DNA of 64,000 nt, from contig JACRIR010000053.1 in assembly GCA_016215705.1 (NCBI GenBank), forward strand, positions 11,973-75,972. Direction: 5' to 3'. The notes below the pieces were generated by a model that had not been told where the DNA came from, ran no database searches, and worked only from the letters and a program-made list of their open reading frames with translations. The translations under genes were made by a program, and so were the position numbers. This document shows positions 1 through 64,000 of the stretch, piece by piece (positions within the stretch are counted from its first letter, which is position 1; every line of letters starts with the position of its first letter). This DNA comes from Candidatus Poribacteria bacterium (GTDB taxonomy: Bacteria; Abyssobacteria; SURF-5).

Positions 1-437
1 CGGATTGGCTGTCGGCTTACCTCAATTATTCCTACCAGTTCCTGGAGGCAAAAGACGCCGGCGCCGAGAATACGATCAACGAAGAGGGGGAACAAATCAA
101 GTCCTCCCCGGAGCACAAGGCCAACGCGGGCCTGTACGCTGAATTCAGGAGCGGAATCAGCCTGAATATGGACGTTCATTACGTTAGCTCCATAGACGCA
201 AACTTTTTTAATACCGCAGCCGCTATCTTTGATCCGAATGCGATTCTGGACGAGGAACACATTGACGATTACGTACGAACGGATATTCGTGTCGCATACA
301 AATTCCCGAAGCACGACGTCGAAGCGGCAATCATCATTTCCAACGTTTTCAACGACGTTCATCGAGAATGGGCCGAATCATCCGGAGCGGAGAGCTTCGA
401 GCGGCAATTCTTGTTCAACGTCACGGGCAGGTTCTAA
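1..437 (+). CDS. TonB-dependent receptor, C-terminal part (5' truncated by window edge)
   Basis: Frame is open from base 3 (DWLSAYLNYSYQFLEAK...PEHKANAG...). It has alternating beta-strand patterns, a 'NVFNDVHRE' box and an OM-barrel C-terminus FLFNVTGRF. Confidence 0.85.
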   Translation, partial: DWLSAYLNYSYQFLEAKDAGAENTINEEGEQIKSSPEHKANAGLYAEFRSGISLNMDVHYVSSIDANFFNTAAAIFDPNAILDEEHIDDYVRTDIRVAYKFPKHDVEAAIIISNVFNDVHREWAESSGAESFERQFLFNVTGRF

Positions 438-525
438 CATGCTTGCCCACATCTCAGTAGTGGCTTGATTGCGTGAATCGACTGTCAAATCGGTTGACAC
501 CGGCATGTCTGACATAGAGGTGAAC

Positions 526-1497
526 TTGAGAACGCGAAAAAGATTCCCGGGTTTGCTGATTGTCGCGCTTTCTCTCTTCTTCTTGATTGGCGAGGCCAAC
601 CTCGCTTCCGCTCCGCAAACATGCGTCGCAGTCGTCATGGGACGGTTCTCTCTGGAATACAGCGAAGCCCTCGATGGATTCGTTGAGGTCATCACCAAGA
701 ACAGGGCCGACGCCGAACTGAAGCGTTTCAACGTGGACGTTCCGGCCGGACAGATTGACGCAATTGTTCAGAGGGTCAGGGCGTCGCATCCTGATGTAAT
801 CCTCACCGTGGGCTCAATGGCGACAAGCGAGGTCTCATCCCGCATTTCTGATATACCAATAGTTTTCTCAACCGTGCTCTATCCGGTCGCGAGCGGTTTC
901 GCCTCGAGCATGCGCTCATCCGGAAATAACATTACCGGCGCCGCCATGGACGTGCCGATTGATGTCCAATTCAGGACATTGTTGAGTGTGGTCCCCCGCC
1001 TTGACAAGGTGGGAGTTCTCTATAATCCCGAAGAGACCGGCCCGATAATCCGGGAGGCTGAAGGAGTGGCAAGGGCCATGGGGCTTCATCTTGTGAGCGA
1101 ACAAGTGCGTTCAGAGAAGGATGTCCCCGCCGCCCTGGACAATCTGTTTCAGAGTAATGTCAAGGCCTTATGGTCAGTGGCCGACGCAGCCGTATTCACC
1201 TTGCCCTCCTTCAAGTTCATAGTGCAGAAGACGCTTGAGAAGGGCGTGCCCTTTATGGGACCGAATGACCGGTTCACTGAATCCGGAGCGCTTATCGCAT
1301 TGAACTGCGATCACACGGACAATGGGAGACAATCGGGAGAATTGGCCCTTTTGATTCTGGAAGGGAAGAGGCCGGCGGATATTCCGATTGCCCAGCCGAG
1401 GATAGTCGAGATGACGCTGAATTTGCGGGTCGCCAGGTTTCTTGGACTGAGAATTCCGGGAAACGTTGAACGCGAGGCTCACAGGGTTATCCGATGA
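526..1497 (+). CDS. Periplasmic ABC-type substrate-binding protein (ABC_sub_bind family), no cognate permease or ATPase in the window
   Basis: Signal peptide (RTRKRFPGLLIVALSLFFLIGEANLA) and motifs IPIVFS, GNNITG, VGVLYNPEE, GKRPADIPI, LNLRVARFLGL. TTG start at 526 chosen from a GAGGTG RBS; the ORF track starts at 469. Confidence 0.85.
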   Translation: MRTRKRFPGLLIVALSLFFLIGEANLASAPQTCVAVVMGRFSLEYSEALDGFVEVITKNRADAELKRFNVDVPAGQIDAIVQRVRASHPDVILTVGSMATSEVSSRISDIPIVFSTVLYPVASGFASSMRSSGNNITGAAMDVPIDVQFRTLLSVVPRLDKVGVLYNPEETGPIIREAEGVARAMGLHLVSEQVRSEKDVPAALDNLFQSNVKALWSVADAAVFTLPSFKFIVQKTLEKGVPFMGPNDRFTESGALIALNCDHTDNGRQSGELALLILEGKRPADIPIAQPRIVEMTLNLRVARFLGLRIPGNVEREAHRVIR

Positions 1498-3713
1498 GAA
1501 ACGGTAGCGCAATGTTACTCTTGAGACCGAGTCTGCAAAAGAAGTTCACCCTCCTGGTGTCACTGGCGATCGTGTCCACGTCCTTGCTTCTCAGTTATTA
1601 CTTTTTGAAAGCCTATGAGAGATATGTTCTCATGGAACTCGAGGAAGAAGGCCAGACCCTGTCCAATGCATTGGCGCACAACTGCGAATATGGCGTCCTA
1701 TTGTCCGATAAGGCCCAATTAACCTTGCTTGCCAAGGTTGTCTACGAAGACCCTGACGTGCGATACGTTACCATTAGCGGCGAGAACAATGAGCTTCTCG
1801 TGGACCTGGAGGCTGAACCGGGCGTGATCCGCCCGGAAAACGTGAGGCCGCAGGACATCCTGCGAAAGCAGGAAGTGGAATCCGGCGAATTCGTCACGTA
1901 TTTCAAGACAGGCAAGAGCAGAATACCTGCTCTTGACATACTACGAGTCATTCGCAGCCAAAGGAACACGAGACACGCGGAAGAGCTCGGGATGCTGTTG
2001 CAGCAGGAAGCGCCGGACAGGGATAAGGCGAACATGGTTGTAATCGGGCACGTGCGGCTGGGTATCTCCCCGGAAAAAGCGCTGTCGAACATACGCAGCA
2101 TAGAAAGAGACATCGGGATATTGACAGGCGGAGTGGCCATACTGGGCATCATATTGACCCTTCCCATCGTGCGTTTTGCGGTAAACCCTATTCGGCAGTT
2201 GGTCGAAGCTACGCAGAAGATCGCCCAGGGAGATCTCACGCAAAAGGTAAAGGCAAAAACGAGGGACGAAATCGGCGACCTCGCGAAATCATTCAACCGA
2301 ATGGTCGTAGACCTCCGATCGTCTCGAGATGAGATCGACAAATACAGCCGGACACTCGAGGAGAGGGTAAGGCAGCGAACCACCGAACTCGACCAGGCGA
2401 ACGACAGACTGGAATTGGAGCTCGCTGAACGCAAACGAGCCGAAGAGGAGATCCGGCAGAATCTTCAGGTACAGTCAACTCTCAATAGACTGCTCCAGAT
2501 TTCCGTCGAAGATATACCGCTCGAAAAAATGCTGGAACAGATCATTGTCGAGCTGACATCAGCTAACTTGTTTTCTCTGGATTCGCAGGGGAGCATTTTC
2601 CTTGCGGAAGAAGGTTCTGATGTGTTGGTAATGAAGGCGCAGAGCGGGCTCGACGAGCCCGTCCGCACTCTTTGCGCCAGGGTTCCATTTGGGAAGTGTC
2701 TGTGCGGCAGGGCCGCTTCCGAGCGGAAAGTAGTATTCACAAATTCCGCTAATGGCCGCCACGAGAATCAGTTTGTCGGTATGTGCGCTCACGGCCATTG
2801 CTGCGTGCCCATTCTATATGGCGACAGGGTGCTCGGCGTATTGAACATATATGTCAAGAACGGCCACGACAAGAATCCCAAGGAAGAAGATTTTCTAGTG
2901 ACGGCAGCCAACACATTGGCCGGAATCATTGAGCGGAAACGCACTCAAGAGGCGCTGAAAGTATTCACCGCAAAATTGGAGGACAGCAACAAGGAACTTG
3001 TGCAATTCGCCTACGTCGCCTCGCATGATTTGCAGGAGCCGCTGAGAAAGATAAGCGCGTTCGGCGATCGACTCGCGACGAAATGCCGGGACTCTCTGGA
3101 TGAGCAGGGGAGGGACTATCTGGACCGGATGCAAAGCGCCGCAAAAAGAATGCAAACTCTGATTGAAGGACTGCTTCTGTTCTCGAGGGTTACGACAAAG
3201 GCGCAGCCCTTTGTTGCAGTGGCGCTTTCCGATGTGATGCGTGAGGTATTGGCGGACCTGGAAATACGCATCGAGCAGATGGGCGGACGGGTTGAATGCG
3301 GTGAGTTGCCGACGATCGACGCGGACCCGCTTCAAATGCGCCAGCTCTTGCAGAACCTTGTCGGGAATGCGTTGAAGTTCCGAAGAAAAGAGGAAGCGCC
3401 GGTTGTGACGGTGAGCGGCCGACTTCTGAATAGTATTGAGGAAGGATCAGGGAAGAGACAGGACGGCCTGTGCGAGATCATTGTGCAGGATAACGGCATT
3501 GGTTTCGAGGAGAAGTACGTGGACCGCATTTTCGGCGTTTTTCAGCGCCTTCACGGAAGGGACGAATATGAGGGAACAGGCATTGGCCTTGCGATCTGCA
3601 AGAAAATCGTGGAGCGACATGGCGGCGCTATTGCGGCCAGGAGCGCTCTCGGCCGCGGTTCGACGTTCATTGCAACACTGCCCGCCAAACAAAACAGAGG
3701 AGATAACCCATAA
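1494..3713 (+). CDS. Membrane sensor histidine kinase (TM-periplasmic-TM-HAMP-GAF-HisKA-HATPase)
   Basis: Two TM segments, HAMP (DEIGDLAKSFNRM), GAF (GKCLCGRAA...CVPI), H-box YVASHDLQEPLR, N/G boxes NALKF, DNGIG, GTGIGLA. Confidence 0.95.
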   Translation: MRNGSAMLLLRPSLQKKFTLLVSLAIVSTSLLLSYYFLKAYERYVLMELEEEGQTLSNALAHNCEYGVLLSDKAQLTLLAKVVYEDPDVRYVTISGENNELLVDLEAEPGVIRPENVRPQDILRKQEVESGEFVTYFKTGKSRIPALDILRVIRSQRNTRHAEELGMLLQQEAPDRDKANMVVIGHVRLGISPEKALSNIRSIERDIGILTGGVAILGIILTLPIVRFAVNPIRQLVEATQKIAQGDLTQKVKAKTRDEIGDLAKSFNRMVVDLRSSRDEIDKYSRTLEERVRQRTTELDQANDRLELELAERKRAEEEIRQNLQVQSTLNRLLQISVEDIPLEKMLEQIIVELTSANLFSLDSQGSIFLAEEGSDVLVMKAQSGLDEPVRTLCARVPFGKCLCGRAASERKVVFTNSANGRHENQFVGMCAHGHCCVPILYGDRVLGVLNIYVKNGHDKNPKEEDFLVTAANTLAGIIERKRTQEALKVFTAKLEDSNKELVQFAYVASHDLQEPLRKISAFGDRLATKCRDSLDEQGRDYLDRMQSAAKRMQTLIEGLLLFSRVTTKAQPFVAVALSDVMREVLADLEIRIEQMGGRVECGELPTIDADPLQMRQLLQNLVGNALKFRRKEEAPVVTVSGRLLNSIEEGSGKRQDGLCEIIVQDNGIGFEEKYVDRIFGVFQRLHGRDEYEGTGIGLAICKKIVERHGGAIAARSALGRGSTFIATLPAKQNRGDNP

Positions 3714-4186
3714 TGTGCGGAGACAAGGACAGCATCACAATTCTCATGGCCGACGATGATCCGGACGATTGTCTCATGGCAAAGGAGGCTCTAGAGGAGA
3801 ATCGTCTGGCGAATGACGTACACTTCGTCTCGGATGGAGAGGAATTGATGGATTATCTCCACCACCGCGGAAAGTACTCGGACCCGTCCGGCTCTCCGCT
3901 TCCGGGTTTGATACTTCTCGACCTCAATATGCCCAGGAAAGACGGCAGAGAAGCGCTTAAAGAAATCAAGAACGACCCGGCCCTGCGAAAAATCCCCGTG
4001 GTCGTTCTCACCACCTCGAAGGCCGAGGAGGACATATGTCGCACTTATGACCTCGGCGTAAACTCGTTCATCGTGAAACCCGTTTCGTTCGAGGGACTCG
4101 TCGAGGTGATGAGAACTTTGCGTAAGTATTGGTTCGAGATCGTCAAGCTTCCATCCGAGGGAGTTAAGAAACAAAATGGATGCTAA
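3713..4186 (+). CDS. Single-domain response regulator (Rcp1/CheY-like)
   Basis: ADDDPDD, ILLDLNMPRKDG, VVVLTTS, FIVKP. Overlaps the kinase stop by 1 nt. Confidence 0.95.
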   Translation: MCGDKDSITILMADDDPDDCLMAKEALEENRLANDVHFVSDGEELMDYLHHRGKYSDPSGSPLPGLILLDLNMPRKDGREALKEIKNDPALRKIPVVVLTTSKAEEDICRTYDLGVNSFIVKPVSFEGLVEVMRTLRKYWFEIVKLPSEGVKKQNGC

Positions 4187-6101
4187 CCGTGTCAAGCTCC
4201 TCCTCGTCGACGACGATGAGGACGACTATATTGTCACGCGCGACCTGCTCGCAGAAATCGAGGCTACGCGCTACCACCTGGAGTGGGCCTCTTCGTACGA
4301 GTCCGCGCTGGAAGCTGTCGGGCGGAATCAGCATGACGTGTATCTGTTCGATTACCGGCTTGGAAGGCATAACGGCCTTGATCTGTTGCGGGAGGCAATC
4401 GCTCGAGGAAGCAAGGCCCCCATGATTCTGCTGACCGGCCAGGGAGACCGTGAAATAGACGTTGAGGCGATGAAAGCCGGGGCGGCTGACTATCTGGTGA
4501 AAGGGCGCATCGACTCCCGTCTTCTTGAGCGGTCCATCCGGTACGCACTTGAGCGGGCCAAATCTCTCGAAGCGCTTCGCAAAAGCGAAGAGAAATACCG
4601 AACGCTCTTTGAAGAGTCGAAGGACGTGGTTTTCGTCAGTTCGCCCGAAGGGCATTTCATGGAGATCAATCCGGCCGGAGTCGACTTGTTCGGCTACTCC
4701 TCTCAGGAGGAACTCTTGAGAATTGACCTTGCTCGTGGGCTATACATGTGCGCGGAGGACCGAAGCAAGTTCCAGGACCAAATTACGGCCGAGGGATTTG
4801 TGAAGGACTACGAATTTGTCGCGAAGACAAAGGATGGACGGCCACTGAACTTGATTATGAGCGCAACGGTTGTGCGTGATGAGACAGGAGACGTCGCAGC
4901 GTATAGAGGAATTATACGCGACATCACGGAATGGAGAAAACTCGAGGAGCAACTTCTCAAAGCGCAAAAAATGGAAAGCATCGGAACACTGGCGGGCGGA
5001 ATCGCTCACGACTTTAATAATCTTCTTGGGGGAATCCTGGGATACATTTCCCTCATAAAAACAAAAGTCGCGAAGGACAGCGATCTTCTTGACTACCTTG
5101 ACACTATTGAGAAGAGCGGCCAGCGGGCCGCCGAACTCACGGCGCAGCTTTTGGCGTTCGCCCGAGGGGGGAAATACAACGTCCGTTGCATACCCGTTGA
5201 CAGCCTCATTGAAGCGACGCTCAATGAGATCGGGAATACATTCGGCGAGTCGATTAAAATAGAGACCCGTCTCGCCGAATCGCTTCCCACGATTGAGGCC
5301 GACGCGGGACAAATACAGAAAGCGCTCATGAACATCTGCCGCAATGCGCGCGACGCAATGCCGAACGGCGGGAAAATATTCATTGAGAGCGGCACGACTG
5401 TCCTGGGAGAGGATTATGTAAGAACACACCCCGAGACAAAAGCAGGCTATTACGTAACCCTATCAGTGACGGATACCGGCATAGGTATGGACAAGCAGAC
5501 CATCAAGCGGATATTCGACCCGTTTTTCACAACGAAGGCCGTGGGTAAAGGAACGGGCCTCGGCCTGGCTATGGTTTATGGCATAGTCAAGAACCACGGC
5601 GGCGACATATACGTGTACAGCGAACCCGGGCATGGCTCGACGTTCAGGATTTACTTGCCGTCACGCGAGATGATTGAACCCGCGAGATTGGAGGAAACTG
5701 AAAACCAGCCGAAGGGCGCGGCAAACGCTCTTATTCTTATCGTTGATGACGAGCCGGGGATACGGTCTGTGTTGAAAAGCATGCTTGAAAGTTCTTCATA
5801 TCGGGTGTTGGTGGCTGAAGACGGCGAGACGGCGGTTGAGACCTACAAAACCCATAGGGAAGAGATCAATCTGGTTATCCTCGATATGATTATGCCCAAA
5901 ATGGAAGGCCGCGAGACATTCCTGAAGTTGAGAGAGATAGACCCTTCGGTCAAAGCCATCCTTTCAACCGGCTACAGTCAAAACGACAAAACCGAGGAGA
6001 TTCTTCGTGACGGAGTCACAGGATTCATACAGAAACCATTCCAACTCAAGGAGTTGATTTCCAAAGTGGAAAGCGTGCTCGATGGGCAAAAGCAGGCGTA
6101 A
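4176..6101 (+). CDS. Hybrid histidine kinase REC-PAS-HisKA-HATPase-REC (CckA-like)
   Basis: N-terminal REC (VDDDEDD), PAS (INPAG...GIIRDIT), [32 protein letters not shown]-terminal REC. Confidence 0.95.
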
Positions 6102-6145
6102 GAGACTGTCCCACGATTCTGCAGTCGCCAATTTGAAAATAGCCC

Positions 6146-7570
6146 TCACACCCCCCCTCCCGTGAGAACCACCTTGATCGTCTTGAGTAGAATAATAAGG
6201 TCGAGAACCAAAGATTGATTGACAATGTAGTAGAGGTCGTATTCGAGCTTTTTCCTCGACGAGTCCAGGGAATCCGCATAGCCGCAATTGACTTGCGCCC
6301 AGCCGGTAATGCCCGGTTTCACAAGAAGGCGAACCGAGTAGTTTGGTATTTTTTCGGAATAATCCTCACTGGCTCGAGATTCGACCGAACGCACGTACTC
6401 CTCGACGAACGTCGGTCGCTCGGGTCTCGGACCAATGACACTCATTTCGCCCTTCAGCACGTTCACAAGCTGAGGCAGTTCGTCGAGTCGCGTCTTGCGA
6501 ATAAACTTGCCCACCCGGGTGATACGTGGGTCTTCTTTGTGTGAAAAGACTGCACGCCCATCCTTCTCTGCGTCCATGTGCATGGAACGGAATTTGCAAA
6601 GGGTGAAAACACAGCCGTCTTTGCCTACACGCTTCTGACGGTAGAATATGGGGCCACCGGAATCAAGCCTTATGGCAACCGCAGTCAGAAGAAGCAAAGG
6701 AGAACAGACGACAAGCCCAAACAGCGCCGCCGCGAAGTCAAACAATCTTTTGACCTTTCTTTGAAAAGAACTCGTCAACCTCTCGGTGCGATACAAAAGC
6801 CATTCGGGCGTGAGGAAATCACAGGGTATCCTGCCGAAGAACTCACTGTAGAAACTGAACCTGTCAATCACGCGGATTCCATTGAGTCTGCACTTCACGA
6901 GAGTCTGTTTCATTTCGCGAGTCAGCCGCTCGTACGTGGACGCGATGACAACGCCGTCAGCCGCCAAATCGGAGGCAAGTACTCCCACCTCGTTGCCGTC
7001 GCCGAGGATTCTCCATGACTCGACGGAGGTCTCGGTCGCAGATGTTGGATTGTTGAGCGCCCCAAGCGGGTCGACACTGTTCCAGGAATTGCGATCGATA
7101 TCATCGAGAAGAGTCTTGCCCGCCTGGCCTGTGCCGATAATAAGAATTCTCGTCTTCCGTGCGCTCCGACGGCCCAATCTCGATATTATCCGTCGCGATG
7201 AGATCGTGCCCAGGAACACTACTCCACCGATGAGCACAAGGATTGTTCTGCCCAGCCTCAAGGGTAAATGGGCGTAGAAAAGGACGGTTGACAGCAGAAG
7301 CGGCGCCACCGTGGCAAGCGCGATGGCAAGGATTGTGCGATTGCTCCGGATATTGCCACTTGGGTTGTAAAGGTCTGCGACATAGAACGTCGCGGCGTAG
7401 AACAGCGAGAGCAGAACCAGCGACAGCAAATGGGAGTAAATGTAAAGGACACCTTCGCCAATTCCGAGTCTGAGGAACGCAGAACCCAGGAGCGCAACCC
7501 AAATGGTGATTTGGTCCGCGCAGGCAAGCGCCAGTTTACGGCGTGAGATCGTGTGACTTATTATTCGCAT
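6146..7570 (-). CDS. Priming polyprenyl-phosphate glycosylphosphotransferase (WcaJ/WbaP family)
   Basis: N-terminal TMs, Rossmann-like IIGTGQAG, Bac_transf motifs KFRSM, DPRITRVG, LDELPQL, GPRPE, KPGITGWAQV, YDLYY. Confidence 0.95.
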   Translation of the reverse strand: MRIISHTISRRKLALACADQITIWVALLGSAFLRLGIGEGVLYIYSHLLSLVLLSLFYAATFYVADLYNPSGNIRSNRTILAIALATVAPLLLSTVLFYAHLPLRLGRTILVLIGGVVFLGTISSRRIISRLGRRSARKTRILIIGTGQAGKTLLDDIDRNSWNSVDPLGALNNPTSATETSVESWRILGDGNEVGVLASDLAADGVVIASTYERLTREMKQTLVKCRLNGIRVIDRFSFYSEFFGRIPCDFLTPEWLLYRTERLTSSFQRKVKRLFDFAAALFGLVVCSPLLLLTAVAIRLDSGGPIFYRQKRVGKDGCVFTLCKFRSMHMDAEKDGRAVFSHKEDPRITRVGKFIRKTRLDELPQLVNVLKGEMSVIGPRPERPTFVEEYVRSVESRASEDYSEKIPNYSVRLLVKPGITGWAQVNCGYADSLDSSRKKLEYDLYYIVNQSLVLDLIILLKTIKVVLTGGGV

Positions 7571-7574
7571 AATA

Positions 7575-9050
7575 TCAGGTTATCCCGAGCCAATCCACAA
7601 GTTTCCTCGAGTCTCCAACCAGTGTCTTCGGTGAACTGTAATAGAGAGAAGCGCGAGTCTTGGCCTTCTTCAGCAATAACGACGGCTTTCGGTTGTATCG
7701 CTCGAACTTCCGGATCGCCGTTCTTGTGATTTCGGAGAATTCACCCGGACTCATGTGCAGTGTAAAGCTGTTGTGGGGACTTTGATGGCTGAACTGGCTC
7801 CAGTCGCGGTCTTGCGGGAACAAGCCCGTCTTGACGGAATTCTCGTAGAGCTCCGTTCCCGGATAGGGCGTGAAAATGCTGAAGGTGCACCAGCATGGTC
7901 GCAGCGTGTCAATGCTCTCCAATGTCCTGGCGATGTCACTGATGTCTTCCTGCGGGAATCCGATCATAAAGAAGGCGGACCAGTAAATCTCGTTTCGGTT
8001 GAGCATCTCGGCCACCTCCCGCATTTTTTCCAAAGTTTCTCCCTTTTTTATCGCCTCAAGAATCCGAGGGCTGCCGCTTTCCACACCTACTTCCACATTG
8101 TTGCAGCCGGCGAGCTTCATCTCACTGATAAGCTCCTCGTCAAGAAGATCGAACCGGGTATTGCATCCCCATTTGACGTCGAGTTGCTCGCTGCGGATCG
8201 CTTCACAGAACTCCAGCGTTCTGTTCTTCCTTAGCGTGAAGCAATCATCCCAAAAAGTAAATTGGCGGGTTCCAAACTTTTCGCGAATGAACCTGATTTC
8301 CTCGATGACGTTGTCGACCGACCGATATCTCACCTTGTGCGTCCAGACGGTATGCGCGGCGCAATAGGTGCATCTGAAGGGGCACCCCCGGGTTGTAATC
8401 ATGTTGCCCATGTTTTCCGGATCGACGACCCTGTTTCCGAGCAACAGGTCTCGGGCAGGAAAGGGAATCGAATCGAGGTCATCTATGAGTGTGCGGGTTC
8501 GGTTGTGTGTGATTACGCCGTCGGGATTCTTGTAGGATATGCCTTGCACGTTTCTCAAATCGGACTTAGCCCCCAGGGCATCGATGAGCTCGACAATCGT
8601 GGTTTCTCCCTCGCCATGGACAACTATGTCCAACTCGCCGCGCGAGAGAACTTCGCGGGCGCAGTTGGTCGAGTGCGGCCCGCCCATGATAACGGGGGCA
8701 TGAGGAAACAGTTTCTTGGATATTGCCGCGACGGAAACGGCAGAGGCGAACTTTACGGTAGGGGCCGTTATGCCGACGACATCGGGGGCATATCGGCGGA
8801 TGGTCTCCCCTATTTCCTTCCAAACGGCATGTCCGTTGTTCCCGAGAGCGTCCAAATACAGGTTGAAAGAGCTTAGTAGCTCGGAAGAACGCAAATAGCG
8901 CTGTTTGTCGTGGAATTCCGCATTGTAGATTCTGACATCGTGTCCCCGGTTCCTGAGCACGGCAGCGAGGTATCCGATACCCAGCGGAAACCAATCGCAT
9001 TTGAAGCGCATGAATCTCTGAAATGGAGGATCAATCAATAGTATTCTCAT
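7575..9050 (-). CDS. Cobalamin-binding radical SAM protein #1
   Basis: B12-binding N-domain (PLGIGYLAA, GGPH, GEGE) plus RGCPFRCTYC (CX3CX2C) and GVESGS. Confidence 0.92.
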   Translation of the reverse strand: MRILLIDPPFQRFMRFKCDWFPLGIGYLAAVLRNRGHDVRIYNAEFHDKQRYLRSSELLSSFNLYLDALGNNGHAVWKEIGETIRRYAPDVVGITAPTVKFASAVSVAAISKKLFPHAPVIMGGPHSTNCAREVLSRGELDIVVHGEGETTIVELIDALGAKSDLRNVQGISYKNPDGVITHNRTRTLIDDLDSIPFPARDLLLGNRVVDPENMGNMITTRGCPFRCTYCAAHTVWTHKVRYRSVDNVIEEIRFIREKFGTRQFTFWDDCFTLRKNRTLEFCEAIRSEQLDVKWGCNTRFDLLDEELISEMKLAGCNNVEVGVESGSPRILEAIKKGETLEKMREVAEMLNRNEIYWSAFFMIGFPQEDISDIARTLESIDTLRPCWCTFSIFTPYPGTELYENSVKTGLFPQDRDWSQFSHQSPHNSFTLHMSPGEFSEITRTAIRKFERYNRKPSLLLKKAKTRASLYYSSPKTLVGDSRKLVDWLGIT

Positions 9051-10189
9051 TTTCCCCTCCCATCGAGCAATGACAGATACAACTGCCCTGTTTTTTTAAC
9101 CATCTTCTCGAGAGTGAAGTTTTGCATTACCCTTTCCTTGGCCGCCATCCCGAGAGCGGTTGCGCGGCGCCGGTCGGACAACAGTCCGATAATGGCGGAG
9201 GCAAGCGAAGGCGGGTCCCCCGGCGGAACAATCGCCGCCGCCTCGCCCACCATTTCCGCTATCCCTCCCACCTCGGTCGCGGCCACGGGCCTCGCGAGCG
9301 CCATTGCCTCCAGCAAAGCCCAGGGAAATCCTTCCTTCACGGACGAAAGCGCGAAGACGTCGAATGCCGGAACAAACTGTGTGGCGTCTTCCCTGTAACC
9401 ATAGAAATGAACTCTATCCTTCAATCCTTTCGACTCCACCTGCGAGCAAATGTCTGCCAGCATCGGACCGTCTCCTATGAGGACCGCATGAACATCCTTC
9501 AGGTTGCGGGACACAATCTCGAAGGCATCGACAAAGAAGCCAAGCCCTTTGTTAGGATAGAAATTGGCAATCGTTCCTATGACTCTGCTGTTTGGCGGCA
9601 GCCCGATGTCTTCTTTGTTGAACCCGCGGGTCTGCGCCAGGCCGCCGGCGTCTATGCCGTTGTGTATCGTCGTTATCTTGTCCTCCCTGCATACTCCTTT
9701 TTGGAGGGCCGAGCGTCGGTCGTAATCCGAGACTGCAATAATGTGGTCTCCGAGCCGGGCGCCCAGCTTTTCCTCCATGAGCGCGACGTAGTGTCGGAGG
9801 CGGCCGGAAGGCTCGTTGAATGAGAATCCATGGGCCGTGAACACGATGAGTGGAGTGTGCGCCATGGCTGCCGCAAGCCGTCCGACAAGACCGGCCTTTG
9901 TGCTATGGGCCGCTACGATGTCGAATTTCCCCCCTACGATTATTCGATAGAGTTCCTTTGTGCACGCAGCGTCGAGCAAAGGAGACAGGGACCGCTTCAA
10001 TGTGGGAAGAGACAGAACCGGCACTCGCGCTCTTTTCAGCCGCTGGATGAGCCGCTCACCTGTTCCACAAACAACCATCGTCTCGAAGACGGTGTTCAGC
10101 CGGCTTGAGAGATGAAAGACGTGGTTGGCCGCACCTCCCGGTTCAGCCTCGGAATTCGTAATGATTCTGAGTATTCGGTGCGACTTCAT
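9047..10189 (-). CDS. Glycosyltransferase family 4
   Basis: GGAA, HSTKAG, IHNGID, EGFPWALLEA (EX7E). Confidence 0.93.
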   Translation of the reverse strand: MKSHRILRIITNSEAEPGGAANHVFHLSSRLNTVFETMVVCGTGERLIQRLKRARVPVLSLPTLKRSLSPLLDAACTKELYRIIVGGKFDIVAAHSTKAGLVGRLAAAMAHTPLIVFTAHGFSFNEPSGRLRHYVALMEEKLGARLGDHIIAVSDYDRRSALQKGVCREDKITTIHNGIDAGGLAQTRGFNKEDIGLPPNSRVIGTIANFYPNKGLGFFVDAFEIVSRNLKDVHAVLIGDGPMLADICSQVESKGLKDRVHFYGYREDATQFVPAFDVFALSSVKEGFPWALLEAMALARPVAATEVGGIAEMVGEAAAIVPPGDPPSLASAIIGLLSDRRRATALGMAAKERVMQNFTLEKMVKKTGQLYLSLLDGRGK

Positions 10190-11343
10190 GAAAGCAACCC
10201 CTTTCCACGTGCCACTTCCCGGTAAAGTTGCTCGGTTTCAGAGACCATCTTTGCGACACTGAAGCATTGCTCAGCACGCTTCCGGCCGGCTGCCCCCATC
10301 TCTCTTGCGCGATAGGGCCGACCCAGTATCTTGTTGATGGCCTCAGCCAAAGGGCGCGACTGCGCCGGCGGCACAAGCAGTCCCGTGACGCCATGTTCCA
10401 CGATTTCGGGTATCGCGTCCACCATCGTCGAAACGACGGGGAGTCCCGCTGCCATGGCCTCCAATAATACAAGTCCGAAACCTTCGCTAAGTGACGGCAA
10501 GACAAAAAGGTCCAACTGCGGCAATATGGCCGCAACATCCGCCCGATATCCAAGAAAGGTGATTTTCTCGTCGAGATGCAAATCGTGAACCTGGGCCCGG
10601 AGAGCCCCCGCAATCGCGGTGTCTTCGCCCCCGATAACCAGTAGATGCGCCTCCTTGTTCGCTTTCAATACCTCCGGCAAGGCATCAAAAAGATACCTAT
10701 GTCCTTTTGGGGGCATGAGTCGGGCGACTACACCAAGAAGTTTTGTTCCCGGTGGAAGACGAAGCTGATTGCGCAGGTCGTTTGTCCCCGGGTCGGATGA
10801 TTGCTTGACGTCGTATCCGTAGTGGATGACCCTCAGTTTTCCGTTGGAAACGCAACCGTTGCGAACCAGATGTTCTCCTACGGCGCGTGAGATTGCGATT
10901 ATTCTGTCAGCCATAGCAAAACTGATCTTTGCAATGCTGTTTGTGGGAAATCTGGCGAAACGCCGACTTGTGTTATGCACCGACACAATCACCGATGGGA
11001 CCCCGCTCCAACGCGCTGCAGGGATTCCATAAAGCTGAGACCTCAGGAGATGAACGTGGACGATATCGAATCTCCCTGCCTTCATGAGGTTAGCCAACCT
11101 TCCGAAAGCGCGGAGATCGAGCAGGGAGCCTGTTTTCAGACTGACCGAAGGGATTCCTCTATCCTCGAACTGCGAAACGAGCGAATCCGACCAGCCTGCC
11201 GAATCATCGAGATAAGCATAAACCGGCTCGAAGGCGGAACGATCAAGTCTGCCCAGCAAACAAAGCAGATGCGCCTCGGCGCCGCCCATCGAGATGCTGT
11301 TGGTGACGTGGAGAATCTTCAGTTTTCTGCCAGTTTTGGCCAC
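10186..11343 (-). CDS. Glycosyltransferase family 4
   Basis: GGAE, VARL..KGH, EGFGLVLLEA. Confidence 0.93.
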   Translation of the reverse strand: MAKTGRKLKILHVTNSISMGGAEAHLLCLLGRLDRSAFEPVYAYLDDSAGWSDSLVSQFEDRGIPSVSLKTGSLLDLRAFGRLANLMKAGRFDIVHVHLLRSQLYGIPAARWSGVPSVIVSVHNTSRRFARFPTNSIAKISFAMADRIIAISRAVGEHLVRNGCVSNGKLRVIHYGYDVKQSSDPGTNDLRNQLRLPPGTKLLGVVARLMPPKGHRYLFDALPEVLKANKEAHLLVIGGEDTAIAGALRAQVHDLHLDEKITFLGYRADVAAILPQLDLFVLPSLSEGFGLVLLEAMAAGLPVVSTMVDAIPEIVEHGVTGLLVPPAQSRPLAEAINKILGRPYRAREMGAAGRKRAEQCFSVAKMVSETEQLYREVARGKGLLS

Positions 11344-12224
11344 TGTTCCAGTCCTTTGTAGTTGATGAGACGAATGCTTTGTTTGTGAACGACTTCCTTC
11401 AAACGTTCACTCACGAGCGCGGCGCGTTCTTCTTCCCTCTGTCTTGCGCGCTGGATCGAGCCACCGAGGAAACCAGCGAGCCTGTCGTCCGCGCTACCCG
11501 GATGCGTAAGCATCTCACAGATGCCCGGTCTGACGTGGCGCATGAGGGCTTCATAACGGCCAACAACACTCAAGGACGGCGGCATGAAACAGCTCGGGAG
11601 ACTGTAAACACGGTTGATTGTTCTCACGCCGGCGATGCGCAGCGAAGGGCGCCCGCGACGACACAGGGCGCTCGTAAACCTCTTTTTGGCATGTCGCCAC
11701 GTTACGAAACCATGCAGAATGCTCGAGAATCCGTCAAAATTCGGCGGCTCATAGGGGAGTCTTACAGGCATTCGCGTTTCTTCTGCAACCTTGAGAAAGA
11801 CCTTGAATATGGTTGGAATCATCATGGTGTTCTGATGGCTGTCGATGTGTGTGGGTTCGATTCCGGCGTCGAGCGTCTTCTGCAACTGAGCGCGTATCTC
11901 GGTTTCCACGTGGCTTACACGCAGCCCTCCACGCAGCCATTGTTTCAACAGAAGGGACCTTGGAAGAAACTTCCCGTCCGGGCCGACCAGAGAAGAGACG
12001 CTGTCTGTCCGCGCCACCGGAGACCCGAAAGTCAAGTTTATATGCACACCTATTCCGAGAGAGGGGTTCCGTTGCGCGTGGGAGACCGCGTCTTCAAACG
12101 CCCATGCGTTGGTCATGAGCGTAGTGCTTGTGACAATGCCATTTCGGTGGCAATCGATTATGGCGTCGTTAACGCCTTCGGTGAGCCCAAACTCGTCGGC
12201 GTTGACGATCAGATACGTTTCCAT
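11319..12224 (-). CDS. ChbG/YdjC/HpnK-family carbohydrate deacetylase
   Basis: LIVNADEFG, GIVTSTTLM, IGVHINLT, PTHIDSHQ, EMLTHPG. Start set at METYLIV (GAGGA RBS). Confidence 0.9.
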   Translation of the reverse strand: METYLIVNADEFGLTEGVNDAIIDCHRNGIVTSTTLMTNAWAFEDAVSHAQRNPSLGIGVHINLTFGSPVARTDSVSSLVGPDGKFLPRSLLLKQWLRGGLRVSHVETEIRAQLQKTLDAGIEPTHIDSHQNTMMIPTIFKVFLKVAEETRMPVRLPYEPPNFDGFSSILHGFVTWRHAKKRFTSALCRRGRPSLRIAGVRTINRVYSLPSCFMPPSLSVVGRYEALMRHVRPGICEMLTHPGSADDRLAGFLGGSIQRARQREEERAALVSERLKEVVHKQSIRLINYKGLEQWPKLAEN

Positions 12225-12273
12225 TTGAGTTCCTCTCATAGAGAAAATCCCGAGGCACGGAGCCATCCCTCAA

Positions 12274-13365
12274 CTATTTCAGACACTTCTTGAGTGCTGC
12301 GCTGACACGCTCCAACTGGCCGTCACGCATGCCCTGATGTACGGGCGCGTACGCCAGCCGCCGGCCAATCCTGCTTGCAATCGGGTACCTCGCTTCATCG
12401 ACCTCGAGCGGGAGGTCCAACCATAACGGCCTCACAACGATTCCTTCTCGGAGCATCTGCCGTATGAACGACGGCCGGTCTTGTACGAACAAGGGGAATC
12501 CCATCGGACTCACTCCGTCAGAGAGCGCCCGGGGCAGCGGGCAGCCGTTTGCATGGCCGTCGGTCTCGTGGAGCAGAAAACAGTAGTTCTTTCTTCTAAG
12601 CGCCACCGTCGCAGATGAATCGACATGGGACAGGACCCTTGCCGACACACGCGCTGAGCCTCGAAGAACTGGTGTGGCCGCGGCGTCTCTTGTCGCAACG
12701 GCTCGCCGCAGGCCCTCGTTCTTCAGGAGCCAAAGGCGTGGAGAAACACGCAGAAGGTTTTCGGCATATCTTGCGAAGTATCTTGATGTCGAAAGCAATT
12801 CAGACAACAGAGGACGTGAGAGAGTCAACGAGAAAAGGTGATGCGCCTCATTCCACGCGAGTATGCCGCCGCCGGGCGCAGGAAGAACCTTTCGAATGCT
12901 GAAGAATGAAAAAGCGCCGGATGAGCCGAGGCGCTTGCCGTCCACGCGAGAATAAAGAGCGTGGGCGCAATCCTCAATCAATAGCATACCAGTTCGCTTG
13001 CAGAACTCGACCGTCTCTTGCATCGGTTGCGGGAATCCAAGGTAGTGAATGACGACCATGGCTTCGGCCCGTTCTCTATGCTTTTCGAGCCATTCAAGGT
13101 CGGGGCTAAGGTCGTCTCGAAGCTCATAAAACACGGGAATGGCCTTGACCGCCTTCGTTGCCGAGACCAGAGCGCCACAGCATAGCGCCGGCAGCAGAAT
13201 CCGTGTCTGCTCCCGCAGCCTCAGCATGCGGAGACCCAGAGCATACGCATTCCTGCCGCCGGAAGTCAGAATAACGTCCTGCTCCCATGAGAAACCACGC
13301 GCGCTTTCTCTACCCAGCAAATCGGCAGGTCTTGGCGGCGGTTCCGGAGTAATGAGTGATCTCAT
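12274..13365 (-). CDS. DegT/DnrJ/EryC1/StrS-like PLP-dependent protein
   Basis: SGGRNA, VIHYLGFPQ, IEDCAHA (PLP Asp), FSIRK (Schiff-base Lys position), RRKNY, PVHQ. Confidence 0.8.
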   Translation of the reverse strand: MRSLITPEPPPRPADLLGRESARGFSWEQDVILTSGGRNAYALGLRMLRLREQTRILLPALCCGALVSATKAVKAIPVFYELRDDLSPDLEWLEKHRERAEAMVVIHYLGFPQPMQETVEFCKRTGMLLIEDCAHALYSRVDGKRLGSSGAFSFFSIRKVLPAPGGGILAWNEAHHLFSLTLSRPLLSELLSTSRYFARYAENLLRVSPRLWLLKNEGLRRAVATRDAAATPVLRGSARVSARVLSHVDSSATVALRRKNYCFLLHETDGHANGCPLPRALSDGVSPMGFPLFVQDRPSFIRQMLREGIVVRPLWLDLPLEVDEARYPIASRIGRRLAYAPVHQGMRDGQLERVSAALKKCLK

Positions 13366-13410
13366 TCCGACTCCCGGCAAGCTATGCGCAATGATCCACT
13401 GTTTCTTGCC

Positions 13411-14535
13411 TTAAATCCTCGATATTCTGATCCGGCCGGCGACTCTGCGAACAAGCTCCGACTCGCGGGCCGCTTCCCGGGCGGAAAGAAACGCAAGATA
13501 CGATCCCAGAATGAATGGCGCCATTGAACCTCGTTTTGTAAAGATGATCCGTCTTGCCACAACAGATGAAGTCGCCTTGCGTTCTTTGTACTCAAGCCGA
13601 CCCTTGCCGAATTCAATGCGCCCAATCCCCCGCTCGCGGCTGTCCCTCATGATGTCTTCCAGCAAAACAGACCCGGGCGAAAGGCCGGCGAATTGAGGGT
13701 CGAACGCAGGGTTGTAGTAGTAAAGCGTTCCATTGAAACAAAAGCACAACGCATATGCCACGACCCTTTCGTCGAGAGCGAGAACCGCAAGGTAGAGCGA
13801 GTCTCGCTCGAGATAGGCCATCGAAATATCCCGGATGAAAGCCCTGCCGTCAGGAGTATTCATGAGCGACCCGGTGTAGTACCCGTTCCACCGACGCCGG
13901 TGAACTTCGAATATCTGCGGCAAGACCGCCTGAAGCTCGCCTGCGCTGTTGACGACTCTGAATTCCACCCTGGCGCCGCCACCCAGTTTTCTGCGCGCCC
14001 GCTTCAAGTTGTATTTGTGCTTTCGTGACGGCTCACCCGCAAGGGGCCACGACCGCAAATCGAGGCTGAAGAACGGCTCATCCGGAGTCTTGCCTTCGGC
14101 GAAAACAAAAGCGTCCTTGCGCGCCAGAATCGCCTCGAGCAACCCGGAATCCGATCTGACGTCGTCTATATCGCACAAATCCCATTGGCGTCCCTTCACA
14201 AGGATTTCATTGACCATGGTTTCGTAGGCGTCACAAGAGCGGTCCCCGGCAAACGGAAAATCACACGGCGCCGCGTGCGGCGCTCCTGCCAAAACGAGCG
14301 TTCTCATGCCAAGGAAATGTTTGCGCACGGCGAGCGGAAGAACCGCTGCAAGCCGCCCTTCTTTCCATGCAGTTGCGACCATCGGGTCAAACCGATCTCC
14401 GAGATGCCTAAACCATTTCTCCAGCCATACCGGCCCGTTGAAGAGCGTATGAGGGGCGGCGCTTAGGGCAAATTCCTCCCACGGGCGCTCAAGTTCCGCG
14501 ATATCATCGGCTTTGTGAAACGTCTTTATTTCCAA
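13411..14535 (-). CDS. GNAT acyltransferase, CelD/BcsL (Acetyltransf_6)-like
   Basis: W...LFNGPVWLEKW, YYNPAFDP...SPGSVLL, EFGKG..EYK. Confidence 0.85.
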   Translation of the reverse strand: MEIKTFHKADDIAELERPWEEFALSAAPHTLFNGPVWLEKWFRHLGDRFDPMVATAWKEGRLAAVLPLAVRKHFLGMRTLVLAGAPHAAPCDFPFAGDRSCDAYETMVNEILVKGRQWDLCDIDDVRSDSGLLEAILARKDAFVFAEGKTPDEPFFSLDLRSWPLAGEPSRKHKYNLKRARRKLGGGARVEFRVVNSAGELQAVLPQIFEVHRRRWNGYYTGSLMNTPDGRAFIRDISMAYLERDSLYLAVLALDERVVAYALCFCFNGTLYYYNPAFDPQFAGLSPGSVLLEDIMRDSRERGIGRIEFGKGRLEYKERKATSSVVARRIIFTKRGSMAPFILGSYLAFLSAREAARESELVRRVAGRIRISRI

Positions 14536-16025
14536 TTGTCCCGGTTTCCCTTCTGCTTCATCGGCGCGTCAAGAGCGGGCGCTTGCGCTCCGGAACCATT
14601 CACCGGCGCATAAATCAGTGCGGTGTTCAACCAGAAGAACACTTGAAGAAAGTTGTTTCCGTGATAACTGAGCAGAGATATGCTGAGCGATGCAAACATG
14701 TACGCGACAAAAGAAACAAAGAGAGCCGAATATATCCATGCCATGTCTTTACCGCCGGCATCGGACATGGCAAGGGACTTCCTCAGCGTTTGCAGAAGAA
14801 GATAAACAGCCATGGCAAACGCAATCGCCCCATGATCGAGGAGTATCTGCAGGTACTCATTGTGAGTCTTGCCTGCCGGGTTTACCACGCCTCGAGCCCA
14901 GCCTGCAAACATGATTCGCTCGTTTGAGAAAACGGAAGGGTCCGCGAATATTTCCATGCCGTATCCGTTCACTCCAAATCCCCAAAGAGGGTGTCTCACA
15001 AATATCTGCGGGGCCGTCTTCCAGAGAATCAAACGACCGAACGTGCTCGACTCCTCCGCCGCGTATGGAGACTTGAAGTATCCGTGAATACTCTCGAACA
15101 CTTCCTGCACCTTCGGGAAGACAACGGCCGAGTTAAGAAATACGGCGATCAATGCCACGGGAATGACCCACAAGGTTTTGCGATCTCTCCTGAGCCATAG
15201 CATTCCGGCAACGGCGCCACAAAGCGCAAGGTAAAACGTTCGTGTCCCCTGCGGAATGAACGGGAAGAGGATGAACGCCATGAGCGCCAACTTGGCCGGA
15301 CTGCGCTTCTTCTCGTATAGAAGAAACGCTATGGCGGGAATTATCAGCAAGAGAGAATTCGGATTGCTTTTGAGGTCGCCGCGCAAGCTGTATTCATTGG
15401 TCCCAAATACGCTCTGATCCCCGAAGAAGATCACTCCCCGCTGCGCCTCATATATTGCCACTGCGGCAAGGAATGCTGCGCAAATTATCTGCCATCTCAC
15501 AATCTTTTCAATTTGCTCCTTGCTGTCAATGCAGACAACAAGCGCAAACATCACAACCGTGAATTCAAGCAACTGAATGAATGGCTTTGCGGACGCTTCC
15601 ATGAAGAGGCGTCGCGGGAAGTACAGAAATCCCAGAGCTTCCGAGAAAAACACAAGAAGCAGAAGAAGCAGCATGAATTTTGCCTCGCGCGAGAGCGCGA
15701 CGCGCGCGCGTTTCACCACAATGCGAATAAAGGCATGCGCTCCCATAAGCGCGACAAGCACGTCGAACGGCGTGATGTCACCGAGAATGTTGACGGGGCC
15801 GCGCGTAATCAGAGAAGAGGTCATGAGGAGTATCACCAGCAGACAGAAATTGCGGACGGCGAATACGGCGACACCGGCGCCGATAAGCGCAAGGGCGCGC
15901 CAGGGCGAAGTCTCGAACAGGGCAAGCGACAGAAAGTACGCGGCAGCCAGCCCCGCCCCCCAAATAGTCCAAAGCGTGACGTTGATCGGCATCATTCTCG
16001 AAATGCTATGTTCATCCCTCGACAT
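14526..16025 (-). CDS. O-antigen ligase / Wzy polymerase family membrane protein
   Basis: About 12 hydrophobic segments, NPNSL, GTR, STFGRLILW, HPLWGFG, THNEYLQ (Wzy_C). Confidence 0.85.
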   Translation of the reverse strand: MSRDEHSISRMMPINVTLWTIWGAGLAAAYFLSLALFETSPWRALALIGAGVAVFAVRNFCLLVILLMTSSLITRGPVNILGDITPFDVLVALMGAHAFIRIVVKRARVALSREAKFMLLLLLLVFFSEALGFLYFPRRLFMEASAKPFIQLLEFTVVMFALVVCIDSKEQIEKIVRWQIICAAFLAAVAIYEAQRGVIFFGDQSVFGTNEYSLRGDLKSNPNSLLLIIPAIAFLLYEKKRSPAKLALMAFILFPFIPQGTRTFYLALCGAVAGMLWLRRDRKTLWVIPVALIAVFLNSAVVFPKVQEVFESIHGYFKSPYAAEESSTFGRLILWKTAPQIFVRHPLWGFGVNGYGMEIFADPSVFSNERIMFAGWARGVVNPAGKTHNEYLQILLDHGAIAFAMAVYLLLQTLRKSLAMSDAGGKDMAWIYSALFVSFVAYMFASLSISLLSYHGNNFLQVFFWLNTALIYAPVNGSGAQAPALDAPMKQKGNRDNWK

Positions 16026-17400
16026 ATCGATTCCTTGCCAGTCGTGAAACGATGTACTCGGGCACCGAGGCGACAAGCGGCTTGCCCCTGTTTTCCACGA
16101 AGAATTTCAGATAACCCCTCACGAGTGTTTTCCGCACATTGGAGAAACCGGACACGTATATCGGGACGTCTTTGTACGAGCGAACAGTGGGCGAGGCGGA
16201 CCAGTTGAAATCCTGGGAGATGAATCCGTCGCGAACAAGTTTGTCGAGGAGAATGGTGCCGGGATAGAGGACAGGACACTCGCTCCACACAACTTCGTCC
16301 TTCTCAAGACCCATCTTACTGATCATGCGCAGAGTCTTGAAGACATCGACAAAACGCTCGCCCGGATAGCCGAAGAAAAACGAGCACCGCGCCACTATTC
16401 CTTCAGATTTGGTCAAGTCAATGGCCTTGTCGATCGCTTGCCGGTTCACGCGCTTGCCCATGAGCCGCAATACATGGTCGCTTCCCGATTCGACGCCGAA
16501 GGAAATCATCCTGCATCCGGCCGCTTTCATGGCGCGAACCAGTTCCTTGTCGAGAGAATCGGCCCGGCCATAACATCCCCAGTTCAGACCGAGCCGTTTC
16601 TGCATCATTCGCTCGCAGATTTCCATTACTCGTTCCTTGGACAGGGTAAAGTGATCATCGTAGAAGAAAACCCATTTATAGGATGGGTGATCTTCTGCGA
16701 CCATTTGCACTTCGCGCACCACGTGCTCGGCCGAGCGCATACGAGCTTTTCCCCCGGCCATTCGAGTGGCTGAACAGAAGAAGCAGGGATACGGGCAGCC
16801 ACGGCTCGACACGATATGGACAGCCTTCGGCCTGTCCTCGATCGGCAGATAGAGGTCGTATTTATCTTGCTCAAATAGATGGCGAGCGGGCATCGGGAGC
16901 AGATCAAGGTCGGCGATGAACGGGCGGTGCTGTGTCTTGAGAATCCTTCCGTTCCTCCTGAAGACGATGCCCTTTACGTCATCCAGGCTCGAGCCGTTCG
17001 TCATCGAATCACAAATATCCCGAAGCGCGTGCTCACCCTCGTGGAGAACTACGATATCGACCTCACGCACGCTGCACAGCGTCTGCTCTGCTGTGAACGT
17101 TACGTGCGGGCCGCCCATTACTACGGGAATATCTTGAAGACTCTTGATCCACCGGGCAACCTCGAAGGCCGCGAGCCTTTCATGCGAATTGCACGTTACA
17201 CCGACAATGTCGGGCTGGAAATCAAAAAAACGCCTCGCCAGGTCGGCCCTTGCCTCTTCCGGCTTCGACAACATAAGGTCAATAGCCGAAACCTGGTGGT
17301 CTGCATGAAGAAGCTCTCCTCCCAGGTACGCAAGCCCGAGAGGCAAGCCGACCCCTTTGGCGCTGAACCAGGAATGAGGCTTAACAAGTAGAACTCTCAT
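16012..17400 (-). CDS. Cobalamin-binding radical SAM protein #2
   Basis: PLGLAYL, GGPH, HEGE, RGCPYPCFFC, FGVESGS. Confidence 0.92.
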   Translation of the reverse strand: MRVLLVKPHSWFSAKGVGLPLGLAYLGGELLHADHQVSAIDLMLSKPEEARADLARRFFDFQPDIVGVTCNSHERLAAFEVARWIKSLQDIPVVMGGPHVTFTAEQTLCSVREVDIVVLHEGEHALRDICDSMTNGSSLDDVKGIVFRRNGRILKTQHRPFIADLDLLPMPARHLFEQDKYDLYLPIEDRPKAVHIVSSRGCPYPCFFCSATRMAGGKARMRSAEHVVREVQMVAEDHPSYKWVFFYDDHFTLSKERVMEICERMMQKRLGLNWGCYGRADSLDKELVRAMKAAGCRMISFGVESGSDHVLRLMGKRVNRQAIDKAIDLTKSEGIVARCSFFFGYPGERFVDVFKTLRMISKMGLEKDEVVWSECPVLYPGTILLDKLVRDGFISQDFNWSASPTVRSYKDVPIYVSGFSNVRKTLVRGYLKFFVENRGKPLVASVPEYIVSRLARNRYVEG

Positions 17401-18485
17401 TTGTTCCTTTCCTCCACCGTTCTGGCCAGAATCCTCTTTGCCCTCTCCCCTATCATTTTCCGGGAAAAATTCTTCATGACAAACTCATGCCCTTGCCAGG
17501 CGAGACTCCGCCGGAGTTCGGGCGAATCTGCGAGCAGCCTTATGGCGTCGGCAAGAGCCAATGGATCGGCCATTTTGCAGGCACACAGGTGAACGCCGTC
17601 TTCAAACATCTCACGGATCGCCGGCGAGTCCCCCGTTACCACTGGTTTTCGCATCGCAAGCGCGGCGTAGACCTTATTTGGAACCACTCGAGAAGCCTTG
17701 TCTGTCCCGCCAAAAACACCAAGGCAAACATCTGCATCTGACATGGCTTGGGGAATCTCCCTGTACAATACCGAGGGCAGCATGTCTACGTTAGGCAACG
17801 CATATAGCTCGCGCATAGCCTTGATGCGATCAAAGACCTGGCCTGAGCCAATGAGTTTAAACCGGATTCGTTTTTCCGATTTCAGCAGCAACGCCGCCTC
17901 CATAATGCATTCCACCCCGTGAAGCGGCACGTAACTTCCCAGAAATGCGACCACGAACTCCCGGCCGGCGCCGCGCCAGGGAGATGGAGAGAAGACGTCG
18001 TCATCCGCTCCGACCGGCACGACATCGAGACTCTTCAGGGAAACATTGAACTTTTTGTGAAAATACTTCTTATGCTCGTTCGTATCGGCCCAAACGTTGT
18101 CCGCAAGCAGGAAACCGGTTTTGTCCCATGCTTTCTGAATGAAAGCCCCCGTGCCTTTGGACCCTACTCGCTGCCTGTCCTCCACATTTGTGTTGTAAAA
18201 AGAAACAAGCGGGTCGAAAACCAGGGGGCGACGATAGTACGCCGCAAGCGGAGCCGCAAGCGGAATGTTCTTCTGATTGAACTCCGGCGTTATCATAACG
18301 TCCCATCCGTTTCCAATATTCCAGACGGCGCGCAAAAGCCTGCGATAACGGTCGTGAAATCTCAGGCCCTCCCAGAACGGGACGTTGCATTCGAGCACCG
18401 TAACCCCCGCCAAAGCCAGCCCCTCGCGAAGAATCTTGTTTCGCGGATAGTCGGGATCATATGAGCCGAAGAAAAGTACCTTCAT
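17397..18485 (-). CDS. Glycosyltransferase family 4
   Basis: Likely start MKVLFFGSYD at 18485 (ATGA overlap with wzx stop). Motifs FLGSYVPLHG and VVPNKVY. Confidence 0.88.
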   Translation of the reverse strand: MKVLFFGSYDPDYPRNKILREGLALAGVTVLECNVPFWEGLRFHDRYRRLLRAVWNIGNGWDVMITPEFNQKNIPLAAPLAAYYRRPLVFDPLVSFYNTNVEDRQRVGSKGTGAFIQKAWDKTGFLLADNVWADTNEHKKYFHKKFNVSLKSLDVVPVGADDDVFSPSPWRGAGREFVVAFLGSYVPLHGVECIMEAALLLKSEKRIRFKLIGSGQVFDRIKAMRELYALPNVDMLPSVLYREIPQAMSDADVCLGVFGGTDKASRVVPNKVYAALAMRKPVVTGDSPAIREMFEDGVHLCACKMADPLALADAIRLLADSPELRRSLAWQGHEFVMKNFSRKMIGERAKRILARTVEERNK

Positions 18486-19939
18486 GAGGTCTCCACAAGC
18501 ATTCTTCCGAAAACACCGAGATTCGACAATGATGTCGGCTCGAACACCCGGATCAGCAAAAAAAAGAAAACTGTCGAGCTTGCCGCCGCAAACATAGCTC
18601 GTCCATATCCTTCGACGGTGACATATTCTGACAACGACTGTTGGAGCGCAAAGCAAGTAATTCCGAGCGCGCACGGCAACAGGAACCTGGGCAACTCGTC
18701 CCGGATTCTTAGAAGCGAAAACACTCGCCGCATTGTCCATATGAAACCGGGGATGATGCTTACTGTCGCCAGTATGGCGATTGCCCGCGCGCCTCCCATT
18801 TTTGCCGCCGGCACGGCAAGTGGAACAAATATCAATGCGTTGAGTAACATTGGCTCCCGCTGCGCCTGTGGAACCCCGAGCGCATTCAGAATGGGAGCGC
18901 CCACCGAAGCGATCGACCTTTGCAGCCCGAAGAAGGCAAGAATCTGCACAAGCGGCCCCACTTCGCCCCATCGGCTGCCGAGAATCTCACCGGCAACGAG
19001 AGGGAACACGCCCGCAAGCATTAACGTGACCCAAACGCAGAGGATAACGTTCGCCCTGTTGATCGTGAGAAACTTCTCGCGAAGGTCTTCCGGGTTTTCG
19101 CGGACGCGCGAATAGTAGGGAAACGCCACACGCCCCAGCGTCATCTTCACAAACGTCGGAAGAAAATTGCCGACAGAATAGGCCACCGTGTACAAGCCCA
19201 GATCGGCCGGGCTGAGATAACGACCTATGACTGCATTGTCGAGATTCTTCAATATGAACGAGAGAAGCCCCAAAACGACAATGTGTCGCCCGAACGAGTA
19301 GAGCTCTTTTGCGGCCTTGGAGTTGAATTTGCCGGCAGGCCTCCAGCCGGCGGATAGCCACATGACCACGCACCTGACAAAACCGCGAGCGAGTTTCCCC
19401 CAAACAAGACTCCAAACCGTCCATCCCATGTATGCGAGCGACGCCGAAACCAACAAGTAGCAGAGTGAGCTGAGCGCCTCTGCGGCTACCATGTTGCGGT
19501 ACATCAGTTTTCGTTCGAGAAGAGCATTCGGCACTGCGCCCAACGACTGCAAAACCAGGACAAAGGAAAGCGCCCTGATGACGTTGGTCAGTTCAGGGGA
19601 ATTGAAGAAAGAAGCGGCAGCGCGGGAAACCAGGAAGGAGGCGACGTACAGAACAAGTCCGACCGCCGGAATAATACGGAGAGCGGTTTCAGCCGCTTCG
19701 TCATCGATGGTGGATTTGTGCACCAACGCCTGACCGACCCCGAAATCGAGCAAAATCTCAAGACCATTTATGACAAGCAAGGCCATTGCCACAAGGCCGA
19801 AGCTTTCCGGCTCAAGCAGGCGTGTAAGCAGGAACAACGCCAGAACGTCGACGACCTTGGCCAAAGCGCTCGATGACGACGCCCAAAAGACGCTATTCCC
19901 GAAACGAATGCCTGTTTTCTTCGGACCGGTCCCATCCAT
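18482..19939 (-). CDS. wzx: Wzx flippase (polysaccharide transporter, WzxC-like)
   Basis: LTRLLEPESFGL, DFGVGQALV, NLDNAVIGRYL..LGLY, many TMs. Start MDGTGPK at 19939. Confidence 0.92.
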   Translation of the reverse strand: MDGTGPKKTGIRFGNSVFWASSSSALAKVVDVLALFLLTRLLEPESFGLVAMALLVINGLEILLDFGVGQALVHKSTIDDEAAETALRIIPAVGLVLYVASFLVSRAAASFFNSPELTNVIRALSFVLVLQSLGAVPNALLERKLMYRNMVAAEALSSLCYLLVSASLAYMGWTVWSLVWGKLARGFVRCVVMWLSAGWRPAGKFNSKAAKELYSFGRHIVVLGLLSFILKNLDNAVIGRYLSPADLGLYTVAYSVGNFLPTFVKMTLGRVAFPYYSRVRENPEDLREKFLTINRANVILCVWVTLMLAGVFPLVAGEILGSRWGEVGPLVQILAFFGLQRSIASVGAPILNALGVPQAQREPMLLNALIFVPLAVPAAKMGGARAIAILATVSIIPGFIWTMRRVFSLLRIRDELPRFLLPCALGITCFALQQSLSEYVTVEGYGRAMFAAASSTVFFFLLIRVFEPTSLSNLGVFGRMLVETS

Positions 19940-19941
19940 AA

Positions 19942-20646
19942 CTAGTTCTTCCTTAGCGTGAAGCACACCTGTTGCGCGAAAAGGTTCGGCATAAGGTCTC
20001 GCAAAAGCGGGATGCCACTCGCCGCTTCTTCCGAGCAAATCGTAAAACCAAGGTGGCGAACCCAGCCTCTGAAATCGGAAACGCTCCAGAAGCGAACATG
20101 CTCGGCCGGATGGCACACCCATTGCGATGGGAAGCGGCCGGCAAACATAAGGCAAAGCCGGTTCAACAGGTAAGCGATGTTTGGCGCTGAGATGACTATG
20201 GCATCGGAGCACTCGGCCGCGGATGTCATCAATCTCTCCGCCTCAACACAATGTTCGACGACTTCGGTCAGCACGGCAAAATCGAAACGTCCATATTCGT
20301 TTCCCAATGGCTCGGCCGCAACGTCACGGACTATCGCTGTTACCCCCTTTTGACGCGAAAGCGAAACCGCGCGTTCCGATATGTCGATCGCGACCACGTC
20401 GCAACGCTTGCGGCTTCCGAGATAGTGCGCAAAGTCGCCCGAGCCGCATCCTATCTCCAGCACACGGGAGCGGTCCGGTATGTGGCCTGCAAGCAGCATA
20501 TGCCGCCGTTTCAGGTGCGCCTTTCCCTCGAGCAACCGCCAGTAGCTGTCATAGTCGAGGCACTCGTCCTTGTATTCCGGTCGCCTGACGTATTCCATGC
20601 CGGGAAGCAGCCGGGTCGTCAATCTTCTCGCCAATCCTACCTGCAT
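19942..20646 (-). CDS. Class I SAM-dependent methyltransferase (MetW-like family)
   Basis: VLEIGCGSG, IDIS, EVVEH, ISAPN, GRFP. Confidence 0.88.
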   Translation of the reverse strand: MQVGLARRLTTRLLPGMEYVRRPEYKDECLDYDSYWRLLEGKAHLKRRHMLLAGHIPDRSRVLEIGCGSGDFAHYLGSRKRCDVVAIDISERAVSLSRQKGVTAIVRDVAAEPLGNEYGRFDFAVLTEVVEHCVEAERLMTSAAECSDAIVISAPNIAYLLNRLCLMFAGRFPSQWVCHPAEHVRFWSVSDFRGWVRHLGFTICSEEAASGIPLLRDLMPNLFAQQVCFTLRKN

Positions 20647-21878
20647 AGGTCCTCCAATGCCGCAATGATCGTCTCAGCCCTCTTGCCGAACGTATACTTC
20701 TCATTCACTTCCCTGTAAGCGGTCTCGCTGATTTTGCGCGCAAGCTCCTTATCTTCAAGCGCGACGGCAATTCCTTCTGCGAGTGATTCCGGAGAGTCCG
20801 GTCGCACAAGTATTGCATTCTCCTTGTGTCGAAGGATTTCCCTCGTGGAAGGCAGGTCCGACGCCACAATCGGTTTGCGGGCCGCCATGTATTCAAACTG
20901 CTTCATCGAGGACGCAAAATTGCGTGTTACTTCATCATCGACCAGCGGCATGACGAGCACGTCCGGTCTTGAAAGAAATGATCCGATGCGCGAAGGCGCG
21001 ACAAATCCGGTGAAGGTTATCCTGTTTTCCACACCAAGAGAGCGCGCCAAATTGGAGAGTCTCTCGATATCCTTCCGATTATCGCTTCCTCCCACGATCA
21101 GGAGTCTGACCGACTTGTCCAGCAATGGCATTGCCTGAACGAGCACGTCTACGCCTCTCGAAGGAAAAAGCTGGCCGACGTAGCCCACGAGCGAAGTATG
21201 TCCGTTGTTCGGGGGGGGGCCCGGCTCCATGTCAATCCTCCTTGCGGCGTCGGGCGCGACGACTATCTTTTGACAGGAGCCGGGATACTCACTTGAAAGT
21301 ATTTCCGCAAGTCTGCGGGTTAAAACGAAGACGGCGCTTGCTTTCCGAATGGCGCGGCGCTCAAATGAAGAGTAAAGCCTGATCTTCAATGAATTCACCG
21401 GTCTGGATTCGCCGTACCACCTTTGACTATGGTTGAGCGAAACTCGAATGGAGTTGTGGGCTTCATATGCAAACCTGGTCGGGCCTCGGAGCCCCGGTAC
21501 ACGGGTCAGCAAAGAAAGCATGGAGGCGTCCCTGGAAAAAATGACGACGTTGTGAGCGCGGCCGGCAATGCCGAGAACCGAACGAATCAGCAGCGCGCGA
21601 TACAGAAGGTTGTCGGCTTTGCCGACGATCCTGGTCCGTGAATGTGCAAGCGGAATAGAATGAATCTCGAATGCGGGATTCGCATTCAGCCCGTAATACT
21701 CCCGTATCTTTTCGGGACCCCAGCCGGACGCATTGCGCAGAATAAGGTAAACGCGCGCCAGGCCGGTTTGTGCAAGCGAATCGCAAGTGTTCAAGGTCTG
21801 GATCATATTCGCCATCTGCGAAGGGAATCCGATATTGGTGTACGGATAAATTATCGTAAACTCCTTCATCGCGTTCAC
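20637..21878 (-). CDS. Glycosyltransferase family 4
   Basis: YEAH, YVGQL..RGV, SMKQFEYMA. Confidence 0.9.
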   Translation of the reverse strand: MNAMKEFTIIYPYTNIGFPSQMANMIQTLNTCDSLAQTGLARVYLILRNASGWGPEKIREYYGLNANPAFEIHSIPLAHSRTRIVGKADNLLYRALLIRSVLGIAGRAHNVVIFSRDASMLSLLTRVPGLRGPTRFAYEAHNSIRVSLNHSQRWYGESRPVNSLKIRLYSSFERRAIRKASAVFVLTRRLAEILSSEYPGSCQKIVVAPDAARRIDMEPGPPPNNGHTSLVGYVGQLFPSRGVDVLVQAMPLLDKSVRLLIVGGSDNRKDIERLSNLARSLGVENRITFTGFVAPSRIGSFLSRPDVLVMPLVDDEVTRNFASSMKQFEYMAARKPIVASDLPSTREILRHKENAILVRPDSPESLAEGIAVALEDKELARKISETAYREVNEKYTFGKRAETIIAALEDLCR

Positions 21879-22978
21879 CTTATCTTCGCCAGGAATTGGT
21901 TGGCGGAACGTTCAAGCGTGAAGGCTCGCGCCCGTTCGAGTCCGAGACGCTTCATCTGTTCGGCGAGAGTCCGGTCATTAAGCAGTTCGACGACGCGCCC
22001 TGCAAAAGCCTCGACATTGTGGGGCGGAACGAGAAACGGACTCAGCGATTCACCTACCAGTTCGGCTACGCCCCCAACGTCTGTGGCGACAAATGGAACG
22101 CCCATTGCCATCGCCTCCAACAACACATGCGGCGCCCCTTCGGCCTCAGAAGGCATAATCAACAGGTCTGCATCCGAATAGATACGCGGCATTTCAGAAT
22201 TGGGAACAGCGCCGCACATCGTGACATTCGGAAGCTTACTTATCTCATCCCAATACTTCCCTCGACCCGCCACAAAAAATCTGGAGTGCGGCGCGGATTC
22301 GAGGACGAGGGGGATTATCCGGCGGAGATGATGAGCCCCCTTTTCCTTCGAGAGTGTGTGAACGAAGAGAATGTGCTTCCGGCCATTCCTTGATCGGTCC
22401 CGGGTCCGCAAATCGTGGACAAACCGTGTATGCGAAACGTATGGAGGCAATATCACGAACTTGCCACCGGGTAAACCGTACTTTTCCTGATACCACCGGG
22501 CCACCGAGGGCGAAGCGGTCACAACGAAGTCGGATGACCGGAATGAAGCGGACTTGAGCAATGGGTGCAATTTCCTCATGATTCGCGAGCCGGCCTCGCC
22601 ATTGGATTCCCCGCAATGACAATGCCATTGGTAAACTCTTCCTCCGGCAATGCAGGTGACCACGCGGGCAAGGAGCGCATTCCATAGTGAATAGTGGATG
22701 TAAAAAGCCCCGTAACCGAGGAATCGAGCCAACAGGAAGACGGCGAGCGTCTCGAACATTCTGAGCGGCTTGAACGCGAACTTGTTCACATGGAAGAGTC
22801 GCGCGAATTCAGGAGCAGTCTGACCGGCCGAACGCGTCACAATGAGAAAGACGTCGCATCGATCGGAAATCGAACGCAAAAGGTCGCTCACGTGCTGAAG
22901 ATGATCCGCGCTTTTCTCGTCCAGTTCAGGCAAGTAGCAACAGACTTTGGCCTTATTCCGCTTTGAAGATATCTTCAC
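21875..22978 (-). CDS. Glycosyltransferase family 4
   Basis: LSKEKG, EGAPHVLLEA. GTG start overlaps the upstream TGA. Confidence 0.9.
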   Translation of the reverse strand: MKISSKRNKAKVCCYLPELDEKSADHLQHVSDLLRSISDRCDVFLIVTRSAGQTAPEFARLFHVNKFAFKPLRMFETLAVFLLARFLGYGAFYIHYSLWNALLARVVTCIAGGRVYQWHCHCGESNGEAGSRIMRKLHPLLKSASFRSSDFVVTASPSVARWYQEKYGLPGGKFVILPPYVSHTRFVHDLRTRDRSRNGRKHILFVHTLSKEKGAHHLRRIIPLVLESAPHSRFFVAGRGKYWDEISKLPNVTMCGAVPNSEMPRIYSDADLLIMPSEAEGAPHVLLEAMAMGVPFVATDVGGVAELVGESLSPFLVPPHNVEAFAGRVVELLNDRTLAEQMKRLGLERARAFTLERSANQFLAKIR

Positions 22979-23763
22979 CGTGGCCTCACACAAAGAAGTA
23001 GATATTCATTGCCGAATGTTAGCGGGCCGATGCCGAATGATCCGAACCGGAGGATTCCGGAAATCCTTCGCTCGAGGGAAACAAGCTTCCCGGACCGCGC
23101 CCGCGCGGCGACAACAGACCGCAACGGGTATTGGAATCCCACGAGTTTGTGAGCGACCATGGTCAACCGGGCCTCGGCAAGCATCGGGCGCATTCGCGCT
23201 ATGCTCGTAAAATGAAGGTGTTCGTTGAATCTCTTCTTCCGCCCATTCAGATATTTGAGTCTTGAAAGCGTGCTGATCACGGCGGGCTGCATGATGGAGT
23301 CAGCCGGAGCGCTAATCAGGCATCTTCCGTCCCGACGCAGAAGGCGCCCTATTTCCACAAGAAGCGAGAGCGGGTCGAGAACGTGCTCAAGCAGCTCAAA
23401 GCAGAAGACCATATCAAACGAAGCGCTCTTTAGTGGAACGCATTCCGCATCGGCGGCAATGGTGTGACAGCGTTCGATGCGGCCGCGCATGACTCTCAGC
23501 TTGGAGAACGAAAGGTCAAGGCCGATACAGACTGAACACGGCTGCCTGCCCAGCGCGTGTTCGGTGGCGTAGCCGTCACCGCATCCGAGATCGAGCACCC
23601 GCGCAGCGGGCGAAAACGGCAGATGCCTCGCGGCGAAGTCGGCTATCTCCCTCAGCCGCAGGTATTGCGCGTAGGTTCGCGTCCGATCCGCTTTGTACAT
23701 TCTCTGCTCGTCGTCGCTTTGCTGAGAGTAGTAGCGGATGAGGTAGTCTTTAGTGATGTCCAT
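22975..23763 (-). CDS. Class I SAM-dependent methyltransferase
   Basis: VLDLGCGDG, GLDLS, ADAE, FD...ELLEHV. Start MDITKD. Confidence 0.9.
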   Translation of the reverse strand: MDITKDYLIRYYSQQSDDEQRMYKADRTRTYAQYLRLREIADFAARHLPFSPAARVLDLGCGDGYATEHALGRQPCSVCIGLDLSFSKLRVMRGRIERCHTIAADAECVPLKSASFDMVFCFELLEHVLDPLSLLVEIGRLLRRDGRCLISAPADSIMQPAVISTLSRLKYLNGRKKRFNEHLHFTSIARMRPMLAEARLTMVAHKLVGFQYPLRSVVAARARSGKLVSLERRISGILRFGSFGIGPLTFGNEYLLLCVRPR

Positions 23764-24949
23764 TCGTTTCGCTCGCCTGCAAGAACATTCGATGATAGCC
23801 CTTGAGAATCGACTCTTCACTATACTTGGCCAGGAGATGGCTTCGAGCGGCCCGCCCCATTTCCGCCGCCTTTACAGGGTCGCGGAGAAGCTCGAGCGTT
23901 GTTCCCGCCAATTGAGCCGGGTTGTCCCTTTCCACGATAAAACCGGTCGTTCCGTCTATTATCGCGTCGGATGCGCCACTCACATCCGTTGAGACCGAGG
24001 GGCGCCCCGCTGCCGCAGCCTCCAGGACTACGATTGCGTTTCCCTCATAAAGAGAGGGCAATATAAAGACGTCGCACGCCGCGAAATACTCAGGCAGTTG
24101 CTGGTGTTCTATGGCGCCGAGAAAAACGACTTTCTGTTCCAGACCTAGTCTCCGGACGCGCTCTTCGAGGTCGGCCAGCTCACGCCCCTGCCCGATGACA
24201 AGGAGCAACGCCGTGTTCCATGACTCGGAGATTATCTTCATAGCCGAAATAAGATTGTGAACGTTTTTCTGTTTGACCAGGCGTCCAACGAACAGCAAGA
24301 GGCGGTCGAATCTGTCGACAAGAAGGCGGGCGCGAACATCTTCTCCACGCGCGGAGGCGAACCGCGTAAAGTCGGTAAGCCAGCCGATCTCGTGTATGCG
24401 CTCCTGAGAAACACCCATCGCGGTCAGCTTCTCACGCTCGGACGCGCTGCAAACCCTGAATCCCGCCCCTCGTTTTATCAGCCATTTGCCGACGGCATTC
24501 ATGAACCTGTTCCTCGGCGACTCTCTGCGCCAGTATGGGTTGTCAATCATGTCGCCCGCAAAGGAAAAAACAACCGGCTTCTCGAACACTCGCCCGAGAA
24601 CATAACCGACCACGCCTGATGAGAATGGGTCTTGCGTGTAGACGACGTCAATCGGCGTTCTCCGCATTATCTCCGATCCCAGTTTCACCGCATCGGCCAT
24701 GAAACCGACGCGCCCTCGGGAATTGGTCGGATATAAAAAGCATCGATCCCCCAGACGCGACTCCCGTTGGATCGCCGAGTGGAAACTACGCATCACGATA
24801 TGAATGCTGTCGCATACGGACTGCAAAGCCATGACCCGGCGCGTTGAATCGCCCAGTCGCCCATCCGTGCCCTTGGCCAGATTTGAATCAAGGCTTATGC
24901 ACAGGACACGCGGCAAACGTTGATTTTTCTGTTCGTAAACCGTATCCAA
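23750..24949 (-). CDS. Glycosyltransferase family 4
   Basis: FVGRLVKQK, EGNAIVVLEA. Confidence 0.92.
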   Translation of the reverse strand: MDTVYEQKNQRLPRVLCISLDSNLAKGTDGRLGDSTRRVMALQSVCDSIHIVMRSFHSAIQRESRLGDRCFLYPTNSRGRVGFMADAVKLGSEIMRRTPIDVVYTQDPFSSGVVGYVLGRVFEKPVVFSFAGDMIDNPYWRRESPRNRFMNAVGKWLIKRGAGFRVCSASEREKLTAMGVSQERIHEIGWLTDFTRFASARGEDVRARLLVDRFDRLLLFVGRLVKQKNVHNLISAMKIISESWNTALLLVIGQGRELADLEERVRRLGLEQKVVFLGAIEHQQLPEYFAACDVFILPSLYEGNAIVVLEAAAAGRPSVSTDVSGASDAIIDGTTGFIVERDNPAQLAGTTLELLRDPVKAAEMGRAARSHLLAKYSEESILKGYHRMFLQASETNGHH

Positions 24950-24952
24950 TGT

Positions 24953-26392
24953 TCAGACCTTCAAACGGCTGTGAATGGAGCGCAAACACTTCCCCATGTA
25001 TGACCCGTTCAACGTGCGTCGCAAAAGGAAATCCACGAGCCTGGCGTCATAAGGCAACTGCAGAAACTGGCGCTTCAGCCGGAATTCGGCGACCATATCG
25101 AGCAACGGCAACCGATAGTTCAGGAATTTGAGATATTCACGTATCCAATAGAGATCATCGCTCTTGGCCCATGGCAGCCTCAGCATGGGGCTCCATCTGT
25201 CCATGATGCCCCACCCCTTTGTTGTGCCAGGTGGCTCAAAACCCTCGGCCAGCGCTATTTCATAGAGCGCGGTTCCCGGATACGGAAGATAGGGGCCGAC
25301 CGTTATTGTCTTGTTTCGATGGACTTTATGAATCCACAGAAGCATTTCGATCGTCTTCTTCAACTCTTCCGGCTTCTCGGTCGGCAGACCCGTTATGGCG
25401 GAATAGCCGACCCTCAAGTCATATTTGGCAAGAAGTTTCACGGCTTTCTTGATGTCTTCGCAGGTTATCTTCTTGCCCAGGAGATTCAGAATGCGGTCAC
25501 TGCCTGACTCGACTCCAATCAGCAGGTCAAATACGCCGAACTCTTTAAGTCGCTGGAGCAGGGTCTCGTCAACCAGATCGATACGGATATCGGTCTTGGC
25601 GGGAATAGCGATACCTGCGAGAATCTCGACGGCCCGTTTCTTGTTCACGAAGAAGGTGTCGTCATAGAAACATACGGCATCGATGCCGTACTCTCGCTTG
25701 AGAAAGCCGATTTCCTCGATGACGCGATCCGGTGACTTGGCGCGCCAGCGTCCCCGATTGAATCGCTGGTTATAGCAGAACGCGCATTGATAGGGACACC
25801 CTCTGCTGGTCTTGTAGGCAACAACGCGCGAGAAGCTCCTCAGCCGGGTAAAATAGGAGGGAACATCAAGCAGATCAAACCGAAGCCGATACTTATCATT
25901 GTCCAGATTCTCGATAAAAGGTCTCGGAGCATTAAGTCGAACTGTGCCGCGGCTCTTGTATCCCAGCCCTGGTATCGAGTCGAAGCTTTTCGTGTGGTCG
26001 AGCATCCGCGCGAGGTCAATTGCCGTCTCTTCACCCTCGCCAACCACGACAAAGTCGATGTAGTCTTCGCCCAGGCATTGCTGTGGAACGAGGGAAGGAT
26101 GAATGCCTCCCCACACGATGGGAATGGTCTCGTCGGAGCGCCTGATTGCTTCGGAGAGAAGCGCGGAATGAAGCGTCTGGGGCCCGGTCATAACGGAGAA
26201 CCCCACAAAGAGCGGCTTTTCCTTCACTATCCCGGCGCTGGTCGCCTCGATCTGTTTCTCCGTGCAGTGGATGATACGGACGTCGAAGCCAACGTTCTTG
26301 AGAGCGCTTCCCACGTGGAGTAAACCGAGCGGCATTATGTCAGTGGAAAAATCGCCGCTGTTTTCCACCTGAACGAGACATATCATTTCCAA
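24953..26392 (-). CDS. Cobalamin-binding radical SAM protein #3
   Basis: PLGLLHV, WGGIHPS, GEGE, RGCPYQCAFC, GVESGS. Confidence 0.92.
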   Translation of the reverse strand: MEMICLVQVENSGDFSTDIMPLGLLHVGSALKNVGFDVRIIHCTEKQIEATSAGIVKEKPLFVGFSVMTGPQTLHSALLSEAIRRSDETIPIVWGGIHPSLVPQQCLGEDYIDFVVVGEGEETAIDLARMLDHTKSFDSIPGLGYKSRGTVRLNAPRPFIENLDNDKYRLRFDLLDVPSYFTRLRSFSRVVAYKTSRGCPYQCAFCYNQRFNRGRWRAKSPDRVIEEIGFLKREYGIDAVCFYDDTFFVNKKRAVEILAGIAIPAKTDIRIDLVDETLLQRLKEFGVFDLLIGVESGSDRILNLLGKKITCEDIKKAVKLLAKYDLRVGYSAITGLPTEKPEELKKTIEMLLWIHKVHRNKTITVGPYLPYPGTALYEIALAEGFEPPGTTKGWGIMDRWSPMLRLPWAKSDDLYWIREYLKFLNYRLPLLDMVAEFRLKRQFLQLPYDARLVDFLLRRTLNGSYMGKCLRSIHSRLKV

Positions 26393-27606
26393 CTCTCCAA
26401 TTTTGCTTCAACTCGAGCCCGCTCCCGCAAATCGCAGCGCCCGGCCCGTTCAATGGCAAACCGATAAAGGTTCACGACTTCATCCAGATTCTCTTCGATA
26501 TCGAATCTTCTTGCATGTTCGGCGGCGAACTGTCCCATGGCTATACGAAGGTCGTCATGGTCAATCAGTGTCTGCAGACGGGCCGCCATTTCCGCCGTGT
26601 CGCCCGCGCTAACCAGATAGCCTGCGCGTCCGTGGGGCACTACGTCGGGCACGCCGCCGGTGTTGACCGCCACAACCGGCAATCCCGCAGCCATCGCTTG
26701 CACGAGAGCGATTCCGAACGGTTCGTAGCGGCTGGCCGAGCAGAAGATGTGGGCGCTTTGAAAATGTTCTTTCATTCCCGTGGGGGACTCCGGTCCAACC
26801 AGGCAAACATAGTTTTCCAGCCCCATTTCTCGCGTCATTATTTCCAGCCGCGAGGTTATTTCCCGGTTCTCTCCGCCGACGATCTTCAACCTGACACGAC
26901 GCTTGTCAAGCACGCTGAACGCAGTAAGCACGTCCTCGACGCGCTTCCAGCGCGCGAACCGGCACGCCGAGAGTATTGTCAATTGCCCGTTCGTCCCGGC
27001 ACACGAATCGGTCGCTGCCCGCCTGTCCAATCGGATGAAGTTGGGCATGGTGACCACTTTTTCCGCGGACACTCTGTGGTAGTCGTAAACCGACCGAGTT
27101 TGAAAGGTGGACGTCGACCAAACGGCGTCAAACAGCGAAAAGCAGTATCGCTCAAGCATCGCCAGCGCTCTCGCCGGAAGCGAACTCGTGAAGACTCCTT
27201 CGTATGAGCCTGCATAACCCTTTGAAGCGGTCCTCTCCCAAACAAGGTCTCCGGCATACTTGACGACAGAGGGTATTCCCAGCTTCCGCGCAACCCGTCC
27301 TGACACGAGACAGAGGTAATTCATGCCGGAGACGTGGTGTACAACGTCAGGCCGTGTCTCCGTCAGAATTCTCATGGATTGATGATAGGCATTCGCGTAC
27401 TTTGTCGGCGCAGAGAGTCCTCCGCCGAATTCCCGCAATCGGTGAACCGGAATCCCGTCAACGCTCTCGAACGAGTTGTCTTCCCCGAACGTGATGACAA
27501 AGGCGTCAAAACCCCTTTGTCTGAGTTCAAGCGCCAGATGATACGTCTGGGTCGAGGGACCGCTTATTCGCGGCGGGAATACACTGGTAAACAGGCAGAC
27601 TCTCAA
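26383..27606 (-). CDS. Glycosyltransferase family 4
   Basis: FPPRISG, RFARWK, EPFGIALVQA. Confidence 0.9.
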   Translation of the reverse strand: MRVCLFTSVFPPRISGPSTQTYHLALELRQRGFDAFVITFGEDNSFESVDGIPVHRLREFGGGLSAPTKYANAYHQSMRILTETRPDVVHHVSGMNYLCLVSGRVARKLGIPSVVKYAGDLVWERTASKGYAGSYEGVFTSSLPARALAMLERYCFSLFDAVWSTSTFQTRSVYDYHRVSAEKVVTMPNFIRLDRRAATDSCAGTNGQLTILSACRFARWKRVEDVLTAFSVLDKRRVRLKIVGGENREITSRLEIMTREMGLENYVCLVGPESPTGMKEHFQSAHIFCSASRYEPFGIALVQAMAAGLPVVAVNTGGVPDVVPHGRAGYLVSAGDTAEMAARLQTLIDHDDLRIAMGQFAAEHARRFDIEENLDEVVNLYRFAIERAGRCDLRERARVEAKLESWK

Positions 27607-27609
27607 TTA

Positions 27610-29145
27610 TCACCTCGCAACCAGGCGCGATTTGACTCGGAACACTTCAGCGGCCTTTCGCACGCGCCGCCTTCCCTTGGTCGAGAACGCATGCATGACC
27701 GCAAGATGCGTCGCCATAAGAACCGATTGCTCCAGCGCATATAGCGGATGCTTCCAAAGATTCGTGGATATATGAAACTTGTAGTTGGTCGGAAGTGAGA
27801 CCTCTCGTTCAAATTTTGCGAAAAGCTCGTTGAATCGCTGCGGCGTCATGTCGGCGAACGTGAAATCCGCGGCGACATATTTGTCCCACAGGTCATCCCA
27901 GTTGTCCGGCTTGCTTATTATTCCGTTCGCAAGGAACTCCTTGTAAAGTCGCGTGCCGGGAATCGGATACAACTTCCCTTTGTTTATCCGGTCCGGATGA
28001 CACCTCTTCAGGAACGATATCGTTGCGAGAATGTCATCTGCCGTCTCCGTGGGAAGCCCCATCATCATGTTGACTTCGCACGAGATGCCGGCCTCTTTCG
28101 TGTGCCTGACGGCGGCTTCGTTTTGTTCCACGTTGGCTTTCTTGCCTAACAGATCGAGTATCCGTTGAGAGCCGCTTTCACACCCGTAAATAATCCGGAC
28201 GCATCCTGCTTCCCTCATGAGCTTCAGCAAAGCGGGCGTGACGCAATCCACCCTAAGATTCGTCCCCCATCGAATCCTGCCGGATATGCCGGAACTGAGC
28301 ATTTTCTCGCACAGCAATTCGACACGCGCCTTGCGAAGCGCGAATATGTCCTCGGCGAACAGAATGCCGTCCACTCCATATTCGTTCATGAGATGGGTGA
28401 TTTCATTCATGACATACTCCGGCGACTGGAATCTCACGTAAGGGCCCGTGTTGGCGGCGGCGAGGCAGTCCCTTGCGCAATAGCTGCATGAGTACGGACA
28501 TCCGCGAGTTGTAAACACGTTCGTGGCATTGAGGAAAAAGCCTCGCAAAGTTGTGCCGTTGCTGCTGAAATAGGTTTGCCGGTCCAGCAGATGACGCGCT
28601 GGATAAGGCAGTTGATCGAGGTCCTGCACAAACGCTCTTATGGGATTGTGGATGATTCCCAGGCCGCCGCGGAGCGTCAAACCCTTGATAGTGGGGAATG
28701 GCGCGCCCGAGGCAATCTCGCACATTACCTCTTCACCCTCTCCCCTGACAACTGCGTCTATCTCCGGGCATTGATCGAGCGTGCTTGCGGGCTCAACCGT
28801 GGCATGACATCCTCCAACTATCACCTGAATGGAAGAATCGAGTCGCTTCACGATCTTTGCCGTCCTGTAAGCATCGGATATCTGCGTGGTCGTGGCGGTA
28901 ACACCCACGATCGCGGGACCGAATCCGCCCAGGACAGCGCGCGTTAAATCATCAAGAGCCGCCAGGTTTTCATGCGTCCTCTTGCGTCCGCCGATAAGCC
29001 ACCGCCTCTCCAGGATTCTCACCTCATGCCCCGCCTTCTCGAGGGCGGCGGCGATATATGCGATTCCCAGCGGCGGCCATTTTGCGGCCAGATCGTTTTC
29101 CCACATGGAATTCTGAATGAGAGGATTGATAAGACACACTCGCAT
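27610..29145 (-). CDS. Cobalamin-binding radical SAM protein #4
   Basis: PPLGIAYIAA, GGCH, GEGE, RGCPYSCSYC, GCESGS. Confidence 0.92.
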   Translation of the reverse strand: MRVCLINPLIQNSMWENDLAAKWPPLGIAYIAAALEKAGHEVRILERRWLIGGRKRTHENLAALDDLTRAVLGGFGPAIVGVTATTTQISDAYRTAKIVKRLDSSIQVIVGGCHATVEPASTLDQCPEIDAVVRGEGEEVMCEIASGAPFPTIKGLTLRGGLGIIHNPIRAFVQDLDQLPYPARHLLDRQTYFSSNGTTLRGFFLNATNVFTTRGCPYSCSYCARDCLAAANTGPYVRFQSPEYVMNEITHLMNEYGVDGILFAEDIFALRKARVELLCEKMLSSGISGRIRWGTNLRVDCVTPALLKLMREAGCVRIIYGCESGSQRILDLLGKKANVEQNEAAVRHTKEAGISCEVNMMMGLPTETADDILATISFLKRCHPDRINKGKLYPIPGTRLYKEFLANGIISKPDNWDDLWDKYVAADFTFADMTPQRFNELFAKFEREVSLPTNYKFHISTNLWKHPLYALEQSVLMATHLAVMHAFSTKGRRRVRKAAEVFRVKSRLVAR

Positions 29146-29147
29146 GA

Positions 29148-29942
29148 TTACTCAACCTCCGTTGTTAGTGACAAAAGAAGTCTTTGTCTGACCCGGCTGA
29201 TTTGATATAAAGTACGGTTGTCCCTGAACACGTCATAACTTCCACTCAATTTCGTCTTGAATGTAAACATCGAATTGCCGCGATTGACTCCGACTCGCCT
29301 CATGGTGAACGGTGTCTCCGCTGTGCCCGGCCGGGTGGGCGTTACAAGCGCCCCCTTGAATCCTGCGTCCTTTACGAGATTGATCGTGGTTGAGTCGAAG
29401 TCCCCGAACGGATAGCAGAAGAAGTCGATCCCGGTCTGAAGCTTCTCTTCTATTATTCTCTTGGAGTCGCATATCTCCCGACGGGCTTCCTCGAGTCCGA
29501 TCGACGTAAGAAACGGATGCGAAAGAGTATGTGCTCCGAACCGGAAGCCCTCCCGTCGCATCTCACGGACTTGCTGCCACGTCAGAAACCCGTTCCGGCC
29601 TTCATCCGTTATTTTTCCCGCTACCAAAAACACAGTGGCCGTATAACCAAACTCCCGAAGAAGGCGTTTTGTCGGAAAATGCAGGTCGTTGAAGCCGTCA
29701 TCGAAAGTCATGGCAAATATTTTTTCCGTTTGCCTGCCCTCCGATTCTCGCGCCGCCATAATCTCGTCCAATCCGACGCTCCGATAGCCTTTTTGCCGGA
29801 GAAAGCTCAATTGGTTTCTGAAGGATGGCAAAGTTACACGAAGCGCATTCAGCACGAAAGTTCTGCCGCCGAAACAGACCCCCCTCACGTCAGGAAGCGT
29901 TTGTTCGACTCCGTGGTAGGCGATTATGGGCGCTATTCTCAT
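29148..29942 (-). CDS. Polysaccharide deacetylase (CE4/NodB, IcaB/PgaB-like)
   Basis: PIIAYH, TFDDG, FGAHTLSHP, FCYPFG. Start MRIAPII at 29942. Confidence 0.92.
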   Translation of the reverse strand: MRIAPIIAYHGVEQTLPDVRGVCFGGRTFVLNALRVTLPSFRNQLSFLRQKGYRSVGLDEIMAARESEGRQTEKIFAMTFDDGFNDLHFPTKRLLREFGYTATVFLVAGKITDEGRNGFLTWQQVREMRREGFRFGAHTLSHPFLTSIGLEEARREICDSKRIIEEKLQTGIDFFCYPFGDFDSTTINLVKDAGFKGALVTPTRPGTAETPFTMRRVGVNRGNSMFTFKTKLSGSYDVFRDNRTLYQISRVRQRLLLSLTTEVE

Positions 29943-29943
29943 T

Positions 29944-31953
29944 TCACCATCCTTCGGCAACACCATCCCTGACTTGCTGCCATCGCGTGACATACTGTTC
30001 GATATCGACCCTTGAGGGATATAGCAGGCGGGCAAGACGGAATTCCCTATCCGTTGCATCCGTCGCCGACGCAGGTCTGCCGACCGCGAGGGCGTATCCC
30101 AGAGAGAGATGATACAGCGCATTAGTCGGCTCCAGACGCACGGCGGATGCGTATTCGCTTGCAGCCTGCTCAAAAAAGAAGGTGCGCTGCGCCTCGCCAC
30201 GGTCCGACCGGCCGGCGCGCTCCTCGCAGATTCTCCCGCGCGCATAGGCGTATTCGGAATTGATCGGGTCCAATACTCTTGCCGCCTTGAGGCGTCGCAG
30301 GGCAATCTCCCAGCCTCTCGCGCCGTCCTTCTTGATCGAAGACTCTGCAAGCAAGCAATGAATACTTGCGGCGGACGCCGAAATGGTCGCAAGCGAGAGA
30401 AGAACACAAAGCGACGCTGCTCCCGCGCAGCCGTACTTCAGTGACCTCCCTGATGGCAGTATCCTGATCTCATGGAACCGTGGCGCAGAGGTGTAGTAAG
30501 GAAGCATTGAATTCAGGGTAATGCCTGCAACAACCGCGAACGTCAGCGCGTTTGCGGTTATGTGAAAGTTGAAATCCACGATCGCATGGAGCAGGAGCGA
30601 GAGCACGCCTATGAGCGAGGCTATCGCCAGCGGCCCAAACTGCAAGCGCTGTCTCTTTATCAACCAGTGAATCGGCACGGCGACAAAAGCAAGAAGCGTG
30701 ACAAACATGCAAGCAGACCCGACAAGCCCGGTCTCGGCGAGAAACTCGACATAATCATTATGAGCATGGTTGTAGAATATGCCGCCTTCAAGCGTCTGGT
30801 AGATGGGGAATCCATATCTGTACGCGCCCAGCCCGACCCCAAACCAAGGAAACTCGAGCGCCATACGGAGTGAGTCACGCCACACGTGCAGGCGCGCCGA
30901 GTCCACCATCGAGAGAATATGTGGTGAAACCGAATTCGCCCCCATGCTCACGCCGATGCAAACGAGCAGAAAACTCGCGAGCAAGAAGAGACGCCGTCTT
31001 CCCGAGACTATTCGTATTGCCAGCGTGACAAGCACGATGAATGACGCCGCAATAAGACTTGTGATCCCGCCGGCGGAACCTGATCGAAAGAGTGTCCAAA
31101 GCATGATCGAAGCACAGAACAGGAGAAAGAACCTTTGAAAAATGGGCGAGTCGGCGTCTGCGAGTCGGCGAAATAAGTCCTTGCTACGCCCGCGCCGGCT
31201 TTGCCGAACAGCCAGCGCGATGGTCAGAGGTATGGCCATCTCCATATATCCCGCAAAATGGTTCTTGTTCACAAAAGTCCCGCAAAAGCTGCCTTGACCC
31301 ACCTTCCAATACCGCGACCGCCAGAACCCATAGATTCCCTCGGCGTTCGCTCTCTGCTGCAGCAACCCGATGAATGCCACGGCAAATCCGACGCACGCAA
31401 TCGCGAGCGCAAGCTTCTTAAGCTCGCCTTCGGTCCGAAAAAGGTTGACGACAATCAAGAAGAGCGCCATGAAAGCGGCCAGCTTCGAGAAAGCTCCGAC
31501 CGTCGCGCAAGGATACAGACTCAAAGTTCGAAACCCTTCGGCTGCAACCGACCCCGAAGCCGTCCGTCTGAGAAACGCCGTCGCCGGAGAGACAATTTCG
31601 AGCAAACGCAAAGGCGCTGGAAAAGTTTGAACCAGGGCAAGCAGGAGGAGCAGACAAATAAATGGCCACGCAGCCGGCAAAGGAAGCACAAAATACCCTT
31701 TCTCGAGCGTTTTGACGGCAAACACCGTGGCGCACAGGAATACAGCCAATTCCGCGAGGGAGGAAGACCATGAATGAACGGCGCCAAGCGCTAAAGGCAT
31801 GAATATGAGAAGGCCGACAACTCCTTTGATTATGAACTGATCGCGCAAATCGCTCTCTATCTTCCGGCGTTTCCCTTCATTCGGTTTGCGGCCTTCCTCC
31901 GGGCGGACGCTTTTCAAAGGCATCTTTGAAGCATGCGCGTATACGTGACTCAT
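29944..31953 (-). CDS. O-antigen ligase family protein with C-terminal TPR-like region
   Basis: PLALGAV, GTFVNKNHFAG, RLHVW, GVGLG, HAHNDY. C-terminal helical repeats (LDPINSEY, LEPTNALY). Confidence 0.85.
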   Translation of the reverse strand: MSHVYAHASKMPLKSVRPEEGRKPNEGKRRKIESDLRDQFIIKGVVGLLIFMPLALGAVHSWSSSLAELAVFLCATVFAVKTLEKGYFVLPLPAAWPFICLLLLLALVQTFPAPLRLLEIVSPATAFLRRTASGSVAAEGFRTLSLYPCATVGAFSKLAAFMALFLIVVNLFRTEGELKKLALAIACVGFAVAFIGLLQQRANAEGIYGFWRSRYWKVGQGSFCGTFVNKNHFAGYMEMAIPLTIALAVRQSRRGRSKDLFRRLADADSPIFQRFFLLFCASIMLWTLFRSGSAGGITSLIAASFIVLVTLAIRIVSGRRRLFLLASFLLVCIGVSMGANSVSPHILSMVDSARLHVWRDSLRMALEFPWFGVGLGAYRYGFPIYQTLEGGIFYNHAHNDYVEFLAETGLVGSACMFVTLLAFVAVPIHWLIKRQRLQFGPLAIASLIGVLSLLLHAIVDFNFHITANALTFAVVAGITLNSMLPYYTSAPRFHEIRILPSGRSLKYGCAGAASLCVLLSLATISASAASIHCLLAESSIKKDGARGWEIALRRLKAARVLDPINSEYAYARGRICEERAGRSDRGEAQRTFFFEQAASEYASAVRLEPTNALYHLSLGYALAVGRPASATDATDREFRLARLLYPSRVDIEQYVTRWQQVRDGVAEGW

Positions 31954-31965
31954 GGTGCAATCACC

Positions 31966-34242
31966 TCATGCCTTCACAGACGGTTCTTCTGCGGGTTTCA
32001 GATGCTCTTTGGACGTCCGACGCTCCTTTTCACCGTTATCGTCATAGTAGTATCCGTATTTTGCGTATCCGTAAGAATAGGATTCAGCCTCGGAATCGGC
32101 GTTATTGAGCACTATGCCGATAACGCGGGCACTGATTTCTCCCAAAGCCGAGACGGTTCTCCGGAGGCTGTGACGCTGCGTTCTGCCGACGCTCGCAAGC
32201 ACAATCGTGCCATCAACCTTATTCGAGACGATTGCAGGATCGGTGACCAGCAGCACCGGAGGCGAATCAAAAATCACGACGTCGTAGTTCTGCCGCGCCT
32301 CGGCGATAAGATCTTCCATGGCTTTCGATGAGAGGAGTTCAGACGGATTCGGCGGAATCGGCCCGCAGGGAAGCAGGGAAAGATTCCCTCCGGCTGTTGG
32401 GCGCGCGCACTTCTCGAGAGGCAACTGGCCCGCGAGAATATTGCTCAGTCCGGGCGAATCCTTAATGCCAAAGACTTTATGGATTCGAGGTCTTCTGAGA
32501 TCAGAGTCAATCAGGAGGACTTTCTTCTGCAGTTGCGCCAAAGTGACTGCTAGGTTGCACGCAAAGAGAGTCTTCCCTTCTTGTGTGCCCGAAGATGTGA
32601 CGAGGAGCGTCCTCCCGCCGGTCCCCAGAGTCGAGAACAGAATATTGGTTCTGATGTTTCTGAAGGCTTCCGAGATCGCCGATTTCGGATGGAACGCGGT
32701 GACCAGTTCTCCGTCCTCTTTGCCGTTGTCGCTTCGTTTGAAATGCCTGACCATGCCGAGGAATGGGAGGTCCACGTACTGCTCGACGTCCTCGCTGTTT
32801 TTTATTGTGCTGTCCATTTGATCCAGGACCAGCGCCAAACCCACGCCAAGGACAAGCCCCGCAACGACCGCAACGAACATGTTGAGGGCGCGGCGGGGAC
32901 GAACCGGTTTATTGGGAATGTACGAGGGATCCACAATCGCGATGTTTGACGCCCTGAGACCCTCGGTCAGGCTTGTCTCCTTCGCCCTCTTGAGCAGATT
33001 CTCATACATGAGGCGCTCGCTCTCCGCCTCACGTTTCAATACGTTGTAGTAGATTTCCTTCTGGTTGAGATCAAGCGCCTCGTGTTTCTGAGCCTCGAGG
33101 GCCGCCATGAGCGACCTCTCATTTGCGACCGCCATGCGGTGCTCCATCTCGATGCTTTCTCCGATCTTGTAGATTTCGGCGTCGATCTTCTTGTCCAACT
33201 GCTCAAGTTCGGACTCCAGACTGATCATCTGCGGGTGCGCCGGTCCGAACTTCTGAGCCCATTCCGATCTTCTGGCATCGAGTCCGACTCTTTCGGATTT
33301 CAACTTCTGGATGAGCGAGTTGTTAACTACCGCCGGAAGCGACTCGAGCAGCTTCGGGTTGGAGCGCGCTTTGGCGAACTCGCGATAGTGGCTTTCTTTC
33401 TCGATCGTCTCGGTTCTCGCATTCGTTAAAGCAGTGTTGAGGTCGCTCAATTTCTGGACGATTATGTTGTGCCGTTCTTCGAGGTCGACTGAAACGAGAT
33501 TCTTCTCCTCGCGGTACTTCTGGAGTGTCTGCTCCGACTCCTCAAGCTTTGCCTGAACGGTGGCGATGCGCCCCCTGATCCACCCGACCGCATCTTGTGA
33601 AGCCGAGAACTTCCTGTCGAGTGTGGTCTCGATATAAAGACGCGCATGCTCATCCGCGATGCGGGCCGCCAGACGCGGGTCGGTCGACTCGAAACTTATA
33701 TTCACAAGCCGGCTGTTCCTCACCGGTTCAATGTTCAGGGAGCGGAGGTAACGGTCTATCAATATCTGCAACTTCCGTTCTTCAGATTCGGGCTTGCGTT
33801 CCGGCGCATGGCCCGATGGGTTCGGACCTTCGCCGGATGCGCGCGAACCTGTCAGCCCGGCAAGAACGGTACGTTTGGGCTGCGGATTGAAGACGTCATT
33901 CGAGGCCAAATCGAGCGATTCCACGGCCCTCCTTGCAAGCGAGCGACTCTTGAGTATCTCATACTGGGTCAGGTAATAGTCAGTATCCGCTGTGTCTACG
34001 GCAAGCACTTCTTGCACGTCAACGACATTGGGATTCTCGCGGTCAATGAGGACTTGAGTGGTCGCCCTGTAGACTCGCGGAGCCCCGAACGACTTGATCG
34101 CCGTCACCGTGACGGTCACAAGAAAAACGGACGCGACGGCCCATCGCCGTTTCCAGAGCGCTCGAAGCAAAGCTGAAAGAACAATGGGATTATAGAAGGA
34201 CTCAGGCTTGTTCACGCCTGCGACGGTGATCCTGTTATTCAT
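31966..34242 (-). CDS. wzc: Polysaccharide co-polymerase / tyrosine autokinase (Wzc/GumC family)
   Basis: TQYEILKSR, coiled coil, PVRPR, EAFRNIRTN, Walker A EGKT, DSDLRRP, DSPP, Tyr-rich tail YSYGYAKYGYYY. Confidence 0.95.
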   Translation of the reverse strand: MNNRITVAGVNKPESFYNPIVLSALLRALWKRRWAVASVFLVTVTVTAIKSFGAPRVYRATTQVLIDRENPNVVDVQEVLAVDTADTDYYLTQYEILKSRSLARRAVESLDLASNDVFNPQPKRTVLAGLTGSRASGEGPNPSGHAPERKPESEERKLQILIDRYLRSLNIEPVRNSRLVNISFESTDPRLAARIADEHARLYIETTLDRKFSASQDAVGWIRGRIATVQAKLEESEQTLQKYREEKNLVSVDLEERHNIIVQKLSDLNTALTNARTETIEKESHYREFAKARSNPKLLESLPAVVNNSLIQKLKSERVGLDARRSEWAQKFGPAHPQMISLESELEQLDKKIDAEIYKIGESIEMEHRMAVANERSLMAALEAQKHEALDLNQKEIYYNVLKREAESERLMYENLLKRAKETSLTEGLRASNIAIVDPSYIPNKPVRPRRALNMFVAVVAGLVLGVGLALVLDQMDSTIKNSEDVEQYVDLPFLGMVRHFKRSDNGKEDGELVTAFHPKSAISEAFRNIRTNILFSTLGTGGRTLLVTSSGTQEGKTLFACNLAVTLAQLQKKVLLIDSDLRRPRIHKVFGIKDSPGLSNILAGQLPLEKCARPTAGGNLSLLPCGPIPPNPSELLSSKAMEDLIAEARQNYDVVIFDSPPVLLVTDPAIVSNKVDGTIVLASVGRTQRHSLRRTVSALGEISARVIGIVLNNADSEAESYSYGYAKYGYYYDDNGEKERRTSKEHLKPAEEPSVKA

Positions 34243-34255
34243 GCCGCAATCCTCT

Positions 34256-35209
34256 CTAGAAAAAGCTCTCTGGAACTATTATTACGTCCTGACCGTTTAC
34301 GCTGTCAGTCATTTGAACGCGTTTTTCGCTCCGGGCCCCGTTCTCCTCGCGAAGAATCTTTGTCCTTTTCACCGAGGCGATTTCCGTGAATCCGCCCGCC
34401 ATGGTGATGGCCTTGAGCACCGTCGTGTCGGGCTCGAGAACATACCGGCCCGGGCTCTTCACCTGACCGGAAACGAAGAAATACTGAGCCGGAGGAATGT
34501 AGACGGTGTCCCCATCCTCGAGAAAGATGTTCTGCGTCGCGTCACCCCCAAGCAGCCGCTTGACGTTAAGTTTCGTGATTTTTGCGGCCCCCGACTCCTG
34601 AGGCAGGAGCGGCCCTTTGACCCTTTCGTTCGCGGACGGCCTCACAACGATTACCTCGCTCCCTGCCTCAGGCGTGAGTCCGCCCGCTGCCGAAAGGACT
34701 TCTATGAGGGACGTGTGTCCGGTCAACGGATAGGCGCCAGGACCCTTGCCGTGTCCTTGCGGTCCGCCAACCTCTCCCAGCACAAACACCTGCTTGCTCT
34801 TGAACTCTTCAACCACAATCGTTAATTGCGGGTTGATAAGATACTTGCCGCTGAGTCGCCCGGTTATTTCCTGCTCAACTTGAGAAACCGATAGTCCGTC
34901 AGCGTGGACTTTCCCTATGAGTGGATATGAAAAATTGCCTTCTTCCGAGATTTGAACGGATCGAGTGAGGTCGTCATGTCCCCAGACCGTTATTTTCAGG
35001 CTGTCGCCGGGGCCCAAGACATAGTCCGAATCTGTTGATTTGGTGGTTTCCGTCGAAACCCTGTGCGCGGCAGAGGCCGAAGCGACGGCCCCCTTTGAAG
35101 GGGAATCGTCTCTTCTGCCGGGTTCAGGCTCGCCTGCGTTGCTCGGATAACTGGCGCAGCCGAGCAAACCCACAACCAAAGTGGAGGTCAGGAAGATCTT
35201 CAGCGACAT
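34256..35209 (-). CDS. wza: Polysaccharide export lipoprotein (OPX/Wza-like, Poly_export + SLBB), short form
   Basis: Lipobox LLGC, YVLGPGD, G.FSYPLIG, VLGEV, two SLBB repeats (AGG). Ends VIIVPESFF. Confidence 0.9.
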   Translation of the reverse strand: MSLKIFLTSTLVVGLLGCASYPSNAGEPEPGRRDDSPSKGAVASASAAHRVSTETTKSTDSDYVLGPGDSLKITVWGHDDLTRSVQISEEGNFSYPLIGKVHADGLSVSQVEQEITGRLSGKYLINPQLTIVVEEFKSKQVFVLGEVGGPQGHGKGPGAYPLTGHTSLIEVLSAAGGLTPEAGSEVIVVRPSANERVKGPLLPQESGAAKITKLNVKRLLGGDATQNIFLEDGDTVYIPPAQYFFVSGQVKSPGRYVLEPDTTVLKAITMAGGFTEIASVKRTKILREENGARSEKRVQMTDSVNGQDVIIVPESFF

Positions 35210-35230
35210 TGTTTCAAATCCCACCCTTCG

Positions 35231-36496
35231 TCAAAATAACATTGATAACGAGAGAAACACCTGGTTTTCCGTATAATCCTCGCTGGATTTGTTTGAGTCA
35301 TTATTGATAATCCGATATCTCATTGTGAGACCCAGCCACTGTTTGAAGTAATAGTCGATTCCTAACCCGAAGGAGAGACGATCATCTTCCCTTTCCCTCC
35401 CCGTAACATCCGGGTCGGTGTAGTCATCATTGAAGAAGGCCGCCTCGACCACCCCATAAATCTTGCCGGTAAGCTTGTGCCTCAGCAGGGCGGCGCCCCC
35501 GGTGCGGAAGTAGTCAACCCCGAAAGGTTGCTCTCCGCGTGTGGCCTCGGTTTGTATGAGTTCGCGTGAGGCCGAAAAGTCGAGGGTGGTTCTGGATGTC
35601 AGCGAATACTGGAGGTTTGCCTGCATGCCGAAACTATTGTGATCGTTGGATATGTCATCGTAGTCGCGCCTGATATACCCGCCTTTCGCCGTCCCGCGCA
35701 GTTTGGCGGTGGGCTCCCACGTGAGGCCCAACCAGAGCCGGTGGTTGTCATTGTCGGTGGAGAAGTTTCCCTCGTCGGTGTTGTCGACATGCGAGAAATA
35801 GTATTCTACGAGCGCCCACGTCTTGGGCAAGAATCGATAATAGAGAGTTCCACTGGCGGCGTCCTCACTGTAGTTGTCTATCTCGGCCCTCGAGCTGTCG
35901 AAGTCCTTGACCGAGTGCGCATAGGCCGCTTTCGCAGTATAGCGAGTGCCGAACGCATAGGCGGCTTCGACCGCAGTCGTATTGAAGTTGAACTCCTCTC
36001 GCGTGTCGCCGGGAAAATCCGGAGGAGTGGAAGAGCGTCTGAACGTGTCGCCGACCTTGAGGGTCAGACCACGCCCGAAGCGCAGGTTCGCGAGGGCTTG
36101 CGCATAATGCTCATCCGTATTGTAGCGCTCGAATTGTCCCAGTCTGATAACGTCGGCGCGATACTCCGCCTGAAGCGTGTTCCGTTGGATAGGCAATTGC
36201 AGAGCCAGCGAAGGGCTAAGGATTGAAAGGAAGTTGTCCTTTTCGTCCGATGGGGTCAGAAAGAAGTTGTCGGTATACTTCTCAGAGAACGCCATCCCCG
36301 GGAAAATGCGCACCGGCCCCAAATGTATGTTTCCCGGATACTCGCGAATTTCCATAGGCGGAACGTATCCGGGGTAGACAATCGGTCCCTGCGCCCTGGC
36401 ATTCCCACTCATAAGAACGAGGATGCCCATGATCGCGATTACTCGCACGACTTCCGTCGATATAGGCCGATAGCGAAAGTGCGGTCTTTCCGTCAT
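35231..36496 (-). CDS. Outer-membrane beta-barrel protein associated with EPS export
   Basis: Signal peptide (..ARA-Q), YTDN, Tyr-rich alternating strands, C-terminal YTENQVFLSLSMLF. Adjacent to wza. Confidence 0.85.
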   Translation of the reverse strand: MTERPHFRYRPISTEVVRVIAIMGILVLMSGNARAQGPIVYPGYVPPMEIREYPGNIHLGPVRIFPGMAFSEKYTDNFFLTPSDEKDNFLSILSPSLALQLPIQRNTLQAEYRADVIRLGQFERYNTDEHYAQALANLRFGRGLTLKVGDTFRRSSTPPDFPGDTREEFNFNTTAVEAAYAFGTRYTAKAAYAHSVKDFDSSRAEIDNYSEDAASGTLYYRFLPKTWALVEYYFSHVDNTDEGNFSTDNDNHRLWLGLTWEPTAKLRGTAKGGYIRRDYDDISNDHNSFGMQANLQYSLTSRTTLDFSASRELIQTEATRGEQPFGVDYFRTGGAALLRHKLTGKIYGVVEAAFFNDDYTDPDVTGREREDDRLSFGLGIDYYFKQWLGLTMRYRIINNDSNKSSEDYTENQVFLSLSMLF

Positions 36497-36559
36497 TCCC
36501 GCCTCCCTTTTCTTTAGACATGACAAGCGAAGAGGAAACACAGCCACTAGAAGGATCGT

Positions 36560-37018
36560 CTACTCGGAGACACTCGCTCCCCCGCCACCGCCCGCTCCCC
36601 CGAGCGTCGATGGAGATGGAGCCCCCTGAGAACCAGCCGCCGGCCGGCTCAGTTCCGGAGGCAGCGGCAAATCAAAGTTTACGCCCAAATCGCGCAGTAT
36701 CGCCTGTATCTTTTCGACTGTGAGTTCAAGCTTGCCGTTTTCCGCAGCGTCAGCCATTTGTTTGTATAATTGCAGAACCACATCGGGCGTCATTTCCGCA
36801 TCCGGCTTCCAACCGCCGTCCGGCTCAATACCCATTTCCTTGAGTTTGCCGATGGCGTCCTTGACGGTCGGTCCCTCCGCGATTCCGAGTTTCTGAGCCA
36901 AGGCGACCGCATAGCCGCCTTGCGTCACGATCTCCTCGGCTGCAACGGATGGCCTGACGGTCAACGACGTGGACATACAGACCAGCAAGGCAAGAGTCAA
37001 TACAGACACGTAACGCAT
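36560..37018 (-). CDS. Secreted hypothetical protein with weak SLH-like motif and Pro/Ser/Gly-rich tail
   Basis: Strong RBS AAGGAGG, signal peptide, VTQGGYAVALAQKLGI...WKPDAEMT, tail PAAGSQGAPSPSTLGGAGGGGGASVSE. Confidence 0.75.
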   Translation of the reverse strand: MRYVSVLTLALLVCMSTSLTVRPSVAAEEIVTQGGYAVALAQKLGIAEGPTVKDAIGKLKEMGIEPDGGWKPDAEMTPDVVLQLYKQMADAAENGKLELTVEKIQAILRDLGVNFDLPLPPELSRPAAGSQGAPSPSTLGGAGGGGGASVSE

Positions 37019-37063
37019 TGATGACCTCCTTTGGTGGTTGCAGATTGCCGTCTCCCTCGCGGC

Positions 37064-38641
37064 TCAGGCGTTTCTCCTGAGCACGACACCCGGAAGCTTT
37101 CCAGCGTACTCGCCCTCTTCTATAACGACCTCGCCATTTACGATGACGTGCCGCACGCCCTTCGGATATCCGCGCGGACGATTAATGTCGGACGTAGATT
37201 CAAGCGCCTCCGGGTCGAAAATCGTTATGTCGGCGAAGGCGTCCTTCGCGAGATACCCCCTGCGTTTGATGCCGAAACGGCTGGCGGGAATCGACGTTAT
37301 CTTTCTGATGGCTTCCGGCAGACTGAGAAGATGTTTGGAATAGACAAATGAGTGCAAGAATTCCGGAAATGTCCCAAAAGTGCGTGGATGAATGATGGAA
37401 TTCTTGAAGAATCGCGGATCGCCTATCGGGTAGGAGTCCGATGCGACTATGGAGTAGGAGGCCTTCGCGATTTCTTCTATGTTCGATCCATTGATGCATT
37501 CATAGTAAACGAATCTGTCAACTCCGCCTGCCAGGGCAAGCTCTGCAAGAACCGTGGATGGTTCCTTTCTGGTTGCGCGGGCAATCCGAAGGAGGTCCAT
37601 CCCGCTCCATTGCCGGTATTCTTTGTCGGCGCTGCGGGGAATGGTTACAGCCCGATAGGCGCTGTTTGCAGGGAAGGCGTCCGACAATTGGTCCTCAAGT
37701 TGCTCCCGCAACCGCACGTTCGAGCAGACCTTGACGAAATGGGAACTTCCCCTGGAAGTCGTCCACTGAGGCAGAATCACCTTCAAAGGAGCGCAAACAT
37801 AGCTGTACGGGAAGAAATTCAAGCTTATCTGCACCCCGGCGTTGCGCATCTTGTTCAGGAGGCTCATCGCATGCCGCTGCTTCGGCCAATTCATCCGGTC
37901 GAGTACTTTGAAATGCGAGACTTCGACCGGGACTTTGCTCTGGATACCCACCATGATGACTTCGGACAACGCATTGAGAACGTCATCCGATTCGTTGCGC
38001 AGGTGGACGGAAAGCAGACCATCCTTTCGGGCCACGATTTTGCTGAGCTCGATCAGTTCTTTGCTCAGGTCAAGCGAAGCAGGCAAGAGGTTCATTCCAC
38101 TGGACAACCCGAAGGCGCCCTCGTCCATTGCCTGCATGACCACCTTTCGCATGGCATCCAGTTGCTCCCTCGAGGCGCCTCCGCAATTGGTAAGCCCCAC
38201 GGAGTAGTGCAGCGAGTTGTGGCCTATCATGCTCCCGTAGTTCAACGCTATGCCACGGCTCTGCACCTTGCTCAAGAACCCGTCAAAAGAACTCCAGTTG
38301 AACTCAGCCTCGTTTTCGCGCGAATAGAACAGATTCGAGGTCGTCCACGGAAACGCCGAACTGCCGCAGTTGCCGCCGATTTCGGTTGTCACCCCTTGCA
38401 GCAGTTTGTTCTCCATTACGGGGTCGAATAGAAGATGCTGATCGGAATGGGCGTGCGTGTCGATGAAACCGGGAGAGACGATGAGGTGAGAAGCATCAAT
38501 CACCTTTGAGGCGGCTAGTTTAGTATTTTTATCAACAATGCAATCAATTTGACCATTTACAACGCCGATTGAGCCTTGTGAAACCGAGTTCGAAATGCCG
38601 TCGACAAGCCAGCCATTCTCGATTGCTATGTCGTAATTCAT
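37064..38641 (-). CDS. N-acyl-D-amino-acid deacylase (D-aminoacylase) family amidohydrolase
   Basis: PGFIDTHAHSD, QGVTTE.GGNCG, GAFGLSSG, HLRNE, SHFK, ASD, HPRTFGTFP, ADITIFD. Start MNYDIAI after GGAGGG. Confidence 0.92.
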   Translation of the reverse strand: MNYDIAIENGWLVDGISNSVSQGSIGVVNGQIDCIVDKNTKLAASKVIDASHLIVSPGFIDTHAHSDQHLLFDPVMENKLLQGVTTEIGGNCGSSAFPWTTSNLFYSRENEAEFNWSSFDGFLSKVQSRGIALNYGSMIGHNSLHYSVGLTNCGGASREQLDAMRKVVMQAMDEGAFGLSSGMNLLPASLDLSKELIELSKIVARKDGLLSVHLRNESDDVLNALSEVIMVGIQSKVPVEVSHFKVLDRMNWPKQRHAMSLLNKMRNAGVQISLNFFPYSYVCAPLKVILPQWTTSRGSSHFVKVCSNVRLREQLEDQLSDAFPANSAYRAVTIPRSADKEYRQWSGMDLLRIARATRKEPSTVLAELALAGGVDRFVYYECINGSNIEEIAKASYSIVASDSYPIGDPRFFKNSIIHPRTFGTFPEFLHSFVYSKHLLSLPEAIRKITSIPASRFGIKRRGYLAKDAFADITIFDPEALESTSDINRPRGYPKGVRHVIVNGEVVIEEGEYAGKLPGVVLRRNA

Positions 38642-38699
38642 GAGGAGTCCCTCCCCGCAGCATGCCGGAATGACGTATGTCAAATCATGGGGTCAACTG

Positions 38700-38780
38700 A
38701 CTTCTTAATGTATACCACAAGAAAACAGAATTAAGAGTAGGCATTATTATCATTTTACTGTAGGAAAAACCTTACATTTT
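38700..38780 (-). promoter_or_regulatory. AT-rich probable promoter region for the D-aminoacylase/EPS locus
   Basis: Markedly AT-rich stretch just upstream of the first gene, with several TAnnnT-like hexamers. No clean -35 identified. Confidence 0.4.
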
Positions 38781-38991
38781 CAGGACAACGCCCCTCAGTT
38801 TGCCGCGCAGAAGCGCAAACAAGCGCGGGCGAGACAGCGCGGTCACAATGCTTGCGTCTTGAAAATCACGATAAACATTCAAGGAATTCCGGAAATCGAA
38901 TGGTGGCAGAGCGGAAGAGCGAGAGCGACAGACAGCTCCGCGCAACTGAATACTCGAGAAGTGTAGCAACGCTGCGGGAGCCGTGAGGTGA

Positions 38992-39047
38992 CAAAAGAAG
39001 CGCCGTTTCCAAGCGCGAGGTCAGTCGCAGGACTCTGGAAACGGCGC
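38992..39047 (-). terminator. Rho-independent terminator after the dsrMK-like/REC unit
   Basis: 12-bp perfect stem GCGCCGTTTCCA/TGGAAACGGCGC (39000-39011 / 39036-39047), followed on the minus strand by TTCTTTTG. Confidence 0.7.
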
Positions 39048-39076
39048 GATTTCGGCTGTAATACCGGCGCGGTTAA

Positions 39077-39496
39077 TCAGATTGCAAGTAGCTTTTTCAC
39101 CGTGCCGAGAAGCTCGGACTCGTCGATAGGCTTCATAATAAAGCCATCCGGCGGCGGCACTTGTTTGCGCGTTCCCAGGAACCGCTCAAAATCCTTTCCC
39201 GTGCCGCCGTCCTGGGTGCTTGATACACCCGTCACAATGACGATCGGGATTCTCTTCATCTCCGGATCAGACTTCACTTCCCTGTAGAATCGGACGCCCG
39301 ACTTCTCGGGCATCGAGATATCGAGGGTAATGAGGTCCGGTTTTTCGGATTTCGCCTTCGCCATTCCCTCTTTACCGTCCATGGCCGAGACGACAATGTA
39401 ATCATTGTCCTCGAGAAGACTCACGAGATACGTCACCACGTCAGGCTCGTCGTCGAGCACCAGAATTTTCTTTTTCTTTGCTTGCGCATTAGCCAT
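39077..39496 (-). CDS. Single-domain response regulator
   Basis: VLDDEPD, ITLDISMP, IVTG, IMKP. Confidence 0.92.
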   Translation of the reverse strand: MANAQAKKKKILVLDDEPDVVTYLVSLLEDNDYIVVSAMDGKEGMAKAKSEKPDLITLDISMPEKSGVRFYREVKSDPEMKRIPIVIVTGVSSTQDGGTGKDFERFLGTRKQVPPPDGFIMKPIDESELLGTVKKLLAI

Positions 39497-39575
39497 TTGA
39501 ATTATCCTTTCGTGCGCGGCTCAAGTTTCGCCGGAACCCCGGTCAAGTGACGGCGCATAATGGTCGGGGCGAGTC

Positions 39576-41180
39576 TCAGTGCCACTCCCACTCGATAAAG
39601 CCGGGTTTGACGTCGGACATGGCGTTTACTATCAATTCAACCAGACCTCCATACAGTATGCGGCATTTCTCCCATGCGTCGTATCCGAACAGGAAGTCTC
39701 TAATCTGTCCCTTGCAGTTGCTGCACGGCGCGCATACATACTTCGGGATATCGGGGCTGAGCTGGCCCTTGAAAGCGTTGAGTATCTGCTCGAACTTCTT
39801 CCGTCCGGAAATGTGCTTTCGCCACGTCTGGAAATTGTATCCGCTCATGATGGCGAAGCCGCTGCCCCCGCCGCAGCAGTAGTTGTGGACTCCGTGAGGG
39901 GTCATCTCTCTGAACTGCGGGCAGATTTTGCGAATGACTCTTCGTTGCGGCTCGACGATGCCCATCAGGCGAACCATGTTGCACGGGTCGTGCAAGGTAA
40001 CAGGAAAGTCGTTCCGTGACGGGTCCAGCTTGATCCGCCCGCTGAAAACGATGTCCTCGAGGAACGGCATCGCGGCTTCGCGCGGAATGTTGAGGTCGCC
40101 CGTCAATACGCGATCGGCAATTACCATAAGGGTCTTTGTCGAATGTCCGCATTCGCCGACAACGATCTTCTTGACGCCCAGCTTCTTGGCGGCCTGCGCA
40201 TGCTTGATGACCACGCGGGCCAACTGGAAGTCATCATACCACAGACCGTAGTTGATGCCGTCGTAAGCGGGAACTTCGCTCGAGAGCGTCCAACTGATTC
40301 CGGCGGCCTCAAGAATGACGGCAAATGCGCCGGGGTTCTCGGGCCACGCCATGATCTCGCCCGCATTGTGAATGAGAAGCACGTCGGCGCCGGACTTATC
40401 CCACGGCGTCTTGATGGTCATGCCGGTCTTGTCGGTCATGTCCTCGTCGATGAAATCCATGTTGTCTTTGACGACGAGGGGGTTCATGCCGGTCGAGGAA
40501 CCGACCTTGAGCTGGAGCATCGAGCCTTTGTCGTGAAGCTCCTTCGCGGCGATTCCCATCTCCTGGCTGAAGACTTTGCGCAGCTCGTGGGTGATGAGCG
40601 CGTTATCGACGCCGATGGGGCACGTCTGCGCGCATCGACGACAGATGTTGCAGCGATATGCGAGCTCACAGAGGCGCGCGATCGTGGTCCAGTTGAGGTC
40701 GATATCGCCATGTTTCCACTTCCCGAAAAACTTGCCGCCCGGCTTGAGGTACTTGTTGTAAATGCGGCGGACCACTTCGGACCGATAGGCGGGACGATAG
40801 ACGTCGTTCCTGCCGCTGGCCTCAAAAATATGGCAGGCGTCGGAACAAGTCTGGCATTTGGCGCAGTGTTCCATCGTCAGCGTCAGCAACTGCAGGAACG
40901 GCCAGTTGTTCTCCTTCGTGAAGAGCTTCTCAAGCCCAGAAAGGAATTTTCGCACCAACTCCTGTTCTTCCTGCTTGGTCTTCGGCTTCGGAAGCGCGAC
41001 TGCGATAGTGTCATCCAATGAAGACTCGATTTCGTTCGAGCACTTGAGCGGGTCCCACTTGGGAAGGTTTTCCAATTTGTCGTAAGGAGGCGGAAGCGGC
41101 GGAAAATCCTTGACCTCGGTATGCGTCAACTTCTCGCTTGGCTTACTGATATCCTCGACTCTTATCTTCTTCTTCGACAT
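39576..41180 (-). CDS. DsrK/HmeD-like (Fe-S)-binding heterodisulfide-reductase-type protein
   Basis: CAKCQTCSDAC and CNICRRCAQTCP ferredoxin motifs. CCG-domain motifs GECGH, HDPCN, YCCGGG, PCSNC. Confidence 0.88.
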   Translation of the reverse strand: MSKKKIRVEDISKPSEKLTHTEVKDFPPLPPPYDKLENLPKWDPLKCSNEIESSLDDTIAVALPKPKTKQEEQELVRKFLSGLEKLFTKENNWPFLQLLTLTMEHCAKCQTCSDACHIFEASGRNDVYRPAYRSEVVRRIYNKYLKPGGKFFGKWKHGDIDLNWTTIARLCELAYRCNICRRCAQTCPIGVDNALITHELRKVFSQEMGIAAKELHDKGSMLQLKVGSSTGMNPLVVKDNMDFIDEDMTDKTGMTIKTPWDKSGADVLLIHNAGEIMAWPENPGAFAVILEAAGISWTLSSEVPAYDGINYGLWYDDFQLARVVIKHAQAAKKLGVKKIVVGECGHSTKTLMVIADRVLTGDLNIPREAAMPFLEDIVFSGRIKLDPSRNDFPVTLHDPCNMVRLMGIVEPQRRVIRKICPQFREMTPHGVHNYCCGGGSGFAIMSGYNFQTWRKHISGRKKFEQILNAFKGQLSPDIPKYVCAPCSNCKGQIRDFLFGYDAWEKCRILYGGLVELIVNAMSDVKPGFIEWEWH

Positions 41181-42103
41181 TATTTATCAACCTCCTCGGT
41201 GGCGATATCGGCCCAGTTCTTCTTTCCATCAGCCTTGAGATGAGGCGCGGACCAACTGACCGGATAGCCAAGGGCCTGCGTAATCCGCTTTTCGAGCTCC
41301 GAGCCTTTGAAGTTCGGCTCATCATCCCATCGAATCTTGTGGTAGAAGTAATACTTCGTGAGAAAATGCGACATGTGCGTAAGAGGCACATACGCCATCA
41401 GGAGCGAGAAAAGGACCATTTCGAGAGCGATTGCGGAACTGACGGCCGGACCGTTGCCGAAGGTGAAAAGATTTTGGACGTAAGCTCTCGCAATCGAGAA
41501 ATCGCGGTCAACCAGAACAAATGCCAGATCGGCGACGATCAATGCCAGAAGGAAGGCGCAAAGGTTGAAGATATGCGCAGCAGAGGTATAGCCGTCAACC
41601 TCGGGATCGGTAAGCCGCCGCTGCAAGAGCGAAAGCGCGCCGAAAGTGGAGAGAATGAGGCCCGCGGCTCCGGCAAAAATCGTGAGATAGTGAATGGCCA
41701 GGCCGACTGCGCCTGCGCCGACGCCGATATACAGGTTAGCCATCTGCGCCGCTGCGCCCACGACCAGCAAACCGGCCCACCCTATGAGGCAGTAAAGACC
41801 GAAATGGAACGGGAACGAGCGATACCAGAGCGGCCTGTTGTTCTCCCAAAGGGCTTTGATAAATAGCATCTCGGGGATCATTCCCTTCAGCTCGCTGATT
41901 AAAGAAAACTTGCGGGGTTTGGTCCACCAATTGAGCTCCTCAAAATAAGAGCCGCCGTAGTGAGCCCGCTTACCCTCGTGAGCGACCGGGTAGAGCTCCC
42001 ATCTCAGATGGACGGGCATGCTCTCTATCTTATGGATCCGCGCCACCACAGCTACCACAAACGTGATGAAAGCCGCGTATGTGATCAGATAGGATAGTGA
42101 CAT
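41180..42103 (-). CDS. DsrM/NarI-like membrane cytochrome b subunit
   Basis: HLRWELYP, SFPFHFGLY, PLTHMSHF (candidate heme His), about 5 TMs. Coupled to the DsrK-like gene. RBS GGAGAAAGGAAG. Confidence 0.85.
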   Translation of the reverse strand: MSLSYLITYAAFITFVVAVVARIHKIESMPVHLRWELYPVAHEGKRAHYGGSYFEELNWWTKPRKFSLISELKGMIPEMLFIKALWENNRPLWYRSFPFHFGLYCLIGWAGLLVVGAAAQMANLYIGVGAGAVGLAIHYLTIFAGAAGLILSTFGALSLLQRRLTDPEVDGYTSAAHIFNLCAFLLALIVADLAFVLVDRDFSIARAYVQNLFTFGNGPAVSSAIALEMVLFSLLMAYVPLTHMSHFLTKYYFYHKIRWDDEPNFKGSELEKRITQALGYPVSWSAPHLKADGKKNWADIATEEVDK

Positions 42104-42498
42104 GACTTCCTTTCTCCTCCTCGAGCGATGTCTCCATCGGAACAAGTGAATAGAATGCTCATGACGTAGTTGGATACGGACTTACGCCCTGTTGGCAATG
42201 GGGGTGCAGGACGCGCTTGCCCCTCGAAGGACTGCCCCGCTCGGGATGGGTAGTCGCATCGAGAGAAATCACCACAATCACAGCCGCACTCGGAAACGGG
42301 ATATGATCTGTAAAGCCGAGGGGGTGCAGATATCGGCCCCATGCAACAAAATCGCAACAACATCCTCGTCCCTTTACGGCAGCGGACGCACGGTTCTAGC
42401 GGAGCCACACCCCGCACTTCAGAATCGCTTTGTCCCCCCATGTCTGAAATCCGGGGCACATGAATGGTGTCTCAAAATTCAAACACAGGCACTGATTT

Positions 42499-42527
42499 AG
42501 AATAGCATAAGTATCCCGAATTTGCAA
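42499..42527 (-). promoter_or_regulatory. Putative sigma70 promoter upstream of dsrM-like gene
   Basis: Minus strand TTGCAA-17 nt-TATTCT with extended -10 TG. Confidence 0.5.
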
Positions 42528-42537
42528 CATCGCCCAC

Positions 42538-42656
42538 CGGTTTCCAGTTCGCGGTTTACAGTTTACGGTCTACCGTTCGCAGTCTGTGTGATGCCGTTTC
42601 CTCTCCCATAATCATGAACCATGAGATGTGGGCTTTCAACCGTAGACTGTAAACCA
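42538..42656. repeat. Degenerate heptamer tandem array with inverted partner
   Basis: CGGTTTC CAGTTCG CGGTTTA CAGTTTA CGGTCTA CCGTTCG CAGTCTG (42538-42586). Inverted units TCAACCG TAGACTG TAAACCA at 42636-42656. Confidence 0.75.
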
Positions 42657-42659
42657 GTT

Positions 42660-42795
42660 CGTCCGAGAACCCGTTGTTCTTGACTGTCTGCGAATACCTG
42701 TGGCCGCTTCTCTTCATGGTGCGCTTCTGCGTGCCGAAATCGACGCGCACAATCCCGAGACGTCTTCTGTAGCCGAATCTCCACTCGAAGTGGCC
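42660..42795 (-). pseudogene. Remnant of glycoside hydrolase family 1 (beta-glucosidase) C-terminus
   Basis: Translates HFEWRFGYRRRLGIVRVDFGTQKRTMKRSGHRYSQTVKNNGF, matching the GH1 tail pattern NFEW..GY..RFG...VDF.TQ.R..K.S...Y......NG. Upstream sequence is not GH1-like. Confidence 0.75.
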
Positions 42796-42846
42796 ACTGT
42801 TCTTCTTGACCGAATTGCCTTGTTCGGATATGATGCCACAAGAAGG

Positions 42847-42993
42847 GGGAAATGTGAAAAGTGAAGAGTGAAAAGGAAAGGGCCCGCGGGGGAAATGGTT
42901 TCTTTCAACTCTTCATCCGTGTAATTCGCTCCATTCGTGATCTCCCTCTTCTTCTTTTCTTTGCGCCTCGGGTCTGCGACCCTTTGCGGTGAA
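42847..42993. repeat. Heptamer and nonamer short tandem arrays
   Basis: GGGAAAT GTGAAAA GTGAAGA GTGAAAA (42847-42874); ATCCGTGTA ATTCGCTCC ATTCGTGAT (42915-42941); CTTTGCGCC..TCTGCGACC CTTTGCGGT (42959-42990). Confidence 0.65.
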
Positions 42994-43035
42994 ACCTTTG
43001 CTGCTTGTGAGATCAATGAATAAGGAGAGTGCTCT

Positions 43036-43860
43036 ATGGATTTGCTTCTAAGAGACAAGGTGGCGTTGGTGACGGGGGCGGGGTCGGGGATCGGGCGAAC
43101 GACGGCGCTTATGTTGGCAGAGGAGGGTGTGCGGATCGGCTGTGCGGATTTGTTCAAGGAGAGAGCCGAGGAAACAGTGGAGATGATTCGGGCGCGCGGA
43201 GGACCGGCGCCGGAAGAAGCGAAAGCGGCGCAGCCCCGAGGCGAAGGGCGAAAGGCGAAAGGGATAAGTGGGGAGACAACGGCAATAGCATCAGTGTGTG
43301 ACGTTACGAATTATGGGCAAGTGGCGCAGGCGGTGGCTGACACCCTGGTCGCTTTCGGCCGGTTGGATATTCTGGTCAACAGCGCGGGCGTTTCGGCGGG
43401 CGGCCTGTTCATGGAAACGGAACCGGAAAGCTGGTCGCTTGAAATCGGCATCAATCTTGTGGGCACAATGAATTGCTGCCATGCTGCCGCGCCTCATATG
43501 ATCACCAAAGGATACGGGAAGATCGTCAATATCGCATCGGACGCCGGAAGAGTTGGCGAGAAACGGCTGTCCGTCTATGGAGCGTCGAAGGGCGGCGTGC
43601 TAGGTTTCACCAAGTGCCTCGCGCTCGAGTTGGCGCGCTACAAAATCAATGTCAACGTGGTCAGCCCGGGCGTGGTGAAAAGCCCGATGACTTCATTCCT
43701 GACCGAGGACCTGGAGAAAGAGTGGGCAAAGTTCTATCCGCTGCGCAGGCTCGGCGTGCCGGAAGACGTGGCAAACATGATCGTTTTCCTGTGCTCCGAC
43801 CGCACAAGTTGGATGACGGGGCAGACGGTGAGCATTGATGGAGGATTCTCACGCATATGA
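43036..43860 (+). CDS. Short-chain dehydrogenase/reductase (FabG/BadH-like)
   Basis: TGAGSGIG, NSAG, IASDAGRVG, YGASK, GQTVSIDGG. RBS AAGGAG. Confidence 0.93.
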   Translation: MDLLLRDKVALVTGAGSGIGRTTALMLAEEGVRIGCADLFKERAEETVEMIRARGGPAPEEAKAAQPRGEGRKAKGISGETTAIASVCDVTNYGQVAQAVADTLVAFGRLDILVNSAGVSAGGLFMETEPESWSLEIGINLVGTMNCCHAAAPHMITKGYGKIVNIASDAGRVGEKRLSVYGASKGGVLGFTKCLALELARYKINVNVVSPGVVKSPMTSFLTEDLEKEWAKFYPLRRLGVPEDVANMIVFLCSDRTSWMTGQTVSIDGGFSRI

Positions 43861-43889
43861 GGAGGGGGAGAGGGTGAGAAGGGAAGAGT

Positions 43890-43927
43890 GGGTTTAGGGT
43901 TTAGGGTTTAGGGTTTAGGGTTTAGGG
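43890..43927. repeat. Perfect (TTTAGGG)x5 heptamer tract
   Basis: GGG followed by five exact TTTAGGG copies at 43893-43927, between convergent genes. Confidence 0.95.
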
Positions 43928-45167
43928 TTGCCATTGTCTCTCCATTCCGCAGGGAGGAATGCCATATATATATGATGGCGCCAAAGTACAATAGTAGAAG
44001 TATCTCGTTCTTGTAAAAGCCCAGGGGCCAATTGCAACAGAAAAAGGATTGAAGCAGAAGAATTGCTGCTCCGAAAACGGTTTCGCCGGACGCCGCAGCC
44101 CAAAGGACGAAGATAAACGTCGGCACAACCTCGTAAATGCCTGCTGTATAGAATTTACCGAAAGTGATAAAGGTAAATGAACAGAACGCGAGGAGGGCAA
44201 AGTATCTCTCCGGCGTTGAAATGGTAATCTTCCTGGTCACGGTAAAGACAAAGCTAGCAACAATGCACAGCAGGATCAGCAGTTTATTTGCGTACAATTG
44301 CAGGAACTCCTCGATGCCGGGTCTTTCGCCTCCCCCAGCAAGCATTATCGCCTTATAGAGGTAGCCCATCGCAGAATTCTCTTGAATCTTGAAGAGGTCC
44401 ATGTTTTTTGACAGCGACAAATAGACCCGTTCCATGCCCGACCCCCAAAGGAAGGGTGACATGATCAGCAATACGGTCAAGCCCAGAGAGAGACTCCATT
44501 TGAGCACGTCCACGTAACGCCTGCCATTGCAGAGCACGAAAAATGTAGGAATCACAAAGAGGATTGCGACCTGTTTCGTGCACATCGCGAGGCCGAAGCA
44601 GATTCCGCTCAGGATTTTGCGCTCGGGCAAGGCTAACATGCCCAGGAGACCAAAGAAGGCGACAACTCCTTCGAATTTTCCTTCCTTTACAACGGAATAG
44701 AAAAGCAGTCCGGAAAAGAGGAAAATGGCTATCAGAACAACCGCATCGCTTGTCAGTTCCTTCCCCGTGTATCTCTCAAAGACTCCGGCGACCAAGAAGG
44801 CGGCAAGGCCGGTAAGAAGAATGAAAGGCAGGATGGAAACGTTGAATAAATAAGCGTCGTCCATGTCCATCAGATCTGAAGCAAGGACGATGGGCGCCTC
44901 CAGCAGCGGGGTCAACGGCGGATAGTTGTACAGGCCGCCGGGAGCGCTTAGCATATCCACCTTTATCATTCTACTGCTATAGAAGCCGAAATCGCCACTG
45001 AGAATTGACCTGGCCATCTCGACGATTTGCCACCGGTCAAACCTGAACAATCCGGCTTGTCCCTCGTCTGCGTCGATCCAGCTTCCGAATCCCAGTATTG
45101 AATAGCTGATTCCACCGCATATGAAGAGTACGACGAGACAGCCTGCAACAAACTTCCGCGTCTTCAT
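43908..45167 (-). CDS. GT-C-type membrane glycosyltransferase (GT87/DUF2029-like)
   Basis: About 10-11 TMs, acidic first loop (DADE), YNYPP motif, KQ motif. Start MKTRKF. Confidence 0.7.
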   Translation of the reverse strand: MKTRKFVAGCLVVLFICGGISYSILGFGSWIDADEGQAGLFRFDRWQIVEMARSILSGDFGFYSSRMIKVDMLSAPGGLYNYPPLTPLLEAPIVLASDLMDMDDAYLFNVSILPFILLTGLAAFLVAGVFERYTGKELTSDAVVLIAIFLFSGLLFYSVVKEGKFEGVVAFFGLLGMLALPERKILSGICFGLAMCTKQVAILFVIPTFFVLCNGRRYVDVLKWSLSLGLTVLLIMSPFLWGSGMERVYLSLSKNMDLFKIQENSAMGYLYKAIMLAGGGERPGIEEFLQLYANKLLILLCIVASFVFTVTRKITISTPERYFALLAFCSFTFITFGKFYTAGIYEVVPTFIFVLWAAASGETVFGAAILLLQSFFCCNWPLGFYKNEILLLLYFGAIIYIWHSSLRNGETMATLNPKP

Positions 45168-45421
45168 TTGAGATGACACTGTTTTTTCCTCTTGGCAGCC
45201 ACTTCTCTGAAAAGGACCAGAGTGCAAGGTTTAGGATTTCGGCTTTTGGGCTGAATTCGTATGTTTCCGCCACAAACAACGCGCCGCAAATGTGGCTGAC
45301 TGCTCAGAATGACGTTCTTGTGGGTTAGAATCGTTCGTAAAATGCGCATCTTTTTATCACTAAAAGTGTTGAGTTGTCAAGGAATGCCGCTGGCAACTCG
45401 CAACCAACGACCTTCGGGTGT

Positions 45422-45470
45422 TTGATTTCATTACTATCGTATGGTAAAATGGCAACTCATACAAAGTCAA
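45422..45470. promoter_or_regulatory. Putative bidirectional sigma70 promoter
   Basis: Plus: TTGATT-17-TAAAAT with TG extension (45422-45450). Minus: TTGACT-18-TACCAT (45470-45441). Confidence 0.55.
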
Positions 45471-45509
45471 GGATTTAAGAAGCAAGCGGGGCTTGGCGGC
45501 GTCCAAGGA

Positions 45510-46268
45510 ATGGAAAAGTTCGAGGGCAAGCTTACTGTTTTGATGCCTGCCTATCAGGAAGGGGCGGGCATTTATGATAATATAGGGGAAACGCTCGAGA
45601 TACTCAGTGAGAGCAATCGAGATTTCGAGATAATTGTAATAGACGATGGGAGTTCCGACAACACATACGAAGAGGCCGTTCGGTTCGCGGGAGAGGACCC
45701 CCGGATAAGAATTATCCGAAACAGAACAAACATCGGGAAAGGGAGCGCTCTGCGGGAGGGATTCGGTAAGAGCGCCGGCGACCTGGTGGTCTTCATTGAC
45801 GCCGACCTTGACTTGCATCCGCGCCAGTTGCAGGTCTTCTTCGAGTTCATGCGTCGGGAGGACGCGGACGTAGTGATCGGCTCGAAGCGGCATCCGCAAT
45901 CCAGGCTCTATTACCCGTTCCATCGGAAAATAGTTAGCGCGGTATACTTCTTTCTCGTCAAGTTGATGTTTCGTTTGCCCATTCACGACACGCAGACGGG
46001 GCTCAAGTTGTTCAAACGCCAAGTTCTCGAAACGGTGTTTCCGCAGATGCTGGTCAAAAAATTCGCATTTGACCTCGAGTTGCTTGTTCTCGCGCACAGA
46101 CACGGATTCAGGATTGCCGAGGCGCCCGTTGTAGTGGATTATCGCCCCAATATCGGCCGGAAGATCAAGCGGTGGGTTCGCCCGGGAGACATTTATACAA
46201 CGTGGTGGGACACAATGGCAATCTTCTACAGACTCTATATTCTGAGACACTATGAGAAGAACCGATAA
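45510..46268 (+). CDS. GT2, polyprenol/dolichol-phosphate glycosyltransferase-like
   Basis: MPAYQE, DDGSSD, GKGSA, DADL, VIGS, DTQTGLKLF, FAFDLE. Confidence 0.88.
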   Translation: MEKFEGKLTVLMPAYQEGAGIYDNIGETLEILSESNRDFEIIVIDDGSSDNTYEEAVRFAGEDPRIRIIRNRTNIGKGSALREGFGKSAGDLVVFIDADLDLHPRQLQVFFEFMRREDADVVIGSKRHPQSRLYYPFHRKIVSAVYFFLVKLMFRLPIHDTQTGLKLFKRQVLETVFPQMLVKKFAFDLELLVLAHRHGFRIAEAPVVVDYRPNIGRKIKRWVRPGDIYTTWWDTMAIFYRLYILRHYEKNR

Positions 46269-46289
46269 TCATAGACCAACAAAGGTATT

Positions 46290-47348
46290 ATGACAAATAT
46301 CTCCTCGCATAACGAAGAAGCCGGAACCCTCGAATCCAAGCAGAATATGTTGCCGAAGATATCGGTTATCCTCGCTTTGCACACATGCAGCGCGCGGTTC
46401 CTGCGCGACTTTTCAAATATTCGCAATCTTGAGTATCCTGATTTTGAAATCCTGATAGTCGCCGACGCGCCGACTCTGAGCGAAGCCACAAATCCCCAGT
46501 TTATCGAGCTGAAGCGCCTCGAAAAGCCGGGCCTCGTAAGCATGCTATCGACAGGCAGACAACTTACCGGTCCGGGAGAGAAACGGGATATCGGGATTCA
46601 GAAGGCGAGCGGTGAAATATGCGCGTTTATCGACGACGACGCTTATCCGAGACCGGATTGGCTCCGGAGCGCAGTCGGCTTCTTTGACAACGCACAGGTG
46701 GCGGCGGTTGGTGGCCCGGGCATCACTCCTCCGGAGGACAATCTGTTCGAGCAGGCAGGAGGCGCCGTGTATGCCTCACCGCTTGGAAGCGGGCAGACGC
46801 TTTATCGTTTCCTGCAACGCAAACCGCGCGAGGTGGAGGATTTTCCTGCATTCAATCTACTTGTGCGCACGAAAATTCTGAAACAAGTAGGCGGTTTCTC
46901 CTCCCCCTACTACGGCGGTGAAGACACAAAACTGTGTCTTGAGATTATCAAGTCGGGCAAAAAGATTCTGTACCGTCCCGAGGTTGTTGTGTTTCACCAT
47001 CGCAGGCCGCTATTCTTGAGTCATCTCAGGCAGATTGCGAACGTGGGACTCCATCGGGGGTATTTTGCGAAAATGTATCCGGAGACATCGAGACGCCTGT
47101 TCTATTTCATGCCCAGTATCGTCGTAACCGTTCTCTTCTTCGGAATCATCCTCTCGGCGTTCTCCAACGTAATGAAGGCCGTCGTTTTATTCAGCATTCT
47201 AGGCTATTTCGGCTTCGCATTCGTTTCCATCATGCCCGCAAGTCGGCTCGACGTGGCTTTTCTCGGCGCATTGGGGATCATGGCCACTCACCTCGTATAC
47301 GGATGCGCGTTCATTCGCGGGCTCACGCTCAGGCGCCTCGATAAATAA
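46290..47348 (+). CDS. Glycosyltransferase family 2 with C-terminal TMs
   Basis: AFIDDDA, AVGGP, GEDTKL, HHRR. Confidence 0.9.
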   Translation: MTNISSHNEEAGTLESKQNMLPKISVILALHTCSARFLRDFSNIRNLEYPDFEILIVADAPTLSEATNPQFIELKRLEKPGLVSMLSTGRQLTGPGEKRDIGIQKASGEICAFIDDDAYPRPDWLRSAVGFFDNAQVAAVGGPGITPPEDNLFEQAGGAVYASPLGSGQTLYRFLQRKPREVEDFPAFNLLVRTKILKQVGGFSSPYYGGEDTKLCLEIIKSGKKILYRPEVVVFHHRRPLFLSHLRQIANVGLHRGYFAKMYPETSRRLFYFMPSIVVTVLFFGIILSAFSNVMKAVVLFSILGYFGFAFVSIMPASRLDVAFLGALGIMATHLVYGCAFIRGLTLRRLDK

Positions 47349-47359
47349 GGGGGCCCCGG

Positions 47360-48370
47360 TTGGCATCGCCCTCGGTCAGTATAATAATTCCAACCTACAA
47401 TTCCGCACGCTCGCTGGGCGAATGTCTCAAGAGCATAAGAGCGCAAGATTACCCCCCGGAAAAAGTGGAAATCATTCTCGTGGACGCGGGCTCGACTGAT
47501 TCGACGCTCGAAATCGCCGCCAAATTCGGTGTGAGCAGGATTCTGTCGAACTCGCTCAAGACCGGCGAGGCAGGCAAGTCGGTCGGGATCGACGCCGCCT
47601 CGGGCGAGTTCATCGGTTTCATTGACAGCGACAATATTCTCGACGGGACCGACTGGCTGAGCAAGATGGCGGCCCCCCTTGAGAATCCCGAAATCGTCTT
47701 CTCCGAAAGCTATGCTTTCGCGTACAGGCCCGCCGATTCCGCCATTGATCGTTACTGCGCGCTCATGGGGATGAACGACCCCATACACTTGTTCATCGGA
47801 AACTATGACAGACTTTGCACTCTAACCGGCAAATGGACAGGGTTGCCGGTCAAGATGACTGACCGCGGCGACTATTACGAAGTTGAATTGACAAAAGAGA
47901 CCACGCCGACGATGGGCGCAAACGGTTCTCTCATCCGAAAAAGTTCCATTATGAAAACCACTTACAAACCGCACTATTTCGACATCGACGTGATTTATCA
48001 GCTTGTCGGCATGGGTAACGTTCGGGCTGCAATGGTGAAGAAAGGGATCGTGCACTTATACTGTCCCGATTTTCGAACCTTTGCGCGAAAGCAAAGACGC
48101 CGCATACATGATTTCTTGCACTATCAGCGCCTCGGAAGGCGGACTTATCCGCATCAGAGATATTTTTGGGGATATGCAAAGTTTGTCGCATCCTGTCTGC
48201 TTGTGTTTCCGCTGCTGATACAGTCGTTCCTTGGCTACGCGCGGAAGGACGACCTGGCGTGGTTCGTTCATCCTGTGCTCTGCTGGATTACGCTTGTGTC
48301 GTATGGGTGGGCGACCATCCGGTCGTTTTTTGCGACCGCCGAATTTGACAGGAGTCAATGGAAACAGTAG
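47360..48370 (+). CDS. Glycosyltransferase family 2
   Basis: IIIPTYN, QDYP, VDAGSTD, FIDSD. Confidence 0.9.
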   Translation: MASPSVSIIIPTYNSARSLGECLKSIRAQDYPPEKVEIILVDAGSTDSTLEIAAKFGVSRILSNSLKTGEAGKSVGIDAASGEFIGFIDSDNILDGTDWLSKMAAPLENPEIVFSESYAFAYRPADSAIDRYCALMGMNDPIHLFIGNYDRLCTLTGKWTGLPVKMTDRGDYYEVELTKETTPTMGANGSLIRKSSIMKTTYKPHYFDIDVIYQLVGMGNVRAAMVKKGIVHLYCPDFRTFARKQRRRIHDFLHYQRLGRRTYPHQRYFWGYAKFVASCLLVFPLLIQSFLGYARKDDLAWFVHPVLCWITLVSYGWATIRSFFATAEFDRSQWKQ

Positions 48371-49590
48371 AACCGGACCGAATCATGGGTGTGCGCGGCT
48401 ATCTCTCGGAATATGACATTGTAATCGTCAAGCATACCTACACGCCCACCGGTGGCGCCGAGCAGGAACTATTGCGCTATTTGCTTCCACGGGCGAAATC
48501 GGTCGTCTACGTGAGCCACCCTTTTTCTGATGCGCGCGGTATTCCGCTTAACACTTCCATTGCGATCTATGAACAAGGAGAGAAACGGCGTGAGATAGTT
48601 GCGCCTCTCGTGAAGGGGCCACAGCCGCTGTTTTTTCTGAAGGACGTTCTATTCACACTATGGTATTTGCGGAAGAATTCCCCCTCTCGCGGATTCAGAA
48701 TATACGTCGGCGTGGACAACTTGAATGCCTATACCGGCCTATTGCTGAAGCGGCTCGGAGTGGTCGAACGTGTGATCTACTATGTGATTGACTATGCGCC
48801 GCAGAGATTCAGCAACCGGTTCGGGCAATGGCTTTATCAGGAAGTTGACAAGCGTTGCTGCTACGGATCCGATGCCGTATGGAATGTTTCAGCATCGATG
48901 GAAGAAGCTCGCAAGGAAGCCCGCATCGATGCAAATAGATGCGCTCCCCAATTGGAAGTCCCTCTCGGAAACAGGTATTCGGAAATACAGAAGTTGGCGC
49001 TCGAGAAAAAAGACCCAAACCTGATAGTATTCCTGGGGAGCCTCACTCGAGAGCAGGGGCTCGATCGCGCGATACAGGCTATGCCGGAAATGAAACGCCG
49101 ACTCCCGAACGCAAGATTACGGATAATTGGCGACGGCCCGGAATGCGCCTCGTTGAGAAATCTTGCAGTCGAAAAAGGCGTTTCAGACGCGGTCGAATTC
49201 ATGGGATTCGTTGAGGACGACACTGAAGCGGCGAGGCTGGCGGCCGAGGGCGCTGTCGGGATAGCGCCCTATGTGCAGACCACCGACACATACAAGCGCT
49301 TAGCGGACCCCGGCAAAGTGAAGATATATTTGGCGGCTGGATTGCCGGTTATAATCACGCGCGTGCCGCGCATCGCCGGCCTTATTGAAACAAGGGAGGC
49401 AGGGGTAATCATTGAACCCAATGCCGGCAGCCTGACCGATGCCGTGAACGCGATACTATCATCGCCGGAAAAGCTTCGAAGACTGCGGGCAAATGCCTCT
49501 GAGCTTGGCAAAGAGTACGATTGGGATACGGTTTTTGATCGCGCGCTTGAGCAGACGTTTGAACATTGGAGAGAAAAAAAGTGTGGCTGA
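48358..49590 (+). CDS. Glycosyltransferase family 4
   Basis: FLGSL..QG, IIGDGP, DPGKVKIYLAAGLPV. Confidence 0.88.
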   Translation: METVEPDRIMGVRGYLSEYDIVIVKHTYTPTGGAEQELLRYLLPRAKSVVYVSHPFSDARGIPLNTSIAIYEQGEKRREIVAPLVKGPQPLFFLKDVLFTLWYLRKNSPSRGFRIYVGVDNLNAYTGLLLKRLGVVERVIYYVIDYAPQRFSNRFGQWLYQEVDKRCCYGSDAVWNVSASMEEARKEARIDANRCAPQLEVPLGNRYSEIQKLALEKKDPNLIVFLGSLTREQGLDRAIQAMPEMKRRLPNARLRIIGDGPECASLRNLAVEKGVSDAVEFMGFVEDDTEAARLAAEGAVGIAPYVQTTDTYKRLADPGKVKIYLAAGLPVIITRVPRIAGLIETREAGVIIEPNAGSLTDAVNAILSSPEKLRRLRANASELGKEYDWDTVFDRALEQTFEHWREKKCG

Positions 49591-52006
49591 TGTAGTCACT
49601 GCGAGGCTCAAACAGGCAGAATGCGAGGGAAGCAGGTTTTCTTCCGCGGCCTTGTCCGTGGGTTGTATCCTCGTGTTCGCGGCTGCGAGCGCCTTTGTCT
49701 TTCGGGGGATTTGGAATCCGCTCAATACAATCGAGGGAGCCGATTCATCGCTGTGGCTGCCAATGTTTGTGAAAGAGTGGACGCGGTGGCTGTTTGTGCC
49801 GCGCTGGTTCCCCCATTTCCTCGCCGGCATCCCCCAACAGTTTCAGTTTGTATCACATGCTCTTCCGTTGATGCTGTTGTTGCCGCCGCACAGGTTTCAC
49901 GGGTTCCAGTTCATGTTCGACACGTTCCTTGCGGGCGCATTCATGTACGCATTCCTGCGCGACCGGCGGATGGGTCGTTTCGGCTCGCTCATTGGAGGTC
50001 TGTCGTTTCAACTGGGAAACAGCTTGCTCACGGGCGCGAGGCAGGGAGTAATGTGGAAATTCGACACGGCCTGCTGGGTCCCGCTGTTCCTCCTGTTCTT
50101 CACCCGGATTCTCGATGGACGTCCGAAGCGCTTGTCGAACTGCGCGTTTGCAGGAGCCGCGCTTGGCCTCCAATTCCTTGGCGGCGAAATCCAGTTGGCC
50201 TACTATGTATGCTTGCTCGCGCTCGCGCTGGCGGTATTCGACTCCATTTCACACATCCTGGATAAACGACAAGCCCGGGTCGGCGGCGAAGCGCTCAAAA
50301 TCCTTGGCGAACGTTCACTGTTGGCCGGCCTTTCCGTCGCGATTGCCGTCGTCTTTGCGGCCGAGGTGTTCTGCAGCTACGCAGCCTTTACGCGCGCCCA
50401 AAAGAATGTCGCAGTTCAAACCGAAGAAGACAATTGGCGCTTCGCGACCGAGTTCTCGTTCCATCCTCAAGAAACGCCTTCTCTCGCCCTCACCAACAGG
50501 ATGTTCGAGGGCGGAATTGCCCATATGTCCGCGAAGCGGGATTCTAAAGGTCAGCGAGTGACGCGTATCACGGATGATTATATGGGTGTAGTCGCGATCA
50601 TGTTCGCATTTGTTTCGCTTTTCGCGCCCAAGAGACGGACATATTTTTTTCTGGGCGCGGCTCTTCTGGCGCTTGTAATTTCCTTCGGTCGATACTTTCC
50701 TCCCCCCTATCGTCTTATTTACGCGCTTCCTCTTATGAAAGGCTTTCGGAACCCGCATAAGTGGCTGTTCATCACTGCGGTTTGTGTCCCTGTGCTGGCT
50801 GGTATCGGAGCGGACTATTGGATGAACGCGCCGATGGCGCGAAGCCGCAGAATATTTTGCGCTATATTTCTGTTCTTCCTGCTCATGGCAGGAGTGGCCT
50901 ATGCATCGCCGCGCATTGCCGGGGCCGCCTCGCAGGGGCCACACTTCCCTTCCGCTGTTCGGAATCCGATGACCATTCTCGCGCTGGCATCCATCGCGGG
51001 CATTATGGGTAGGATGAAGAAGGCGAGAGGATCGAAGTTTGTCGGAGGCATCATCTCGTTCGTGCTCATTATTCTGCTTGCGGGTGACCTCATCGCAAAC
51101 GGCTCAAGGTTTATCTTCTACTATGATTACCCTTCAAGATATGTCAACGACGATTTGATACAATGGTTCCGGGACAGGCCCAAACCGTTTCGTGTGAAAC
51201 TCTGGGCGGAGAGCCTGTACTTGCGAAACATGGTGACGGAGACGCTCCCTTATTATGGAATCGACGTCGTTGACGTCATCATGTCGAGGCGTCCGGAAAG
51301 ATACTCGGAAATGCTTCGGGCGGTCAGGAAAGGACATCTGCCGCTGGACAGGTTCCTCCAGCTTTTGAACGTTCGATACGTCCTGTCAGCGGCCCCGGTT
51401 CAAGGAGCAGGCATCTCCCTGACTCCATTGACTGTCCCAAGAACCGGCCTGAATCCGATTATGTCTCCCGATTCCTATGAGGTCTATGAGGTCACTGATT
51501 TCATGCCGCGCGCCTACGTGGTGGACAAGTTTGAGACAGCAACCCCCGAGAGGACACTCGGTACGCTCGCAAGACCGGATTTTGACTTGCGCCGGACCGT
51601 CGTGCTCGAGAAACAGCCTGATCTTATCGAGAAGAATAATACGAGCAAGCATGACGAGGGCAAGGTCGAATGGAACATCGAAAGCTTCTCGCAAGCGCCT
51701 CAGCGTGTGAGCATGCGTGTCACCGTGAACAGGCCCGCCCTTCTGGTGCTTGAAGACTTCTTCGACGAGAATTGGCATGGCCGGGTTGACACTCAAGAGG
51801 TCGAAGTTCTGCGAGCGAATTATTTAATGCGCGCGGTTGTGGTTCCCAAGGGAACACATTCGGTCGTGTTTACATACATGCCTGCGGTCTGGGGATTCGC
51901 GCTGACGATTACAGGGTGGGTTTTGCTGGCAGTGATAGCGGCCTCACAAGCGATACGGTTCTTGGTTAGTGGGATTTTTCAAGGAGACGACGTGAAAAGG
52001 GCATGA
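49583..52006 (+). CDS. YfhO-family GT-C membrane protein
   Basis: Many TMs, W.P...AG.P, YMG, FRNP, C-terminal VLRANYLMRAVVVPKGTHSVVFTY. GTG start overlaps the upstream gene end. Confidence 0.85.
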   Translation: MADVVTARLKQAECEGSRFSSAALSVGCILVFAAASAFVFRGIWNPLNTIEGADSSLWLPMFVKEWTRWLFVPRWFPHFLAGIPQQFQFVSHALPLMLLLPPHRFHGFQFMFDTFLAGAFMYAFLRDRRMGRFGSLIGGLSFQLGNSLLTGARQGVMWKFDTACWVPLFLLFFTRILDGRPKRLSNCAFAGAALGLQFLGGEIQLAYYVCLLALALAVFDSISHILDKRQARVGGEALKILGERSLLAGLSVAIAVVFAAEVFCSYAAFTRAQKNVAVQTEEDNWRFATEFSFHPQETPSLALTNRMFEGGIAHMSAKRDSKGQRVTRITDDYMGVVAIMFAFVSLFAPKRRTYFFLGAALLALVISFGRYFPPPYRLIYALPLMKGFRNPHKWLFITAVCVPVLAGIGADYWMNAPMARSRRIFCAIFLFFLLMAGVAYASPRIAGAASQGPHFPSAVRNPMTILALASIAGIMGRMKKARGSKFVGGIISFVLIILLAGDLIANGSRFIFYYDYPSRYVNDDLIQWFRDRPKPFRVKLWAESLYLRNMVTETLPYYGIDVVDVIMSRRPERYSEMLRAVRKGHLPLDRFLQLLNVRYVLSAAPVQGAGISLTPLTVPRTGLNPIMSPDSYEVYEVTDFMPRAYVVDKFETATPERTLGTLARPDFDLRRTVVLEKQPDLIEKNNTSKHDEGKVEWNIESFSQAPQRVSMRVTVNRPALLVLEDFFDENWHGRVDTQEVEVLRANYLMRAVVVPKGTHSVVFTYMPAVWGFALTITGWVLLAVIAASQAIRFLVSGIFQGDDVKRA

Positions 52007-52584
52007 AACTCAACCTCGGCTGTGGAAACAAGAAACTGCCCCTCTATGTCAACGTGGATATTGTGCATTCAAGAGCGGTGGACGTTGTCGCGGACCTGAA
52101 TCGCGCTCCATTCCCGTTCAAGAATGATTCCTTCGAGGAGGTTCTGTGCGACCACGTTCTTGCGCACATGGACAACTTCCACAGAACGATTATGGAAATA
52201 GTTCGTATAACCAAGGATGGCGGAAAACTGCGTGTGTTCGCAAGCTATTTCCCCTCGACAAAGTGGTTCGGCGATCCCGACCACAAAATTCCCTTCGGTT
52301 GGCGGACATTCGACGGCTACACGAAGCTGGTCGACGAACCGAAGTTCTACGAGAAATGGAAACTGCAACATGCGACCAACTATGGCGCCGGCTTTCCGTT
52401 CATAATGGAAAAACGGTGGTTCGTATTCTCAAACTTCAAGGCAATCAAATGGATCGGCCACATAATCAATCTCTTCCCGGCCGTCTACGATGCCTTTTTC
52501 TGTCATTGGCTGCCAGCGAGCGAAGTGTGTTTTGTCTTGAGGGTCGATAAGCGCTCGCTGGACGTTAGACCGGCGCAACGCTGA
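52003..52584 (+). CDS. Small class I SAM-dependent methyltransferase
   Basis: KLNLGCG, VNVD, DL...FPF, HVLAH, DPDH. Confidence 0.88.
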   Translation: MKLNLGCGNKKLPLYVNVDIVHSRAVDVVADLNRAPFPFKNDSFEEVLCDHVLAHMDNFHRTIMEIVRITKDGGKLRVFASYFPSTKWFGDPDHKIPFGWRTFDGYTKLVDEPKFYEKWKLQHATNYGAGFPFIMEKRWFVFSNFKAIKWIGHIINLFPAVYDAFFCHWLPASEVCFVLRVDKRSLDVRPAQR

Positions 52585-52595
52585 TATGATAGAAT
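52566..52595 (+). promoter_or_regulatory. Possible internal sigma70 promoter
   Basis: TAGACC-18-TAGAAT with TG extension, just before the 52632 gene. Confidence 0.35.
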
Positions 52596-52631
52596 GAGGT
52601 TCGGCGTGATAGCTTAACGGTATAGGGAACC

Positions 52632-53759
52632 ATGGGTTACAAGATTCTTGTTTTCAACTGGAGAGACATAAAGAACCCTGAAGCGGGCGGCGCAGAGGTC
52701 AACTTCCAGGAGATATTCAAGAGACTGGTGGAACGAGGCCACCAGGTCACTCTGGTTTCGAGCCGACACAACCAAAGCTTCCCCGAGGAAGAGTGGATAG
52801 ACGGGATTCGGATTATCAGGCGCGGAAACCGCCACACGTTCAACTACACGGTTCCCAAAGTGTATAAGCGCGAGTTCACCCGGGCGTCGATAGACATTGT
52901 TGTGGACGATCTCAACAAAATCCCGTTCTACACGCCCTTGTACGTGCGCCATCCGCTCTTTGTCATGGTGCACCATCTGCATGGGACGTCAACGTATGGC
53001 GACGCTTTCTTGCCGGCGGCGATCTACGTGCACTTAATGGAAAGGATGATCCCCTTGTTCTACAGGGGAGTCCCTTTCATAGCCGTAAGCGAGAGCACGA
53101 AATCGGAACTCGTCCGGATGGGGCTTAATGCTCAGGATGTCCGGATAATCCATAACGGCGTCGATCATGACAGCTACACGCCCGATAGCTCGGCGCAGTC
53201 GCGCGAACCGCTCATAGTATGTGTCACTCGGTTGAAGAAATATAAAGGAGCGCATATTCTCCTGCGGGCGATGGAGGCCGTTAAGAAGGAAATACCAGGG
53301 GCGAGATTGGTGATCACGGGGCGAGGGGACTATGAGCCGAAGCTCCGCGAGCTCACGAGAAACCTGCATCTGAACGGATGCGTGGAGTTTGCTGGTTTTG
53401 TCACAACCAAACAGAAAGTGGACCTATATCGGCGGGCGCACGTGGTTGTGAACCCCTCGGCGAAGGAAGGCTGGGGATTGACTGTGATCGAAGCCAACGC
53501 CTGCGGCGCCCCTGTAGTCGCCGCTGACGCGCCCGGCCTCACAGAATCGGTCCTTCCTGAAGACACAGGATTGCTCTATCCTCACAGCGACGTCAAGGCG
53601 CTCTCGAAGGCAATCATTCGGCTCCTTAAGGACAAAGATTTGCGAGAACGCCTGGCGGCGAGAAGCATACAATGGGCGAAGGATTTCACGTGGCAGAAGG
53701 CGACACAAGAGGTCGAAGCCTTCATGGAACAGGTAATAAGCAGGCGGACCGGAAGATAG
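52632..53759 (+). CDS. Glycosyltransferase family 4
   Basis: NWRD..NPEAGGAE, RLKKYKG, EGWGLTVIEA. Confidence 0.93.
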   Translation: MGYKILVFNWRDIKNPEAGGAEVNFQEIFKRLVERGHQVTLVSSRHNQSFPEEEWIDGIRIIRRGNRHTFNYTVPKVYKREFTRASIDIVVDDLNKIPFYTPLYVRHPLFVMVHHLHGTSTYGDAFLPAAIYVHLMERMIPLFYRGVPFIAVSESTKSELVRMGLNAQDVRIIHNGVDHDSYTPDSSAQSREPLIVCVTRLKKYKGAHILLRAMEAVKKEIPGARLVITGRGDYEPKLRELTRNLHLNGCVEFAGFVTTKQKVDLYRRAHVVVNPSAKEGWGLTVIEANACGAPVVAADAPGLTESVLPEDTGLLYPHSDVKALSKAIIRLLKDKDLRERLAARSIQWAKDFTWQKATQEVEAFMEQVISRRTGR

Positions 53760-53797
53760 AGATAGGAATGACGAGACGCGGTCGCGGGAAGAACTCC

Positions 53798-54514
53798 ATG
53801 GAAGCCCTTGTGGTAGTTCCTACTCTCAACGAGCGGGAGAACCTCGAGAAGTTGATTCCCGCAATACTGGCGGTCGACAACGGGCTGGACGTGCTCGTGG
53901 TCGACGACAACTCTTCCGACGGCACGGGCACGGTGGCCGACCAATTCGCGCTTGAGACGGGGCGGGTGCACGTGCTTCATCGACCCATGAGAATGGGGCT
54001 CGGCTCGGCTTACGTTGACGGATTCAAGTACGCGGTCAAGAGCACAAACGCGCGATACGTCATGGAGATGGACTCCGACTTTTCACACGACCCTAAATAC
54101 ATTCCGGATTTTCTTCAGGCAATCCGGGAAGCCGATCTTGTCGTCGGTTCTCGCTATTTGAAGGGCATAAGCATAGTCAATTGGCCTCTGAACAGACTCA
54201 TCATAAGCAAGATCGGAAACTGGTATGCGCGAAGCATCACCGGGCTCCATCTCACGGACATGACCGCAGGATTCAAGTGTTTCCGGAGAGAAGTGCTCGA
54301 GAAACTGGACCTCGACGGCATTCACTCCAACGGCTATTCCTTTCAAATCGAGATGACATACAACGTCTGGAAAAAAGGTTTCCGCGTCAAAGAGGTTCCC
54401 ATCATTTTTGTCGATCGCGCGGTGGGCGAATCAAAGATTACCTACGGAATAGTGTGGGAAGCGATTTGGCGCGTGTGGGCCCTCAGGTTCAAGAATATGT
54501 TCGGGGGCAAATGA
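53798..54514 (+). CDS. Polyprenol monophosphomannose synthase (Ppm1/DPM1-like GT2)
   Basis: PTLNERENL, DDNSSDGT, GLGSAY..GF, MDSDFSHDP, GSRY, GYSFQIE, FVDRAVGESK. Confidence 0.9.
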   Translation: MEALVVVPTLNERENLEKLIPAILAVDNGLDVLVVDDNSSDGTGTVADQFALETGRVHVLHRPMRMGLGSAYVDGFKYAVKSTNARYVMEMDSDFSHDPKYIPDFLQAIREADLVVGSRYLKGISIVNWPLNRLIISKIGNWYARSITGLHLTDMTAGFKCFRREVLEKLDLDGIHSNGYSFQIEMTYNVWKKGFRVKEVPIIFVDRAVGESKITYGIVWEAIWRVWALRFKNMFGGK

Positions 54515-55587
54515 CGGCCTTTCACGATTATCTCAAATATGTCCGGGGCAACGCGCTTTTTCAGGTCATATACCACGTCACGCGAAAGTGCAACTCACGG
54601 TGCGTGTCGTGTTTCACCTGGCAGAGGACGACGGTCGACACACCCGAGCTCAGCCTCGAAGAACTCGAGAAGATTTCATCGACAATGCCCGAATTTCCTT
54701 GGCTGCTGCTGTCGGGCGGAGAACCATTCCTGCGAAGTGACCTCCCCGAAATCGTTTCGACCCTTTATCAGAACAACAAAGTCCGCCATGTGACCCTGCC
54801 GACAAACGCGCTCCTGCCGGAAAAAATACGCGCGATGACGGAAAAGATATGCCTCTCGGCCAAAGAGGCGACACTCAACCTCGTTCTTTCCATTGACGGC
54901 ATCGGGCCTGAGCACGACCGCCTCAGAGGATGCCCGGGCAACTTCGAGGCGCTCATGAAAACGTGGAAACTGGTCAGGCCGCTCAGGGCTGAAGCGCCAA
55001 ACCTCTCCGTGAAATTCCACACAGTCTTGAGCAGTCTCAATTATACGCGATTTGATGAGATAAAAAGTTTCGTTGAGAAGCTTGAGCCGGACCTGCATAC
55101 GTTCGATTTCCTGAGAGGCGAGCCGGCGGAAGCTTCGTTGACGCTTCCGCCGGAGGAAACCCTTCCACAGCTTGCCGGAAAGATAAAGGCTGTTCTCCGT
55201 CAATACGGCGGATACGAACGCCTGCGGAAACACCACTCTCTCCTCAAGACGGTGTACGAAGCGGTCGTCGAAGACTACTACGACCAGTTTCTGAGAATAA
55301 GGCGGGAGAAAAGGCAGACCATACCGTGCGTGGGCGACCGGATGACGCTTGTGCTGGGGGCGTCGGGCGAGGCCTCGCTGTGCGAGATGCTTCCATCATT
55401 TGCATCTTTCCGGGACTGCAATTATGATTTCGATTCGCTGTGGAATAGCGAAGCATCGAAGAAAATGCGGAGGGACGTGTCGGCGGGAAAGTGTTATTGC
55501 TATCATCCCTGCTATCAAACGATTAACGTGCTTTTCCGACCGACAAGCGTTCTGCGCGCGCTCGCCAAAAGAGCCATAAGCAGTTGA
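54511..55587 (+). CDS. Radical SAM protein with C-terminal Cys-rich (SPASM/twitch-like) domain
   Basis: CNSRCVSC, SGGEPFLR, SIDG...HDRLRG, C-terminal C..G...LCE...CYCYHPC. ATGA overlap at 54511. Confidence 0.88.
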   Translation: MTAFHDYLKYVRGNALFQVIYHVTRKCNSRCVSCFTWQRTTVDTPELSLEELEKISSTMPEFPWLLLSGGEPFLRSDLPEIVSTLYQNNKVRHVTLPTNALLPEKIRAMTEKICLSAKEATLNLVLSIDGIGPEHDRLRGCPGNFEALMKTWKLVRPLRAEAPNLSVKFHTVLSSLNYTRFDEIKSFVEKLEPDLHTFDFLRGEPAEASLTLPPEETLPQLAGKIKAVLRQYGGYERLRKHHSLLKTVYEAVVEDYYDQFLRIRREKRQTIPCVGDRMTLVLGASGEASLCEMLPSFASFRDCNYDFDSLWNSEASKKMRRDVSAGKCYCYHPCYQTINVLFRPTSVLRALAKRAISS

Positions 55588-55649
55588 ACCGGTTCCGGCC
55601 CACAGGAATTCTTTTCATGACACCATCGCAAGGCTAGGATACATCCGAG

Positions 55650-56729
55650 ATGATGATCATTGCGACCTTTCTCTTCTTTGCTATTCTGGCGTACATGGCG
55701 TTTCTTATGGCGGGCTACGCGGCGCTGCTCAGGCGCCTCACTAAGGGAAAGCCGCTGGCGCGGGTCCAACAAACGCCGCCGGTGTCGGTAGTAGTTCCCG
55801 CATTCAACGAGGAAAAGAACATTGGACGAAAAATCGACGACCTGCTCTCACAGGAATACCCATCCGACAAACTCGAAGTACTGGTTGTCAACAACGCCTC
55901 AACGGACAGAACTCGTGAGGTAGCGTCCTCGTATCCCGTCACTGTCCTCGATTCTCCGCGTGGGAAGATAAACGCTATCAATGAGGGAATCAGAAAAGCG
56001 AGGTCTGAGTTGGTCGTGGTGACGGACGCCGACACCATCCTCAAGCGCGACGCCCTCAAATCGCTTGTAACATGTTTCGCCCGCGACGAAGTGGGCGCGG
56101 TCGGAGGAACGGCTGTCGTCGAGGACACCCGTTCCTTTTTCGGGCGGAGCAAGGAAAAGTACCACAAGGCCGACTGGGAACTGCGCGCCCTCGAGGGAAA
56201 GCTCGACAGCGTGATAAGCCTGGACGGCAAATTGATGGCGTTCCGAAAGAGCCTCTTGCCGGAGATTCCTCCCGACGCGGTGGTGGATGATCTGGAGATC
56301 AATTTCCGCCTGCGTGCGCAAGGCTACCGCTCGGTGATTGACGACCACGCCGTTGCTTACGAGACGGGCCCACAGTCCCTCGCGGCGGAACTCAAACAGA
56401 TACGGCGCAGGGTGGCCCTTACAATTCCGGTCCTGTTCCAATATATACATATGCTGTTGAATCCGAAGTACGGATGGTTCGGGATGCTGATCTTTCCCGT
56501 GAGGCGGATGCTGGCGGTTTTCTCTCCGCTTATGCTGGCTTATCTGGCCGCTTTTGTTTTGTACTGGAATTGGAGAGTGGCGCTTGCGCTCGCTATTGTC
56601 GGATGTCCGGCGCTGCTGATCACTGGGCAGTATTTCCCCCTCATACAGCAGATCGGCATCGTCCTCGGTTGGCTGGATGTGCTGACGTCGCGAGTGAGGG
56701 CGTCGGGACAATGGGAGAAAATCAATTAG
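55650..56729 (+). CDS. Membrane GT2 (CESA/PgaC-like)
   Basis: VPAFNEE, TDAD, VDD, QIRRR (QxxRW-like), N- and C-terminal TMs. Confidence 0.88.
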   Translation: MMIIATFLFFAILAYMAFLMAGYAALLRRLTKGKPLARVQQTPPVSVVVPAFNEEKNIGRKIDDLLSQEYPSDKLEVLVVNNASTDRTREVASSYPVTVLDSPRGKINAINEGIRKARSELVVVTDADTILKRDALKSLVTCFARDEVGAVGGTAVVEDTRSFFGRSKEKYHKADWELRALEGKLDSVISLDGKLMAFRKSLLPEIPPDAVVDDLEINFRLRAQGYRSVIDDHAVAYETGPQSLAAELKQIRRRVALTIPVLFQYIHMLLNPKYGWFGMLIFPVRRMLAVFSPLMLAYLAAFVLYWNWRVALALAIVGCPALLITGQYFPLIQQIGIVLGWLDVLTSRVRASGQWEKIN

Positions 56730-56757
56730 CTTAACCACGCCTGACGAAGCCGTTGGC

Positions 56758-58854
56758 GTGGACGGCGCTGCTCAGAATGACAGGCAGGTTCCGCTAATGA
56801 AAACCGCCCTCGTTAACAAAGAGACCGCGCATAACCTTGCGCCGGCTTTATTGGCGTTAGCCATTTCCCTCACCATTTATGCCTTCACCCTCGCGCCTAC
56901 GATAACCTTCGGAGACTCGGGAGAACTTGTGACGGCGGCCGCCACGCTCGGAGTCGCGCATCCTCCCGGTTATCCTCTTTGGCTGCTTATCGCGAAAGTC
57001 TTTACATTGCTTCCCATAAGCACGGCGGCATATCGCGTGAACCTGATGTCGGCGATATGCGGCGCGGCGGCAGTCGGCCTTCTTACATGCGTCATATCAA
57101 AAACGATTCCGTTGGTCTGCAGCCGAATCACTCCCACCGTCCCGCCCGAGTCTCGCCTATACGCCGGAATGACGGGACTAGCCTCGACTGCGGCGGCGCT
57201 TTCTCTTGCGTTTTCGCCCACATTCTGGCAGCAGTCCGTGATCGCAGAAGTCTATGCGCTCAATAATCTCCTTTTCTGCGTCATCCTCTTGCTCCTTGCT
57301 CTATGGGGAGAAACGCCACAGAAGAGCGGTTACCTGTTTTCCGCGGCGTTTCTGTTTGGGGCGGGGCAAGCGAACCATCAGACGCTGGCGCTCATGGCTC
57401 CGGCAATCCTGATCTACGTATTCCTCATCAGACCACGAACTGCCTTCTCGCCGCGCATTGTGGCCGGATGTCTCTTTCTGCTTCTGCTGGGCCTTTGCCT
57501 TTACCTTTACCTGCCGCTCAGCGCTTCGGCGCGTCCGCCGCTCAACTGGGGGAATCCGTCATCGTGGGATTCCTTCTGGTTCCACGTACTGCGGAAGCAA
57601 TACCGCAGTCTTAAGGTGGTGAGGCCGCTCTCTGTCTTCATCCCGCAAGTGAAGTTCTTCTTTGTCTCTGTCGCGAAAGAATCTCTCCCTTTGATTCTCG
57701 CGGTTCCGGCCTTGGCCATCGGCCTCTTTGCCCGCAAAGAGGGAAAGACGTGGATCATTTTCACGGCTGCGGCGTTCGTTTGCACAGGGGTTTTGTTCGT
57801 TATCATTGCCAATACGGAACTGGACCTAAACGCGCAGGACCTTCTGAAAATCTATTTCCTGCCGCCGTTCATTCTTGTCGCCGCGTGCGTCGGATATGGG
57901 ATCAGCTTTGTGAACTTATTGTTGCTGAGAGTCGCCAAGAAACTGGGCTGGACAGAAACGGCAGCCGCAGCCGGGATGTCTCTGTGGCTCTTGTTGCCCG
58001 CAAGCAATCTGTTCCTGAACTACAAGGATGCGAGCATGCGAGGCCACGATTTCGGCGCTCTTTACGGTGACATGCTCATGGAAAGCCTCAAGGAGAATGC
58101 CGTCCTCCTCAGCGGGACAGATTCGGCATACGCGATTCCCATGTACATGAAGTGGGTGGAGAACAAGAGGCCGGACATTGCGATTCTCAGTGTAAACAGG
58201 CTTGCCGATTCCAATTATCTGCCAGAAGCCGCGCGGAATGCGCCCGGCCTTTCATTTCTGACTTCTCAAGACTATGGCGAGGCATTCTCACTTCACGGTC
58301 GCGCCGGGGCAGCCGGAAGCGGCGGAGTGTACGGCGCACACGCGATAGTGCGCATCAATGGATACCTCATCAGCAAGCTCCTCGAGCGCAATATATCGGC
58401 GAGGCCTATGTACTATGATGAGGGCATGCACATCGACTGGATACATGATTTCGCGATTCCTTCCGGCCTCGTAATGGAACTGAGCGAGAAGAGGATTGAA
58501 TCATTATCGGCGGAGACAGTTCTCAGCGATACTGCCTTTTGGGACTCGATAGAGAAGAAACTGACTGACAACGACGCGTTTGAGGTCGACATTGCCGCGC
58601 GCCAGAAATTCTCGAAGTGTCGCTCGAATATAGGGGCTCTCTACGTCCACCGCAGGATGTACTCCGAAGCAGAGGCCGCGCTCAGACAAGCTATTCGCAT
58701 ATCCGGCAGAAACATAGAGGCATATGCCCTGCTTGCCGTCATGTACGGGCGGCAGGGTAAGCACGAGGAATCAATTAGGATATTTGAAGAGTATTTGCGG
58801 CTCGATCCGTGGAATACAAGCGCCCGGGAGTTTGCGCGCTCACTCAAGCAATGA
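56758..58854 (+). CDS. DUF2723 (TMEM260-like) membrane protein with C-terminal TPR
   Basis: TLAPTITFGDSGEL...LGVAHPPGYPL, AEVYAL, NH, YLYLPL, NWGNP, C-terminal TPRs. Confidence 0.9.
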   Translation: MDGAAQNDRQVPLMKTALVNKETAHNLAPALLALAISLTIYAFTLAPTITFGDSGELVTAAATLGVAHPPGYPLWLLIAKVFTLLPISTAAYRVNLMSAICGAAAVGLLTCVISKTIPLVCSRITPTVPPESRLYAGMTGLASTAAALSLAFSPTFWQQSVIAEVYALNNLLFCVILLLLALWGETPQKSGYLFSAAFLFGAGQANHQTLALMAPAILIYVFLIRPRTAFSPRIVAGCLFLLLLGLCLYLYLPLSASARPPLNWGNPSSWDSFWFHVLRKQYRSLKVVRPLSVFIPQVKFFFVSVAKESLPLILAVPALAIGLFARKEGKTWIIFTAAAFVCTGVLFVIIANTELDLNAQDLLKIYFLPPFILVAACVGYGISFVNLLLLRVAKKLGWTETAAAAGMSLWLLLPASNLFLNYKDASMRGHDFGALYGDMLMESLKENAVLLSGTDSAYAIPMYMKWVENKRPDIAILSVNRLADSNYLPEAARNAPGLSFLTSQDYGEAFSLHGRAGAAGSGGVYGAHAIVRINGYLISKLLERNISARPMYYDEGMHIDWIHDFAIPSGLVMELSEKRIESLSAETVLSDTAFWDSIEKKLTDNDAFEVDIAARQKFSKCRSNIGALYVHRRMYSEAEAALRQAIRISGRNIEAYALLAVMYGRQGKHEESIRIFEEYLRLDPWNTSAREFARSLKQ

Positions 58855-58879
58855 AAGTCAATGTCAATTCGCCAACCAG

Positions 58880-58920
58880 GAAAATCGGGGACACGATGCG
58901 GCATCGTGTCCCCGATTTTC
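58880..58920. repeat. Perfect 20-bp inverted repeat (REP-like palindrome / bidirectional terminator)
   Basis: GAAAATCGGGGACACGATGC-G-GCATCGTGTCCCCGATTTTC between convergent genes. Confidence 0.85.
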
Positions 58921-58986
58921 GCTGAAATGCCGATAGAGAGAAGATTTGATTAGTCGATGAATCTCCGGGACGTAGCGCCAGTGGCG

Positions 58987-59712
58987 TTACAGAACCCCGT
59001 ACCGGCTTGCAACTAATTGGTTGGCCCGAGCGAGCGAGGGAAATGTGCCTGCGTCGGTCCACCATCCGTCCAGAATCTCATAAGTCATGCTGCCTCGTTC
59101 GATATATGCGTTGTTTACATCTGTGATTTCGAGTTCGCCTCGCCCCGAAGGTTTCAGCGTCTTGATTATGTCGAAGACGGTCCCGTCATACATGTATATG
59201 CCGATTACCGCATAGCTGGACTCCGGCTTCTTGGGCTTTTCGTCGATCCTGGTTACTTTGTCCCCGTTCAGGACTGCGACGCCGAAGCGCTCAGGATCAT
59301 CTACCGCTTTCAAAAAAATCTTTGCCCCCTCTTTTTGTCGCTTGAAATCATCGACCGCCTTGCGGATCGAGCTCTCGATTATGTTATCACCCAAAACGAC
59401 GGTTATCAGGTCTCTGTCCGCAAAATGTTCGGCAAGTCCGAGGGCCTCTGCTATGCCTCCCTCGCCTTCCTGATAGGTATAATTTATGTGCTTGAGGCCA
59501 AATTCCTTTCCGTTTCCGATCAGTCTCAAGAAATCGCCGGCGCTGTTGCCGCCGGTGACCAGAAGTATGTCGGTAATGCCCGCCCCGACAAGGGTTTCAA
59601 TCGGATAATAAATCATGGGCTTGTTGTACACAGGCAACAAATGCTTGTTGGTGACCTTAGTGAGAGGATACAGGCGCGTTCCCAGGCCGCCTGCCAACAC
59701 AACTCCCTTCAT
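58987..59712 (-). CDS. Glucose-1-phosphate thymidylyltransferase, short form (RmlA/RfbA/SpsI-like)
   Basis: LAGGLGTRLYPLT, KHLLPVYNKPM, LGDN, EKP, SGRGELEITD, WTDAGT. Confidence 0.92.
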   Translation of the reverse strand: MKGVVLAGGLGTRLYPLTKVTNKHLLPVYNKPMIYYPIETLVGAGITDILLVTGGNSAGDFLRLIGNGKEFGLKHINYTYQEGEGGIAEALGLAEHFADRDLITVVLGDNIIESSIRKAVDDFKRQKEGAKIFLKAVDDPERFGVAVLNGDKVTRIDEKPKKPESSYAVIGIYMYDGTVFDIIKTLKPSGRGELEITDVNNAYIERGSMTYEILDGWWTDAGTFPSLARANQLVASRYGVL

Positions 59713-59768
59713 CTTCGCTCTTCCTTTCTCTGCTCTCTGTATTCGTGATCCAAGTCTTCTCCTTCTCT

Positions 59769-59803
59769 TCGACTTTTGACTTTCGACCTTTGATCTTTGA
59801 CCG
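59769..59803. repeat. Degenerate heptamer array
   Basis: TCGACTT TTGACTT TCGACCT TTGATCT TTGACCG. Confidence 0.75.
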
Positions 59804-59852
59804 CACAATGACGTCGGTTTTGACTGCGGCTATGCTGCGGCGTGATCTCTTG

Positions 59853-60542
59853 TCATTCCAACGGCTTCACGAAACTCTTGGCGAAGCCGGGTATCTTACG
59901 AATCGATTGAAGCGCCAGTTGGGCTTCCCCTTCGGTATCAAAGGGACCGATGTACACCCTGTACCATCTTCCTTTTGCCCCGAGGTCCGCTTCAAAGACG
60001 CCTGCGGCAAATCCCTCATTCAGAATCTTCTTTCTCGTGGCGGTCGCGTCAGCCTGGCTGGAGGTGGAGAGCGCCTGAATTACATACTTCGGGGCTCCGG
60101 AACGGGAGGTCTTCTCTGCCGCAGGAGGCAGAGGTTCTTGACCGGTCGCCTCTTTCATTGCCGGCTGGGCCGTTTCTGAAGAGCGCGCGAGGTCGGGTTT
60201 TGGAGTTGAGGCTGTCTTCGCCGGCAATGAGGGTGTCTTTGTCGGTATTCGCAACGGCGCAGCAGGCGCGTTTCGCCCGTTCTCCGCGCCCTTTCGTGTC
60301 ACTGCCGGCGTAGCGGCGGCAGCGCCGGGCGTTTCAGGTTTGGATAGAATAACAACAGGAGGCTGCTCCTTGGATGGTTCCGCCGCAGGAACTGCTTCGG
60401 GATTGGTTGCGGGCTGGGCCACCTTGGACGAATCAAGGCTCAGCCGCTGGACCACCAATCTTCCACCCATGAGTCCGCCGCCGAGGGCTATCATAAACAA
60501 GCCCGCGATAAGACAGATGAGTTGTGCAATGCCGGTTTTCAT
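59853..60542 (-). CDS. SPOR-domain membrane-anchored protein
   Basis: N-terminal TM, Pro/Ala/Thr linker, YVIQ...S, WYRVYIGPF. Confidence 0.9.
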   Translation of the reverse strand: MKTGIAQLICLIAGLFMIALGGGLMGGRLVVQRLSLDSSKVAQPATNPEAVPAAEPSKEQPPVVILSKPETPGAAAATPAVTRKGAENGRNAPAAPLRIPTKTPSLPAKTASTPKPDLARSSETAQPAMKEATGQEPLPPAAEKTSRSGAPKYVIQALSTSSQADATATRKKILNEGFAAGVFEADLGAKGRWYRVYIGPFDTEGEAQLALQSIRKIPGFAKSFVKPLE

Positions 60543-60597
60543 GCGCCCCTATTCACCATCGATATCGGCGAACGGCCCATATTGAAGTCCAAAAGGC

Positions 60598-60627
60598 ACT
60601 TTATCATGTTTGGAATAAGAGTGTCAA
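60598..60627 (-). promoter_or_regulatory. Putative sigma70 promoter for SPOR gene
   Basis: TTGACA-18-TAAAGT with TG extension. Confidence 0.55.
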
Positions 60628-60677
60628 AAGCTAAGCGCACACGTTCGCAAATACGATAACGTATTCGCCTAACCTCC

Positions 60678-60704
60678 GTAGGGGCGACCCGGCGGGTCGC
60701 CTCT
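60678..60704 (+). repeat. GTAG-type REP-like hairpin
   Basis: GTAG GGGCGACCC GGC GGGTCGCC: GTAG tetranucleotide followed by a GC-rich palindrome. Confidence 0.65.
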
Positions 60705-60741
60705 ATGATGAAATACGTTGTAGAAATTAGGAAACTGACTA

Positions 60742-61311
60742 CTATGTTATCTGAACGTTCTCATCAATCGGGATGTCGACCCGCGTCACTCCGCGGTCCC
60801 AAAACCTTCTCGTCATCTTGAGGCCGCTTCTGTTCAGAACTGCGAACATGCGCGAATTTTCATCCATAATATACCCGATGATGACCCGGACACCTTGCAG
60901 TTTGGCAACATGCGCGAGGTGTCGCAGGACTTCCGTGCCGATCCCGCGTCCCTGACAGGCGTCTTGCACCACGATTGCAAATTCGGCCGCTCCCGGCTCC
61001 TTTTCCTCGAGCGTATAGCGGCCAATGGCCACCATCTTTTCCTTTCCGCATTCGCTCACAAGCGCTCCAATGGCCATCTGCTTCTCGTAGTCCATGTGAG
61101 TAAGCTGCTCGAGTTGTTCTTTGGGCATGTATTTCAGCGTGGAAAAGAATCGAAAGTAGATTGTCTCCTTTGAGAATGAATTGAACAACTCGACAATCAG
61201 GCTTTCGTCTGTCGGCTTGATGGGCCGCAGGAGGGCCTGAACCCCGTCAGACAACACAATGGTTTTCCTGTATTGCTCAGGATACTCGGATTGCACAGTG
61301 GATGAATTCAC
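60742..61311 (-). CDS. Stand-alone GNAT resembling the GNAT domain of Pat/PatZ-type acetyltransferases
   Basis: LRPIKPTD, TIYFRFF, HMDY, AEFAIVVQD..QGRGIGT, ENSRM. GTG start chosen at 61311. Confidence 0.85.
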   Translation of the reverse strand: MNSSTVQSEYPEQYRKTIVLSDGVQALLRPIKPTDESLIVELFNSFSKETIYFRFFSTLKYMPKEQLEQLTHMDYEKQMAIGALVSECGKEKMVAIGRYTLEEKEPGAAEFAIVVQDACQGRGIGTEVLRHLAHVAKLQGVRVIIGYIMDENSRMFAVLNRSGLKMTRRFWDRGVTRVDIPIDENVQIT

Positions 61312-61333
61312 CCCCCCCCTGCGACTGCCCGGT

Positions 61334-61936
61334 TCATATTTTCCGGCTGCCCGGCTTGTACAGAGGCACTCCTCGCAAACAGAGCGGACAAGCTTCTTTT
61401 CGGAAAGTCGAGACTTGCACCCGCGCAAGCGGTTTAAATGGAACACGGAACTCGGCTTTACCTCCGCTTCGGTCGATAACCGCCGCGACGCCGGTCACGG
61501 ATGCGCCCATCTGAGTCAAGGCGTCTATAACCTCTTGCGCGGACCCTCCCGTCGTCGTTATGTCCTCGACTACGAGCGCGCGTTCTCCCTTCGTTACGGC
61601 GAAGCCCCGTCTGAGCGTCATTGTGCCCGCTTCGCGTTCAGTGAACATCGCACGCACACCAAGCGCCCGGCCCACTTCCTGCGCAACGACTATCCCGCCG
61701 ATGGCGGGACCGACAACGCAGTCAATCTTTGCATCCAGGAATTTTACCGCGATGGCGGAGCCAATACGTTCGGCGATTTCGGGATATTGCAGCACTATGG
61801 CGCATTGCAGGTATTTCTCGCTGTGAAGCCCCGAAGACAGCAGGAAATGGCCATTGAGCAGCGCCCCTTTTTGCTCGAATATGTCCAACACTTCTTTTGC
61901 CGACAACTCCGGTGTTCTTGATTTTTTCGTAGGCAT
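61334..61936 (-). CDS. pyrE: Orotate phosphoribosyltransferase
   Basis: GHFLLSSGLHS, GPAIGG, VVEDITTTGGS, KPGSR. Confidence 0.95.
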   Translation of the reverse strand: MPTKKSRTPELSAKEVLDIFEQKGALLNGHFLLSSGLHSEKYLQCAIVLQYPEIAERIGSAIAVKFLDAKIDCVVGPAIGGIVVAQEVGRALGVRAMFTEREAGTMTLRRGFAVTKGERALVVEDITTTGGSAQEVIDALTQMGASVTGVAAVIDRSGGKAEFRVPFKPLARVQVSTFRKEACPLCLRGVPLYKPGSRKI

Positions 61937-61950
61937 GTGCTCCTGATCCT

Positions 61951-62676
61951 TTAAGTCATTTCGGCGAGAATCTTTCCCGCTGCCTCCAGCGGGTCCCTCG
62001 CCTTCGTAATCGGGCGACCAACCACAATTCTGTCGGCGCCCGCAGCCAACGCCTCGGCCGGCGTCGCCACTCTCTTCTGATCGTTCGCGTGCTCCCACGA
62101 CGGTCTTATCCCCGGCGTCACAATCTGAAAACTCGATCCGCACGCGGCGCGAATCGCCGCCGCCTCATGTGGCGAGGCCACGACACCGTCGAGACCCGCC
62201 TCCTTCGCCTGACGCGCCTTTGCAATCACAAAAGGGCCGACCCCATTGGCGAGAGAAAAGCCGATTTCCTCCTCCAGCGCTCGCCGGTCGAGGCTCGTGA
62301 GCACCGTAACCGCAAGCACAACCGGCCGCTTCACCTCAAGCCCGCTTGCGGTCCGGACCACCGCATCGGCGGCGGCGCGCATCATCGCCATTCCGCCAAG
62401 GGCATGCACGTTGAACATATCGACACCCAATCGCGTCGCGCTTGCGGCGGCGCCGGCCACAGTGTTCGGGATGTCGTGAAACTTCATGTCGAGGAAGACT
62501 GATTTGCCGAGAGTTTTCAGACGCTCGACAATCTCCGGGCCTGCCGCGCTGAAGAGCTCGAGCCCGACCTTGTAGAAGGTCACGATCTCGCCCATTCTCT
62601 CCGCAAATCCCAGCGCTTCATCAGCGGATGGGAAATCAAGCGCAACAATCAGTCTTTCCCTGGGGTCCGGGTTCAT
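61951..62676 (-). CDS. pyrF: Orotidine-5'-phosphate decarboxylase
   Basis: IVALD, KVG, DMKFHDIPNT, VTVLTS, TPGIR, DQKR, VVGRPI. Confidence 0.97.
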   Translation of the reverse strand: MNPDPRERLIVALDFPSADEALGFAERMGEIVTFYKVGLELFSAAGPEIVERLKTLGKSVFLDMKFHDIPNTVAGAAASATRLGVDMFNVHALGGMAMMRAAADAVVRTASGLEVKRPVVLAVTVLTSLDRRALEEEIGFSLANGVGPFVIAKARQAKEAGLDGVVASPHEAAAIRAACGSSFQIVTPGIRPSWEHANDQKRVATPAEALAAGADRIVVGRPITKARDPLEAAGKILAEMT

Positions 62677-63598
62677 CTGTGACAAGGCTCCCTATAAGTT
62701 GATAAACATCGCGCATCTTGTTCTTGATGAGATACCGCTCGATACCCTCGATTATCTCGAGTGTCACCTTCGGATTTATGAAATTCGCAGTGCCGACGGC
62801 GACAGCAGTCGCGCCTGCTATCAGGAATTCCACGGCATCCTGCCAGCAGGAAATGCCTCCGATCCCGACCACTGGAATCTTGACGGCCCGCGCCACCTGC
62901 CAGACCATTCTGAGCGCCACCGGTTTTACGGCGGGGCCGGATAGTCCGCCGGTGACGTTCGCGAGTACCGGCTTCCGCGTGTTTATGTCAATCGCAAGGC
63001 CGGTGAGCGTGTTAATGAGAGAAATCGCATCGGCGCCGCTGCTCTCAACGGCAAGCGCGATTGCGGCGACATCGGTGACGTTCGGTGTCAGTTTCACAAT
63101 GAGGGGCTTATTCGGGGCGGCTCGCTTGACGGCCTGCGTCACCTCCGCCGACAAGTTGGGGTTTTGCCCGAACGATATCCCTCCATACTTGATGTTCGGG
63201 CACGATATGTTCAACTCGATTCCGGCGACGCCCTCCTGATCTTTCAGCTTCTTCGCCACCTCGACATAATCGTCTATCTCGCGGCCAACAACGTTCACGA
63301 TTACCGCTGTGTCGATCTCGCGAATCTTCGAAAGTTTTCCTTTAATGAAGACCTCGATGCCGACGTTCTGCAAGCCGATTGCATTGAGCATCCCGGCGCG
63401 TGTTTCGACAATGCGCGCAGGCCTGTTGCCCGACCACGGTCTGCTTGATATGCCCTTCGTTACAAAGGCCCCCAACCGCGCCAGGTCGAGGAACCTCGAG
63501 AACTCAAGCCCGTAGCCGAATGTGCCCGAGGCCGTCATTACAGGGTTTTTCATCTCGATGCCGCCGACGTCCACCCGCATGCTCGGACGATTAAGCAT
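62636..63598 (-). CDS. pyrD: Dihydroorotate dehydrogenase 1B catalytic subunit
   Basis: ASGTFG, NAIGLQN, LNISCPN, KLTPN, INT, GGLSGPA, GIGGI. Confidence 0.97.
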   Translation of the reverse strand: MLNRPSMRVDVGGIEMKNPVMTASGTFGYGLEFSRFLDLARLGAFVTKGISSRPWSGNRPARIVETRAGMLNAIGLQNVGIEVFIKGKLSKIREIDTAVIVNVVGREIDDYVEVAKKLKDQEGVAGIELNISCPNIKYGGISFGQNPNLSAEVTQAVKRAAPNKPLIVKLTPNVTDVAAIALAVESSGADAISLINTLTGLAIDINTRKPVLANVTGGLSGPAVKPVALRMVWQVARAVKIPVVGIGGISCWQDAVEFLIAGATAVAVGTANFINPKVTLEIIEGIERYLIKNKMRDVYQLIGSLVTDEPGPQGKTDCCA

Positions 63599-64000
63599 GC
63601 CACATCACCGTCCTGACATCGAACGCAGGCCCCTCAGTGCAAATTCGGGTGAACCTGGCCTTTTGACCTGGCGCCTTGACGGCGCAAACGCACGAGATGC
63701 ATGCGCCAAAACCGCAGGCCATTCTTTCCTCGAGAAGCGCTTCGCACGGAATGTTATAGTGGTCCGCAAGCCCGCTGAGCGCGGCCAGCATCGGCCTTGG
63801 CCCGCAGGCGAATATTCTGCTTGACCGCAGCGAATCCCGGTGGCTTTCAAGATATTCGGCGAGCGGTTGGGTCACAAGACCCCTGCGTCCGGCGCTGCCG
63901 TCATCGGTGCAGACTATGTGGTTTAAACGCATGCGCTCGAACATCTTCACCTTGTCTTTCCGCACGCCTCGCAACTCGAAGGGAAGCCTCGATCTTGTGA
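63591..64000 (-). CDS. pyrK: Dihydroorotate dehydrogenase electron transfer subunit (5' truncated by window edge)
   Basis: TDDGS, ACGPRPM, EERMACGFGACISC...ICTEGP [2Fe-2S] motif. Upstream of pyrD. Confidence 0.92.
   Translation of the reverse strand, partial: TRSRLPFELRGVRKDKVKMFERMRLNHIVCTDDGSAGRRGLVTQPLAEYLESHRDSLRSSRIFACGPRPMLAALSGLADHYNIPCEALLEERMACGFGACISCVCAVKAPGQKARFTRICTEGPAFDVRTVMWHA

Follow-up and report, generated by a model that had tools for sequence, protein, structure and literature searches.

Four B12-binding radical SAM enzymes as probable sugar-tailoring enzymes of a Wzx/Wzy exopolysaccharide operon

Introduction

A 30-kb exopolysaccharide operon of an uncultured groundwater bacterium encodes four radical SAM enzymes (rSAMs A–D) with B12-binding domains. 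They are probably sugar-tailoring enzymes of a Wzx/Wzy heteropolysaccharide line that act on the lipid-linked oligosaccharide. In its general form, a glycan-directed role for the four is well supported by their divergence and conservation, by a linkage to glycan genes that crosses phyla, and by the fusion of their relatives to glycosyltransferases. The initial annotation of this DNA knew of no characterised role for such enzymes on a Wzy-dependent repeat unit; a search of the literature likewise found no described role of B12-type rSAMs of this kind in Wzx/Wzy loci.

Organisation of the operon

The operon occupies the minus strand of the window (the whole stretch of 64,000 nucleotides that was analysed) from about 36547 to 6146. 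The initial annotation had proposed a Wzx/Wzy-type locus at 7575..29145. The locus type is borne out, with Wza and Wzc export genes present, and the proposed span does enclose the rSAM genes, but the priming transferase lies just outside its start and the operon runs on upstream of 29145 through a deacetylase, a first Wzy_C protein, Wzc, Wza and a BBP2_2 barrel. By Pfam and NCBIfam models, the export and assembly set consists of Wza, Wzc, Wzx, two Wzy_C proteins, one priming transferase and seven GT4 glycosyltransferases; the tailoring set consists of two deacetylases, one acyltransferase, a DegT-like aminotransferase, two class I methyltransferases and the four rSAMs.

The first clear gene encodes the outer-membrane β-barrel BBP2_2 (35231..36547; PF10082, 88.9 bits), whose ortholog at the same position in genome G002 is 64% identical; a possible leading reading frame of 152 aa with a signal peptide (36560-37018) may precede it. 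There follow a Wza-type polysaccharide export protein (OPX; 34256..35224; Poly_export and two SLBB domains, lipoprotein-like N-terminus), a Wzc-type co-polymerase and tyrosine autokinase (PCP-2a; 31966..34242; Wzz, GNVR and P-loop; TIGR01007, 175.8 bits against a cut-off of 108) and Wzy_C/O-antigen-ligase-like membrane protein no. 1 (29944..31953; PF04932, 67 bits; 11 hydrophobic segments). Where the latter overlaps the deacetylase frame, at 29944-30407, the conserved frame is that of the Wzy_C protein. The CE4 polysaccharide deacetylase itself (29148..29942, 264 aa; PF01522, 89.9 bits) shows no signal peptide or transmembrane segment by hydropathy.

Next come rSAM A (27610..29145), GT4 no. 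1 (26383..27606; Glycos_transf_1 and Glyco_trans_4_4), rSAM B (24953..26392), GT4 no. 2 (23750..24949), methyltransferase 1 (22975..23820; Methyltransf_11, 67.6 bits), GT4 nos. 3 (21875..22993) and 4 (20637..21878), methyltransferase 2 (19942..20646; Methyltransf_23, 69 bits), the MOP-family flippase Wzx (18482..19939, 485 aa; Polysacc_synt_3, 242 bits), GT4 no. 5 (17397..18485, 362 aa; Glyco_trans_1_4), rSAM C (16012..17400) and Wzy_C membrane protein no. 2 (14526..16076, start uncertain; PF04932, 54.6 bits; 8 hydrophobic segments). The initial annotation had passed over the stretch beyond this point, which holds a FemAB-like GNAT acyltransferase (13411..14535; Acetyltransf_6, PF13480, 111 bits), a DegT/DnrJ/EryC1-like PLP enzyme (12274..13380; PF01041, 76.9 bits, N-terminal half only) and a YdjC-family carbohydrate deacetylase (11319..12266; PF04794, 203.8 bits), which among solved structures most resembles a chitooligosaccharide deacetylase. 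Of the solved structures, TlmJ is closest to the DegT-like enzyme; the alignment covers residues 42-361 and places a lysine opposite a TlmJ lysine. GT4 nos. 6 (10186..11343) and 7 (9047..10189) follow; like nos. 2, 3 and 4, they were identified by Pfam, and the stop of no. 7 overlaps the start of rSAM D (7575..9050) by 4 nt. The last gene encodes the priming polyprenyl-phosphate glycosyl-1-phosphate transferase (6146..7570; Bac_transf, 234.5 bits; TIGR03025, 398 bits against a cut-off of 295.55).

Three over-long reading frames were trimmed to conserved starts: the deacetylase to ATG 29942, Wzx to ATG 19939 and GT4 no. 5 to ATG 18485. Over the initial 163 codons of its over-long frame, GT4 no. 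5 shows conservation of 41% and 36%, where the Wzx frame reaches 71% and 65%. With these starts, intergenic gaps are at most 30 nt and overlaps 4-25 nt. The tight coupling, the order of transcription from deacetylase to priming transferase, the seven GT4 genes and the two methyltransferases (by their Pfam domains) all agree with what had first been described. The rSAMs, deacetylases, methyltransferases and most of the GT4s have no hydrophobic segments and are therefore probably cytoplasmic.

Four divergent radical SAM enzymes

Both diagnostic domains, B12-binding PF02310 (cut-off 32.1 bits) and radical SAM PF04055 (29.5 bits), are found in rSAM A (511 aa; 82.8 and 76.7 bits), B (479 aa, with a start that may be an ATG two codons in; 75.8 and 88.7), C (462 aa; 65.2 and 73.5) and D (491 aa; 75.7 and 92.7). 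Each has exactly one CxxxCxxC motif: CPYSCSYC at residue 216 in A, CPYQCAFC at 199 in B, CPYPCFFC at 202 in C and CPFRCTYC at 223 in D. The motifs PLG, GGxH, EGE, RGCPxxCxxC, GxESGS and PxPGT are common to all, and pairwise identity is 28-33%, so that the description of four intact and distinct genes stands.

None of the four reaches any NCBIfam cut-off and, judged by these cut-offs, they fall outside every characterised family, in keeping with the initial annotation. Partial matches are highest to the RiPP enzyme ApyD for B, C and D (148-218 bits, cut-off 750) and to BchE, the anaerobic Mg-protoporphyrin monomethyl ester cyclase, for A (184.6 bits, cut-off 481); below cut-off there is also similarity to a ladderane-lipid enzyme (152 bits), HpnR and HpnJ. 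BchE is a frequent automatic name on proteins of this type. That identity was rejected as a mis-annotation: authentic BchE sequences, which score 822-856 bits, group in a clade of their own (support 100), apart from A–D. In the same phylogeny the four enzymes fall in four separate clades, each containing foreign orthologs (SH-aLRT support 99 for the clade of A). On sequence grounds they are four old, separate lineages.

A predicted model of rSAM D (pLDDT 95.6) is most similar, over its full length, to AprD4 with a bound aminoglycoside sugar (TM 0.70/0.75), followed by the cobalamin enzymes MgmA, TsrM, CysS, OxsB and TokK. AprD4 is also the closest solved protein by sequence (E = 2.3e-34), over the rSAM core only (residues 175-415). 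The host genome encodes 19 such rSAMs, and at least five of the other 15 also adjoin glycosyltransferase genes.

Conservation and linkage to glycan genes

The locus is syntenic in genomes of the same genus (G001) and of another genus of the same family (G002). Identities in G001 and G002 are 87% and 80% for rSAM A, 81.5% and 71% for C, and 78% and 73% for D; rSAM B is 81% identical in G001 and was not found in the G002 locus, though both flanking GT4 genes are kept. Across these two genomes the rSAMs are the slowest-evolving proteins of the locus, with dN against G001 of 0.087-0.132 compared with 0.114-0.291 for the other genes, and they are under strong purifying selection. Methyltransferase 2 was not found in the G001 locus, where its flanking glycosyltransferases remain. 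The tailoring genes are thus accessory, single ones being absent while their neighbours stay.

The linkage extends to another phylum. An Elusimicrobiota genome (G116) contains a homologous locus with orthologs of rSAMs A, B and D together. It begins with Wza, Wzc, the first Wzy_C protein, rSAM A (518 bits, 45% identical) and a GT4; further on come GT4 no. 1 (291 bits), two methyltransferases, rSAM B (616 bits) and Wzx; and it ends with a fusion of the acyltransferase to the DegT-like protein, YdjC, rSAM D (348 bits), GT4 nos. 6 (231 bits) and 7 (272 bits), and the priming transferase. Orthologs of rSAM C form 29 clusters elsewhere, at 44-57% identity. Relatives at ortholog level (scoring 280 bits or more against a window rSAM) were located at 12 loci outside the family; at eight of these, glycan genes lie no more than two genes away (G116, L094, L095, L096, L128, G217, G054 and L040), at two they do not, and two loci are uninformative. 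One rSAM D relative (G164, 331 bits) has a non-glycan setting of ketoacyl synthase, ICMT-like methyltransferase, ThiF and three further rSAMs, and no glycosyltransferase was seen near another (L138, 298 bits). For relatives of 28-42% identity, phmmer labelling of neighbours placed a glycan gene within two genes at only 40 of 153 loci, which counts against a general link; Pfam scans of 123 of the 372 unlabelled neighbours added three loci. At ortholog level, linkage to glycan genes is kept across genera and phyla.

The proposal of fixed pairs of glycosyltransferase and tailoring enzyme is not supported in that form: rSAM B of G116 is not beside a glycosyltransferase, and G002 retains both GT4s that flank the absent rSAM B. 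The tailoring genes do lie beside GT4 genes in the window, but only marginally more than by chance. When the order of the 20 genes was shuffled 200,000 times, a GT4 adjoined every one of the six tailoring genes in 3.2% of cases and every one of the four rSAMs in 11%, so adjacency inside one locus is weak evidence.

Among longer relatives of rSAM D, 17 of 30 have glycosyltransferase domains and one a sugar epimerase. The best match among 1.84 billion representatives (P0155) is an rSAM D fused to a GT2, at 56% identity; a 42%-identical ortholog (P0125) has a C-terminal GT4. Ten of the 13 long proteins in the top 150 representatives contain GT2, GT4, WsaF-like or Glyco_trans_1_2 domains, with either partner first. 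These independent fusions support the link to glycans.

Proposed function and alternatives

On the cytoplasmic side of the membrane, the priming transferase and seven GT4s would assemble the repeat unit on a polyprenyl carrier. After flipping by Wzx and polymerisation by a Wzy_C protein, the product would be exported by Wzc, Wza and the BBP2_2 barrel. Most likely the four soluble class-B (B12-domain) rSAMs work alongside the glycosyltransferases and modify the lipid-linked oligosaccharide as it grows, before it is flipped; each would use a 5'-deoxyadenosyl radical to abstract hydrogen at an unactivated carbon of the sugar. We infer the lipid-linked stage, the use of cobalamin and the outcome of the reaction. 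Two observations count against cobalamin use: CbiC and CbiD were not found in the 92%-complete host genome, although CobS was, and AprD4, the closest solved structure, is described in PMC12931638 as not binding cobalamin. An anaerobic lifestyle of the host, as first supposed, is plausible.

It is possible that the rSAMs instead act ahead of sugar transfer, on the nucleotide-activated sugars, supplying the GT4s with unusual (C-methyl, deoxy or rearranged) NDP-sugars. NAD-dependent epimerase/dehydratase genes do lie beside orthologs in G116, L094, L096 and G217, the relative P0150 carries a fused RmlD/GDP-mannose-dehydratase-type domain, and the DegT-like enzyme is of a kind that normally acts on NDP-keto-sugars. 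Against this, Pfam detects no nucleotidyltransferase or sugar dehydratase in the window operon, the fusions are to glycosyltransferases in 17 of 30 longer relatives and to an NDP-sugar enzyme in only one, and deacetylases of the CE4 and YdjC families usually act on glycosides, not nucleotide sugars. This earlier step is unlikely, though less so than the alternatives that follow.

Modification of a lipid (the polyprenyl carrier, a glycolipid anchor or a membrane lipid) by enzymes like HpnP/HpnR or those of ladderane and tetraether lipids, merely co-transcribed with the glycan genes, would account for the sub-threshold lipid-family similarities and for the ketoacyl synthase and ICMT-like methyltransferase in G164. 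It is improbable, since no score reaches a lipid-family cut-off, and repeated GT2, GT4 and WsaF-like fusions and co-travel with the same glycosyltransferases across phyla would be unexpected for a general membrane-lipid enzyme. A peptide or protein substrate, whether of RiPP type or a protein that the system secretes or needs for assembly, is suggested by the partial matches to ApyD and by the protein methylase MgmA as second-best solved relative. The gaps of the operon leave no space for a precursor-peptide gene, Pfam detects in it no genes for RiPP recognition, a protease or a transporter, and the glycosyltransferase fusions again argue otherwise; such a substrate is very improbable indeed.

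The initial annotation had envisaged C-methylated, branched or ring-altered sugars. At least some of A–C may perform cobalamin-mediated C-methylation, as do GenK, GenD1 and MoeK5 on glycosides, a possibility that falls somewhat short of an even chance. A little more tentatively, rSAM D, with its conserved sub-module of DegT-like enzyme, acyltransferase, YdjC deacetylase, two GT4s and priming transferase, may act on a de-N-acetylated hexosamine, by ring contraction of the kind proposed for HpnJ or diol dehydration like that of AprD4. From dehydration a keto sugar would result, open to transamination by the DegT-like enzyme and acylation by the acyltransferase. Other radical chemistry would account for the remaining probability.

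Comparison with known systems

In the module that makes the cyclitol ether of bacteriohopanetetrol in Burkholderia and Methylobacterium, the glycosyltransferase HpnI adds GlcNAc to a lipid-bound acceptor, the YdjC-family HpnK deacetylates it, and contraction of the ring has been proposed for the B12-domain rSAM HpnJ, a function that rests on genetics only as these reviews summarise it (PMC13459092, PMC9204698). Two GT4s, YdjC and rSAM D likewise lie in one conserved sub-module here, and in G116 YdjC directly adjoins rSAM D. The acceptor would differ, however, being a polyprenyl-linked repeat unit and not a hopanoid; the transferases are GT4, whereas HpnI is a GT2; and scores against the HpnJ (190.5 bits, cut-off 577.6) and HpnK (147, cut-off 232.6) models are far under the cut-offs.

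AprD4, the 1,2-diol dehydratase of apramycin synthesis (PDB 6FD2), is the closest solved protein by sequence and fold and acts on the sugar ring of paromamine. Its substrate is made by a GT4-type GlcNAc transferase and then a deacetylase. That substrate is a small molecule and not a polymer, the NF033070 score is 137 against a cut-off of 500, and the window rSAMs have clear PF02310 domains, whereas AprD4 is reported as unable to bind cobalamin (PMC12931638). The best precedent for radical tailoring of a glycosidically bound sugar, likened by described function, is provided by GenK, GenD1/GntE, Fms7 and MoeK5, class-B rSAMs described as methylating unactivated sugar carbons in gentamicin, fortimicin and moenomycin (PMC9204698). 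Their products are secondary metabolites and not Wzx/Wzy polysaccharides.

The canonical group 1 capsule and colanic acid loci of E. coli share the priming transferase, glycosyltransferases, Wzx, Wzy_C, Wzc and Wza; the window adds four class-B rSAMs, two cytoplasmic deacetylases and a pair of Wzy_C proteins. To our knowledge, tailoring in canonical Wzx/Wzy loci is by acetyl, pyruvyl and O-methyl transferases, with no rSAM. The glycosyltransferase fusions and the operon context point to a sugar chemistry that has so far been uncharacterised.

Organization of the operon and type of pathway

The four genes for radical SAM (rSAM) proteins with B12-binding domains, designated A (27610–29145), B (24953–26392), C (16012–17400) and D (7575–9050), belong to a single tightly packed minus-strand operon that runs from about 36547 to 6146 according to ORF listing and Pfam/NCBIfam scans. 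In the order of transcription the operon encodes a BBP2_2 outer-membrane barrel, Wza, Wzc and a Wzy_C protein; then a CE4 deacetylase, rSAM A, a GT4 glycosyltransferase, rSAM B, another GT4 and a methyltransferase; then two GT4 proteins, a second methyltransferase, Wzx, a GT4, rSAM C and a second Wzy_C protein; then an Acetyltransf_6 acyltransferase, a DegT-like PLP enzyme and a YdjC deacetylase; and finally two GT4 proteins, rSAM D and a Bac_transf priming transferase. The gene order in the initial annotation is thus correct, and the interval proposed there for the locus (7575 to 29145) lies within the operon, although the operon extends past both of its ends. Three long ORFs overlap their upstream neighbors implausibly. 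Because the upstream frame is the better conserved in related genomes in all three overlaps, the minus-strand starts are likely to be ATG 29942 for the deacetylase (264 aa), ATG 19939 for Wzx and ATG 18485 for GT4_5, the fifth of the seven GT4 proteins. With the refined starts every junction is an overlap of 4–25 nt or a gap of no more than 30 nt.

The components of a Wzx/Wzy pathway are in place. The polyprenyl-phosphate glycosyl-1-phosphate priming transferase is found at 6146–7570, with 234.5 bits to Bac_transf in Pfam and 398 bits to TIGR03025 (cut-off 295.55). The Wzc-type tyrosine autokinase co-polymerase reaches 175.8 bits with TIGR01007 (cut-off 108), and the Wza-type export protein carries Poly_export and SLBB domains. 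The MOP-family flippase (Polysacc_synt_3, 242 bits) and the Wzy-type polymerase (two Wzy_C proteins, 67 and 54.6 bits) are recognized at the level of domains only. An XrtA/PEP-CTERM exopolysaccharide system was considered and rejected: TIGR03013 (cut-off 393.35) gives 375.7 bits, and scores with the stp2 and stp3 models are far below the respective cut-offs. The locus holds no exosortase gene, the single exosortase match of the genome being on another contig, C55. Composition does not favor recent horizontal import, the GC content of the locus (0.54–0.57) being like that of its flanks. An Rfam scan of the entire window returned no match, and hence no cobalamin riboswitch was seen.

The surroundings of the operon are varied. 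Just upstream are a 152-aa signal-peptide protein (36560–37018), kept at the same place with 55% identity in the related genome G002, and an amidohydrolase (37064–38683) that is not conserved there at that place. A set comprising a sensor kinase, a response regulator and a hybrid kinase (469–6101) converges on the operon and stops 45 nt from its end. An HdrD/DsrK-like Fe–S protein (Fer4_8 and CCG domains) with a NarI-like membrane subunit is encoded at 39576–42145, and a second glycan locus at 43908–58854 encodes GT87, four GT2, two GT4, a YfhO-like and a TMEM260-like/TPR protein. Between two of its GT2 genes lies a radical SAM gene that lacks a B12 domain (54181–55587); SPASM rSAMs resembling its product occur in loci of other genomes (G116 and L094) and are fused to B12-rSAMs in the relatives P0143–P0147.

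The four radical SAM proteins

All four proteins display the class B architecture, in which an N-terminal B12-binding domain (PF02310, 65–83 bits) precedes an rSAM core (PF04055, 73–93 bits) with a CxxxCxxC motif; the scores are well above the Pfam cut-offs, the motif occurs once in each protein, and an invariant motif set is common to all four. A quick maximum-likelihood tree (229 sequences; LG+G4, SH-aLRT, midpoint root) places them in four separate clades, of which three contain foreign orthologs: rSAM A groups with L094 and with G116_A from an Elusimicrobiota genome (support 99), rSAM B with G116_B (support 100), and rSAM D with G116_D, L040, L128 and P0125 (support 99). rSAM C groups only with proteins of the related genomes G001 and G002. 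These separate clades, and pairwise identities of only 28–33%, argue against recent tandem duplication of the four genes.

None of the four proteins reaches a curated NCBIfam cut-off; the best partial matches, to ApyD, HpnJ, BchE and PhpK, amount to 134–218 bits against cut-offs of 481–750. For HpnJ (TIGR03471, cut-off 577.6) the scores are 190.5 bits for D, 175.6 for C, 171.4 for A and 134.4 for B. Hopanoid genes (hpnI, hpnK, shc) do not adjoin the rSAM genes, whose neighbors in the locus are exopolysaccharide genes, and the YdjC gene scores 147 bits against an HpnK cut-off of 232.6. Identity with BchE is rejected both by score (TIGR02026, 145–189 bits against 481.35) and by the tree, where true BchE forms a distinct clade (support 100). 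The AprD4 diol dehydratase model (NF033070, cut-off 500) gives 137 bits for D, 112 for C, 76.5 for A and 73.4 for B, and all four proteins likewise fall below the cut-offs for the P-methylases PhpK and Sden_1168, MgmA (TIGR04014), ApyD, the ladderane enzyme, HpnR and BzaD.

Structural comparison leads back to AprD4. An AlphaFold2 model of rSAM D, built from a 60-sequence alignment, has a mean pLDDT of 95.6; in Foldseek its first match is AprD4 with the substrate paromamine (E = 3e-25, TM 0.70/0.75), followed by MgmA, TsrM, CysS, OxsB and TokK, all with TM scores of 0.60–0.70. AprD4 is also the top match by sequence (E = 2.3e-34 for rSAM D and 4.9e-15 for rSAM A). The match to rSAM D spans only the rSAM core, residues 175–415; matches to the cobalamin enzymes TokK, CysS and MgmA begin at residues 88–121, within the N-terminal domain. 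According to PMC12931638, neither AprD4 nor ArsL homologs bind cobalamin, so that the domain can occur without the cofactor; the same source describes 9CCB as a glutamine C-methyltransferase.

The source genome (5.47 Mb, 270 contigs, 92% complete) contains 19 B12-domain rSAM ORFs and 26 PF02310 matches over the cut-off, and at least five of its 15 other B12-rSAMs adjoin glycosyltransferase genes. CobS was found; CbiC and CbiD were not found in this 92%-complete assembly. Corrinoid salvage is possible, and the organism may depend on it. DNA of the window occurs in groundwater metagenome runs, those listed being DNA runs of a single groundwater study, one of them a possible source. A simple hydropathy scan revealed no membrane or signal segments in the rSAMs, the two deacetylases or the methyltransferases, and tailoring is therefore probably cytoplasmic.

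Conservation in close relatives

Full-length orthologs of rSAM A are present in only two of 40 related genomes, G001 of the same genus (87% identity) and G002 of another genus of the family (80%); the remaining seven genomes of the family offer at best paralogs with 34–37% identity. The syntenic locus is present in both genomes. Identities in G001 and G002 are 81.5% and 71% for rSAM C and 78% and 73% for rSAM D; rSAM B is 81% identical in G001, and the GT4 proteins range from 56% to 75%. By these values the rSAMs are among the best-kept proteins of the locus. Their non-synonymous distances to G001 are 0.087–0.132, versus 0.114–0.291 for the other genes; since synonymous sites are saturated (pS 0.5–0.78), dN alone was used and dN/dS ratios were dropped.

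The locus of G002 lacks rSAM B, so that GT4_1 and GT4_2 abut, and that of G001 lacks methyltransferase 2. The tailoring genes thus behave as accessory decorations carried by a stable glycosyltransferase scaffold. The initial annotation had pictured a repeat unit built by pairs of glycosyltransferase and tailoring enzyme; the linkage to glycan genes persists even in the Elusimicrobiota locus, but strict pairing does not, as G002 keeps both GT4 proteins without the intervening rSAM.

Related loci in other phyla

Among 301 genomes from the phylum of an Elusimicrobiales MAG, a search with rSAM A found a single ortholog, in G116 (45% identity), and the surrounding 40 kb proved to be a homologous locus. 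It begins with Wza, Wzc, WzyC1, rSAM A, a GT4, an epimerase and an ortholog of GT4_1, and continues with two methyltransferases, rSAM B (616 bits), Wzx, two glycosyltransferases and a SPASM rSAM. A methyltransferase, two GT4 proteins, Wzy_C, a phosphonate gene set and a further B12-rSAM follow, and the locus closes with an Acetyltransf_6::DegT fusion, YdjC, rSAM D (348 bits), orthologs of GT4_6 and GT4_7, and a priming transferase. Another phylum thus keeps three of the four rSAM lineages in the company of the same partners. The acyltransferase and DegT-like enzyme, neighbors at 12274–14535 of the window, form one 752-aa protein in G116 (L176:8845-11103), and this Rosetta-stone fusion indicates that the two enzymes are connected. 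The phosphonate set (L177, about 21287–28867 of G116:C8) comprises a PEP mutase::cytidylyltransferase, a TPP decarboxylase and an Fe-ADH, followed by Glyphos_transf, a sulfatase-family protein and the further B12-rSAM; it may specify a glycan that bears phosphonate and is made with a step like that of Fom3 or PhpK.

Orthologs of rSAM D occur in four of the same 301 genomes: G116, G217, G054 and G164. In G217 the gene lies downstream of GT11, epimerases, DegT and GT4 and upstream of GT2 and a priming transferase; in G054 it is accompanied by PMT_2, a methyltransferase and GT2. The context in G164 is not glycan-related (ketoacyl synthase, ICMT-like methyltransferase, ThiF and three more rSAMs). 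This non-glycan cluster with four B12-rSAMs (L180, G164:C23:211000-230900), under sigma-54-type regulators, has the appearance of a lipid or natural-product pathway not yet described. Orthologs of rSAM C (44–57% identity) form 29 clusters, whose source names include Aminicenantes and Dehalococcoidales; a survey at E ≤ 1e-100 detected none in 401 genomes sampled from the phylum of locus L050.

The conservation of glycosyltransferase neighbors, proposed earlier as a check, was assessed in all 12 loci outside the family that contain a relative of a window rSAM at 280 bits or more. Glycan genes lie within two genes in eight (G116, L094, L095, L096, L128, G217, G054 and L040) but not in G164 and L138. 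Another two are uninformative, L097 stopping at the rSAM and L161 being 2.2 kb long.

The wider family and its fusions

At E ≤ 1e-3 the representative relatives of rSAM D number 63,395, and at E ≤ 1e-30 they number 14,671, the latter clusters also taking in BchE-like and other relatives. Any NCBIfam cut-off at E ≤ 1e-75 is passed by just five of 77 relatives from named genomes, all five being true BchE from phototrophs. Searching with an rSAM A alignment, which draws on generic motifs, yielded a broad family sample rather than an ortholog census, with matches listed that are mostly paralogs of 28–37% identity. Among the matches listed, a glycan gene lies no more than two genes away in 40 of 153 loci (phmmer labels from the proteins of the window), and another related rSAM is present in 35 of 153; Pfam scans of the first 123 of 372 unlabeled neighbors added three loci with glycan genes. 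A large, mainly archaeal clade of the tree has almost no glycosyltransferase neighbors. Judged by its gene neighborhoods, the broad sample is functionally mixed.

Glycosyltransferase Pfam domains are present in 17 of 30 longer relatives of rSAM D (E ≤ 1e-30), and a sugar epimerase/dehydratase domain in one. P0125 (910 aa) joins a 42% identical rSAM D ortholog (residues 1–492) to a C-terminal GT4, and the eight clusters P0130–P0137 have the opposite domain order. When 1.84 billion representatives were searched exhaustively with HMMER, the top match, P0155 (56% identity), proved to be an rSAM D fused to a GT2 domain. Thirteen scanned proteins among the best 150 representatives exceed 590 aa; ten have GT2, GT4, WsaF-like or Glyco_trans_1_2 domains, one has TPR repeats and two are double rSAMs. 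Fusion to several glycosyltransferase families in both orders implies that the coupling arose repeatedly and independently. Giant proteins of 2100–2340 aa (P0128, P0210, P0213, P0261) were also seen, some with four consecutive rSAM domains; P0261 combines four GT2 domains with a B12-rSAM, a SPASM rSAM and TPR repeats.

Possible chemistry and significance

A glycan-directed role for the rSAMs is well supported by three independent lines of comparative evidence: syntenic conservation under purifying selection, joint travel with glycan genes across phyla, and repeated fusion to glycosyltransferases. Known class B enzymes act on antibiotics, cofactors, lipids and peptides, and to our knowledge hardly any work has addressed radical SAM chemistry on the polysaccharides of bacterial surfaces. 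A literature search, mostly outside subscription journals, found no report of radical SAM together with cobalamin or B12 in exopolysaccharide, capsule, O-antigen or Wzx/Wzy loci. Precedents exist in other settings: in PMC9204698, HpnJ, BchE and OxsB are listed as non-methylating cobalamin rSAMs, and GenK, GenD1, Fms7 and MoeK5 as methylases of gentamicin, fortimicin and moenomycin biosynthesis.

The conserved sub-module around rSAM D consists of the DegT-like enzyme, acyltransferase, YdjC, rSAM D, two GT4 proteins and the priming transferase. In hopanoid synthesis, as described in PMC13459092, HpnI attaches GlcNAc to bacteriohopanetetrol and HpnK removes its acetyl group; HpnJ, known through the phenotype of a deletion, is a putative rSAM for contraction of the ring. 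The sub-module resembles this logic of GlcNAc transfer, deacetylation and rSAM action. In the aminoglycoside pathway GlcNAc transfer and deacetylation lead to dehydration by AprD4, a sequence that the sub-module resembles as well. A lysine of the DegT-like enzyme aligns with a lysine of TlmJ, and Pfam identifies no sugar dehydratase in the operon; a radical route to a keto sugar is thus an attractive, if speculative, idea.

It is possible, though we consider it doubtful, that the rSAMs remodel sugars already in the lipid-linked repeat unit, within physical rSAM–glycosyltransferase assembly lines of the kind suggested by the fused forms, giving residues new to Wzy-type polysaccharides. The products could be C-methyl-branched sugars, carbocyclic (cyclitol-like) units arising from glucosamine through ring contraction of the HpnJ type, or deoxy-amino sugars whose synthesis needs no NDP-sugar dehydratase; in the last case radical dehydration would be followed by DegT-type transamination and acylation on the lipid. 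The priming transferase, the two GT4 proteins, YdjC and rSAM D constitute a small, testable system.

If the rSAMs tailor repeat units, the exopolysaccharide repertoire of anoxic habitats would exceed what sugar-nucleotide pathways predict, a very large uncharacterized portion of the class B rSAMs would gain a substrate class, and many database entries called ‘BchE’ or ‘YgiQ’ would be misnamed. Were remodeling on the lipid to prove true, these proteins would represent a widespread, unrecognized branch of glycan biosynthesis, with thousands of relatives in uncultured anaerobes.
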